A DNA stretch of 64,000 nt from Haplodiscus bocki (lineage: Eukaryota): NCBI GenBank assembly GCA_965655095.1, contig OZ296651.1, positions 117,490,001-117,554,000 on the forward strand. Direction: 5' to 3'. Below, one piece after another: positions 1-64,000 of this stretch. The translations under genes and the position numbers were made by a program. Positions within the stretch are counted from its first letter, which is position 1. Each line of letters starts with the position of its first letter. The notes below the pieces were generated by a model. That model was not told the origin of the DNA. It saw nothing but the letters and a program-made list of their open reading frames with translations, and searched no databases.

Positions 1-2017
1 TGGTGTCGGAAGATCAGTGAATCTTTCTAAAAGCAATATCAAGGCGTGTTAAGAGGTTTGAGTTGGTTTATTGGCGCAAAAACAGAGAAAATTACTTTTT
101 GGACGCTGTCGCATGTATTATTTGATAACGTTGACAGAAGTTTTTGAAAGATAAATTACGTTAGTTTTGTTAATAATTTGCATCAAGTAGAGCAAAGCAG
201 TGTATTTTTGTGCTACTAAATTGAGAGTAAAATGGAACCTTGGATAGAAACAAAATTTGAGTCTTCGAACAAAATGATCTCTCAATATCGTTGTGTCTAA
301 CCACATTAGAATTGAAAAAATGTGTTTTGCTTTACCAGTGTTTGTTAAATCCAAGCGGTGATGATCGGGTGTCACTTGTGTCAAATTGTTAAAAACCAGA
401 TCATCTGTCTCAAAAAGTAGCCTTGTTGTCGTTGTTTTCGGAAAAGACCGAGTTTTTCATTAGTGAATGCGAATTTTGGTACGAGGCCGTCTGTTGAAAA
501 GATGAAATCAAAGCTTATCAATCTCGAAGTTTTTCATTGGCAATTGAAACCTTTTGGGAGATCTATATGTAGTAGTGCATTGCTCTATTGTTCCTATGGC
601 AGCTAATATTTGAAAAAGTCCATCTTTTTTCTTTGATTATGTTTAGACAGTCTCTTGAAATCTGGAAAAAATCAGTTGATGGAATCCTTCATTCTTTTTC
701 CATGAACGATCTGATAAAAAATAGCCCCCAGACGTCAACCAACTCTACATTACACTTTCAGCTCAGTTTCCACGACACATTGGAAACTCTTAGAGTCGGA
801 AACACCCTTTGGTCATTTATGGCCGTGTCAAAAGTTATTGCAGAATTGAAATTCTAATATTTCTTGCGGAAATAATAATTGGGTTCCTTATTCCTGCGGA
901 TCACATCTACGGCGTTCTTTTGTTTCAAAAACTGGGCCCCTTCAATGGATTAATATTTGCACCCTAAACGACAGTTTACCACAAAACCATGGCGGTTCAC
1001 TATCACTATAGATGTCTTAAATTTACGCTATGCGGTATTGTCATCGTCAAATGCAGTTCTCACAATGAATTCATGAAAGTAAAGAAATAATCATTGAACT
1101 TCATCCATTCAAAATTTAACCGCAACGGATGAACGGCTGAGCAACAGAATCGCCTCCTCTGCGTATAAACCTGTATAGATTCGTTTTTCCGAAATCTTTT
1201 GGCACGGAAAAGTTTTTTGAGCAGTGAAGGAAACGTTAGATATATAAATGCTCAGTTTCTTGCGTGTAATTGATTAAAACTTTGAATCAAATTGTGCACT
1301 ATAAAAACAATTGTTTTTATGGGCAATGCAAGTGCAACTTATATTTTGCTCGGACTCATTTCTTCGGGCAATTAACTTTTTTGTTTCACGGCGTCAGTGC
1401 AATGGGATGATTTTCCGATCGATTAAAACTCAAATTTTTTGCTTATTTTTATTCAGCCGAACAATGTCTTTGGTTGAACTTTCCAATTACAGCTCTCACT
1501 AATTGTTGATTTCATCCAATTAGAGGAATAGACAGAAGAGTTGTAGATCAGGCAACTGATCTTAACGTGTTTCCATCAGTTATGAGACTTTTGATAAGTT
1601 CTTACCAGTGCAAGAGGTACAGATTTCGCGACTGAGGCGACGGCGTTCTTTTCGAACAAATGCTACTGGTGTTAATGTAGACAATGACTTTCTTTTGAGA
1701 AAGGCTAATAAACTTCCCAAACTTTAGCCCTTCAAGTTAGCGTTCGCTCGCTATGAAATCAAAAAAATTTTTTATGCGATTAAACGTCTCAAGTTTTTCA
1801 TAAAACATGGATTCGCGGAGAAGCTGTTTTTGTCTGGATTGTTGATGAATGTTTCCTGGATGCTTGTTACAAGATGACGACTGGAAAAACTTGCTATCGA
1901 ATTTTGTAAGAATATCAAAAACGTGTAGAAATAATTGAATGGAAAGCAAAGTTTTCCAGCTTTGTTTGCAATTCTTTCACTAAGTTAAATGCTTTAATGC
2001 AGCTTTTGTCGCCCAGA

Positions 2018-2985
2018 GCGACAAAAGCTGCCCTCTCTACTCCGTATTGCCTTGTTTTCCTTTTCCCGCTGCATCGCTTGCTAATAATTTACACTGTGAA
2101 GCTTTAAACATTCTGTTAACATGAGTAAGTTTATCTGATGTATCTTAGCGGTCGTCCATTTTTCATGTTGGTTTTCACGCTGTTCTCCAATGCATCACCA
2201 CCTGAAAATATAGCAGTTCCCAATTTTGTCTTGTGGGGAAAAAGCTTGGCACTTTCGCAATATATAGCTTCATGTCCTCTGAACTACACCACGAAGTCTT
2301 CTCCACTTTGTTCCATGATTGTTCATCAAAATTGTAAAAATTGAGATCCATAAAAAAATGTTCACGATGTTTACGTGTTTAACAGGGAACTGTAGTATCA
2401 TTCTGAAAACAAAATGGATGAAATGATCAGGAACGGGCTTCAGAAAGCGCGTACTTCTTTGTACCGTGTCGGATTACACTTTTGTTCAAGCAAAATCACA
2501 AAATAACAGCATTTACAGATTACATTTTGATCTACCTACTGAGTTTTCATACCAATGGGAGAACGCGCGACAAAAGCTGCCCGCTCTATTCTGTATAGTC
2601 TTGTTTTCCTTTCACTGCTGCAACGCTTGGTACTGATTCACACTCTGAAACGTGAAACGATGAGTTGATATGAAGGGAATTTTGTGATGGCTTTTAGCGG
2701 TCGTCCATATTTTACGTTTGATTTCACGCTGTTCTTCAATGCATCACCTCCTGAAATTGTAGCAGCCCCTAAGTTTAACTTTTGTGGGAAAGGCCTGCTA
2801 CTTTCTCTTTGAAAGGCTCCATGTTCTTTGAAATACAACATTACGGTGCATTTTCAATGTCGCATGAAAACTTGTCCGATTTATAAAATTTCAGATGCGG
2901 AAAAATTTTTGTTGATGATATTTACGTGTTTAACAGGGAACTGTCGTAATGTTCTGAAACAATTGCATGAATTGATCAGGATGGA
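2018..2985. repeat. Diverged tandem duplication, period ~550 bp (2018-~2440 vs 2566-~2985)
   Basis: gcgacaaaagctgccc, ttagcggtcgtccat, caatgcatcacc.cctgaaa and tttacgtgtttaacagggaactgt each occur twice in the same order. Confidence 0.85.
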
Positions 2986-3104
2986 GCGTTTAGATTGCAT
3001 TGGTTGCTTTCAACAGAGTCGGAGTTCAGTTTCTCTTTAGCAAAGCAAAAAATAAAAGCAACAAGGAATTCTATTTTTATCAACCTAATGGAATTTTCTC
3101 TCAG

Positions 3105-3254
3105 TGGGAGCACGCAAACTTTTCAGACGCTCAATGAAATAAACGCCTGTCAAACTTCGGTGCAACACTGGAAAGTCAGTTGGCGCGCTGTCGCGCGCCG
3201 ATCGTCTCAACTAAAGCCCTATCCTTTAGGGGGGCGCACCCGTTGTCTAGGTGG
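3105..3254 (+). other. X-type right terminus: GC hairpin GGCGCGC-tgtc-GCGCGCC (3182-3199), second hairpin, then cacccgttgtCTAG-gtgg
   Basis: Near-identical to 16285-16432. A hairpin followed by CTRR is the established Helitron 3' signature. Confidence 0.75.
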
Positions 3255-3349
3255 GCGGGGGCCTTTCCCCCCTCTTATATTTGGGGCGACGGGTAGGGTC
3301 CTGTTGGCCCTCTTGTCGCTCATAGCTTACGCTTAAAAATCGTTTGACA

Positions 3350-3720
3350 AAAATCACGATCTCAGAGTTGGACCATACGATTCACCTCAAATTTTGCATG
3401 CGGCCACCAAATGATGATATAAGAAGAAGTCCCTGCTGACGTTTTTCGATTGAATCACTTTTTGTTGACCAAATTGACGATTTTTGGTCCCAAAATTGGT
3501 GTTTTTGCCCCTTTTTGACATTTTTTCGCTCATAACTTTTTGTGGGTGGCTCGGAGCGCTTCCGCACAGGACTGCAATATTGACGAGCGCTGTCTGGTGC
3601 GTGTGTAGAGGGGTCAGGTGTGGAAATTGGATGAAAAGTCTTGGAAAAATTGATGTTTTTTGTCGAATTTTTTGAATTTCGTTTTTGAGTCTCTGCCATT
3701 TTCGCTAAATTTTTTCAAAG
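3350..3720 (+). repeat. Conserved left subterminal block of unit A
   Basis: cgatctc...ccatacgatt...tcaaattttgcatg core is shared with 16539, 33518, 51552 and 53673. Confidence 0.7.
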
Positions 3721-4862
3721 TGACACTCACAGGGGGCAACCCCTGCCCAAATTTCCTCCCGCCAATTCCATTTGGCATGTTTGCAAGCATTTTTCATTTC
3801 GCAGGTACTTTGAAAAAGTTTTTGTCAATGAATAAATTATCACTGTATACATTGATCGAAGTTTTGTAATGGTTGAGAATGCGTTGCAGATCACCCATAT
3901 TGGTGTCAGGAGATAAGTGGGTCTTTCTGAAAGCAAAATCACGGCATGTTAGGAGGTTCGAGTTGGTTTATGGGTGAAACAACAGAAAAAATTACCTTTT
4001 TTTGCCAGTGTCACATGTTATATTTGATAAGGTTGACCGAAGTTTTAAAAAATTAGGTTACGTTACTTTTGTTAATAATTTGAATCAAATAGGGGAATTG
4101 GTGTAATTTTTGCTACCACATTGAATTAACCATGAAGTTTTAGAGGACAACAATATATTTTTTTCAGGTACGCTGAGCTATTGGACATCAGTCAATTGGA
4201 AAGAATCTTCAGTTTGTGAGACTATTTCTCCCATATTCCTAAACGAGCTCCAATCTTCTGGAGATCAACTGACAACTCTTTGTCTAGTGTTAATCGTTGC
4301 CTCAGGACATCAAAATCAAGTAGAACCAGTAAGAGAAGCGCTTGCAATTTTTTTTCAAAAACACGGATGTCTATAATTTAACATCCTAATTACCAAATTG
4401 TGTTAGGTGGCTGATACACTTGAGAGACCTTTCCTTGGCGAAGAACAACGACTTGACAATCACTCCAATAGATCTTTCCGAAAGAAAAATTATATTCCAC
4501 ACGTTTACATAAGTGCAGCGTTGATTGCCCCTGTATTTGTTTTAAAAAATTTTTCAAAGAAAAGTTCCAATGAAACCAAATTTTTTGTTTATTTATACCA
4601 CAAAAATTCAATTAGCCGAAGTTCCCATTAAGAGAGATCCGAAAAATTTTTCAGTGTAGAATATGACTTCTATGAACTGTACATGACTGTCGGAAGAATT
4701 TGACGTCATTGTTTTCAAGTTCAATTTCGGAAACGTCTAAAGGAATAAAAGTAAGTCCGAAACCTATTTTTGTCCGAGAAAACGCGTTAGTATTATGAAC
4801 ATCAGTGCTTTTTTGAGTAGGGCTCTGAAGATAACCTATCAATTGGCAAGACCATTGCCAAA

Positions 4863-7800
4863 ATGGTGAAGAAAAAGAGTCATACCACAAACAGGAAACG
4901 TAATGCCCGTGGACGATTCACGGGTAATCATGTTGACCCGAATGCGGAAACTGACGAAACTGATAATCGGGAACAACAAGTACCTGAGCAAAGTAGAAAC
5001 GATAACTTTTCGGGCTGTCAGGATGAGGCGCCTGTCGCAAGTCTTCAACCACAACGCGGCAAATGGGTTGACTCTACATCCAGTCACAGCTGGGAAACAC
5101 TCAGTGAGTTGGATGAGACTTTATTGTGTGATACTAGTAAATTAACTGCGAATTCTTTTGTTCACAATCCGTTGAGGTGCGAAAAGTGTCTCCGGGAGAC
5201 CACTGAGCAAATACCTCTCAATTTTTACCAAGTTGAACTAACTAGTAACAGCCGATCAAAGAAGTTTGGTGTACCCGTCGGAAATAGAAATTGTATAAAT
5301 GTCTGTAACGATTGCCGAGATTACATGTTACATTCCAGTCGAACTTTGAAATGGAGTTTTGCATGGGCTGCTGTTTTCTGTACCTTGTTGTTCTATGGGG
5401 CTACCTTTGAATGTAATGGTGAGTACTTCTACAATCTTTTGCCCACATCAGTTGCATTTTCTTGGTTGTCCGCTGCAATGGAAGCTAATTACAACATTGA
5501 CACCAAAATACCTTTATTCAATGATTTTTCAGCCATTCAGTCCGCATTCGCTAAATTAGTCGACGAAAAGAAAGCGACAAACTTACGCTACCAGTTCAAT
5601 TTTTTTAGCTTCCCTTTTGTTAAGTGCCCAGCTGGTTGTAATGTTCTGATTACCAACACTCGTTCAATAGATTTTTCTCACCTTTTGGCGAAGCTTTTTC
5701 CAAAACTCAAGCAAAGTAGCGGGAAGGCTCGATTTCTTACAGGAATGAGATCAGACTTTTTGAAATCAGTTCTTCATTTGGGCACTTTCATTTCATCTCC
5801 CTGCTTGAGCATCAATGAAAAAGGACTGCAGTTAGTCACCTGTTCCTTACATCTGAAAACATTGGTCAAAAAATTCATTCACCCAGCCACATCACCTTTA
5901 GGATCACTTTTGCATCCTCAATCTGATCGCTTCGCCCCAATTGCAACTAAACTTCGCTCTGGAACACCTTGCAAAATAGGAAATTTCTCAAACACATTCA
6001 CAATGGCAACTTCAATTGGAGGCTGTGGAGGCATAAGTTCTGTACAGCTCACAAAAAAACGGAATTTGAACGTGAAAAGTTCAATGCTGTTGCCTTCTTC
6101 GGAAACCCTAGTTGCCAACAACCGAATTGATGTTAGAAATCTTTTACGCAGATTAGTGGATCTTAGAGACATTGATGAGGATTTTTTTGAATTCATTCTT
6201 GAAGGTGAGTTTAATGTGGGTACTGAGGTTTTGGAAAAACACCTGTCTTCCTCTACACAAATGACACTTTTTTCGATGCTTTCAGTTGACAAAATCCTTA
6301 AAGAATCTGTTTGCAGCCGCTTGGTTGTACCTCCTAGTCTCACCATATGTCACAACACGATTTGCTTTGGCGCACCGCCTGTAATTCCCGCTTTTAAAAT
6401 TGGTAGAAATTTACCTCTCTGGATTACCACACTGTGGAATGTCAATTTTGAGTTTTTTGTGCATGTTCTTGCACATCATTGTAAAGATCAGGAAAGTTAT
6501 ATCAACTTCCTGAATGGTCAAATTTCGAGAAGCTCCACTTCAGTTGATGTGGGATTCACTGCTTTGAGGCGTGCTCTGGACATTACAACATCTGATGCAC
6601 AGACTCTGGGCGAGCTTGATTTCCTTCAGTTTCTTTTGCAAAAAATGCCTCACACTGAAAGTGTTCTTTTACAAAGGAGGTCGTCCATAGACAATATAAG
6701 GGACCAGGAAGCAGATGCATCAGTTTCCTGTTCTCAGGCTAAAGCGTTGGTCTTGTTGTGCCCTCAACCACCATCCCGTCCCCAATACTTCCCTTTAAAC
6801 TTCTCTGCGTACGGAAATTCGTATCAATTGGTTTCTCTTATTTGCAACAATGAACTGGCTTTCATGCGTTACGGTGGACCATTTGTGGGTTGGTGGCAAC
6901 TGAATCCCAAACAGAAACTTATGTACAAGGCTGACAATCCCATGCAAAATGAGAAAGTAGTAAAATCTTGGAAAATTTTGCTTTTTCTCAGCGCCTACCA
7001 AGATGAATTGACGAAGGATGCCAAAACTCTCTTTTTTTCTGGTCAGGACTCAATTTATTGTGAAGAGCACGACAAACCGTTGTCGGTGGACTACGTCGCT
7101 TCTGCCTACAAATGCAGTATCGAGAAATGCAAACGGAAAGCTAAATGGAGATGTCCTGTAGACTTTTGTTTTAGCTGTTGTTGTGAGGCGCACTTCAAAG
7201 AATTTAAGCAGAGCTTGGAGCGCAGGTATATTGTACCAATTGAACCCAACTATGATGATGTTCCGGATTTCAGTTTTCCATTGGACACTGACTCTACGCA
7301 AATGACTTCAGAATCGGAAAACAGTGAGGAAGAATACGAATATCATGGATTAAATGAGACCGGGCTCTTCCATGAGCCTCTACTGGAAACAGAGTCAACG
7401 CCATACCAAACATTAGTAGCCGAAAACTGCCACGAGGCAGTTCCACTTCATGTCTTGTTGAATCAAGCGCTTCAAGTTTTCAAAAGGGCTCAGAAACCCA
7501 AATCGTTGTCAAGGAAATTTTTGCGTTTCTTTCAAAACTTCTCAGCATCTAATCCTAATGATGTAGTTTCACTCCTTCAAGCCGAGGCCCTTTTAGCACC
7601 CAGCATTTTCTATAAACAATTCGACGACGGAAGTTTTTGTGGTGCCCTACCCTACTTTATGATGAATGATGATATTTTTAACAACAAGTTGAATTTTGCA
7701 AGCTTTTACGACCACCTCGTAGCCAGAATTACCAACCTCGAATTACCAGTTTCGTCGAACATAAAATACTTATTCTTCTTAACAGATGTATTGTTGAATA

Positions 7801-10800
7801 TTAGCCTCCATAAAACTGTATCTACAAAATTTTTTAAACGAGGAGTTCAGAACATAGAAATACGGGGCCAAAAAATGGAATGTCTAAACATCAACAGCTT
7901 CAAATATAGTTTAGTTGACTCGGAAAGAAACGTGAAAGAATTGTCCGGAGCGATGCAGTTTGAGACACCCAAAGTTTTTTTAACACTTACTTTAAATCAA
8001 AAGGAACATTTTGGTGTAGCACCTATAGTGGAAGCAATCGAAAAAAAGTTCCCAGATCGAACGTCTGAATGCTATAGAGCAGCAATGCAGTCCTATATGC
8101 CTTTACTTCTTCAAGTTTGGAACCTCACAGCCAGCCATTTACTCCATTATTTGATTGAATCACCAGAGAAGCTGCTAGGAGAAGTGAGTAACGTTTGGGG
8201 TCGCTCTGAATTTCAGTCATCTGCGGGAAACTTTCCACATTACCATTTCTTATTTTGGTTGAAAACTACTATCGATGACCTGACAAATGTAGTAGCTTCC
8301 ACGAAAAAACATCTTTTTGACGTTTTAAAAAAAGTGTTTCATTCAAACCTGGGTGTTATCAAAAGCATCAATGACTTGAACGACTTGTTTGACAAATTTG
8401 TAACAATCCAAACACACGACTGTGATAAGGGCAACCGGCGTTGTTTCAAAAAACGGGACTCTGAAGGCAATCTTATTTGTCGGTTCCCTCCGTACACACC
8501 TTCCAATTTTATTTGGTTAAAAGAGATACCTCAAATTTTTTCCCCAGAAGCTGCTGTGGTTCTGAAAAAAATGGGTTTCATCTTGAACTTGACAGATGAT
8601 TGTGAGGTAGTTGCACCAGAAATGCAATGTTATAAGTACTCATAAGCAGCGTCAAAGGGCGATCACATAATGCCGAATTCACCTGCACTTTTTGCTTTAA
8701 CCTTGTCAAGCGGAAACGTTCTTTTCATCACATCACTTTTCAGTTCCAAGTATCTGAACAAATACGCAGCTGGTAAGGAGGAGCACTCAGAAGTTTTCAT
8801 CAAATCAGCAAAAAGTAGCAACACAATCGAGTTACAATCCCAAGGGATTCAAAATCGAAAAATTACAGGTGTTGAAATAAAATTACAGGAGGAACGTCGA
8901 ACGAAGAGATCTGTGAGTGGCATAAGTGGACTTACGGTTTCGCAAACTGAGTTTCTATGGTGGAGCTTGAAACTGCCTTCAATAATAACTACATTCGACT
9001 TCATACATGTTTCATCTGTTCCATTGGAGTACAGACGTGCGCAATTAATTGAACTGAAAAACGTAAATTTTATAGTTGAGGACCTACTGAATGTGAGAGA
9101 AAAGCTCCATCTTCCGAGTTTTGCATTTTTCACTTCCAATCAAAAACACTTAATAGCAGATAACGCGGCGTCAATTTTGAGCTGTGATAATACTATTGCT
9201 TTTTCCTTGCGACCTCCGGAGCTTTTGTGTATAGACACAATGAAACTCTTCTATTCAAGTTTTGTTAAAGGACGTACTTTCCGGAACATAGTAAGTCTGA
9301 AATTGGAATTGCTTAAAAAGCCTCGTCCTTGGATTGATGGGCGAAACGCCCTGATCCAGCTTCGGCCTGCAGCGGTAAACACAGTTAAATGTTTTCTTCA
9401 GGATAAGATCAATCAGAGGCTGTTCAATCACCGTGAAGTTAACTTACTATACGTAATTAACCATTTGAATGACCAGAACTTCAAGGAAACCTATGTTTCA
9501 CAAAATGCAAAACTATCGAAGACACCGGCGATTGTAGTTTTTTCTCAAGTGTTTCCCAGGAGTGCTTTGAAGTTTCTCCTGCATCTTTTGTATTCTATGG
9601 GTAGCTTCCACACTGAATTTGAACTTTTTTCGTCAACATCGCTCCGTCAGTGTTTTATCGGAGCCAAAATTTTACCAGAAGGTGCATGTCAAGAGGTTCA
9701 TGCACTAGATTTACTGAAACGATACGTAAAGGAACAACTCATTTTCTTACCAGGGGGCAATATATCGTTCTCCAACCGTCTTGTAGCAGCATTTGACGCC
9801 ATTGTGAGTATGACTGTTCACGATAACATTTGTTCGGCTCCTTTTCCGTGTATTTTGATGCAGAATCTAACAGAAAAAACTGAAGAAATGATTTACTCCA
9901 AGCTTGAAGAAACAAAAGAGCAAATTTTCCAGCAACTGAAACCTGCAAATGTCACCAACGTGCCTACAGTAATCAACAAGAACCCAGCGGTCTGTTGGAT
10001 ACCCCAGCTGATCCAACTGCCGCAACAAAGCAGCCGCTCTTATCATGAACAATGTTGCGTTCTGGATGCTATCATTCAGACAATTTTGAAATACGTTAGT
10101 CGTGGAACACAATGTACTGTCAGGCACCAATTAGTTCTAGGGAAGCCCGGCTCCGGAAAGAGTCATGTTTGTTCAATAGGTCTTCTTTTTGCACTCAACA
10201 ACGGCCTCAACTGCTACGTCACCAGTTTAGCAGCAAGGCGATCATCACATTTCAGCTGCGACCACATTCATCGTCTGTTCTGCATCGGTATTAATTCAAA
10301 AGATGACGCGTCTTCAGCTGCTGAGAAAGCGGTGAAAAAAATCAGCGAGAAGCCTTTGAAAAGAGCTGTTTTACTTTCCTTAGACGTTTTGCTAATAGAA
10401 GAGATTGGACTGATAAGTTCGGAATTGTTGGCGACAATCGATATTGTCCTTCAACAGGTTCGAGACTCACCAAAATCGTTCGGCGGTGTTCTGATTCTTG
10501 CTAACGGGGACACGAACCAGTTGCCTTCAATAACTGGCTCTGATGTCTTTATGAGTCCAAATCTGCTATTTTCTTTCGACTGCCACTTTTTGAAGTTTTT
10601 CGTTCGTATGCACGACATTCTAGGACAACATATTCTTGATTGCATGTCCTTGAAACCAATATTAACAGACGATATACAAAACATAGTTGAAGTGTTGTCA
10701 CGTGAATGCTCATTTGTTGATACCTGGGACGAAGTGACAGACTCCACTGTCATGAAAGTGTTTGGGAAAAAAGAAGCTGAGCGTCTGGCGGTCTCTGAGT

Positions 10801-11987
10801 ATCAAAGTAAAATAGCACGCCAAGGACAGCCATTTGTAGAATTTATTGCAGAAGACGAAATGTGTCCGCAGTATGCTAATACTTGGAAAACCGCCACACC
10901 AGATGTGCAAAAATACCTCGACAACGAATGCAGAGAACCACGAAAGCTCGTTTTGCACGAAAACTGTGTCTTGAAACTGACAGTAAATCTAGAACAGTTG
11001 TCACAAGGGCAGTTGTGTATCTTAGCTCGAATGCCTAATCCTTCTGATAGTTCAATTTTGATTTATGTTGCTCCCACTGTAGAAGCGTTTTCACAAGAGA
11101 ATCTGATTCGTGATCGTTTGTTTACACGCTGGCCAACAAAAAGAGTACCGAAGGTCACTGGTTTCACTCATGGAATGGGCAATGTTTCTGTGCGGCGCAG
11201 ACAGTTGCCTTTCGTGAATTATGTGTCTGGAACATGTCACAAACTAATGGGCGACACATTCTCCAAAATTGCCACACAAGTGTCTGTCACTGAAAGAAAG
11301 TACAACCTCTGGATAGCGTCGCAGCTTTATGTGATACTTAGTCGTGTTCACAAGTTGAAAAACGTCACTTTCGTCGGCGAAAAGTTAGTTCATGTGTGAA
11401 AACTACGATTTTGTGTAAAAAAACCTCAAGGTTCCAGTCTCTAAAACAATTTTATCTTTCAAAACAGGGAAGAATCGTTGGCGGCCATACGAACGATTTT
11501 GAGTCGAACGACAAAGCATGAAATACAAGTACAAAACAGGTTCCGGCTTCTACAGCAATATCGCGCTGTGGAAGGGTTTCCAATTGTCATTCCCGAACTG
11601 CTAATGACCCCCGTCAGGGTGGATATTCCAGTCGTTCTAAATGGATTTGTCTACCTTCTTGTTAGTCTGCGTGACAAATCATACCAAACGTGTTTTGTGG
11701 GAGAAACAAAAAGAAACTTGTTGGAAGAGTTGGGGGAGCACAATGCCGGAGGTAACACGTTTTTGACGTCGAAGCCACATTTTCGGCCGTGGTCACTGGC
11801 TGCCTTCGTTACAAATTTTTCATGTGACGAGGACAGATTTAATTTGAAAGCAGAGATGGAAACTAGTAATTTTCTGAAACTCCGCATCGACACGATGATG
11901 GATCACCTTCAAAATCTGTGTCGCTCTGGAAATTTCGGCAGTAACAATTTCTTCAAATGTGGAAATTTGATTCACATACCACAGTGA
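4863..11987 (+). pseudogene. RepHel (HUH Rep + PIF1-like helicase) with C-terminal GIY-YIG exon; one in-frame TAA (8643-8645) and one intron (11384-11467)
   Basis: Rep motifs VFLTLT, EFQ...PHYH and YLNKY. Helicase motifs GKPGSGKS, LLIEEIG, GDTNQLP and QLYVILSRV. ORFs 4863-8645 and 8670-11399 are in the same frame, and the stop aligns with Tyr of KHHY in B/C. 11478-11987 has GFVYLL...FVGET...EHN...RPW. Confidence 0.9.
11384..11467 (+). other. Predicted 84-nt phase-2 spliceosomal intron between helicase and GIY-YIG
   Basis: GTTAGT donor and aacAG acceptor. Splicing gives FVGEKEESLAAI, collinear with FVGTREANKKAI in the intronless unit C. Confidence 0.8.
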
Positions 11988-12399
11988 AAGTTGCTAAATT
12001 TGACTTTGTGTAAAATTCGTAAGTATAATCGAAAGTAAAATTTAAAAAGCGACTGATGTTTATTGGCTGTATCTCACTATTCGGAAAATGTTAATTTAGA
12101 AATTTACGCGATACTTTGACATTTGAGTCGTTAACAAGCAAGTGCCATAAGCGATGAAAGACGTCTTTTAAAATTCTTCAATGATCCGCCGTATTCTGTT
12201 TGTCACTAAAAAAGTCTCTCGGTTGTTGCAGTAAAATTATGTAAAGTCTGAATATCGATTGTATTTCCTGAAAGTTTGCTTCCATTCTCTTGGAGTTCAT
12301 TTTTGTAATAAAATTACGTTATTTATACTTTCTAAAAGTTGTTTTGGTGAAGTTGTGAGCTTCCCCGTGGCTTCATTTTCAGTTTCCATTTTGCGTTCC

Positions 12400-13419
12400 A
12401 TGTCGACTATTTCAGTGGCAATGAACGCTGGGTATATGAAAATTGAGAAACCCTTGAATGAACTGCTTCATCAAGTACAACTGAAGTTTTCAGAATTGCC
12501 ATTCAAAGATTTGATATCAGATGAACGACCGCTTCCGACTAGATAAAAACTAAAATGTGTGTTTTTGTATTGTTGCCCAGCAACAAAGAAAATCAACATA
12601 TACAAGCCACAAAAAGGGGCCTTTAAGATCCGCCATCAGGAAGTAGCCAAGTACGATAGATTCGTCATTCTAGGAGTAGAGGGCACTCAACACGTTCTTC
12701 TTTGCTTCACTAGCAATGGCGATGAAACAAAGAGGTTCCTAAATTACAAAGATGTGTTAATGCCAGGAACCGCCGTTTGGCTAATTAGCCCCAAGGTTGT
12801 TGGGTATTTGAAAAATACTCAGACACCGTTAATATCAACCGGTGATCCTATACTTCCATGTGAAAGGGGAGCTGTACTAAGGAACCCACCGTGCGATGTT
12901 GGAAATCCCAGCTACGTCTTCTTTGATTTTGAAGCCACAAACTTACGTATTCAACAGGCTGTCCCCAAAGACAACGTTTGCCAGGGAAAACTCTGTGACG
13001 CTCAAGGAGATCCGAATGCATGCCCCTGCATTTCGGCTCAGTCTGGGAAGCACTGGGCTTTGACTGTGACCTTCACTTGTGACCAGCTTTCTGAAAATGT
13101 CACTGGTGAAAAATATGTTACAGTTACATCAAACCAATTGACTAAAACATTTATTCACCTTGATAAACGTTCTGAAAAACTCGTCGATGACAATTTGGAC
13201 CCCTATGACATGGAAGATGCGGTGATAGCTTTAGCCAATTCCATTGATGCTTCACAGAAGTTCCGCGTGATTGGTTGGTTCAAGCCAGCACAAGATGATG
13301 AGGGTGTAGCTTCTGGACACTTCTCCTATCACGTTTGTTCGCTGTTTCCCAAGTCGCCATTAACAACTGCTCAATCTTTGCTTTTATACGGTGCCCCGCA
13401 ACCGGTAACACAAAATTGA
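12400..13419 (+). pseudogene. Accessory ORF2 (~339 aa, putative OB-fold/Zn protein) with in-frame TAA at 12544-12546
   Basis: ATG 12400 is in frame with ORF 12559-13419. Homologous to 54889-55920: YDRFVILG/YDRLIIIG, CQGKLCD..CPC/CSGFLCD..CAC, FRVIGWFK/WRVSGFYK. Confidence 0.75.
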
Positions 13420-13830
13420 GGAATGTCTGTAATCTCAGCCTCAACCCTGCAAATTACAGTCGTATTGAGGAAGCAAGAATCAAGTAATTGCAAAACAAAA
13501 CGTAATTCATGAGGACTATTCCGATTCGTTGAATTCAAAAACATCTTTGTAGTTGTTGGAAAACACTGTTATAGTTGTTGAAGAAAACTGTTACCGTTGT
13601 ATTATCGTCACTTGTTACAAAAACCATTATCAGCTTGATGATAAGTAAATTTGAAGAAACAATGCATCAAAATGCGATTACAATTATATATCATTACTGT
13701 TGAACCCTTAACAGAACTTGTACAAATGAGCAACACTTTTTTACCACTTCTTCTTTTGTGAGTTTTCAAAACACTACAACACAAGGACTGTTCAAAAGTA
13801 AAGTGGCTTTAAGAATTTAACGAAAAGTTG

Positions 13831-13868
13831 CAATGCTCTGGCTGCCAAAAAGGGCAGCCAGAGCATTG
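13831..13868. repeat. Perfect 16-bp inverted repeat with 6-nt loop
   Basis: caatgctctggctgcc-aaaaag-ggcagccagagcattg. Confidence 0.95.
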
Positions 13869-15255
13869 TCTTCAGAATCAACTCTTTGATGTGTTTCTAG
13901 TGAGTAGCTCAGATTCTTTTTCTGGTTTACATTGACTTTAAACAGCCTAAGTCAATGTGGAAAAAGGATGTTACAGTTCATACTTGACATTGAAAAAACA
14001 AATTTAAGAAGAAACCAAGGCAGAATTTTCCGCAACCAATCATATTGAGAATCTAGTTGTCATTTTTCGAAAACAAACGATTGAGTAGAGTCACATAAGG
14101 AAGAAAAAAGGGGCAAAAAATTGGGGAAAGAAATGGTTAAACGTTTCCCAACTTCAGTCTCAATTAATGTTTCCCGTTCTTCTTCCCTTATATTCACCGA
14201 AATACATAAAAACACCATAATCGTTTTCTATTTTTTCAACACTCTTTTATATCTGGTAATTTTAGTGTATCCCTACAATGGTAATCATTGTTCACAGATG
14301 TAGGCAATAAAGCACTGTTACAATGCATTGCGCTGCCTAACGTTTGTCTGTCAATGATTAACCCCTAGGCGTCATACAGTTAAAATGGCCACTCTCTTCA
14401 TTCTGCTTATGCCTTGAACATGAATTTCGGTTACAGGCTTTGACTTATGTTGAAGTTTTACGTAGGAAACATAGGTTATCGGAAAGGAGCGTGTCGTAGA
14501 AAATTGTTCTTAACAAAATCGTCACCACGGTTTTTAATATAAAGTCGGTGGCGCAGAATCTGCAAAAAGGGTTAATAAGATGGTCCTCATGAAAACTTGA
14601 AGGTTTTGAATTCAGAGTGCATTCCTCTTTTATCTTACTGTTTCGTTTTTTTATTGGCCTTGAAAATACTGTTTTTGTGTTATGTTTACCACAAAAACAT
14701 CAAAAAGCCTTGTGTGTGACGCTGTGTTATGTCAAGTTATGCATTTGAAATGTTTTTCAAAGAACCACAGCCCGGTTATTGTTTCTTGACATTTTTTGCA
14801 AGAGAAGATCTTGAAAAAGAGAAAAAATCACAAAAGAGTAGGGATTGATGAAAGATGTTGTGTTTGGCTAAAGAAATAATGGAAGACACTACAACAATTG
14901 AAAACAACTATGCACTTAGGATGAAAAAACTTTATTCACTACTCATTATGTCATTTCTGAAAGGTTGCCACAGTTTCCACTTTATGAGTCTCTCTGCTAA
15001 ACTTATAACCTTAAAAAAAACAGGTAGTACACAGTTGGCGAGCAGCGTGACTGTTTATGACTGTTTACACACTTATTAATTCTTACAGTTAAGCAGTCGA
15101 CGAGTTTCATCTTCTCAAGTTAGCACAGTGCTGTAAACTGAATAGGATGAGACTTCATAAGACAGAATATTGCTTTTGACGCTGTGTACTGGCTTCTGTT
15201 GTCTTTTTCAATTCAATGCATCGAATAGGAAGCACATTGTTCTAAACATATGACA

Positions 15256-15535
15256 TTGCGTTTGTTATGTCTGCTAGAAGCAGCATACTTCAAACGCGCG
15301 AGGTTGCGTTTGTTACGTCTGCTAGAAGCAGCAAACTTGAAACGTGCGAGGTTGCGTTTATGTCTGCTAGAAGCAGCATACTTGAAGCCCGTGAGGTTTA
15401 TTTGTTATGTCTGCTAGAAGCAGCTTACATGAGACCTCCGAGGTTGCGGTTGATATGACTGTTAGAAGCAGCATACATGAGACCTCAGAGGTGGCATTTG
15501 GCTTGTCTACCAGAAGGATCATTTGTGAGACGTGT
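15256..15535. repeat. Minisatellite, ~45-48-bp unit, ~6 decaying copies
   Basis: Unit ttgcgtttgttatgtctgctagaagcagcatactt.aa.c..gagg, with internal ctgct-aga-agcag palindrome. Confidence 0.9.
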
Positions 15536-16284
15536 CATTTGTTTTTAGTTTAGTTCATTTATTCGAAATAGTCAATCTTTTCAGGCGACGTAACTCCTAT
15601 TAACCTGTTCCGACTAATCCTGTGTCATTATAGGTTTCCATAGCGCCCCTGCATTCATTTTTTTTGGGAAAGGTAATGTATGAAATCTGAAACGGGTTTC
15701 TGCGAAGGCAACTATGCTACAGCTACCAAAAACTATCATGGTTAGTCTTCAACTTTTTTAACATCTGCCCAGAAAAATGAGCAGAGCAAAGCGGTTATTG
15801 TTTTAATTGAATAGAAGGGCTGTCGTCTGATGTTAATGACCAACAGGTGCAAACAAAATAGATTTTTTCACAAGTTTTCATTGAAACTGTAAAGAAGAAA
15901 AACTGATTTGAAACACTGAGAAAAACCACTATTTGAAAATTTATTACAAAAGTGACACATATCATGTTTTAATTTGCTTATTTGTTTCATGCTTACTGCA
16001 CTGCTGATGTTGATGGGTCAATGGGTAGAATTGGATAAACGAAAAAAAAGTTCCCCCGAGCTGTTGGATGCGCAAAGAAAAAACTGCCATGATTGTTGCA
16101 ATTGTTTATAAACAATAGACCGCTTTACTAACAAACCTTATTTAAATCTAAAGTACTTTTGCATCCAACTTGAAGCCTATAGTATATATTTCTTCATCTG
16201 AGTCAGAACAGTTTGTTACCGCAAAAATAATAAAAATAACCATCCAGAAAACCTATTTTGATTGTGTTGGGTTTCAATTTTATT

Positions 16285-16432
16285 GGAAGCACGCAAACCT
16301 TTCATACGTTCAATGAATTAAACACATGTCACATCTTAAATCAACACTCGAAAGTCCGTTGGCGCGCTGTCGCGCGCCGATCGTCTCAACTAAAGCCCCA
16401 CCTGTTTTTGGGCTCACCCGTTGTCTAGGTGG
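16285..16432 (+). other. X-type right terminus of unit A (hairpin 16361-16378, CTAG 16425-16428)
   Basis: Near-identical to 3105-3254. Confidence 0.75.
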
Positions 16433-16534
16433 TCACGCTCTTAAGCCCCACAAAACAGTATTGCGAGGCGGGGGAGGGGCCCTGTGCCGAGCTTCATAAA
16501 TCAAGTTTACACCTAACCGGACCCCCCCGAAAAG

Positions 16535-17010
16535 GAGACGATCTCGAAACCTAACCATACGATTTCGATCAAACTTTGCATGTGGATAGAGTCTGCCGAT
16601 GTATGAAGATTTTTGGCACTTACATCATTTTCTTTTTTTTTTCGTTGGGGAGATATGACGCAATGATCCTGTTTTTTGGCAGGTTTCGATGTATTTTTCG
16701 CAATATCTCCACACTTTAACCATAGCATTGGACTCAAATTTTTTCTGTGAAGCACAATTGTTGTGGACTACCTACATGCCAAAAGTTTTTGGCCAGGGCC
16801 TTTTGCCCTAGGAGATATGACCTTTCAAAGTTGTCAAAAATAGGCCAAAATCGACCAATTTGTCATTTCTCCCACGTTGATGTTAAAAAAAGTGATGTGA
16901 GCTTTCGTCACAACGTGACGGGACCTGTGTCAAATGAAAAAAAAATTCCGACAAAAAAACAGTTTTGGTCAAATTGCCGAAAATAATGACGGTTATGACG
17001 ATTTTTTGTG
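16535..17010 (+). repeat. Conserved left subterminal block of unit B
   Basis: ccatacgatttcgatcaaactttgcatg, repeated ggagatatgac, and tgccgaaaa..atgacggttatgacg, shared with C and D. Confidence 0.75.
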
Positions 17011-17761
17011 GAGGAAAAAAAAACAGGTAAAAAGTCAGTTTCTCCTCTACTTCATCTGAAATCCGTCAACTTTTTGAAGGCGGGAATGAAGCTTTGCTGA
17101 AATTTCATACTCAACTATTAGGCATTAGGCTGGGAAACTGTCGGTAACACAAGTTTTAACTTGGGCCAATTCAAGGAAACTCGCTGCAGTTTTTTTCTTT
17201 CAATTCCAAATTATTTGTAATAGAAATTATGAAGATTATGTTATAGTTATACATAACTGTAGGAACTTTTTTTGTCTCAGCGGACATTGAATTAGATTTG
17301 AGGTGACTAGTTACAAGGAGCTGCACAAACTTTTTTCTGAATGACCCATTGAATTTTTAATGAACATTATACGTACCAACAACAGAAAACAACTTAAACT
17401 GTGCTAAATAAAGTTCACTAGTAATACAAAGTGAAATCTCAGTTTAACTGCAAATGAATGGTAGCAACCCTTGAAAATTCAATTGAATGCACGTAGAAAA
17501 AATGCACTTCATGACAACTCTTTTTCTTAAACGACAATTGATCTTTTAATTTTGGGCAAACAACTTACGGTCGAATGCCTTGTGACAGTCGATGTTGCAT
17601 GCAAACAACTTTCGATAGCTTGCTGAATGATTCATTGCACCTTGTTTTAATTGTCTCTAATACCTGTGTTGAGCCTGTAATTAATTTGTAACTGTAGTAA
17701 AAACTATCACAACAGTGATTGATATAAGATTTGTTTGAGTTTTGTTGGTTCAATGAAGTGT

Positions 17762-18793
17762 TCATCTCATGTTGTTTGCATTGTCACTTGCCGGCAAACT
17801 TGTGTTAGCGTGAAAAAGGCGTGGTGGCTGGTTTGTATCGTCTCCAGTCCAGGGAATTACATTGTACTTCAAGTTCACAGGGATCTCAGTCGCTGGAGTG
17901 ATCCGACAAATTCTTACCCTTTGAACATTTTGGGCAATGTTTTCTTCTGTCAAAGCAGTTTTGTAGAAGCCTGACACTCTCCATCCACCATTGTTATTAA
18001 CATGGTTAGCAACACGCATGACAGCTTCTCTCAAAAGTCCCCTGTCAATTGATGTGTATGCCGATCTAATGATAGCTTCCTCACAAAAAAGTTTGGTCAA
18101 AGACAAACTTTGCAGAATATCCCCTGTTAGAGGATCATCGTCTTCGTTCAATATGTCCTGACTAATTACCCTTGCTGACATTACCCATGCCGACAAAGTC
18201 GATTTTTGCAAACATGCACAAATGCTTTAGTTTTTTCTATTTCTTCTGTCGCACAAAAAACCTGAGCAAGTCGGAAACACAGGAATTGCGTGCAGAAACG
18301 AAAAGGGTCGATGTGGGAGACAGAAGTGGAACATTGCACCCGTCGAGGGATTCAAATCGATAGGAACAGGCTCCATTGGCAGGTCGTCGGTAACTACCTC
18401 TAACGGAAGAGACACGTTGAAAATTGGATTGGTTCGATCGTTACCAAGGCAGGAGTTGGAAAATATTGCTTCTTTCACATCAACGATGGCACCAATAGTT
18501 AATTTTCGGTCAGCAAAAAGGAGTGAACTTTTCTGCGCCGAATCGGCTTTTACTGCAAAGCATTCTCGCTTTTCCATTTCGCCGATGATGATTAGGCGAT
18601 CATAGTTTGTGTCAGGGGTCAATCTTTTAGCTTTTACAGTTTGCGGTCGAAATAACTGTAGGGGACGATCAAATTTTTTAAAAACCAAAACAACACCTCG
18701 GATATATGTGTTCTCACTGTTGCGCAAGAAGTTGGGAGCAGTTATTTGGGCCGTATTTACACGGGTGGTCATCATCTGGAACAATCTCTTCAA
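17762..18793 (-). pseudogene. Accessory ORF2 of unit B, GAA>TAA nonsense at 18227-18229
   Basis: Two in-frame ORFs. The intact 343-aa copy at 54889-55920 has Glu at this codon. Confidence 0.9.
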
Positions 18794-20116
18794 GCATCAT
18801 CTTACACAACGCGGTTTACACAATGACATTTTTTTAACCTATTCAGGACGCAGAACTAAGTGTTCTCAATAAACAAAACAAAGAAGATGAAGTTGAACAT
18901 GATCAAATACAACTTCATTAATTTTCCACGTTTCAGTGAGAATTGTTAGTATACATTAAAAGGTTCGATATTAAAGTTGTTGCTCTTTTTTTACATTGAA
19001 AAAATTTACATGATTATTTACATGATGCCACGCAAAAGGTGGAACTGACTTTTTTCAACTTTTTTTTTCACGTTTCAATGGTCTGAAAGTTCAGTCAATA
19101 GTAAATGAGGGGTATGTTTGGTCTTAATTACATTCTTCAACGAACTTTCACTGAACAATCATGGCTGCAAATGCAAATGAAAAGAGTATACGTATTGAAA
19201 ACGTGTTAACTCAGGATAAAATTGAAGTTCTTTGTGGTAACCAGTCTAACATGAAACTAAAATCTTTTGAAAAATGATTAATTCATTGCACAGACAATGA
19301 TAGCAACTTGAAAGAAATGAAACAATCGACAGTTTTTTGACTTAAACAAATGAAGTTGAATCGAAGCTACATAAAACGATATTTCAAGGGAAGTAATGTG
19401 CGGAATGTTCCATTTCAATGAGAATTTCAATTAGGTACAAAAAATTAACAGAAATAAAAACAACGCCGAACAAAAAGCAACATTCAAGGGTTTAGCAGTA
19501 TCCATGCGTTTAGCAGTATTCACTTTATGGAGAAACGTATGTGAAAGAAACTAGCATACATAAAAAACAACGCAACATACCAAATTCAAAGGTTTACCGG
19601 ATTAAAATGACATTTGCTCAAAAAATCATTGAATTTTGTTGAGAAGTTACAAACAAAGAAAAACTCAGATCACTTTACAGTCGATTCCAATTGTATGCAC
19701 AGTAAAACAACCAATAACTCCTATTTGTTTGCTGCATGATAAAATAGGAATATCTGTTTAATCGAATATGCCGAAGGAAGCCTTCAAAACCTTGGTCGTC
19801 CAGGTTTTCCACAACACTTTTATTTCTTTTTCAGTTGGAAAATGATGTGATTGCTTTCAGAACCCCAGTCGACATTGAGCAGGTGTACGTATTCTGCGAC
19901 GCTCTGTTAAAAGAGTGGGCATTAAACAATTACAATTGATCACAATTTTGTCGACCACATTATGAAAACTTTTCAGTCAACTTTGATATTTTAAAAGAAA
20001 CTAAGAAGAAAGAAAACAAACACGCCATTACCAAAAAATCTAACACAGGGTACCATGTTAGAGACTGCGCTCATTAATCAACAACTACTTCACGAAAGCT
20101 TTGTTACTTGTACTTA

Positions 20117-20884
20117 TCACAGGTCAGAAAAATGTTGTACAGTACCCAAAACTCTTTTTCTTAGAATGTACATCAAGTTGGAAACACCGTGACGAGATAA
20201 AGGCACGCCATCCATCAAATTCCCCTCGGAGCTCATTTTGCTAGCCACCGACAAAAAATTGTATTGACCCGAAGAGTTTCTGAGTCCATCGTTCACCCTT
20301 TTGATATCTAGGAGGCAACGTTTGGATCTCATGACAAGAACCAGACAGTATACTGTGTAACACATTGGAGTGGCCAGACGCACGAGGTACATAATGTCTC
20401 GAACCACCTAAGATTTAACAAACTTTTTTGAGGTGAACATGCACTTCGTTTGATTTTGTCGAACTTTCTTCAAATTTTGGAGGAAAAAAAATGAAAATAC
20501 TTTCAGTTTCATTTGACGCTCAGCTTTTTAATAGGAAAATTTTTTTCGCAGGGAAATATCACCTGCTTATCAATTCATGCACAATGCACCCTGATGTTGC
20601 AATGAGTATTTTCCTGAAAATGTTTTCAGTCGCGACCAACTTGACATTCTGCTGAACAAATCACTCACTTGCTCAGGAGTTTTTCCCCGCTGTCTGCCCC
20701 TGCTTGTAAGTGCATTTGCCCCGATGAACAGAATGATTGATTCATAAAACGTTGTTAGGTTTCTTAAACAGTCAATTACCGGACGGCAAGATGCCGTGGC
20801 ACCAGGGAAAAACTTCACTTCCAGGTTTTCGTGCTTCCTGACAAGTCTTCTGCCAAGAGAATCAGCTATGATAAGATGTCTCAT
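20117..20884 (-). CDS. Two-exon SGNH/GDSL esterase-like protein (~168 aa; exons 20884-20669 and 20407-20117); catalytic His replaced by Pro
   Basis: IIADS, FPGAT and FIGAN in exon 1; DGV(P)LSRHG in exon 2. GTGAGT donor at 20668 and ttAG acceptor at 20408, phase 0. Confidence 0.8.
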
Positions 20885-21796
20885 TTAGATCTGCAGAACG
20901 TTGAAAAACAAACACAAGGGGGGACGACAAAAAAAACGACAATTAATGATTCCAACATCATAGGTACACTATGATGGAACACAGAAGATAAGTGTCATTA
21001 GCATTAAATTGGAGTATAAAACGCAAGAGCTGAAAATATCATTGTTCCAAAAGCTCTAAATATATATTTGCTCATTTGAGTGTGTCTGCTTTTTGGTATA
21101 GAAGTTTCACTAAGGTTTCACTAAATGTTTCACCTTGCGGTCGAAACAGGAAGAAGCACAAGGCTTTTATCATACACTATCTGGGAGTATATCGTTATTA
21201 GGACAAACAAAAAAGAAAGTGTTCGATAAGCATACGTTAAAAATGCAGTGCAAAAAGTTAAATTTTCTAATCAATCAACTTTACTAACAGTGGGCAATCA
21301 GGAACGTTCTTTGTTAAGGGGCAGTTTAAGAACACCTAATGTACCCATTTCAATGTTCCAAAAAGCATGTTGAAAGTGCAGCAAACATTTTTCCGCAAAT
21401 GAATATTGTCGAGAAAGTTTTGTATTAAACTTACTTAAACGTTGAACTCTATGGAAAACAGTACGTTGGCTAAATATTCTGTAGACTACTCTCAAAGACG
21501 TCACAAATCGAACAATTGAATTGTTGTAAATAGCAAAAGAAAAAACATTTAGAAATAACAAATTCAGCGTTCTTTAAACACAGCAAAAAGCAAAAACACA
21601 CATACTAAAAACATTATACGTGCACCTCTGGAAACCACCGGGGACATTGAAGATATACGTTGGACGTTTAAAAATTCATTTCATGTGTTGAATAAATAAT
21701 GAACTTCAGGTTTTTTTGTGAGAAAGCATTCACTTCGTCACATTTCACAGTCGGCGAAGCATTTGATAAGTAGTTTGTCAGTGTTTCTCTAAGGTA

Positions 21797-24700
21797 CTAA
21801 AGTAATATGGGCTGATTACAGCAAATTACCAATTTCAAGACATCTTCTTTATGAGGCCAATTTATGATTAAGTTTTCTGCTGTTGACAAGGCATTCGGGA
21901 GGGAGATGTTCTTCTTCCTCAAGTTAAGCACTTTAGTAACTGCCTCAAGCCACCGTTTTTCAAAAAACCTTATTCTCTCCGTTGAGCTGCTTGCAAGAAA
22001 ACCAGTCACGTAAGCACACAAAACCCAAGGTCTTCGAGAGGGATCCTGTGTGAATGATGCTCCCAAGCCAACATTATGTTCACGAATTCGTCGATTGAGG
22101 CACATTGTTGAACCAATATATAACAGGTTGTTTTGCGGGACGCTCTGAATAAGGTAACAGTAGCCAACATTCTCCTGCGGTATACTTATGTTTGATGGAA
22201 AAGGGTTTGTAGCACCATGGAAGATCGTTGGGTCACGGGAAGAACACTTCTGGAGGATTTCGGAAGTCAGCTCCGACCACTGTGACTTTTTACACAGCAA
22301 ACTCAGAATGGCTCCTTCGTTCGACTGCTTCGATCCCACGAAAGTGATGTCCGCCAGTGATCGAACACGACTCATTACTACGTATAGTTGCTCTGGCAAC
22401 CAAAGTGAAAACTATTGGGCTCCAACAATCTGCGTGGCAACTGTTGGGAGTGTTTCGCCCATAGTTTTATGAATAGTTGACGCCACCTACAATTTGAGGG
22501 GGAATTGGATTCTGCGACAAATAGTTCTGTGGTTTAGACGAATGTTCACTCCAATTTCTTTTGCAAAGACAATAAATCTCCAGGTACTTCGAATTACAGA
22601 GAGTGGTGGAATGGATCGGCAACCAGCAGGTGCCAAGGCAACAGTTACTGTTCCGTTGTCAACCAATGAGTCCAGGGAAACCAAAACACAGAGTTGTCCT
22701 TGGAAAGCCATCACATTTGGCTTGTTAACGGTGAGTCGGAGAATTGCTCCAGGGAACAGAAACAACGATTGTGGCTCCAAACATTTCTTGTTTAAAAACT
22801 TTGTCGCCGCTCCAGAAGCTTCTATCCAGTTGTCCGTACTTGACACACACATTTCATCTGTCGATGAACTTTCATGGAACTGGGAACCACTGTCTTTCAC
22901 TTGACAATTTTTCTGTAATGTCGCATATCTTTCTGCTTTGCGAGTAGCAAAAATTCTAATTGTATCATTTGGTACGTCATCCCAACATTCTACGAAATTG
23001 CAATTTCGCTCAATCAAATTCCAAATTTGCTTTCCGATGGGAGTTGTTCTGGGAAAAGTTGACATGAGTGACAAAACTTTCTGACCTGCTTCGTTTTGCA
23101 TACGCACAAAGTGCTGGAGGAAACTAAAATGAAAAGTCGTTAAAGGGAATGAAGAACTGATCAGACAACTTCCTTTTGGTGGAGGAAGTTGAAAAAAATC
23201 TCCTGTTGCAATGATTAGTTTCCCAGCAAATGGCACGTAGTTCGAGCAAATGATTTGGAAAACGTGGTCCGTGGCAGCCCAAAGTTCACTTGAGATCATC
23301 GAAATTTCTTCAACGAACAATACATCCAAATTCTGGAGAAACCGACTTTTGTCCGGTGATTTCTGCAAGCTGGACAAAGCTACTGGAGACAAAGAATTAA
23401 CAGTTCCATTTTTTTCCACCGGGAAAGGAATGAGAGCGTTCAGATGCTTCCCACCTAAAGCAGCCGACCTTTCGGCCGCCAGCGAAGTTACCATGCAATT
23501 GAGTCCTTGACATGTTGCATAACTCAGACCTCTCAGCATGATGAACGTTTTTCCCGTTCCTGGTGCCCCTGCAATGATTTGATGTCTGACGAAATTTTGT
23601 GTTCCTCCTCTGTACAAGTCCACCATTTCAACTAAATGTTTCAAAATTTCACTCTGTTCACAGTACGACTTCACTGTCTGGCCAGGATGTCTACCAAAGT
23701 CCGGTTTCCAAACAACGGGTGCAGTTAGGGAAGCGTCTATCATACTTTCTTCGCTTGGAAGTCCCATTTGACATGTGTGTAAGAACTCTACCAATCTACT
23801 CTTGTTCATTGTCAAATCTACAGCAACATTTTCTTCGGAGTCGGCAGAGATAGTGCGATCCAAAACAGCTGGTACCCCGGATGCAAAATACAAATTGTTT
23901 TCTAACAGTGCCTCTCCTAGAACACTATTTGCCATCAACAAATACTTGTCAATGAGTTTAGAGGATCCTGGCACAAAGCGGAGCTGTTGCAGTAGGTACC
24001 GGCGAGCTAGTCGAAGGACGACTGCTACAGTAATGTTTATACGCTCCACCAGTTTGGCAGCTACAAAAGCTTCCCTGAGAGAGGAAACAGAGAGAATGTC
24101 CAGTTCGGTGTCAAACGAACCAAAAGTTAGCACAAAGTGCAACCAGAACTTTGTTGGACTACTGGGCAGATTATTTGTGAAAACCACTATGGCTTTTTGA
24201 TCTGGGAAACAAAGATTGTACGCTACTAGTCTGGGGCAACTGTTGGTTCCTTGCAATTTGGGGACAATGTGTTTGCGGCACTCCTCTTTCAAAAATTCGT
24301 CCCTCGGCTTATCATTTCTTGTTGCACAGAAATCAAGAAAATCGAAGATAGCGGGTGGGCGTATCTTGATGACGTATCCGAGGCAATCAACCCAAAAGTC
24401 ATTACACGATGCACGGCTCAACAAAATCTCATGACTACTTTTTCCTTTCGAAATGTTGTTTTTGAGTCTAACGAACCAACTGAAATAACTTTTCAAACTG
24501 CTGACAAAGAGAAGCTCCGGTGGTCTCAACCCAAAAAAGGTCACTTTGTCAGGCGTAATCGAACTCGCTTCTACATCTGCCAACAACAATTCTTGATTTT
24601 TTGTTAATTGTCGATGTTTTGGAAGCTTCAGGACGTTTTTCCGAATTCGAACAGCTTCGGCAAAAACAGCACTGAAGTTCATGGTGCTCGCAGTATATTT

Positions 24701-27700
24701 TTCTATCACTATTCCTGATCTGAATTCTTTGGGAACTGTTGGTACATGAATTAAATCTACGTTTGTGCAAACGTACGGCAACTGCAAAGCCCACCACAAG
24801 CATTCAGTAATGCTAACAATTCTTCCTGTTACAGATTTGCGTTTATCATCATCCTGACGTTTTTTAGTTACGCTGGATTGGACACCGGCTATTTTTTCAT
24901 TCACAATAGGTTCCGTTTGCACTTTCACTTCATTCTCACCAGCAGAGGCTAATATCTTTGTGAACGCCCGACCTTCCACACCGGCAGCATACTTTGCAAC
25001 GTATCGTGAACACATTTCGTCGTCACAAATTTGGACGTTCGTACTGCTTTCGGTGAAAGCAAACAAAGCTGCATTTGTTGGTGACAAGTGTTCATTGTAA
25101 GCAGCAGGGTAGTGATGTTTTCCAGCTCTCAGTTCTTCTTCAACTTTGTCTGTTGAAGAGTTAGGGTCAATATAGGACAATTTCATGCTTCTCAGCAAGT
25201 CCCAAGTTTCTTTGGAGTAATTAGGATGTATTTCTTTGTAAGAGAACCCAACTGATGCAGGATATTTAGGTACCCTACACACTGGCTTTCCCAACCAATC
25301 AGTTTTCTTTTTACATCTATTTTTTCCCTTGCCACAATCGTGCCTTTGGTATTTTTGGAAACGTTCTATCAACCGGAACAGTTCTCTATCCGATAACGCT
25401 GGACAACATTTGCTCAAGGCGCCCATGAAAGTTTCTTTTGAACAGCAGACTCGGGATTGAACTTCCGGACCAAATTTGTTTTCTCCGGTACACACTAGTG
25501 CATGGATGTGTGGAAAGGCCGAAGTTTCATCTTGCCACTCGTATCTCATCCATAAATGAGAGATTGGTCCCAAAGGTTGCTCGGCCGAACACTTCAACCA
25601 TTGCATTACATACTGTGAGGCGCGATGCCAACATCTAAGCATAGGCATTAATTCACTTTGTATTACAGATAATCTCAGTTCTTTGGGTGTCATATCGGGC
25701 GGGTAAAGTTTGTCAATAGCCTGGAAAATTTTTCGCAAGCCAGGGTGAGTAGATTGCCCACATGTGTATGTAACAAAATAAGTGGGGTTTCTATCTCTAA
25801 TGAGTGCTGCTACTTCGCAGACATTTTTCCGGGATCCTGCACAATCGAACTTGAACGTTTCATCGGAAAAGTACTGGTGATTAGTAGGCGTCCTGCCCAA
25901 TTCTTGCCAGCGTCTGTTCAACACAATTCGAATATCAGTTTTACTCAATTGTAAGTTCAAAAAACAGTCAAAAACGAACTGAAGGTAGGATGCGTGACTG
26001 GAGGTTAAAAGCGACCCATCAGTGATGCGAGTTCGCAGCATGTTCTCTAAACCTGCAAACCCCACCTGTTTGTTGTGTTTTTCGGATTGGAACAGGGATA
26101 TTGGAATTGCTCCTTCAATGCTGCCATCGTATCTTTGGCACCAGAAAATAGAAGGAAAAAGCAGCCCTTCCAGTTGAAGCAAAGGCGTTGATGATGTTGA
26201 GGAAGCTGTAATGTTTTCCATGAAACGTTTCACCTTAACGGTTAGGGAAATGGGATGACTTTTTTTCCTGTACAGTAAGTTGCATCGAGAATTCAACAGT
26301 ATGTGGAGAGGAATATTGTAATCTTCTTCTCTGAAAGCCTCTTGTACAGCAACAATGGCCCTTTCACCCGAACACACGTTCAATTTATTCATCACCAATT
26401 CACTTCCGCTGATCGAGTTTGCATTCATGTTGTTGCACAAGAAAGAAGCTACTGATGAACTTGAGTTTTGACTTGAACAGTTGATGGATAAGTCTGGTTC
26501 AACAACGATTTTTTCCTGGTCACATAAACTAGCTATGTTGGAATTCAGTTCAAACTGTGTAGAATTGATTGCAGATAAAGCGTCCGGTTTTTCAGGCGTT
26601 AATTTTTGTTCCGCTATAGGTCCTACTAGAACTCCTAAGTTCGGATGTTTCATTCCCTCGTCGTAGTGTTTCTTACAAACACAACTGTTGCACTTTGAGT
26701 AGGCACATCTGAGGAATGATGACCTTCCACATCGACAGAAGTAGTTGCTACGTCGGAAGTCCCTTGTTAAAGGAACATCAAGTTTGTCACAAATGAAAAC
26801 TCCTTGACCGGTTAAATTACTGAAATAGTGCCACTTTACAGTCGACACCTTTTTAGAGTTAGTTCCTCGGTAGATTAAAAAAGTCCAGTAGCCTCGTAGA
26901 ATTTCTTCTAGTAAGGTCTCAGGTAAGTCCAACAAAGCTTCAGCAAACTTGTTAGCTTTCAGTATGCGCCAAAAATTGCAGAAGCGACCACCATGCCGAG
27001 GCAAAATTACAGCATCTGTACCCCGGGACCCACAACCACATCCCACAAGCTCGAATTGGACATCAAATAGGACGATGTTGAGAGGTGGGTTGACCTTGCT
27101 CCTTAGATTGTTCACATCAGTTGTTGTAGCAATCACGTATTTCGTATCCACGGTTACGTCGCACAGATTTTTCTCAGTCAATTCTCTTCTTTGGCTCAAC
27201 TGCAGATGGCATAAGTCATCACATAATGCGTGCAACACCACGCCACTCGCCTGAAAAAAGTTTGAAATCATGTTTGGGTTGTCATTGTTAGTCGCCGCGT
27301 TATCCAATATACTGTCAATGTCAGCTTCAGCTTGTGAAATACGCTGCAACTTGCTTTCTTTTCCAAACCCAGCAAATGTATGACGCAACAGTGACAACAA
27401 ATTTGTTGCCAAAACGTGATTAACTCCAGATACAATGGATGAACAGAGAATTGGAGATATGCAGCATGCTGCTCGAAGAAACCAGAGTGTATCGCTATTA
27501 TCATTGATCAGAGGAGGAGGTGAGCAACCATGTTCATTGTTTGGTTGAGCCAAAGCGTAGCACTGAAGAAATTTCACATTACTCAAAAGTTTTTGTTCGT
27601 TTTTGTCCATTACCTTCGTCAATCGAATGCAGGTATCAAGATCTACGCCGACATGCTCCGTCATTTCTTCTTTTTTCGGCTGATATTGAGAGAGATCAGT

Positions 27701-29935
27701 GGCGAGATCTTCAATCAGTTTACCTTGAGCAACCCATTGTCTAATTAAAATTGGAATATCTGACCTGAAAAACATTGCGGTTCCTTCGGCCTGGAACAAA
27801 CGATTGCTAGTGATGTTCCAACGCCGTTTGCGTCTCAACGAAACAGTACTCATACCACTATAAGACCCAACGCTCCGAAACAGTTGATAGGTGTGGCTAG
27901 CATAATTAGCCTTTAAGCTACTCACACACGACAATGAAGGTGATGCAATGGCTAATCGTTCCTCAAACAAAGTTGGAATTCCTCCAAGCTCCGGATGCCT
28001 GGGGGGATGGAAGAACTGTAACGCACATCCCCTGTCATGCGCAGAACAAGTTTGCACAACCAAACCTTCTTTCTCATGTAACCGCACCGTGGCAGCCACT
28101 AGAAACGTATCTAAGCACATCAAAGGGCGCAAAAAATCGACTCTAGCGCCTCTGAGTTTTTTGAATGCAGACGCTTGGAATGATGTGAAAGTTCTGTCTA
28201 TTAAGTTTACAAAATGCTGCGCTGGTATGTAGCCAGGATCTTCGATAAACGTCCAACAACCAAAAAGGCAACGTATGTTTGAATACGGTTCCAAGTCTAA
28301 AGCTTCAGCCATTTCTTTTTGTCTCATTGTTGTCATTAGTTGTTCGAAACGTTTCAGTCTCTGTGTTCCATCAACAGTACAAGTGCCAAGAATACGCGGC
28401 CGATTTAAAACACCCTGGATGCAGATAGGGAAAAGGGTTATTACACCCAGCCAATGTTGCCTTATTTCCAGCGGTAACAACGAGCAAATAGCGACTAAAC
28501 AAGCTTCTGGCTTGGAAGTATCAGAAAGTAGCGTGAAAAAAACAGCTGGCCAAGCCATTTGCCAGTCAACCTTTGGAGCAGTACAATAGCTGTAACAGGA
28601 ACAACACAGATGTACAACTTCGTTTTTCAGCTTCCTACCGAATTTTCTGTTAACCAATCCAGCTTTGCTGTAGGCCTTAATGTCCAACGGAAAATATACC
28701 GTGGCTTAACGCATGCACTTGCAACAAATGTTGGCACCATCGAAAGCATCTGTCACAACCAGTTTTGACTCAATTTCAACCGTTGATTCTTCAGTCAATT
28801 TCGATGACGGTACAAAGTTTTCAGTTAATTTCAAGAAAATCTCATTAGTCAACTCGCCTCCAGGCAATCTGCGAAATTGATGTTGTCGATGTTCCAAAGC
28901 AGTTGGAGGACGGCCTCCATTTTGCGTTGTAGTATTTTCTGCACCACAAAGAGCTTCCGCCAAATAAAAAGATGTCACAGCTGTATTACTATCTCCATTG
29001 TCGATCAAATGTGTGCCAACTGGATAATCTGAAGTCCGTCTGCGCTTCTACAAGGGCTCAGTTTCATCAAGTGCTTCAAGCTCTATCTCGATTACGTGGC
29101 AGTGAGTATTCATTGCTGGATTTCTACATTGACTACTCGAACCAGCTAAATCTTCTGATAGGAGTAATGAAGTGTGGTATGTTTCGGTCAAACCACTAAT
29201 TACTTCAAAGTGATCTCCAGTTCGCGTTTGTTGAATGAAAACTCCTTGTCTGTAATTTGAGCAGTCGCATTTGTAAACGAACCAACTTTTCAAAATACTG
29301 TGGTATACATAAACGTCCAACTTAAAAATTTGACAAAAGGTATAAATTTCCACACAAGTGCCAAAAACTCCATTTTCTGCCATTCGCGATGTCTGCAGGT
29401 AGTGGTTGACAGTTGGGCTCGTGAGAAGTTTATTCTGGTTGGGGAACTCAGCGGAATAGATTGAGGTTTGCAAACTGTTTTCCGGAAAAGTCACCGAGTC
29501 CATGTTACTCACAATAAGTTTCCTCAAACCATGACCACTTTCATGAGATAAACCGACGGCTACGCCCAGGGCAGTGAAAAGACAATTACCATCACCCGTT
29601 ATAGAAAGACTCTGCGAGGGTCGAACAGAACTGAGGCGAATGTTAGTTTTTTTCACATTTATGCCGCTTGTTGGGGAACAGGATAGTCCCATCGCTTTCA
29701 ACGTTGATTCTATATGCAGGCTATCAACAGATGAGACCAGCAAATTACTATCAGCTATACTGTACAAAATTCCTAATGGTTCGCTGGTTGAAGAAACATT
29801 GTCAGTGGTATTTGGACAGGAGTGATTACGTTCACTGAAGCGTCCACATTTTGCACAGCGACGTCTTTTCAAATCACTCTTGCCAGATGGCATTACTCTT
29901 TCACAAGAAACTTCGCACAAAAGTTTATCAATCAC
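21797..29935 (-). pseudogene. OTU-RepHel-GIY-YIG of unit B (~2710 codons), three in-frame stops (29048, 28706, 22487), no frameshift
   Basis: Four ORFs in one frame, collinear with the 2683-aa protein of C. Motifs GDGNCLF..HFEV, YFVTYT, PHIH, YVAKY, GAPGTGKT, GDFFQLPP and GYCYLIQS..LYIGST. Confidence 0.92.
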
Positions 29936-30089
29936 TCATTTTTAATAGTGAATACATTGTAAAGAGTGGGCGCCATTATAGAACCAACGTACAAAATGAC
30001 ATCGTTTTGCTCGGCTTTCAAACTGTTCAATTAACGGTACCATCTAATTAATTCGAAAAGCAGTATCCAGAAAAATATATGCAATGTGG

Positions 30090-30127
30090 GCCTTGGTTTT
30101 GCGCAGTTAACGAAGCAAAACCAAGGC
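30090..30127. promoter_or_regulatory. Inverted repeat GCCTTGGTTTTGC-N12-GCAAAACCAAGGC upstream of RepHel B
   Basis: Perfect 13-bp arms. The same arms and spacer length recur at 47910-47947. A regulatory role is inferred. Confidence 0.6.
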
Positions 30128-33100
30128 ATTCATCAGAGAAAGAAAACAAACAGGTATTTACTCGTAGAGGCGGTGATGTAAAGAGTGTTAATTGCGAATC
30201 TTGTTTTGTTTAAAAATCGTATATAAGAATTTATTTTCCGTTTACCCATACAAGTGGAACGCATCTCGTTGTTACGGATTCCCGTCAATTAGTAGTGTAC
30301 ACGGCGAGTTCGTTCGATTCGAAACTTTTTTCCACAATCCTCAGAGAAAGAGACTACAATGGACTTCACAATCGTTCTTAGAAGCCAACAATGTTCAGTT
30401 GGAAAATCCAACTGAGAACGCATGAGTGTTGAGCGAACTCATACGATTTTCCAAAGGTGTTTTGGAAAACTGTGCACTTTAGCAGGGCTGCAAGTTAACC
30501 TGAAAAGAGTAATCATGTAAAATGAGGAGGTAAGAAATGGAGAAAAAATAAAGTTTTTCCGAGATCTTACTACTAATTCAGGCAAACTGAAATTATGTCG
30601 TTTTGTTTATGACTGAAGTCTGACATGACTTGAAAAATGATTCCACAAAAAAACATCATCATGTAGAAAACCCGAAAGCCTAACAAATTGGAGAATTAAT
30701 TTTGAAACATTGTCACCATCTTGTTTTTCTCTTGGGAAAATCTTGGCTTCCAAAATCATTGCATTATATGGAAATTATGGAATCTGAGAAAACCGGGTGA
30801 TTTAGTTGAGAAAACAATTGCTCAGAGCAGCGGTTGATCAATAAAAATTCAGTCAATAATGTCGACAGCGATTATGTATATGCTAAAAATAAAACATTCA
30901 AGTTGATTACTGTACAAAACAGATGGGATTTTTGAAAGTTTGAAACAAGAAACAGCAAGAGGCCGTCTTTTTTCCCCCGCAAAAAAACACGTTAACAATT
31001 TTACCCTGTCAAAGTTTCATTTGAACAACTGAAGAATGTAAACATTCAGTATTTACAGAAAGTTATTGAAATTGCCGTCAAAGAGAAGTCGTTTTCTGAT
31101 AAGTGTGTCCCAAAGTTGATCCACAGTCACATGCGTGGTACTTCCACGCCAAAGATAACACACACTTTGCTATGAATGTTGAGGCAGTACTTTTCATCAA
31201 TAGGTTTTTTCCACAGCTTTTCCGCTAATATCTGCACAAAATGCGTCCGAATTCAAACAGTGTCGTCGGAGAAGGCAATTTTTTGCGGTCAAAACTATTG
31301 ATAATATGATCTGAATTATTGTTATTCGATCTTGAATTTCGTTCCAAAAATGGTAAAAACGATTGATTGGTTTGTTCACATAGAAAATGAAACAAAACTC
31401 ACAGGCAACACAAACATGAAGAACTTTCAATGCCAGCAAAAACACGATGAAATAACGCACACACTAACAAGTTTGTCAGAAACCTAAAGGTAATGTAGTT
31501 CTGCGAACATGCACGTTAACACTCTGTAGCTTTTAGGCAGTAGAAGGGTAAAAAATTATTGAACACATTTTCTCCGTAACAAAACCATTAGCTTGCTCAA
31601 CTCTGAGGAGCCCGTTGACACTGTTCATTCAATGCGAATCATCTTTGGAATCCAACGGTATAAATTTAAAGTTACGATTATGTTGTACACTTTTCAATTT
31701 TTCTTGCGCCTCTCATGCTCCATCAGCCACATTAGCAATTCATGTAGGATGATAACAGCGGAGTTCCCCTTTGGAATTCGGAAATTGTGGAAGAATACCC
31801 AGTACTCAGTCAACGATTCTTACAAATTTTATCCAGCATTCTTCGTCTAGGAAAACGTCAGTTAAAAAAAATTACCCAAAACAATTGGCTCAATTTGTCG
31901 ACAGAAGCCATACGATGTTGACCATAGTCAGTTGAGACTTCAGTGAGTCACGATTCACAGGATGAACAGTTGAAAGGATCGAATGACATACGAAAAGTGT
32001 CTACTTCACAGGGTTCAAATGGGGGATGGGAAATTGGCAACGTCGAGTTGACGCTAAAGAAAATATGATTTAATATCAAAACGTTTTATCCAAAATCTAA
32101 CTTCGGCAGTAGTTCAGAGGAATAACAGGCTGCCATATTTCACTCGTCCGCGGATAGTTTTTTCCGATAATGAGAAGCATTTTTTCACATAAAATTCAAA
32201 ACTTATTTTGGAAAAAGTTCAAAACTCCGATATGTAGGCTTCAGAACCAACCAAAAATTTTCTTCCGAAAAACTCAAATAAAACAATTAGTGAAACGCGA
32301 CAGTTTTTAAACGGTCTGTAGCAGAGTGAAATTGTCGAAATCGGAAACAATCAAAAACGACATGAAGAGTAAAGAAGCATCGTTTTAACTGTACACGTTG
32401 CCTCCACAAATTGTTAAAGTTGCTTCCACTAACTACGTTTCATGTTGACAAAAGCTCGAAATGTACAGAATCGAAGTACTAATTTCACGACTTCATAAAT
32501 GAAAGGCACATATTTATTCGATTATGAGTACTGATCCACCGTCAAGTTGGCCTTTATCTTGTCATAATTTATGGTTGACGATTATTTGATGAAGACAACT
32601 GTCTTAATTCAATGATGATTATGACTAGTAACTTTTTCTCATCTTTTTATTCTCCAGAAGCATCAAACGTTCTATATATGTTTTGGACGACGCATGAATG
32701 CAATTGTTACATATTGGATGAAATGTTATGGCGCAGAACTTCTTATTCATAAGTTTTTCAAGTACAAAACACCTAACTGTACATTTTGATGTTTTGAATA
32801 AATCAACTGATGTGAAAGAGCACACAACACCTATATTGTTCCTCTGAAGCACAAAGGAAGGCAACGAGAACCACCAAAAAATGCTTCAAGTACATGACTC
32901 ATAGCGAAAGCCATAAATTTGTTTAAAAAAACTGGTTTGAATAAAAGGAACGGAACGGTACTGAAAACGTCCATTGTTATGGAAGCCGGTAACGGGTAGT
33001 TCTGCGGAATTATATTATAATTCAGCAGCTGATAAAGTAAAGAATTTGTTACTTTACCGTTCTGAGCTGGCTTCGGGAAGATATCGACCTGAAAGTACCT

Positions 33101-33368
33101 ATGCCATCCTTCATTGCTGCCGTCACGAACTTTAACAAAAAAAACAGGGAAATTACTATAGGTTTTGAGGAAAATCCCCACATTTAGGGTGTGAGGCGAA
33201 CTCTGTACGTATCAGTTGCATCCGCATTGTGCGAGTTAATCTTCAGCCTGGAGAAAAGTATCGTAAAAAAAAGAACAAACAACAGTTTCCAATTATATAA
33301 ACAAAAACTTAGAATTCCGAACCAATCACCAGAATTGATACAGAAACAGAAAATTGAATTCAAAATAT

Positions 33369-33412
33369 CCCGCCTTCTAGTAATTTGCACCGTTGCCTCC
33401 ACTGGGGGGTCA
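33369..33412 (+). other. Y-type right terminus of unit B (..ccgttgcctccaCTGG-ggggtca)
   Basis: Matches 51404-51447. CTGG at 33402-33405. Confidence 0.65.
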
Positions 33413-33514
33413 TGGGATTGCGCCCGTCATTGGGCCTTTCCGAGGCGGGGGAGGGGCCCCTTTGCCGAGGTGTAATATATAGAGAAAGACCCTATGCAGA
33501 CATGTGCTGCGTAC

Positions 33515-33990
33515 ACGCGATTTCAGCTCCTACCCATACGATTTGATTCAAACTTTGCATGCAGGCACAGTTTACAATTCTAAGAACAATGGTGCAAGTT
33601 AGATCACTCTAGCAAAAATGATTGGGGAATTATGACGGGATGATTCTGTTTTTTGGCCCCTTTTGGCAGTTTTTTACCAACCGCCCTGCAAGTAACCACA
33701 TGCATTTGGCGGAAACTTTTTGTGTAAAGCATAATAACTGTTGGCTGCACACATGCAAAAAATTTTCCACCAACTCGTCATAGGTGTGGAGATATGACGC
33801 ATCAAATTTCGAAAAAAATGCCGAAAATCGATCATTTTGTCATAGCTCCCACATTGAACTACCTAGTTTGCGCTCTGGAGTGTCTCCAGTATGAAATTGA
33901 CTCCATAACTTGAAAAATAATTTTTCGACGATAAAAAATTTTTGGCCACTTTGCCGAAAAAAATGACGGTTATGACGAATTTTCCGAAAA
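33515..33990 (+). repeat. Conserved left subterminal block of unit C
   Basis: ccatacgatttgattcaaactttgcatg, ggagatatgacg and tgccgaaaaaaatgacggttatgacg. Confidence 0.75.
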
Positions 33991-36900
33991 AAAAAATTTT
34001 TACCAAAAAACTAAATTTTCCTTGTAGAATTCGTTTCTGATACTTTTGTGGTCGGATTTTTTTCGGAAATTGCTTTACTGCTAAACATTCTTCAACTTGG
34101 GGTAAATTTTGGGGTAAAACTCATTTTGCGAAAAAAAATCAATTTTTGGGAAGATATCAAATGATGTTTTGTTATTTTTGTAGAAGTGTTATCTGGTACT
34201 TTTACGAGGATCAGTTCGCAAGGTTTCTGGAGGCAAGAAACATTTCCATGAGAAAAAAACGAATTGAACCGAGCAGCGCAGTTTGTATGGTAGATGTCTT
34301 CTCTGTTTTTCCCTTCGATAATGCAAGGAAATTTTCGAGCGAAAAAAGTTCGGCTATTTTCAGGAAAATATTCTGAAAACCGGAGATCTTCCTCCGAATC
34401 CCCAATGAAAAACGAGAAATCTCAGGGTTTCCGTTGTACATACCGATTGTGGTGTTGCTTTCAAGCTAAACGTTTGTAATTTTATCAATGTCAAAAGCAG
34501 CTTTTAAATCTAAAAAAAAAAGAACATGCAGAATAATTCACAGTCAGTTTTAACAAAGTAATTGTTCCCTAACGCAGCAATTAGCTGAGACACTGGCCCA
34601 CAAATGTGTGTTAGGCTTAAGCAGCCAATTGAAAAGGTAGCCTAAATATTTCGAAAATTATACGAAAGAGCAAAATAGGTGAGAGTCAAATTCAAGAGAT
34701 AATTGTTCCATAACGTACGTATCGGTTGAGACACAGGCCCAAAACAATATGTTGTGCATCTAATTGGTGATTCATCTAAAGTTTCAGCGCATCAAGTAGA
34801 CGCTTAGCAGATAACGCGATAGTATGCGATATGATTCTTAACCTACAAAAAAAAATTTTTGGCAGGAAAACAGGAACTTTTACGCGTGCTGTTTTGGTTA
34901 CGTGTTTTTCCTACCTACAAAAGGTACGAATGACAAAACGATCCTGTTTACTGTGTTACTACAGCATTTCAGATTGGTGTCACGAATTTCCAAAAAAAAA
35001 TAATTGAGGGTTTTTGTAGTTTCAGTTATGGATAATGCAAAAGGAAAACTCATTAATGCCCTGCATGTCTCTTCAAACCAACATTAATGTGTTCCAAAAG
35101 AAATACGGCAACTTGGGATGCATCAAAATTACAGTATGCAAGTGGTTTTAAAGGCACTGTACATCATGCGCTTAACTTGAAAATTCTGAGAATTGAAAAA
35201 CTGAGCAGCCGAGACAAATTTTTTGATTGAATGTAAACAATTTTTTGGGGACACAACAAACCTAAGGCAAAAAGTTGATTCAAACACATTTTTCAGGTAT
35301 TCCACGCTATTTGGTTGAGCAAAAACTAATTTTTGAGGGTTATGCTCCGACTTCAATCAAGTTAACATTATGTAAGTGTGGTAAACTTGCTAAGACTCGA
35401 AGAAGTCACATTTAGTTGCATCTATGTAATCAATTTCTTAATCGCCACTTGCTTCAACTGTTGATACAAAGAGAGCTTTTGTTAGCATTCTGAAACTGTA
35501 GCTCCTGAATCTTGTCAATACCATCAGAAGCAAGACAATATGTTTCATCTGGAGCGTGGAAATCAAAACGAGTACAACTTTACTTATGGGCGATGTTGTT
35601 TGTCGACATCTCAAAATAAAAGTCAACAGTTGTAAGCCTGACAAACTCAAATCTCATGAATGTGTGCTCGTATTCATCGAGTGAACAGGTCATTTTTTGC
35701 GTGTTTACATAAACAAATAGCAATGTAAAAATTCGGTTAATGAAGAGTTTCAATTTCACCTTGGCTAAAGTCTGCATTAGGTCAAGAATAAGAGGGTCAA
35801 CTATTTCACATCCTGCGCCGGTCGCAATATTCATTGGCGATGGATAACATGCAGAAAGCGATGGGTTCTGTTGACTCCTTCTAAATACTGGAAGTGTTCT
35901 CGTTCCGATTGTTACGCAAGTATTCAGCAAAGAACTGGAGGCATTGTATTAGTACGGGAAATTGTTAGAGGGTGATTGTACAGGCAGTATGAAACTTATT
36001 AGTGTAGCCGACAGTCGAAATTATACATACTACGTTGTAAAATCCATAATGTCTACAAAAATGAAACAATCTCGCAACCTTTATACCACTTCTACGAAAA
36101 CAAAAACCACGTTAATCGAAAGGTGTTGGCCTTTCGGTATACATTTGTAGAAACATTGTCACATCATTTGCATAAAAAGCAATTTGTTGAAGATTGAAGA
36201 AACTTGTTGCAAAGTTATCAACGCCATACAGAACCTTATGGTTGCGAAACGAAAGTAACGCTGTAACCAAGTTTACTGGAACTTTTTTGGAAGGGTAATT
36301 TCAACCAAGAAGAAATGGTTAATGAAAACTTGGCTTCCGATGCGGACGAAAGAACATGCACATTTTGGTCAAAGTGTTAATGAGCACCGTTAGAACTACA
36401 TTACACAATGGAGGTCAAAGAAGACGAAACGGAAGAAAAACGCTGGTACATAATCAAAAAGATGCTTTCGGATAAAAGCCACTATCTTTCATTGCCACTA
36501 ATTTTCAATCAGTTATTCGGTGAATCACAATTTGATAATCCATATAAAACGAAGGAGAACTCATAAGCTACCAAAAAAATTCGACTGGTGGACATTCCGC
36601 GGCAGAACTTCATATCACCGTTTAATATCGACAAAAGTTTTCTACAAGTATTTCATTTAGAAAGTCTGCGCTGTAATACAACTGAGATACGACGTATTCA
36701 AGAGGCCGTGCTATTGTACAGTGCAACAAGCAATACAATGAGGAAAAGCCAAATGTGAAACTAGAGCCACAATGGATATATATTTACTTAAGAAATAGGA
36801 ATTGAGGCAAATTGTGGAAAGAGAGCAATAGTCAAAAATTGAAACAGCTTGTTGGGACTCAACTTTTATGAGGCGTGGGCATTGACATCGTGAAAATTTG

Positions 36901-39570
36901 ATTCAAACCAAGTTATGCGAAGAAAAGCACAGTGGCCTTAAACAGTGTCAATCAAGAGAGTAATATGATAACAAACTGTAGTTCCTGTTTGCACACTTAT
37001 CATTTGTTCCAGTTTGACCGCGCAATTGCAAAGTCAAAATTTCCTCAAAAGAAACTTTTTCTTGGATATTAAAATCTTCCAGGACACCCAGAACAAGCTA
37101 AAAGCTTACAATTGTTATCAAAAAGTTATGATCGCAACCATGATCGTTTTTGTAATGAACCGCATTTTAGAGAAAGGACAAGCAATCAGTTCAAAAGTAG
37201 TACATTTCAAATTGTAAATACAAGGAAAATATTGTGATTGCAACTTATTTGACTCTTATGTATGACGTTTCAGTTTGTGAAATGGCTCAGACAAGGATCT
37301 TTGATGAGTTGTTTCTGTTTTCCAAAAAAGAAACTTTACGCAAAGTAGTCGAAAACGATTAACTATGAAAGTACAAAACGTGTCATCATTAAAAAATTTC
37401 AGCAAGATTGCACACGTACTTTTCTGACAAATGTACTGCAAAAATCTGATTTCACTCAAAAGATGAAGAATCGATGAACTGCATGTGGCTAAGAAATATC
37501 ATCAGTTTTTCCCTGAGATAATTGATTCGTAGCGCATAGAAAAAGCCAAGCGTTTGATGGAAATTGGAAAACAATCAGTTGCATTTGGAGTGACTGTTGC
37601 TGAAATAGTCATTTTCTCATGGAAGAAAAAATTAAACAAAAATGGTTTCTGACGTGAGAAGTGCGAGTTTTGGGACACGATTACGATTGCAAGGGGGGAA
37701 GCACCAGCAAAAATTCGATTCAATGCAACAAATGCAAGACAAAGGACTTTCACACAGTAAAAATTATGATTCGTTTCATTGCGAATTGCCGGAGGGCGAC
37801 ACTTTTTAATGCTGCAAAAACATCAAACATATTGCAGAGTTTGCAGTCTTGGTTGGTTGCTCGCAGCCGCCTGATTGACAGTTATCCGAAATGGAAATGA
37901 TCTCAAAAATCTAGCAGTCACATAGAAGGCAGCTACACATGATCAACCGATTAATCATCATTTTGTTGCCGGGTTATCTCAAAACCCCTCTTTTAACTCC
38001 CAAAAGTACACAATGTTAAGGCACGAAATCCAACAGCCACGAATCATTAGGACTGATTCTTTAGGCATTTGACTATGAAAAAATGGTTCGACGCAAAAAC
38101 GAGTAAATTCCAGTCGTTAATTGGACAGTGCCTATTTACGAAGCTCCAAGCGGTTTCAGTCAAATTCAGCACAGCAACACAAAGTTTGCGTTGTTTTACA
38201 GTTAACACAAAGAAGCATTAAAAACTTGTTGAAATTTATTTCAGTGGGTACCAACGTGCGGCCAATATCAATTTAAAGTTATAACAACCAATGCTTCAAA
38301 TAGTACACACATGATGACTTCTAACAAATTCAATTTCTTATAGAACTTATGATCGGACACAAGAGGTTCGTTCAGAAATGGAGCTTTCGTTAAAATGCTG
38401 AAATTATTTCTAAAGTTCCCAAGATTAAGTGCGTCACAAAATTATCCTACGTTTGTTCAAGTGTGCTCAAATTCATAATATCTGTTTTCGCTACCAGGAA
38501 ATGAAAATTTTGAGAAACTTTTTAACAAAGAAACCCATAAGAACTTCGGCACTTCCCTTGGAAGTCCCCGAGATATCAGTGGCAGTTACCCAACGACAGC
38601 CTCTGATGCAATTACATTTTCCAGAAAATAGCCAAAATGATACTGCAAACGAATAACAAAAATTTCAAGTCAAACATTTCAGGTTTATTCAATTTTTTCA
38701 AGTACGGTCTTTTGTTCAGACAAAGATGGAAACTAAAACATTGTGCCGCAAAGCATCCACTGAAAATATATCGTTCTTTTGCTGACAATACGGGATGCTC
38801 ATTAACCTATAGTTTATAATCCAAGTTTCAGATCTGGCTTCACATAATATGGTCCACTATCGGGGAAAACAAACAATTTTCGAACAAAAACGCTCACCTT
38901 CGGAGAAATTCGTTGAAACTATTGAAAAAACTAAGGGAACAAGTCAGTTTTAACTTTAAACTAATTTTGCGGACTATGCATACTACAACTACAGTAACTT
39001 GCTGTACTTCTTGAAAAGTGTAACTATTGTAAAACACGGCGAAAATTAAAGATGCAATTGATTTCATACAAAAAACAGAAATGGGTAGCCCAACGAATAG
39101 AAACACAAAAAGACAAGGGAACAGGTTTGAGGGAGTTCATCAGAAAAAGCACTTTATTATAAAACTAGTTAAGTTAGCAATAAGACACAAGTTAAAGCTA
39201 TTGTAATCTGTTCAACTGGTTTTTCAGATGCAAGAAATGGACATTGAATTATTTTGAAAAGATAAAAAGTTTGCAGATAAAGCACAATGATGTCAACATA
39301 GTAAACAAGGCGGTTTGCATGCAACACTATGCAGTCGAAGCACACAATGTAAATGAAATCCGGGGCTATTTTGTTGTAAAGCCTGCAGAAAAAACCAGAA
39401 CTTTTGCAGTCGAAGCGGCTGCATTATACTCTAGAAGCGAAACGTCCTGAGGGGCTCCACTATGCAGTCGAAGCATTTGTTTGTCAGTGCATTGAAAAAA
39501 GTTTGGACTCGTAGAGAAGCAAAGTAACGATCGAAAAAAATTTTGACAACAAAGTCTCTGATAGAGTTTT

Positions 39571-42500
39571 TTAGAAAGCATTCGATTGGTTGGAACACAC
39601 TACAACTTTCAAATTGTCTTCTCTGTGTGCCCATGTTCTAGCAATGTTTTCAGCTAAGGAGATGGCTGTGGGAAGTGAAACATTGCTCTTCTTGACATTG
39701 ACATAAAGTGAAGCAGCATCGAGCCATTCTTTTTCAAAAAGTCGGATTCTTTGGCCAGCATTCGTCCAGTCGAAACCAGTAACATAGGCACAAACTATCC
39801 ACGGCATTCGAGTTGGCACCCTCGTGAATGCCGACCCCAAGCCTGCATTATGCTCTCGAGCACGACGAACCAAGGACATCGTTGAGCCAATATACAATAC
39901 GTTCTTTTGAGGAACACTTTGCAGCAAGTAACAAAAACCCAAAGCTTGCGTCGGCAACTCTTGCACTGAAGGCGGAAAAGGGGATGCTTTGGCAAGGTCA
40001 ATTGAAGCATCTTTCGTGCAACTTTTTGTCAAAATTTCATTCGTTAGCTCAGACCACTGTGATTTCTTACGCGTTAGATCAAGAATCGCTTTCTTGTTAG
40101 CTTCTCTTGTTCCCACAAACGTTACGTGGCTTAAATTTCTTACTCTACTCATGACTACATATAGTTGCTCCGGAAGCCACAAACTAAACTCCCTAGACCC
40201 CACAATTTGAGTGGCCACCATAGGCAACGTTTCACCCATGGTTTTGTGGATGGTCGAAGCTACAAACAGCTTCAGAGGGAACTGGATTCTGCGACATACT
40301 GTTTTATGGTTCAACCGAATTGTCACGCCGATCTCTTTATTGATAACAACACATCGCCAAGTGTTTGTCATAACTGACAGCGGAGGAATAGTTCGGCAAC
40401 CAGCTGGAGCTAGAGCAACTGTCACACTCCCATTTTCAATGCTATCCATAGAGACTAGAACACAAAGTTGGCCCTGATAAGCTTGTATTGATGGCTTATT
40501 AACTGTTAATCGTAGAATGGCCCCTGGGTAAAGGAACAAGGACCCGGGTTCGAGGCATTTCTTGTTGAGGAAATTGGAAGTCGTTGTTGACGCTTCGGTC
40601 CAGTTTTCAGTGCTAGACAAACACATTTCATCTACTGCCATGTGTTCATAATATTGAGTTCCACTGTTTTTAACGTCGGTTATCTTGTTTTCAGTTGCTT
40701 TACGCTCAGCTTGCCGTGTAGCGAAAATTCTGATACTATCGCTAGGCACGTCGGACCACGACTCCACAAAGTTGCAACTTTTTTCAATGATTTCCCAAAT
40801 GCGCTTTGCATTGGCATCTGTTTTGGGGACTGAAGACATTAGAGACAGTAGTTCTTGGCCGTTTTTGTTTTGCATCCTAACGAAATTCTTCAAGTTGTGG
40901 AAGGCGAAGGTGGTTAGAGGGAATGACGAGCTCATCAGATAGGAACCCGAAGGCGGAGGAAGTTGAAAGAAATCCCCAGTTGCAATGACCAATTTTCCAC
41001 CGAAAGGAACATAATTCGAGGTTATGACTTGCAACACATGATCAGTTGCTGCCCATATTTCGCTTGAGATCATCGACATTTCTTCAATAAAAAACACATC
41101 AACATTTTGCAGGAACCGGGTTTTAACAGGGGAACGCTGTAAGTTGGACAACGCAGTCTTTGCAAGCGACTCAGCAGAAGAACTTTTTTCAACCGGAAAA
41201 GGAATTAAGGCATTTAGATGTCTTCCCGCTAGAGCAGCAGATCTCTCAGCCGCTAAAGAGGTCACAACACAGTGTAATCCTTGACAGAGGGCATACGCAA
41301 GTGATTTCAGCATCACAAAAGTTTTGCCACTTCCAGGCGGACCGAAGACAACTTGATGTCTTATGAAAAAGCACAGTCGCCGCTTGTATTTATCGATTGA
41401 CAGCATCAGCCTGTCTAAAGTCCGGCATTGCTCAAGGTACGAATTTTTACACTGATCAGGGCTCTTTTGTATCTTTGGCTTCCACGGGACTGGCGCATTG
41501 ACAGTTGAATCTAACATGGTCGGTTCATTTGGCAATTGAGTTTGACATGTGTGAAGAAAAGCCACCATTTTACTTTTTTCCAACACTAATTGAAGAGTTA
41601 AAGCTTCATCACTTTCTTCCATGACTTTTATATCAAGGGCAGGCGGTAGTGCAGCCGCAAAATAAAGATTGTTTCTTAAAAGGGCTTCGGAAAGGACACC
41701 ATGTGCCATCAAAAGGTATTTTTCGATTAACTTCGAGGATCCGGGTGTAAAACGTAGTTGTTCCAACAAATACTTACGTGTCACAGTTTTTACCGTCATC
41801 TCATTGACGCAGCTGGGAACAACATTGGCTGCTACGAAAGCATCTTTGAATGATTGAACATTTAAAATGTCTATTTCTGTAATGAAATCTCCCAGAGTTA
41901 ACAAAAGATGCAGTAAAAATTTCGTGGGATTGTTTGGTAAAATGTTGCTATACACAACAACAGCCGTTTCGTTGGACAAACTTTTCCAATGAGCAACAAA
42001 CTGGCTATTGTTTCTGCTTCGAAGAACTGGAACGACGTTTTTTCTCATTTCATTTTTCAGCTTTTCATTCCGCTCATTACTACCTTTCAAACGACAAACG
42101 TTAATGAATGACTCTACAGCAGCTGGACGTAACTTGATGACATACCCTGTGGCATCCACCCAAAAAGTTTTGCGGATATTTTTTTTCACAAACAGTTCAT
42201 GATTGCTTTTGACTCTCTCAATTTGTGATTTACAACGAGCAAACCAACTGTAATAAACCGATAAAGTTGAAATGAAATTTAATTCGGGTGGACGAAGTCC
42301 GAAAAGGGTAACTTTGTCGGGCGTAACGAAGCTGGTTTCAACATCCGCAAGCAAAAGTACCTGACTTTCTGTGAACTGCCGGTATTTCGGAAGTTGCAAA
42401 ACTTGTCTGCGCACGCGAACTGCTTCGTCAAAAGTTGTGCTGAATTTCAATTTGTTGTTATGTTTCTCTTTCACAATCCCTGAGCGATATTCTTTTGGAA

Positions 42501-45500
42501 CTGTAGGCACATGTACGAAATCGACGTTCGTGCAAACGTAAGGGAGTTGTAAGCACCACCAGAGGCACTCTGTTATACTTACTATCCGCCCTGTAATTGC
42601 ATTCTGTTTTTCATAGTCCCGCAGTTTCTTGTTTATAGTAGCTTGAACGCCAGCTATTTTTTCGTTTTCAAGCGGCTGTGTCAACACTTTCACACTGTCC
42701 TCTGCTTCACCCGCCAGGATATTTGCCGCTGCTCGAGATTCAATTCCAGCGGCATATTTTGCAGCGTAACGTGGTGCCATGTAGTCATCACAAATTTGGA
42801 CATTTGTACTTGACTGTGTAAGAGCAAACAGAGCCGCATTAGTGGGAGAAAAATGTTCGTTACTCACAGTTGGATAATGGTGTTTTCCACCTACCAATGG
42901 TGCTTTAGCCTTTGGCGTTAAAGTATTTTCATCAATGTCCGCTAAACCTAATTCTTGCAGCAAATCCCACGTTTCAGCGGAGAAATTGATGGGCACCTCT
43001 TTGAAGGAGAAACATTGCGATGCCGGATACTTAGGCACACGGCAGATAGGCTGATTGAGTCTGTCTGTTTTCTTGTGGCATCGTTTACGGCCTTTGGTAC
43101 AATTATGAACCTGATATTTTTGAAATAAATCGGCAAGCATCAAACGGTCGCCCTTGGTTAATGTGGGACAACTGATTTCCAAGGCACCTAAGAACGTTTC
43201 TTTTGAGCAGCATATGCGAGATCGGACATCATTCGAAAATTTATCTTCCGGAGTACACAAAATTGCATGCAAGTGTGGAAACCCTGCAGTCTCCTCTTGC
43301 CATTCATATCTCAGCCAAATGTGAGATACAGGTCCCAATGGACGTTCTGGTGATTTCTTTATCCATTCCATGACATATTGGGAAGCTCGATACCAGCACC
43401 TGAGCATTGGCATTAGTTCAGCTTGAATTGCAGCTGACAACACTTCCTTTGCTGTAGTATCTTCTGGGTAGAGTTCATGAAGTGCTTCAAAAATTTTTCT
43501 AATACCGGGATGGGTTGATTGCCCGCAAGTATATGTCACAAAGTAGGTTGGATTTTTCTCCCTGATAAGAGCAGCGAGTTCGCACACATTCTTCCGGCTT
43601 TCAGCACAGTCAAACTTGAAAGTTTCGGTTGATACAAATCTAGAATTACTCGGAGCAGAACTCACTTCCTGCCAGCCGCGATTTAAAACAATTCGAACAT
43701 CAGTTTTGTGAAGTTGAGTGCTCAGGAGACAGTCTAATACGTACTGCAGATATGCAGCATTACAAGAAGTTAATAGTGACCCATCTTTTATTCGAGTGCG
43801 AAGCATATCTTCCAAACCAGCGAAACCCAGCTGTTTGTTGTACTTCGATGAATTGTATAGAGCTGCTGGTATCGCACCGTGAAAACTTCCGTTTTTTGAC
43901 TGAGACCAGAAAATTGACGGGAAAAGCAACGCTTCCGGTTGAACAAGAGGCAACGAGGAAGTTGAGATAGCAGCAATATTTTCCACGAAACGTTTCTCTT
44001 TCAAGGTTAGACTGATGGGATTTCCCTTACGCCGATACAAAAGATTGCATTGAGAGTTCAGAAGGATATGCAGCGGTAATTTAAAGTTCTCTTCCTTACA
44101 ACTACGTTGAACTGAAAGAGCTTTACTATCTTGACAAGGTTTTACTTTGCCCATGTATTTCAAGTTCTCATCAATAAAGTCATCATCGTTTTTGCCGGGT
44201 AAGAGTTCATCTATGAGTGAGGAATTGCTGCTGGTAACAAAATCGATTGTTTCTGCAGCTACCTCAGGGTCTGTTGATTCAAAAAATGGCATGTTACAAA
44301 ATCTCTTAGGCCCACTTCTTGGATTAGTTGAAACTGAAGAATCAGATTCAGAAGACAATTCCATTATCTCTTCCTTTGGGCATGGAGCAGCATTTATTAG
44401 GACACGTTTATTGGTCTCCTTCAGTCCTTCCTTGAAATGACTCTTGCATATACAGCTATGACATTGAAAGTATGGGCAGCGCAAAAACGAGCACAGGCCG
44501 CATCTGCAACGAAAAGTACTTTTCCTAAAATCTCTCGTCAGCGGTAAATCGTGCTTTTGACATATAAAGACGCCCTGACCTGTCAAAGTGCTCAAAAATT
44601 GCCACTTCAGATCGGCCAAGTCAACATTTCTTGTTTTTTCAAAAATTGCAATAGTCCAGTAACCACGAAAGGCTGACTGAATAGCCTCGGTTGGATTGCC
44701 GTCAGTTTTCCTCGCGAATTTGCTGTTCTTTTCAATGATCCAAAACCTTTGGAAATCTTTTCCATGCCGAACCAACCAACGTGGCTCGTTTTTAGGTCCT
44801 GCATCTTTTGATCCCATTGCAATCAATTCATATTCCTGGCCTGAGACAACGAAGCTCAATGGAGGTTCATTTCTGTTTCGCAAATTATTGACGGACGTGG
44901 TAGTGAAAATGGCATGAGTTGTTACATCAGGAAACTCCAAATTTGACGCACAAGTAATGGCTTTGCGTTCCAGCAGAGGGATATGGCGAATACTGTCACA
45001 ACACATTTCAAGGAATTTCGCACCGAGGACGCAACAACATTGGGCACTAGTCGAGGCTTCGTCTTCACTTTGACATTGTTGTAGTAATTTCTTTATGGAT
45101 TCCTCCGATCGCCTCAGAAGTATCGTACTGTTTGCATTACGCATTGTCGTTGGGGAAATGAAAACATTTCTCAGCAAACAGAACAAGGGTTTCAGTGTCA
45201 CAGGGTATTTGGGCGAATTAACTAACAAACGACACATCAATGGTGACAAACAGGTTGCAGCTTGTACAAGCCACAAGACGTTATTGCAGTTATTGTTCAG
45301 TGGAGGGGGTGAACAACCGAAATCGTCAGTACCTTGTGCAAAAGAATAACAACTTAAAGCTTCAACGTAGTTCAAATATTGCTTTTCACATTTGTCCACA
45401 ATTTTGGCAACCTCAACGCAAGTTTCCAAGTCAGTCGAAGAGCTATGCAACAAACAACTGGTCACATTTGCCATCTGTGGCTGATACTGAAGCATTCCGG

Positions 45501-47622
45501 AAGCAATATCATCAACAATTTTGCCGTCTCTCACCCATTGGCGAATCAGAGTTTTAATATCGTCTCTGAAACAGCAAGAAATTCCTTCCGCCTGATACAA
45601 GATATCGCTAGTGATGTCCCAACGTGTTTTTCGCTTCAACCGCACTGTACTTATGCCACTGTAAGAACCGATACTTTTCAGTAACTGGTATGTATGACTG
45701 GCGAAATTCGCTTTGATGTTTGTTATCCAGGAAATTGTCGGAGCTACCACACTCAAACGCTCCTCGTGGAGTAGAGCTGTTCGTGTTAAAGAAGGATGGG
45801 AAGGAGGGTGAATGTAATGAACGGAGGACCCCTTTGAGTGCATGGAGCAAGCATGAACTATCAATCCTTCCGACTTGTCCACTCTCAATGTTGCTGCAAC
45901 TAAGAATCGTCGCAGTGATAATGTAGGTACCAAGAAATCCGATCGCATCCCGCGCAGATGCAAGTGGCTAGAAGCTTGAAAAGATGTAAACTCCGGGTAA
46001 AATAGGTTCAAAAAGTGTTTGGCTGCAATGAATCCTACTTCTTCAATGAAACACCAGCAACCGAAAGGGCACCTGACGTTGGGGTAAGGTTCCTCATCTA
46101 AAGCAAGTGCGATGCTTTCCTGCTCCAAACCTTTCAATAGTTGTTGAAAACGACGCAATCGAAGGGTTCCATCAACAGCACATTTGCCCTGGATTCTGCT
46201 TTTGTTCAGATATTGCTGCACACTAGATGAAAAACATCCAATAGATCCCAGCCATTGCTGCCTTATTTCCACAGGCAATATTGCCAAAATGTTTATCTGT
46301 GTTTCTCTGGTTAATTTTATATCACTTAAGAGTGTGAAAAACACAGAAGGCCATGCCTCATTCCAGTCAATGCGCTCGAATGTGCAATAACATAAACACA
46401 AATTACATAGATAGACAAGGGATTCTCGAAGTCGATTTCCGAACATTCTGTTCTTCAGTTCTGATTTCTTTTTGCTAACCAGCTTGAATGGATGATGGAG
46501 TGTTGGTTTTCGCATGCATTTTTGGCAGTAGTCAATATTGTCCGGAACAGAACTTTTGTCATGCGTTTCTCTATTGCTTTTATCAGTGCCTGACACACTG
46601 GAAGCAGAATTGTGAAGGTTCATCCATTCTGGTGAATGATTTCCCGTCATTTTCTTTCTGCCCTCAGTCGAAGAAGGGGAGAATGGCGGGTTGTAGTTGC
46701 AAGTTGCGGTGACACTAATGTGAGGCGAAGACACTTCTGGCATTGGAGAATGTGTTTCAAAAGTGTTAGCATCAGTAGTACTGAGCTTCGTTTTTTTCGT
46801 AGCTGGTTCTTCTGCTGTACCCTGAAGAGCTCTCAGTAACTGAGTCTCAGCTGCACAAATCCTCGAAGAGAATTCCAAGGAAGAGTTAACCATTGAAGCT
46901 CTTGGCGGACACACAATTTCATCAATTCTAATCGAAAAGAGCTCATTGACTACTTCAAAGTGATTTGCACTCCTAGTTTGTTGAATGAAAATGCCTCGCC
47001 TGTCTGTATTCAAACAACATTCATATATCAACCAAGATTTCAAAGGCACATGGTATAAATAAACGTCAACTGAAAAAACTTGACAGAAAGTATAAATTTC
47101 TACGCAAGTCCCAAAAACACCATTTTCGCCCATTTTCGAAACACGGAGGTACTCGTCAACAGAAGCACAAGTCAAAATACGATGCTGATTGGGAAAATCG
47201 TCCGAGTGAATTACAGTTTGCAGGCTATTAGGGGGGAAATTGATCAAGTTCATGTTTGCAACAATTACATTTCGTATATTTTCACCACAATCCTGCATCA
47301 GACCGAGAGCAACAGCCAAAGCAGTAAAAAGGCAATTACCGTCACCAAGAATTGGAGTGACGTTCGCCGGGCGCAAAGAAGAAATGAAGCAATCATTTGG
47401 GATTGTACTTTGGTGATTCAAGAGAAAGTCACTCAACTCCAAATTAGCCAGGGAATGCAAAATATCTTTTCTTCGGGCAGGTGACACGGATATGGCAGTG
47501 TCTGGAATTTTGTATAACACACCTAAAGGCTCGTCAGCTTGAAGTTCTGTTTCAATATCTTTGACACATTCATGGTTCTTACCAGCAAATTGTCCACAAG
47601 CAATGCAACGTCGCCGCTTCAT
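39571..47622 (-). CDS. Intact Zn knuckle-OTU-Cys-rich-HUH Rep-PIF1-like helicase-GIY-YIG protein (2683 aa)
   Basis: CIACGQF..HEC; GDGNCLF...NHFEVV (OTU); YFVTYT, YEWQ..PHLH, YAAKY (Rep); GPPGSGKT, FIEEMSM, GDFFQLPP, TIHKTMG, QLYVVMSRV (helicase); FCYLLQS..LYIGST..RRAREHN..PW..GF..FEKEW (GIY-YIG). Confidence 0.95.
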   Translation of the reverse strand: MKRRRCIACGQFAGKNHECVKDIETELQADEPLGVLYKIPDTAISVSPARRKDILHSLANLELSDFLLNHQSTIPNDCFISSLRPANVTPILGDGNCLFTALAVALGLMQDCGENIRNVIVANMNLINFPPNSLQTVIHSDDFPNQHRILTCASVDEYLRVSKMGENGVFGTCVEIYTFCQVFSVDVYLYHVPLKSWLIYECCLNTDRRGIFIQQTRSANHFEVVNELFSIRIDEIVCPPRASMVNSSLEFSSRICAAETQLLRALQGTAEEPATKKTKLSTTDANTFETHSPMPEVSSPHISVTATCNYNPPFSPSSTEGRKKMTGNHSPEWMNLHNSASSVSGTDKSNRETHDKSSVPDNIDYCQKCMRKPTLHHPFKLVSKKKSELKNRMFGNRLRESLVYLCNLCLCYCTFERIDWNEAWPSVFFTLLSDIKLTRETQINILAILPVEIRQQWLGSIGCFSSSVQQYLNKSRIQGKCAVDGTLRLRRFQQLLKGLEQESIALALDEEPYPNVRCPFGCWCFIEEVGFIAAKHFLNLFYPEFTSFQASSHLHLRGMRSDFLVPTLSLRRFLVAATLRVDKSEGLIVHACSMHSKGSSVHYIHPPSHPSLTRTALLHEERLSVVAPTISWITNIKANFASHTYQLLKSIGSYSGISTVRLKRKTRWDITSDILYQAEGISCCFRDDIKTLIRQWVRDGKIVDDIASGMLQYQPQMANVTSCLLHSSSTDLETCVEVAKIVDKCEKQYLNYVEALSCYSFAQGTDDFGCSPPPLNNNCNNVLWLVQAATCLSPLMCRLLVNSPKYPVTLKPLFCLLRNVFISPTTMRNANSTILLRRSEESIKKLLQQCQSEDEASTSAQCCCVLGAKFLEMCCDSIRHIPLLERKAITCASNLEFPDVTTHAIFTTTSVNNLRNRNEPPLSFVVSGQEYELIAMGSKDAGPKNEPRWLVRHGKDFQRFWIIEKNSKFARKTDGNPTEAIQSAFRGYWTIAIFEKTRNVDLADLKWQFLSTLTGQGVFICQKHDLPLTRDFRKSTFRCRCGLCSFLRCPYFQCHSCICKSHFKEGLKETNKRVLINAAPCPKEEIMELSSESDSSVSTNPRSGPKRFCNMPFFESTDPEVAAETIDFVTSSNSSLIDELLPGKNDDDFIDENLKYMGKVKPCQDSKALSVQRSCKEENFKLPLHILLNSQCNLLYRRKGNPISLTLKEKRFVENIAAISTSSLPLVQPEALLFPSIFWSQSKNGSFHGAIPAALYNSSKYNKQLGFAGLEDMLRTRIKDGSLLTSCNAAYLQYVLDCLLSTQLHKTDVRIVLNRGWQEVSSAPSNSRFVSTETFKFDCAESRKNVCELAALIREKNPTYFVTYTCGQSTHPGIRKIFEALHELYPEDTTAKEVLSAAIQAELMPMLRCWYRASQYVMEWIKKSPERPLGPVSHIWLRYEWQEETAGFPHLHAILCTPEDKFSNDVRSRICCSKETFLGALEISCPTLTKGDRLMLADLFQKYQVHNCTKGRKRCHKKTDRLNQPICRVPKYPASQCFSFKEVPINFSAETWDLLQELGLADIDENTLTPKAKAPLVGGKHHYPTVSNEHFSPTNAALFALTQSSTNVQICDDYMAPRYAAKYAAGIESRAAANILAGEAEDSVKVLTQPLENEKIAGVQATINKKLRDYEKQNAITGRIVSITECLWWCLQLPYVCTNVDFVHVPTVPKEYRSGIVKEKHNNKLKFSTTFDEAVRVRRQVLQLPKYRQFTESQVLLLADVETSFVTPDKVTLFGLRPPELNFISTLSVYYSWFARCKSQIERVKSNHELFVKKNIRKTFWVDATGYVIKLRPAAVESFINVCRLKGSNERNEKLKNEMRKNVVPVLRSRNNSQFVAHWKSLSNETAVVVYSNILPNNPTKFLLHLLLTLGDFITEIDILNVQSFKDAFVAANVVPSCVNEMTVKTVTRKYLLEQLRFTPGSSKLIEKYLLMAHGVLSEALLRNNLYFAAALPPALDIKVMEESDEALTLQLVLEKSKMVAFLHTCQTQLPNEPTMLDSTVNAPVPWKPKIQKSPDQCKNSYLEQCRTLDRLMLSIDKYKRRLCFFIRHQVVFGPPGSGKTFVMLKSLAYALCQGLHCVVTSLAAERSAALAGRHLNALIPFPVEKSSSAESLAKTALSNLQRSPVKTRFLQNVDVFFIEEMSMISSEIWAATDHVLQVITSNYVPFGGKLVIATGDFFQLPPPSGSYLMSSSFPLTTFAFHNLKNFVRMQNKNGQELLSLMSSVPKTDANAKRIWEIIEKSCNFVESWSDVPSDSIRIFATRQAERKATENKITDVKNSGTQYYEHMAVDEMCLSSTENWTEASTTTSNFLNKKCLEPGSLFLYPGAILRLTVNKPSIQAYQGQLCVLVSMDSIENGSVTVALAPAGCRTIPPLSVMTNTWRCVVINKEIGVTIRLNHKTVCRRIQFPLKLFVASTIHKTMGETLPMVATQIVGSREFSLWLPEQLYVVMSRVRNLSHVTFVGTREANKKAILDLTRKKSQWSELTNEILTKSCTKDASIDLAKASPFPPSVQELPTQALGFCYLLQSVPQKNVLYIGSTMSLVRRAREHNAGLGSAFTRVPTRMPWIVCAYVTGFDWTNAGQRIRLFEKEWLDAASLYVNVKKSNVSLPTAISLAENIARTWAHREDNLKVVVCSNQSNAF

Positions 47623-47909
47623 ATTTCAAAAATTGTCATAAGGAGCCAGTGACAACTTAACAGAAGGTCATGATCATGTCATTCCATATCTATTTGAAAA
47701 AGAAACGAGTGGTTCAAACTGGCGCAACACGTTTTTTAAACAATTTATTTCCCTAATACACAAGCGGGAAAATACCTGACAGAAAAAAATTCTCTATGAA
47801 TACATTCATACTGCAACTCAACTTCAGTGAAGGGATTAAATCATCCGAGCAAACACCCAACAAAACTGAGAAAAAATAGCATATCGAACGAAATGCATAA
47901 ATCCTTTCA

Positions 47910-47947
47910 GCCTTGGTTTTGTGAGGGCTACTGAGCAAAACCAAGGC
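47910..47947. promoter_or_regulatory. Inverted repeat GCCTTGGTTTTGT-N12-GCAAAACCAAGGC upstream of RepHel C
   Basis: Same arms as 30090-30127 with an unrelated 12-nt spacer. Confidence 0.6.
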
Positions 47948-50900
47948 GGTCAGTGATCTCATGAATTTCTACTCTAAGAGACAGATCGTTTTATCTAGCT
48001 ACAGATGTTCCCATAACAACTTGTTCTAGTGGAAAAAAAGTGAAGACCAAGGAAATGTCAATGCAAAAACGTGTTCAGCAATTAGTTGGAGAAAAAAACA
48101 GCTAAATGTATTTTTTTTTCAAAAACAACAGGACTTAATAAATGTTCACCATCGTACACGAGTAAAATCTCAATAAATCACACACGATAAACTGGAAATT
48201 AAAAAGAACATTTCTTTGTACAGGAAAACTTTGGTTGCGTAAATCCACTTGATTGTTACTTTATTTTTGCAAAAACTGTTATAATCAAAATGAAAGGGCT
48301 TAACCAACGCAAAAAAACTACCTAAGTAGTTTACATTGCTGAGAAAAATCATGTTTCATCAAACAAGTTATTTTGGAATTTCGTTTCACATCTTTTGAGA
48401 TGTCGGAAATCAGAAGACAAACAAGTGGTTTTTGTTGACGTAAAAAGCCACAAAAGACATGCAAATAACAGCACAACTTCTGCAGAGAGACACAAAACCA
48501 GTATTGACGAAACCCTGATCAAATTCATACATCTGCAAAAAGTCAGAGAACAGTCCCCATTTTTGAGCTATGTACAATGCCCACTTGGCTTTTTTATGAA
48601 ACAAGAAACACTCCTATTCGTTTCTTCGGCTTTAGGACAATCTGGATATTTTAATCGAGCAAAAAGTAGATTCATCAGTTGTTGTGAGGCATAACAATGT
48701 TCATGTTATGCAGTGCAATCATCCAAACAGTTGAGGTGCTAATTCATTTTCCGCATACTTTCATCTGAGATCATTCCGCTCCTATTGAGGTGTACATTCA
48801 GTTATCGTTGAGGGAACGCTAACAGAAAAACGTAATGGAAATGTTATTTTATAGAAAACTACAAAAATTGAGAACCAAAGAACAAAATTGACAAAGAAAA
48901 AAAAGGATCGAAAATTAGTCTTTGGGTATATGGAAAACACCGCGGACTACAGAAGTTATCCGATAAAACATATGGGAGTCTTTAGATGAAACTTTTTGAT
49001 TACTCTAACCAAACTGCGCAACACAAGTAGCAGTTAGGACATGCTGGCCTGCCGTTTTTTTCTGAAAAATGCAACGTGAAAAAGGCATCGTTTAACTAAA
49101 AGGAAACACACTGCAACAACAAGTAGCCAAAAAATTCATTCGTCATCAGTACTCTATCGTGAAATTCAAGTACTATTTCTCCGTTGGGAAGTCGAATCAT
49201 CAATTGAAACAACATATTTGCTCTTGCCAATTGATTGATTATGGCTGATAAACCAGTGATGAAACGCAATTATGTGACACCAGCCTAGAGAAAACATAAA
49301 TTCAACACAATCAACAAATGTCAGGCAAAGAGATTTCAAAAGAAGCACTTTGGAGAAAAATTTGTTCATCAGTTGCTCTGCTGAAGAAAATAAACGGAGA
49401 TCTGTGAATAAACGCTGCAAAACAGTCAGAATAAAATTTAAAAGGCGATGTCGTTTTAGGTGAATTGATCTTTTACCTAAACCAACCCAATGATAGAATA
49501 TGGTAGGGATTAAAAAATCGGCATTTATTATAGAAACACACCAAAGATATTGGTATTGTACAAATTGCTACATCCTAACCAAAAATCATATTATGATATG
49601 AAGAAGAAAACACCGGGATTTTGCATTTACCCCACCTCTATTTTTCGACCTGCTACCAATTTCAAAAATGATGACAATCTTTCTGACAATCGAAACATCG
49701 AGTTGAATCCAAAAAAAATCCAAATAAACCAACCCAAAGAACCTGGTGTTGTTCTGCAGCTGGAGAATAACAAAACACAGTTTCCTGAAGCATGCTGATT
49801 GGATTCAAAAATCATTCAAGATGATGCACTTGTACTTAGGTGAAATTTGGCCAAATATATGGAATTAAATGAAAGGTCCTCAAATTTTCCTGACGATTTG
49901 GACAAATTAACAGTACTTTTAACAATTCCAAGAGGGTTCCAAACTCGCGAGAAGCACCACACAAAATTACTGCAATGTGTGTAGTTGACGTGTGGCAAGC
50001 CTCGAGTTTTTCAAATGACCTTTGCTAATTAACAATGGAAACTTCGAAATACCAAAAAACTTGTGAAAAGAGCGTCCGAATCAACGGGACGGATGAAGCA
50101 GTAGATGGTGTCCGGAATCCAAAGGAAATTAGTAGGAAACGAAATAAATGGCAGAAATAGAAGCATCGGGTCTGAAACGCAGCGAATACGGGTAGCATGT
50201 TACTGCAGCACCTGCATTCATTTTTGTATATTTGGTCAATGCGTGTACTGAAACTCGGTCAAGCAAACTGGCCAAAAGTTATTCCAATGTCTGACATTAA
50301 AAAACTCACTGACGCTGCAGGGTAGTCATCATGCAGTGGCCTGTTAAATCGAAAACACTTCAGAGCAAAGACGAAATGTAAAATCAAAGCCCAGACAAAA
50401 CGCAATCTGAGATTTTGGAACACCGTTTTTAACGTTTTTCATCCTGCATGAACAAAGTCCACTTCTTGTGGCATTGTTGAAAGCAATCAGTTGGGAAATT
50501 TGAGACTGCTTGCGAAAAGAAGCAATTGTCGAAGAACAAGATCCAGTAGTAAGGACTACCATAAAATGAAATTGAAGCAATTCTTAAGTGAAGCAATGTT
50601 TTCGTATTGAATGTGTTTCATACCTGACAGACTAATTCACAATTTTTTGGCAGTTGGTCTACCGACTGAGTCATATAGGCGTCGAATCTGTCATGTTACG
50701 TACAGCTACAGGCAAAACAGAACGATTTAGGTCCACTCTACATAGAAAATCACTGGAAAACGGAATGAAGCTTAAAGGAGGGGAAAAGTGACAGAACGAA
50801 CTTTCTCCTAATAGCCTATGTTCCTCACAGGCAGACTCATAGGCAACTGCAAAAACATGATAAAAAAGCACGACGGAGCACCTTCCCTGCAGAGGAATTA

Positions 50901-51403
50901 ACACATCAACACTCCAATGCACGTGAAATTGCTATAAAGTCTGAGCTTTTATACAACAACCACAGAAAAAAACTGTGCCTATATATCATGCCATTTTACT
51001 AAAAGTTGACAGAAAATATTGTAAACTTTCTTGAAAACAGATGGGACTGTTAACGGCCCAGGGTGAAAACTTATTTTGAGAAAAATACATTTACTTGAAG
51101 GCACTTCACCGTTGTGGCATCCTTGTAGCAAAGTTTTACTACACTGAGGGTGTAACACTTACTGAATTAATGGCGAAAAACGTAATTCCACAAAGTAAGC
51201 AAATTGACACTTTGGTATGACACACTTTTCCCAAAAAAAACAACGACAACCTATCCCAGAAAGATTCAGCAGTTTATAATGATCAAAGGCCGACGGAAAA
51301 GACGTTAGGCATAAACAAAAAAAACATTTGCAGAGAAAACATGCCCAGAATTGGCAATCCAATTGTTCTCTGGACTTTGGATCCGATAAAAAATCCTTGT
51401 AAT

Positions 51404-51447
51404 GCCGCCATCTGGTAAATTTCGCCGTCGCCTCCACTGGGTGGTCA
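51404..51447 (+). other. Y-type right terminus of unit C (..ccgtcgcctccaCTGG-gtggtca)
   Basis: Matches 33369-33412. CTGG at 51437-51440. Confidence 0.65.
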
Positions 51448-53620
51448 GGGATGTAACCTTCTTAGAATCCGAGGCCGGGTAGGGTCCCGCTGCCGAGGTT
51501 AAAAAATAATCGATAAATTTTCATCATACCGCATGGTAGGTCTGGGAAGCCGATCTCGGGTCCTACCCGATAGAATTTATTCATATATTGCATGCGGTCC
51601 TAAAATGGCGAGGTTAGAAAGGGGAAGAGGGAAAAAACTTTTTCCATTCACAACGTGATGAGTTATGACGGAATGATAGTGTTTTTTGCCCCAAATTTGA
51701 ATTCTCATCGGTCTAGTTCCACATCTACCCGATACAATTGGCCCAAATTTTGTGTGTGAGGCACAAATGATTTCAACAATTTGCATGCCAAAAATTTTTG
51801 GCCCAGCCCTTTTCGTTCGGGAAATAGGCGCTGATGAATTTTTAGATTTTTGCAAAAAATGCGTCATTCCGTCAATTTTGATCGCCAAAAACAACTATTT
51901 CTCGTGCGCTAGCCTTCGCGAAGGGAGCCAAAACTGAACCGGCAATTGATTTTGATTCGCCAAAAATTTTCGGCCAAAATGCCGAAAAAAAATGACGGAT
52001 ATGACGGGAAGAAAATGACGGAAATGACGGATTTTTTTTCAAAAAAAAAATTTTTTTTTTCGGAAATGTTCTTTTTTTTGCGCGTAGAATGCGCCTAACA
52101 ATGTTACACAGTCTCTAGACCAGTGATTGTTGACAGTTTGACCGTAGTATACCTCGTATGAGATGTTTTTTTTTGGGAAACACAATTTTGAACTGGTTAG
52201 GCATTACTGATGTAACCTACCATTTTTTCATTCATACATTTTTTTCGCATTAAGTACAATGTCATACATATTTTAAATCTTGGATCAGAGCTCTCTGTTG
52301 GTTGTAGAATGTAAAAGGTGCTTCCAATACGTGTCATGCCTTTTGAAAATATAAAAAAAAATTGGCAATTTTTTGCATTCAATTTCAATTATTTTTGCAA
52401 GAAATTTTGAGTTTGTTGTATTATTGTTCTCAGCAAATTAGACGTTCTTTCGTTTTCCCTGTCAAGTTTGTTCGTAGAAACTAGCAGTGTATGTTTTTTT
52501 CAGGGTTGCATTGCATGAGTTGAACTTCTTTTTGGGCAGTGTACGTTGGAGTGTGTTATGTATTTGTTAAACGTTGCAGTGCCTTACGTATTTGTTAACT
52601 GGTTGGACAGTTTATAGTTGGCGTTCAACAAGAATTACTTTGGCAATCGACAAAATTTACATGGGGACTACATTTACGCATGAGGTTGTTTTGTTTGGTG
52701 TCCAACCCCAACACTCCTCAGTCTGTTATGGTTTTGAAACGTTTTTAACTAATCGTTTTTTTTCAACTACTCAAAGTCTTGCTGAAATCAGCTATGCATG
52801 GTAGCTTCGCCAGTAAAAGGGAAGTCTAGAATGAAAAGGTTAATAAATTAATCGATGAAGTTCATATATTTATTTGACTGAATAATTTGAATTCAATTGT
52901 TCCAATCCGAATGAAAAGTATGTATTTGGGTCAGTTTTCATCTTTACATAGGCTATCCTCTGAGATTTTGGAATTCTTTTCCACAGACTGCTTCGGTGTA
53001 ATGCATCTGGCTTTTCAAAACTTTTCCTCCACTGAATTTTGTAGATGTAGGCTCTGCCACTGAGTGTTTGTACAAAATCTTGACGAATCCCTTTTTCAGA
53101 AAATGGTGTACTCAGTTTGTTTCACTTTGTTGATGATTTGCTCTTGCTCATCGACCGTTTTGGGAAAAGATGGACTTCTTCCTGTGAACAATGTTGGACA
53201 AGTCTCCAGCTCAGACGTCACCGTTGGGGAATTTTATGTTTCGGTGTTTCTTCATGATCAGTTGCAGTTCTTGAGGACCGCTAATTCTGGTGATGTTTCG
53301 ATGACTCGCCGAATGTTACTTCTGTTTCTCTTGAGGAGTGGTATAGAAACTAATCCTGGTCCGCCGAAAAAAAAAGAAATTTTGCAGAGAGCCCAGGAAG
53401 TGCGTAACGTGTGGGCGTTTCTATGGCAGCAAGGACTGCTCTTGTTTCCATTCATGCATTGAAAGAGCCTCAGCTGGTGAAGACTATATTGATCGGTCGC
53501 TGTCTTCTGCGCCTTTCAATAACCTGAGTCTTTTCTCGAACGTGCCGAATTCAAAAGCTTTTTCCTGCGCAAACGCTAATTTGACGAGAATTTGCATTGA
53601 TTTTGGAATCGAATTAAGAA
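51448..53620 (+). mobile_element. Unit D: left part of another element, RepHel start on + strand, truncated at 53620
   Basis: Junction cgggtagggtcc as in A, subterminal block at 51550-52040, and an N-terminal Zn knuckle homologous to B/C RepHel. Confidence 0.7.
53103..53620 (+). pseudogene. Hydrophobic leader + 2A-like GIETNPGP + RepHel N-terminus (frameshift in A9 run 53367-53375), truncated
   Basis: Removing one A gives NPGPPKKKKFCREPRKCVTCGRFYGSKDCSC...LSLFSNVPNS, resembling RRRCAKCGRFSERNHSC...LGILYSIADS of B. Confidence 0.65.
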
Positions 53621-54888
53621 CCGAGCTTCATAAATCAAGTTTACACCTAACCGGACCCCCCCGAAAAGGAGACGATCTCGAAACCTAACCATACGATTTC
53701 GATCAAACTTTGCATGTGGATAGAGTCTGCCGATGTATGAAGATTTTTGGCACTTACATCATTTTCTTTTTTTTCGTTGGGGAGATATGACGCAATGATC
53801 CTGTTTTTTGGCAGGTTTCGATGTATTTTTCGCAATATCTCCACACTTTAACCATAGCATTGGACTCAAATTTTTTCTGTGAAGCACAATTGTTGTGGAC
53901 TACCTACATGCCAAAAGTTTTTGGCCAGGGCCTTTTGCCCTAGGAGATATGACCTTTCAAAGTTGTCAAAAATAGGCCAAAATCGACCAATTTGTCATTT
54001 CTCCCACGTTGATGTTAAAAAAGTGATGTGAGCTTTCGTCACAACGTGACGGGACCTGTGTCAAATGAAAAAAAAATTTCCGACAAAAAAACAGTTTTGG
54101 TCAAATTGCCGAAAATAATGACGGCTATGACGATTTTTTGTGGAGGAAAAAAAACAGGTAAAAAGTCAGTTTCTCCTCTACTTCATCTGAAATCCGTCAA
54201 CTTTTTGAAGACGGGAATGAAGCTTTGCTGAAATTTCATACTCAACTATTAGGCTGGGAAACTGTCGGTAACACAAGTTTTAACTTGGGCCAATTCAAGG
54301 AAACTCGCTGCAGTTTTTTTCTTTCAATTCCAAATTATTTGTAATAGAAATTATGAAGATTATGTTATAGTTATACATAACTGTAGCAACTTTTTTTTGT
54401 CTCAGCGGACATTGAATTAGATTTGAGGTGACTAGTTACAAGGAGCTGCACAAACTTTTTTCTGAATGACCCATTGAATTTTTAATGAACATTATACGTA
54501 CCAACAACAGAAAACAACTTAAACTGTGCTAAATAAAGTTCACTAGTAATACAAAGTGAAATCTCAGTTTAACTGCAAATGAATGGTAGCAACACTTGAA
54601 AATTCAATTGAATGCACGTAGAAAAAATGCACTTCATGACAACTCTCTTTTTCTTAAACGACTATTGATCTTTTAATTTTGGGCAAACACCTTACGGTCG
54701 AATGCCTTGTGACAGTCGATGTTGCATGCAAACAACTTTCGGTAGCTTGCTGAATGATTCACTGCACCTTGTTTTAATTGTCTCTAATACCTGTGTTGAG
54801 CCTGTACTTAATTTGTAACTGTAGTAAAAACTATCACAACAGTGATTGATATAAGATTTGTTTGAGTTTTGTTGGTTCAATGAAGTGT

Positions 54889-55920
54889 TCATCTCATGTT
54901 GTTTGCATTGTCACTTGCCGGCAAACTTGCGTTAGCGTGAAAAAGGCGTGGTGGCTGGTTTGTATCGTCTCCAGTCCAGGGAATTACATTGTACTTCAAG
55001 TTCACAGGGATCTCAGTCGCTGGAGTGATCCGACAAATTCTTACCCTTTGAACATTTTGGGCAATGTTTTCTTCTGTCAAAGCAGTTTTGTAGAAGCCTG
55101 ACACTCTCCATCCACCATTGTTATTAACATGGTTAGCAACACGCATGACAGCTTCTCTCAAAAGTCCCCTGTCAATTGATGTGTATGCCGATCTAATGAT
55201 AGCTTCCTCACAAAAAAGTTTGGTCAAAGACAAACTTTGCAGAATATCCCCTGTTAGAGGATCATCGTCTTCGTTCAATATGTCCTGACTAATTACCCTT
55301 GCTGACATTACCCATGCCGACAAAGTCGATTTTTGCAAACATGCACAAATGCTTTCGTTTTTTCTATTTCTTCTGTCGCACAAAAAACCTGAACAAGTCG
55401 GAAACACAGGAATTGCGTGCAGAAACGAAAGGGGTCGATGTGGGAGACAGAAGTGGAACGTTGCACCCGTCGAGGGATTCAAATCGATAGGAACAGGCTC
55501 CATTGGCAGGTCGTCGGTAACTACCTCTAACGGAAGAGACACGTTGAAAATTGGATTGGTTCGATCGTTACCAAGGCAGGAGTTGGAAAATATTGCTTCT
55601 TTCACATCAACGATGGCACCAATAGTTAATTTTCGGTCAGCAAAAAGGAGTGAACTTTTCTGCGCAGAATCGGGTATTACTGCAAAGCATTCTCGCGTTT
55701 CCATTTCGCCGATGATGATTAGGCGATCATAGTTTGTGTCAGGGGTCAGTCTTTTAGCTTTTACAGTTTGCGGTCGAAATAACTGTAGGGGACGATCAAA
55801 TTTTTTAAAAACCAAAACAACACCTCGGATATATGTGTTCTCACTGTTGCGCAAGAAGTTGGGAGCAGTTATTTGGGCCGTATTTACACGGGTGGTCATC
55901 ATCTGGAACAATCTCTTCAA
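54889..55920 (-). CDS. Intact accessory ORF2 (343 aa from the TTG start, first ATG a few codons in), putative OB-fold/Zn protein
   Basis: Uninterrupted ORF with homologues in A and B. The fold is inferred only. Confidence 0.8.
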   Translation of the reverse strand: MKRLFQMMTTRVNTAQITAPNFLRNSENTYIRGVVLVFKKFDRPLQLFRPQTVKAKRLTPDTNYDRLIIIGEMETRECFAVIPDSAQKSSLLFADRKLTIGAIVDVKEAIFSNSCLGNDRTNPIFNVSLPLEVVTDDLPMEPVPIDLNPSTGATFHFCLPHRPLSFLHAIPVFPTCSGFLCDRRNRKNESICACLQKSTLSAWVMSARVISQDILNEDDDPLTGDILQSLSLTKLFCEEAIIRSAYTSIDRGLLREAVMRVANHVNNNGGWRVSGFYKTALTEENIAQNVQRVRICRITPATEIPVNLKYNVIPWTGDDTNQPPRLFHANASLPASDNANNMR

Positions 55921-57242
55921 GCATCATCTTACACAACGCGGTTTACACAATGACATTTTTTTAACCTATTCAGGACGCAGAACTAAGTGTTCTCAATAAA
56001 CAAAACAAAGAAGATGAAGTTGAACATGATCAAATACAACTTCATTAATTTTCCACGTTTCAGTGAGAATTGTTAGTATACATTAAAAGGTTCGATATTA
56101 AAGTTGTTGCTCTTTTTTTACATTGAAAAAATTTACATGATTATTTACATGATGCCACGCAAAAGGTGGAACTGACTTTTTTCAACTTTTTTTTCACGTT
56201 TCAACGGTCTGAAAGTTCAGTCAATAGTAAATGAGGGGTATGTTTGGTCTTAATTACATTCTTCAACGAACTTTCACTGAACAATCATGGCTGCAAATGC
56301 AAATGAAAAGAGTATACGTATTGAAAACGTGTTAATTCAGGATAAAATTGAAGTTCTTTGTGGTAACCAGTCTAACATGAAACTAAAATCTTTTGAAAAA
56401 TGATTAATTCATTGCACAGACAATGATAGCAACTTGAAAGAAATGAAACAATCGACAGTTTTTTGACTTAAGCAAATGAAGTTGAATCGAAGCTACATAA
56501 AACGATATTTCAGGGGAAGTAATCTGCGGAATGTTCCATTTCAATGAGAATTTCAATTAGGTACAAAAAATTAACAGAAATAAAAACAACGCCGAACAAA
56601 AAGCAACATTCAAGGGTTTAGCAGTATCCATGGGTTTAGCAGTATTCACTTTATGGAGAAACGTATGTGAAAGAAACTAGCATACATAAAAAACAACGCA
56701 ACATACCAAATTCAAAGGTTTACCGGATTAAAATGACATTTACTCAAAAAATCATTGAATTTTGTTGAGAAGCTACAAAAAAATAAAAACTCAGATCACT
56801 TTACAGTCGATTCCAATTGTATGCACAGTAAAACAACCAATAACTCCTATTTGTTTGCTGCATGATAAAATAGGAATATCTGTTTAATCGAATATGCCGA
56901 AGGAAGCCTTCAAAACCTTGGTCGTCCAGGTTTCCCACAACACTTTTATTTCTTTTTCATTTGGAAAATGATGTGATTGCTCTCAGAACCCCAGTCGACA
57001 TTGAGCAGGTGTACGTATTCTGCGACGCTCTGTTAAAAGAGTGGGCATTAAACAATTACAATTGATCACAATTTTGTCGACCACATTATGAAAACTTTTC
57101 AGTCAACTTTGATATTTTAAAAGAAACTAAGAAGAAAGAAAACAAACACGCCATTACCAAAAAATCTAACACAGGGTACCATGTTAGAGACTGCGTTCAT
57201 TAATCAACAACTACTTCACGAAAGCTTTGTTACTTGTACTTA

Positions 57243-58011
57243 TCACAGGTCAGAAAAATGTGGTACAGTACCCAAAACTCTTTTTCTTAGAATGTACATC
57301 AAGTTGGAAACACCGTGACGAGATAAATGCACGCCATCCATCAAATTCCTCTCGGAGCTCATTTTGCTAGCCACCGACAAAAAATTGTATTGACCCGAAG
57401 AGTTTCTGAGTCCATCGTTCACCCTTTTGATATCTAGGAGGCAACGTTTGGATCTCATGACAAGAGCCAGACAGTATACTGTGTAACACATTGGAGTGGC
57501 CAGACGCACGAGGTACATAATGTCTCGAACCACCTAAGATTTAACAAAATTTTTTGAGGTGAACATGCACTTCGTTTGATTTTGTCGAACTTTCTTCAAA
57601 TTTTGGAGGAAAAAAAAATGAAAATACTTTCAGTTTCATTTGACGCTCAGCTTTTTGATAGAAAAATTTTTTTCGCAGGGAAATATCACCTGCCTATCAA
57701 TTCATGCACAATGCACCTTGATGTTGCAATGAGTATTTTCCTGAAAATGTTTTCAGTCGCGACCAACTTGACATTCTGTTGAACAAATCACTCACTTGCT
57801 CAGGAGTTTTTCCCCGCTGTCTGCCCCTGCTTGTAAGTGCATTTGCCCCGATGAACAGAATGATTGATTCATAAAACGTTGTTAGGTTTCTTAAACAGTC
57901 AATTACCGGATGGCAAGATGCCGTGGCACCAGGGAAAAACTTCACTTCCAGGTTTTCGTGCTTCCTGACAAGTCTTCTGCCAAGAGAATCAGCTATGATA
58001 AGATGTCTCAT
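57243..58011 (-). CDS. Two-exon SGNH esterase-like protein (exons 58011-57796 and 57533-57243), DGVH motif intact
   Basis: ADS / G / GAN / DGVHL blocks; same splice signals as in B. Confidence 0.82.
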
Positions 58012-58924
58012 TTAGATCTGCAGAACGTTGAAAAACAAAGACAAGGGGGGACGACAAAAAAAACGACAATTAACGATTCCAACATCATAGGTACACTATG
58101 ATGGAACACAGAAGATAAGTGTCATTAGCATTAAATTGGAGTATAAAACGCAAGAGCTGAAAATATCATTGTTCCAAAAGCTCTAAATATATATTTGCTC
58201 ATTTGAGTGTGTCTGCTTTTTGGTATAGAAGTTTCACTAAGGTTTCACTAAAGGTTTCACCTTGCGGTCGAAACAGGAAGAAGTACAAGGCTTTTATCAT
58301 ACACTATCTGGGAGTATATCGTTATTAGGACAAACAAAAAAGAAAGTGTTCGATTAAGCATACGTTAAAAATGCAGTGCAAAAAGTTAAATTTTCTAATC
58401 AATCAACTTTACTAACAGTGGGCAATCAGGAACGTTCTTTGTTAAGGGGCAGTTTAAGAACACCTAATGTACCCATTTCAATGTTCCAAAAAGCATGTTG
58501 AAAGTGCAGCAAACTTTTTTCCGCAAATGAATTTTGTCGAGAAAGTTTTGTATTAAACTTACTTAAACGTTGAACTCTATGGAAAACAGTACGTTGGCTA
58601 AATATTCTGTAGACTACTCTCAAAGGCGTCAGAAATCGAACAATTGAATTGTTGTAAATAGCAAAAGAAAAAACATTTAGAAATAACAAATTCAGCGTTC
58701 TTTAAACACAGCAAAAAGCAAAAACACACATACTAAAAACATTATACGTGCACCACTGGAAACCACCGGGGACATTGAAGATATACGTTGGACGTTTAAA
58801 AATTCATTTCATGTGTTGAATAAATAATGAACTTCAGGTTTTTTTGTGAGAAAGCATTCATTTCGTCACATTTCACAGTCGGCGAAGCATTTGATAAGTA
58901 GTTTGTCAGTGTTTCTCTAAGGTA

Positions 58925-61900
58925 CTAAAGTAATATGGGCTGATTACAGCAAATTACCAATTTCAAGACATCTTCTTTATGAGGCCAATTTATGATTAAG
59001 TTTTCTGCTGTTGACAATGCATTCGGGAGGGAGATGTTCTTCTTCCTCAAGTTAAGCACTTTAGTAAGCCACCGTTTTTCAAAAAACCTTATTCTCTCCG
59101 TTGAGCTGCTTGGAAGAAAACCAGTCACGTAAGCACACAAAACCCAAGGTCTTCGAGAGGGATCCTGTGTGAATGATGCTCCCAAGCCAACATTATCTTC
59201 ACGAATTCGTCGATTGAGGCACATTGTTGAACCAATATATAACAAGTTGTTTTGCGGGACGCTCTGAATAAGGTAACAGTAGCCAACATTCTCCTGCGGT
59301 ATACTGATGGTTGATGGAAAAGGGTTTGTAGCACCATGGAAGCTCGTTGGGTCACGGGAAGAACACTTCTGGAGGATTTCGGAAGTCAGCTCCGACCACT
59401 GTGACTTTTTACACAGCAAACTCAGAATGGCTCCTTCGTTCGACTGCTTCGATCCCACGAAAGTGATGTCCGCCAGTGATCGAACACGACTCATTACTAC
59501 GTATAGTTGCTCTGGCAACCAAAGTGAAAACTCTTGGGCTCCAACAATCTGCGTGGCAACTGTTGGGAGTGTTTCGCCCATAGTTTTATGAATAGTTGAC
59601 GCCACGTACAATTTGAGGGGGAATTGGATTCTGCGACAAATAGTTCTGTGGTTTAGACGAATGTTCACTCCAATTTCTTTTGCAAGGACAATACATCTCC
59701 AGGTACTTCGAATTACAGAGAGTGGTGGAATGGATCGGCAACCAGCAGGTGCCAAGGCAACAGTTACTGTTCCGTTGTCAGCCAATGAGTCCAGGGAAAC
59801 CAAAACACAGAGTTTTCCTTGGAAAGCCATCACATTTGGCTTGTTAACGGTGAGTCGGAGAATTGCTCCAGGGAACAGAAACAACGATTGTGGCTCCAAA
59901 CATTTCTTGTTTAAAAATTTTGTCGCCGCTCCAGAAGCTTCTATCCAGTTATCCGTACTTGACACACACATTTCATCTGTCGATGAACTTTCATGGAACT
60001 GGGAACCACTGTCTTTCACTTGACAAATTTTCTTTAATGTCGCATATTTTCTGCTGTGCGAGTAGCAAAAATTCTAATTGTATCATTTGGTACGTCATCC
60101 CAACATTTTACGAAATTGCAATTTCGCTCAATCAAATTCCAAATTTGCTTTCCGATGGGAGGTGTTCTGGGAAAAGTTGACATGAGTGACAAAACTTTCT
60201 GACCTGCTTCGTTTTGTATACGCACAAAGTGCTGGAGGAAACTAAAATGAAAAGTCGTTAAAGGGAATGAAGAACTGATCAGGCAACTTCCTTTTGGTGG
60301 AGGAAGTTGAAAAAAATCTCCTGTTGCAATGATTAGTTTCCCAGCAAATGGCACGTAGTTCGAGCAAATGATTTGGAAAACGTGGTCCGTGGCAGCCCAA
60401 AGTTCACTTGAGATCATCGAAATTTCTTCAACGAACAATACATCCAAATTCTGGAGAAACCGACTTTTGTCCGGTGATTTCTGCAAGCTGGACAAAGCTA
60501 CTCGAGACAAAGAATTAACAGTTCCATTTTTTTCCACCGGGAAAGGAATGAGAGCGTTCAGATGCTTCCCACCTAAAGTAGCCGACCTTTCGGCCGCCAG
60601 CGAAGTTACCATGCAATTGAGTCCTTGACATATTGCATAACTCAGACCTCTCAGCATGATGAACGTTTTTCCCGTTCCTGGTGCCCCTGCAATGATTTGA
60701 TGTCTGACGAAATTTTGTGTTCCTCCTCTGTACAAGTCCACCATTTCAACTAAATGTTTCAAAATTTCACTCTGTTCACAGTACGACTTCACTGTCTGGC
60801 CAGGATGTCTACCAAAGTCCGGTTTCCAAACAACGGGTGCAGTTAGGGAAGAGTCTATCATACTTTCTTCGCTTGGAAGTCCCATTTGACATGTGTGTAA
60901 GAACTCTACCAATCTACTCTTGTTCATTGTCAAATCTACAGCAACATTTTCTTCGGAGTCGGCAGAGATAGTGCGATCCAAAACAGCTGGTACCCCGGAT
61001 GCAAAATACAAATTGTTTTCTAACAGTGCCTCTCCTAGAACACTATTTGCCATCAACAAATACTTGTCAATGAGTTTACAGGATCCTGGCACAAAGCGGA
61101 GCTGTTGCAGTAGGTACCGGCGAGCTAGTTGAAGGACGACTGCTACAGTAATGTTGTTACGCTCGACCAGTTTGGCAGCTACAAAAGCTTCCCTGAAAGA
61201 GGAAACAGAGAGAATGTCCAGTTCGGTGTCAAACGAACCAAAAGTTAGCACAAAGTGCAACAAGAACTTTGTTGGACTACTGGGCAGATTATTTGTGAAA
61301 ACCACTATGGCTTTTTGATCTGAGAAACAAAGATTGTACGCTACTAGTCTGGGGCAACTGTTGGTTCCTTGCAATTTGGGGACAATGTGTTTGCGGCACT
61401 CCTCTTTCAAAAATTCGTCTCTCGGCTTATCACTTCTTGTTGCACAGAAATCAAGAAAATCGAAGATAGCGGGTGGGCGTATCTTGATGACGTATCCGAG
61501 GCAATCAACCCAAAAGTCATTACACGATGCACGGCTCAACAAAATCTCATGACTACTTTTCCCTTTCGAAATGTTGTTTTTGAGTCTAACGAAGCAACTG
61601 AAATAACTTTTCAAACTGCTCACAAAGAGAAGCTCCGGTGGTCTCAACCCAAAAATGGTCACTTTGTCAGGCGTAATCGAACTCGCTTCTACATCTGCCA
61701 ACAACAATTCTTGATTTTTTGTTAATTGTCGATGTTTTGGAAGCTTCAGGACGTTTTTCCGAATTCGAACAGCTCCGGCAAAAACAGCACTGAAGTTCAT
61801 GGTGCTCGCAGTATATTTTTCTATCACTATTCCTGATCTGAATTCTTTGGGAACTGTTGGTACATGAATGAAATCTACGTTTGTGCAAACGTACGGCAAC

Positions 61901-64000
61901 TGCAAAGCCCACCACAAGCATTCAGTAATGCTAACAATTCTTCCTGTTACAGATTTGCGTTTATCATCATCCGGACGTTTTTTGGTTACGCTGGATTGGA
62001 CACCGGCTATTTTTTCATTCACAATAGGTTTCGTTTGCACTTTCACTTCATTCTCACCAGCAGAGGCTAATATCTTTGTGAACGCCCGACCTTCCACACC
62101 GGCAGCATACTTTGCAACGTATCGTGAACACATTTCGTCGTCACAAATTTGGACGTTCGTACTGCTTTCGGTGAAAGCAAACAAAGCTGCATTTGTTGGT
62201 GACGAGTGTTCATTGTAAGCAGCAGGGTAGTGATGTTTTCCAGCTCTCAGTTCTTCTTCAACTTTGTCCGTTGAAGAGTTAGGGTCAATATAGGACAATT
62301 TCATGCTTCTCAGCAGGTCCCAAGTTTCTTTGGAGTAATTAGGTTGTATTTCCTTGTAAGAGAACCCAACTGATGCAGGATATTTAGGTACCCTACACAC
62401 TGGCTTTCCCGACCAATCAGTTTTCTTTTTACATCTATTTTTTCCCTTGCCACAATCGTGCCGTTGGTATTTTTGGAAAAGTTTTCCCAACCGGAACCGT
62501 TCTCTATCCGATAATGCTGGACAACATTTGCTCAAGGCGCCCATGAATGTTTCTTTCGAACAGCAGACTCGGGATTGAACTTCCGGACCAAACTTGTTTT
62601 CTCCGGTACACACTAGTGCATGGATGTGTGGAAAGGCCGAAGTTTCATCTTGCCACTCGTATCTCATCCATAAGTGAGAGATTGGTCCCAAAGGTTGCTC
62701 GGCCGAACACTTCAACCATTGCATTACATACAGTGAGGCGCGATGCCAACATCTAAGCATAGGCATTAATTCACTTTGTATTACAGATAGTCTCAGTTCT
62801 TTCGAGTAATATCGGGCGGGTAAAGTTTGTCAATAGCCTGGAAAATTTTCCGCAAGCCAGGGTGAGTAGATTGCCCACATGTGTATGTAACAAAATAAGT
62901 GGGGTTTTTATCTCTAATGAGTGCTGCTACTTCGCAGACATTTTTCCGGGATTCTGCACAATCGAACTTGAACGTTTCATCGGAAAAGTACTGCTAATTA
63001 GTAGGCGCACTGCCCAATTCTTGCCAGCCTCTGTTCAACACAATCCGAATATCAGTTTTACTCAATTGTAAGTTTAAAAGACAGTCAAAAACGAACTGAA
63101 GATATGATGCGTGACTGGAGGTTAAAAGCGACCCATCAGTGATGCGAGTTCGCAGCATGTTCTCTAAACCTGCAAACCCCACTTGTTTGTTGTATTTTTC
63201 GGATTGGAACAGGGATATTGGAGTTGCTCCTTCAATGCTGCCATCGTAATTTTGGGACCAGAAAATAGAAGGAAAAAGCAGTCCTTCCGGTTGAAGCAAA
63301 GGCGTTGATGATGTCGAGGAAGCTGTAATGTTTTCCATGAAACGTTTCTCCTTAACGGTTACGGTAATGGGATGAATTTTTTTCCTGTACAGTAAGTTGC
63401 ATCGAGAATTCAACAGTATGTGGAGAGGAATATTGTAATTTTCCTCACTGACAGCCTCTTGTACAGCAACAATGGCCCTTTCACCCGAACACACGTTCAA
63501 TTTATTCATCACCATAGTTGCTACGTCGGAAGTCCCTTGTTAAAGGAACATAATGTTTGTCACAAATGAAAACTCCTTGACCGGTTAAATTACTGAGATA
63601 GTGCCACTTTACAGTCGACACTTTCTTAGAGTTAGTTCCTCGGTAGATTAAAAAACTCCAGTAGCCTCGTAGAATTTTTTCTATTAAGGTCTCAGGTGAC
63701 TCCAACAAAGGTTCAGCAAACTTGTTAGCTTTCAGTGTACGCCAAAAAATGCAGAAGGGACCACCATGCCGAAGCAAAATTACAGCGTCTGTACCCCGAG
63801 AACCACAACCACATCCCACAAGCTCAAATTGGACATCAAACACGATGATATTGCGAGGTGGGTTGACCTTGTTCCTCAAACTGTTCACATCAGTTGTTGT
63901 AGCAATCACGTGTTTCGTATCCATGGTTACGTCGCGCACAATTTTCTCAGTCAATTCTATTCTTTGGCTCAAATGCAGATGGCATAAGTCAGCACATAAT
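58925..64000 (-). pseudogene. RepHel-GIY-YIG of B', with frameshifts (~60045, ~62805), stop at 62994 and a ~344-bp deletion at 63514/63515
   Basis: Fragmented ORFs collinear with B. Confidence 0.92.

Follow-up and report, generated by a model that had tools for sequence, protein, structure and literature searches.

Helitrons are thought to insert almost anywhere, at A|T or T|T, and annotation tools expect either TC..CTRR ends or inverted repeats with T|T. Tandem arrays of Helitrons are usually explained by missed terminators or concatemers, and the tandem or adjacent copies in bat, maize, silkworm and Fusarium/Metarhizium, which are sporadic or belong to one family, have been ascribed to these causes. 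In the arrays described here, in contrast, all examined ends lie in joints, different families occur together and the joining nucleotide never varies. Self-insertion of Helitrons near the 5' end is known (PMC4067079, PMC5148889, PMC11934779); seamless insertion into the joints of older chains was found described for no Helitron.

The window analysed, 64,000 nt of Haplodiscus bocki (GCA_965655095.1, contig OZ296651.1, positions 117,490,001-117,554,000, forward strand), was compared with related DNA on 13 contigs from four other public assemblies. It is best explained as part of a polar array of rolling-circle transposons that are Helitron-like but non-canonical. The elements probably integrate site-specifically into existing end-to-end joints, while recombination also reshapes the arrays.

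All units of the window have the + orientation. Unit 0 (1-3250), cut by the window start, is a non-coding relative of unit A; positions 1-224 resemble 3901-4124 at 80%, and 3105-3254 resemble 16284-16432 at 85%. It contains a 549-bp tandem duplication (2018-3115) and a GC hairpin, GGCGCGC-TGTC-GCGCGCC (3182-3199), and ends in an X-type right end closing with CTAG (3247-3250). Unit A (3251-16428; 13,178 bp), with its left end at 3251-3475 and an X-type right end closing with CTAG, carries a degenerate Rep ORF (4863-8645) and a PIF1 ORF (8670-11399), both on the + strand and reading from the left end towards the right end, besides 48-nt tandem repeats (15213-15547) and a hairpin (16361-16378). 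Unit B (16429-33405; 16,977 bp) has a left end (16429-16661) containing a 57-nt leader and the NAGGGN hairpin, and a Y-type right end, ..GCCTCCACTGG; its OTU gene (29048-29935), Rep-PIF1 gene (22487-28687) and 200-aa ORF (21797-22399), the last in the place of the GIY-YIG ORF of the B' copy, are on the - strand. Unit C (33406-51440; 18,035 bp), with its left end at 33406-33637 and a Y-type right end, encodes on the - strand, in one intact ORF of 2,683 aa (39571-47622), OTU (a weak match), Rep, PIF1 and SLX1-like GIY-YIG. Unit D (51441-53620) is the left part, 2.18 kb long, of a D-type autonomous element and is cut off at 53620; its identity to the 15-kb family found at locus L006 is about 79%. 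Within it lie the left end, repeats of ATGACGG and, on the + strand, the beginning of a polyprotein that has a 2A-like NPGP motif. Unit B' (53621-64000), which runs off the window, is 98.2% identical to B at an offset of about 37,130 bp and has accessory (54889-55920), GIY-YIG (58925-60019) and PIF1 (60034-62766) ORFs on the - strand.

The Helitron-like nature of the units, proposed in the first-pass annotation, is supported by their two-tyrosine HUH Rep, in which motif 1, HUH and YxxKY are present, and by the PIF1 helicase. The Rep motifs TYFxTYTC, FPH(L/I/V)HA(L/I) and RY(A/V)AKYAAG are conserved in units C and B and at loci L001, L002, L005 and L006; the Rep of unit A is degenerate after HUH. 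Matches to Pfam Helitron_like_N have E values of 1e-4 to 1e-7, mostly just below the cut-off, and a feature search gives Helitron_like_N clusters. The PIF1 helicase, fused downstream of Rep, matches Pfam PIF1 (E 1e-10 to 1e-13) and PDB PIF1 chains (E 5.6e-13), and the Helraiser structure 7lcc is matched through the helicase only, the Rep being very diverged. The nearest solved relatives of the GIY-YIG nuclease are SLX1, and no match to DUF6570 or APE was found at E up to 1.

With canonical Helitrons (HLE1), such as Helraiser, the array elements share the two-tyrosine HUH Rep fused to a PIF1-type helicase, a 3'-like end fitting CTRR (CTAG or CTGG), integration without target-site duplication, non-autonomous derivatives with common ends and the use of cryptic end-like sites. 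Assignment to HLE1 was rejected on the ends: left ends read G(T/G)G(G/C) and joints CTNG|G instead of 5' TC and host A|T, the joint being G|G between elements where HLE1 has A|T in host DNA. If the CTRG end is the 3' end, the 16-20-nt palindrome that HLE1 has about 11 nt before this end is missing as well. OTU and GIY-YIG domains are added. Helentrons or Helitron2 (HLE2) are likewise large elements with OTU and an added nuclease, have abundant short non-autonomous derivatives carrying tandem repeats, and have a coding region that may run either way with respect to the ends (PMC4067079, PMC5148889); hairpins near the 3' end would be a further likeness if the - strand of the window moves. The HLE2 signature of 12-16-nt inverted repeats, T|T target and DUF6570/APE was however not found: in 10 of 11 units the best inverted match between the first and last 80 nt was no better than in shuffled sequence, the joint sequence is G|G rather than T|T, the nuclease is an SLX1-like GIY-YIG instead of APE, and the array ends always adjoin other elements. 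A GIY-YIG domain has been reported in the moss HLE2 family HelenSM92 (PMC11417382).

Four junctions with one layout had been described in the first-pass annotation, and all were recovered at the same positions: J1 (3247-3254, CTAG|GTGG, unit 0 to A), J2 (16425-16432, CTAG|GTGG, A to B), J3 (33402-33409, CTGG|GGGG, B to C) and J4 (51437-51444, CTGG|GTGG, C to D), all on the + strand. At each boundary (3250/3251, 16428/16429, 33405/33406 and 51440/51441) a family-specific right end ending in CTRG meets G(T/G)GG, the start of a conserved left end of about 230 nt. The exact string CTRGGKGGKC occurs in the 64 kb at 3247, 16425, 33402 and 51437 only. In the same window CGAGGCSGGGNAGGGNCC occurs three times against 0.10 expected, the fourth joint, J1, having a diverged form, and the subterminal block CATACGATT..TCAAAnTTTGCATG occurs four times against 0 expected, always 120-130 nt to the right of a joint.

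The wider sample of ends and joints is local (the window and the 13 contigs) and, since its loci were found via element proteins, biased towards arrays. Within it, 41 of 41 distinct joints read CTNG|GKG and 33 of 33 distinct right-end cores run into a left-end start. The left ends show that units are co-oriented within every locus, as the claim of fixed polarity had it, and no inverted neighbour occurs among the 41 joints. Solo copies flanked by host DNA, singled out in the first-pass annotation as contrary evidence, are absent: no full end adjoins non-element DNA among the 41 joints and 33 right ends. Two independent exceptions, one of them at 53620/53621 in the window, are truncated ends adjoining element interiors and look like secondary deletions. 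True right ends are used in 39 of the 41 joints. In the other two, an intact GTGGTCA is joined to a CTCG or CTGG that lies inside the upstream unit; these joints locate the boundary to 1 nt and demonstrate a specificity for CTNG|G. A CTRGGKGG inside an element at position 27999 of the window is unoccupied, so the target must exceed this 8-mer.

The two halves of a joint behave as modules: the left was correctly said to track the upstream unit and the right the downstream unit. Over 151 nt the X-type right ends of unit 0 and unit A agree at 85%, and they diverge just after CTAGGTGG; the Y-type ends of B and C are 73% alike. For the right half the claim is strengthened by leaders found in new upstream contexts; the 57-nt B leader is nearly identical behind the X-type end at J2 and behind a Y-type end in another assembly (L002:157), and the D-type leader was found behind three different upstream contexts. 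A left end opens with GTGG(TC), followed about 35-60 nt further in by a conserved hairpin with a purine-rich NAGGGN loop, and then by the conserved block of about 230 nt. Thirteen of 15 left ends fold into one common hairpin, with lower-stem sequences that differ among families, and for most sequences the folding energy is individually no better than that of shuffles. The hairpins lie at the GTGG-opening end; for this to be the 3' end, it would have to be the - strand of the window that moves. Near right ends the only strong palindrome is an 18-nt one about 47 nt upstream of CTAG in X-type ends; none was found in Y-type ends.

The strongest evidence for site-specific joint integration comes from locus L115, where a young element sits seamlessly in a joint of an older array. 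The D copy there measures 15,006 bp, is 99.7-99.9% identical to copies on six or more contigs and lies exactly in one joint of a run of seven 1.43-kb units that are 86.6-92.8% alike, except for one pair at 99.8%. Copies of this D family (99.7-99.9% alike) are preceded by at least four different right ends and followed by at least five different left-end types; their neighbours are 84-91% alike between loci and were thus not carried along with D. Neighbours in the window are diverged families as well, and simple read-through concatemers, already discounted in the first-pass annotation, cannot explain the array. Its proposal that elements insert at one another's termini is supported by the L115 copy and by L112, a second version of the window's own locus (99.6% identical over C, 99.0% over D). 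With regard to gain or loss of whole units, for which it suggested a comparison, L112 differs from the window exactly at J4: between C's CTGG and D's GTGG it has an additional 1,052-bp unit. Precise loss of a unit, through recombination between direct repeats of 18-45 nt at successive joints, would account for this difference just as well.

That the arrays are also remodelled by homologous recombination and deletion is clear from homogeneous runs of mini units, from the B/B' duplicate and from a fifth boundary, J5 (53609-53621, + strand). Here the layout is broken: the interior of D is followed directly by position 58 of the left end of B' (CCGAGC...), CTRG and the leader are absent, and B' starts 57 nt inside its left end. 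J5 is best read as a deletion of the remaining D plus 57 nt. The identical break in L112 shows that it is old. Behind it L112 has a mini-B where the window has the full-length B'; reads give loose ends at 53609 and 53621. It could be asked whether such processes suffice, that is, whether concatemers or read-through composites arose without target specificity and were then shuffled by unequal crossing-over, gene conversion and deletion at joint cores. The homogeneous runs of 1.0-1.4-kb units, the close identity of B and B' some 37 kb apart, the exchange of mini-B for B' behind one broken joint, and the 18-45 nt common to successive joints, enough for precise unit loss, would all fit. Nevertheless, this origin is unlikely, given a nearly invariant 15-kb D copy at an exact joint within an 87-93% run of other units, D copies 99.8% alike while their neighbours vary by locus, and no inverted neighbour in 41 joints; moreover, families that share CTRG|GTGG alone offer almost no homology for recombination. 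Gene conversion could in principle keep the D copies alike.

Another possibility is suggested by the bacterial-type HUH elements IS91/ISCR and IS200/IS605. These share with the array elements single-strand HUH chemistry, subterminal hairpins with cleavage at a distance, the lack of target duplication, and a short end-adjacent sequence that serves as target and is needed again in the next round. They are prokaryotic, lack a fused helicase or nuclease, and use targets (GTTC/CTTG, TTAC) in host DNA, hence form no mixed arrays; the array elements may work alike by analogy and are not members. An IS91/IS608-like rule would be insertion 3' of any CTRG, one of which the element's right end would provide by chance, with local hopping accounting for the remainder and neither joint nor left end recognised. 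CTRG is indeed the sole invariant feature of the right side, and two joints follow internal CTCG/CTGG sites instead of the true end of the upstream unit. Such a rule is nonetheless quite improbable: CTRG sites are spaced about 128 nt apart, yet joints at true right ends make up 39 of the 41 and non-element DNA contains none, the internal CTRGGKGG at 27999 is empty, and the 430 nt absent from a truncated L006 unit are not found downstream, as insertion would demand. Collapse or misjoining of repeats during assembly can practically be dismissed, for although short-read contigs stop at joints and none bridges a window joint, the same joint architecture is present in five assemblies made independently, among others on long contigs (26 to 900 kb), and an 11.4-kb stretch of C, joint and D recurs in L112 with 99.0-99.6% identity.

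Under site-specific integration, a new copy would enter a resident right-end|left-end joint (CTRG|GTGG) in one orientation. The donor would most likely be a circle with joined ends, like that of other Helitrons. Judging from their sequences, Rep, PIF1 and the SLX1-like GIY-YIG are plausible enzymes for this reaction. The two-tyrosine HUH Rep may nick the resident joint with the specificity used to start and end its own transfer and exchange strands with the donor joint, whereupon the donor would open at its own joint and come to sit between two residents. PIF1 would unwind the DNA, and the GIY-YIG nuclease might cut the second strand or resolve a branched intermediate; a role of the hairpin and the identity of the moving strand are likewise conjectural. 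No bases would be gained or lost and two joints would be regenerated, with later homologous recombination, deletion and local duplication remodelling the arrays.

The term cassette-like, used in the first-pass annotation, can be taken as no more than an analogy. Integron cassette arrays are also polar, with unrelated units inserted as circles, site-specifically, at a structured single-strand site. However, their tyrosine recombinase is encoded outside the cassettes and there is one insertion point (attI), whereas every autonomous unit of the present arrays carries an HUH enzyme of its own, and insertion seems possible at any joint. We lean towards the view that this HUH-Rep/PIF1/GIY-YIG lineage is an obligate site-specific integrator into its own joint, its diverged families sharing a structured target (about 8 nt plus hairpin) and building long mixed safe-haven arrays, a eukaryotic rolling-circle counterpart of integron cassette arrays. 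If so, a eukaryotic HUH transposase is capable of strict site specificity, and large mixed transposon arrays can grow without harm to host genes. The elements would also represent a third kind of Helitron-like end structure, outside what current annotation tools seek, and a natural system for seamless, orientation-specific DNA integration with an oligonucleotide-sized target, CTRG|GTGG plus hairpin.

In reads from four runs, the depth of the end blocks is some 50-100 times that of unique DNA. Other left ends behind one right-end core occur in these reads too, as does the usual leader ahead of other B copies.

Self-comparison and ORF scans revealed that large repeated units make up the entire window, which is eukaryotic DNA with a G+C content of 36-44%. 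Unit 0 (1-3250) is cut by the window start, and unit A (3251-16428) carries degenerate Rep and PIF1 on the + strand. Unit C (33406-51440) encodes one intact protein of 2,683 aa on the - strand; in units B (16429-33405) and B' (53621 to the window end) this gene content is broken up into separate pieces, likewise on the - strand, and unit D, a 2.18-kb fragment, occupies 51441-53620. B and B' are 98.2% identical over 9.9 kb. Their correspondence (16487-27227 against 53621-64000) has an offset of about 37,130 bp and includes a 345-bp indel at 26397/26742, beyond which identity is 92%, a pattern pointing to duplication of a block, or to unequal exchange, inside the array. A 549-bp tandem duplication in unit 0 (2018-3115, copies 71-75% identical) and at least five tandem repeats of 48 nt in unit A (15213-15547) both lie just upstream of an X-type right end, the type shared by these two units; the placement is like that of repeats in Helentron-derived elements with satellites.

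The first-pass annotation had described four junctions with one common layout, and this was borne out at all four joints (3250/3251, 16428/16429, 33405/33406 and 51440/51441), where a right end closing with CTRG meets a left end opening with G(T/G)GG. The exact sequence CTRGGKGGKC is found at these joints and nowhere else in the 64-kb window, in which the G-rich joint motif was observed 3 times against 0.1 expected and the subterminal block 4 times against 0 expected. The left-end profile matches the window five times, in every case on the + strand. Four of the matches are full and stand directly behind a right end, and the fifth, at 53621, begins at profile position 55.

To extend the comparison, relatives of the C protein were located on long contigs of public metagenome assemblies, from which 22 loci were fetched, and two short JGI contigs were found. 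The 57-nt leader of B (GTGGTCACGCTCTTAAG...GGGGGAGGGGCCC..TGTG) recurs nearly unchanged in locus L002 behind a different right end of the Y type (that of units B and C), and reads of four runs place it on other B copies too. The D-type leader was found behind three unrelated upstream sequences. In L006 a unit lacks its last 430 nt and an internal CTCG is joined straight to GTGGTCA, while the joint in L106 falls at an internal CTGG, 35 nt short of the true end. The displaced 430 nt of the L006 unit, which would show insertion into that unit, were sought downstream and not found. These leader recurrences and internal joints therefore fix the boundary as CTNG/GTGG (the slash marking the joint) to within one nucleotide. 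The sequence from GTGG onward is a property of the downstream unit, so that the earlier proposal that the right half of each junction tracks that unit gains independent support from the external leaders.

The same organisation was surveyed in roughly 0.4-0.5 Mb, comprising the window and 13 contigs of four other assemblies. CTNG/GKG occurs at 41 distinct joint contexts, left ends are co-oriented within every locus, and a left-end start follows 33 of the 33 distinct right-end cores. No full end adjoins non-element DNA in this sample, and no array edge with host DNA was found in the loci examined. Exceptions are limited to two truncated left ends, independent of each other, that are set against the interior of another element, at window position 53621 (also in L112, a second version of the window's own locus) and near 9933 in L001; the simplest reading is deletion of the rest of the upstream unit together with the first 25-57 nt of the next. 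The arrays combine autonomous units of 15-18 kb with runs of non-coding units of 1.0-1.4 kb (mini units) that have the same ends. Read depth over the end blocks is roughly 50-100x that of unique DNA, depth not being equivalent to copy number. A scan of JGI metagenomes with a 17-nt core returned 95 stretches, of which 2 are real (L014 and L074) and the others are chance matches in bacterial DNA; a scan of viral contigs gave no match.

The D family, comprising relatives of unit D, speaks for insertion beyond simple adjacency. On at least seven contigs its copies, each 15,006 bp long, share 99.7-99.94% identity, with at least five different left-end types behind them and at least four different right ends ahead of them. 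Neighbours of the same type in two loci are only 84-91% alike, against about 99.8% for the D copies, which rules out that D brought them with it by co-mobilisation. In L115 a run of seven 1.43-kb units, 86.6-92.8% alike with one pair at 99.8%, is split by one D copy exactly at a joint with zero bases gained or lost (upstream ..GCCTCCAGCGCTAG/GTGGTCAGGG.., downstream ..CCTCCACTGG/GTGGTCCGGAACG..), and the D copy here is a young element within an older array. Identity between L112 and the window is 99.6% across 11.4 kb of C and 99.0% across D, and the odd break at 53620/53621 is common to both, yet L112 contains an extra 1,052-bp unit exactly between the CTGG of C and the GTGG of D. This is a precise gain or loss of a whole unit, of the kind that the first-pass annotation had asked to look for; it may be either, because precise loss could occur on the 18-45 nt common to the two flanking joints. 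Together with the D family and L115, this locus supports the earlier reading that elements insert at one another's termini in fixed polarity.

In three places a D-type unit is immediately preceded by a mini unit that has a B-type left end, at 11401-12452 and 14633-15627 of L112 (reverse strand) and at 885-1941 of L113. These mini units were not co-transferred, being only 84% alike between contigs, and the repeated pairing may reflect a preference for certain joints.

Taken as a whole, joint-specific integration of elements, with recombination also acting, is the probable explanation. That recombination acts on the arrays is shown by the B/B' duplicate, the homogeneous runs, and the mini-B of L112, which stands behind the same 53620/53621 break where the window has full-length B'. 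A model of recombination alone, with no joint-specific integration, would draw on these same features and is given low weight beside the D copies and the seamless split in L115. Low weight also attaches to a model with bare CTRG as the target, although CTRG is the sole universal feature of the otherwise family-specific right ends. The only non-joint CTRGGKGG in the window, at 27999 inside the Rep-PIF1 ORF of B, is unoccupied, so that even this 8-mer alone is an insufficient target. Mis-assembly of the array is very unlikely, since five independent assemblies show the pattern.

In joint-specific integration, Rep would nick a resident CTRG/GTGG joint, using the specificity already needed for its own ends, and strands would be exchanged with a donor circle at its joined ends, both the circle and the chemistry being inferred. 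The outcome would be a seamless, polar insertion with two joints regenerated; the GIY-YIG nuclease might cut the second strand or resolve a branched intermediate. The logic is similar in IS91 and IS608, whose target is a short sequence adjoining one end that is required again in the following round, but here the element's own end supplies the target sequence. Helitrons in tandem, neighbouring Helitrons that are unrelated, and occasional self-insertion close to an end have been described from bat, maize, silkworm, fungi and cnidarians (PMC4067079, PMC5148889, PMC11934779); a full-text literature search found no description of Helitron-like elements with ends always in joints and an invariant joining nucleotide.

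GTGG(TC) forms the start of the left end, and the first hairpin, at the terminus, is weak, unconvincing and not above shuffles. About 35-60 nt in, a hairpin has an upper stem GGG(G)/CCC(C), an NAGGGN loop and a lower stem that varies by family (GGC/GCC, GGATTC/GAATCC, GCCGC/GCGGC, GGAGC/GCTCC, GCGGCC/GGCCGC, GGTT/AACC). It forms in single-sequence folds of 13 of the 15 families, most individual energies being not better than shuffles, and RNAalifold on a MAFFT alignment recovered only the invariant GGG/CCC pairs because bulge sizes differ. Beyond it lies the block CGATCTC..CCATACGATTT..TCAAACTTTGCATG. The possibility that the left block draws insertions as a multicopy RNA gene of the host was rejected: the block has no Rfam match, and the single ARAGORN call, a 94-nt 'tRNA-Glu' at 53605-53698 (- strand) across the broken boundary, is almost certainly spurious, as the identical sequence of B gave no call. 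B, C, D and B' each have a cluster of 2-4 ATGACGG repeats, spaced 8-15 nt, about 540 nt into the left end (16985-17005, 33960-33985, 51975-52035 and 54117-54137), and single TTATGACGG motifs lie about 210 nt in; both could serve as iteron-like binding sites or as promoter elements. In X-type right ends, a strong GC palindrome of 18 nt lies about 47 nt upstream.

The elements are clearly Rep-Hel elements, and their CTRG resembles the 3' CTRR of Helitrons. Since terminal inverted repeats of the HLE2 model are at chance level, T/T or A/T targets are absent at the joints and DUF6570 gave no match, they fall outside both canonical Helitrons (HLE1) and Helentron/Helitron2 (HLE2). The signs as to which strand moves are mixed: in contrast to the likeness of CTRG to CTRR, the GTGG end is hairpin-rich and the better conserved, and in most of the autonomous families (B, C, L001, L002) the protein is encoded on the strand opposite to the left-to-right direction, both of which would fit a moving - strand. 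A reversed coding orientation has precedents in Helentrons and Fusarium Helitrons (PMC4067079, PMC5148889).

In the unit C protein, a weak OTU match is accompanied by the Rep part of Helitron_like_N and by a PIF1 helicase, and the C-terminus holds a GIY-YIG domain whose closest solved relatives are SLX1 nucleases; a GIY-YIG domain has been noted once, in a moss HLE2 family (PMC11417382). The presence of motif 1 (TYFxTYTC), the HUH motif (FPHxHAL) and the two-tyrosine motif (RYAAKYAAG) identifies Rep as a Helitron-type Y2 HUH enzyme, though a very diverged one. B-, C- and L001-type units share a conserved accessory ORF, about 340 aa long and without a Pfam match (window 54889-55920, - strand; L001 7420-8433; L002 14586-15596), at 1.3-2.5 kb from the left end; the accessory ORFs of D-type units are different ones, of 217 and 330 aa. 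The + strand polyproteins of D-type units carry 2A-like 'ribosome skipping' motifs (..GIETNPGP, ..GLELNPGP) near the start (window 53330-53372, L103 18240-18270), which are unusual in a DNA transposon. Related OTU-Rep-PIF1-GIY-YIG families with 43-53% protein identity to C (L003 10001-24850, L004 10001-25980, L005 10001-18349) have neither the GTGG left end nor CTRG joints and would form a useful outgroup. L003 and L004 have long tandem repeats of about 52 nt behind the gene, and their public gene calls (P0004, P0005) translate two in-frame TGA codons as W close to the C-terminus, in the last ~100 codons, which probably reflects the genetic code that the gene caller chose for a metagenome contig and not real recoding.
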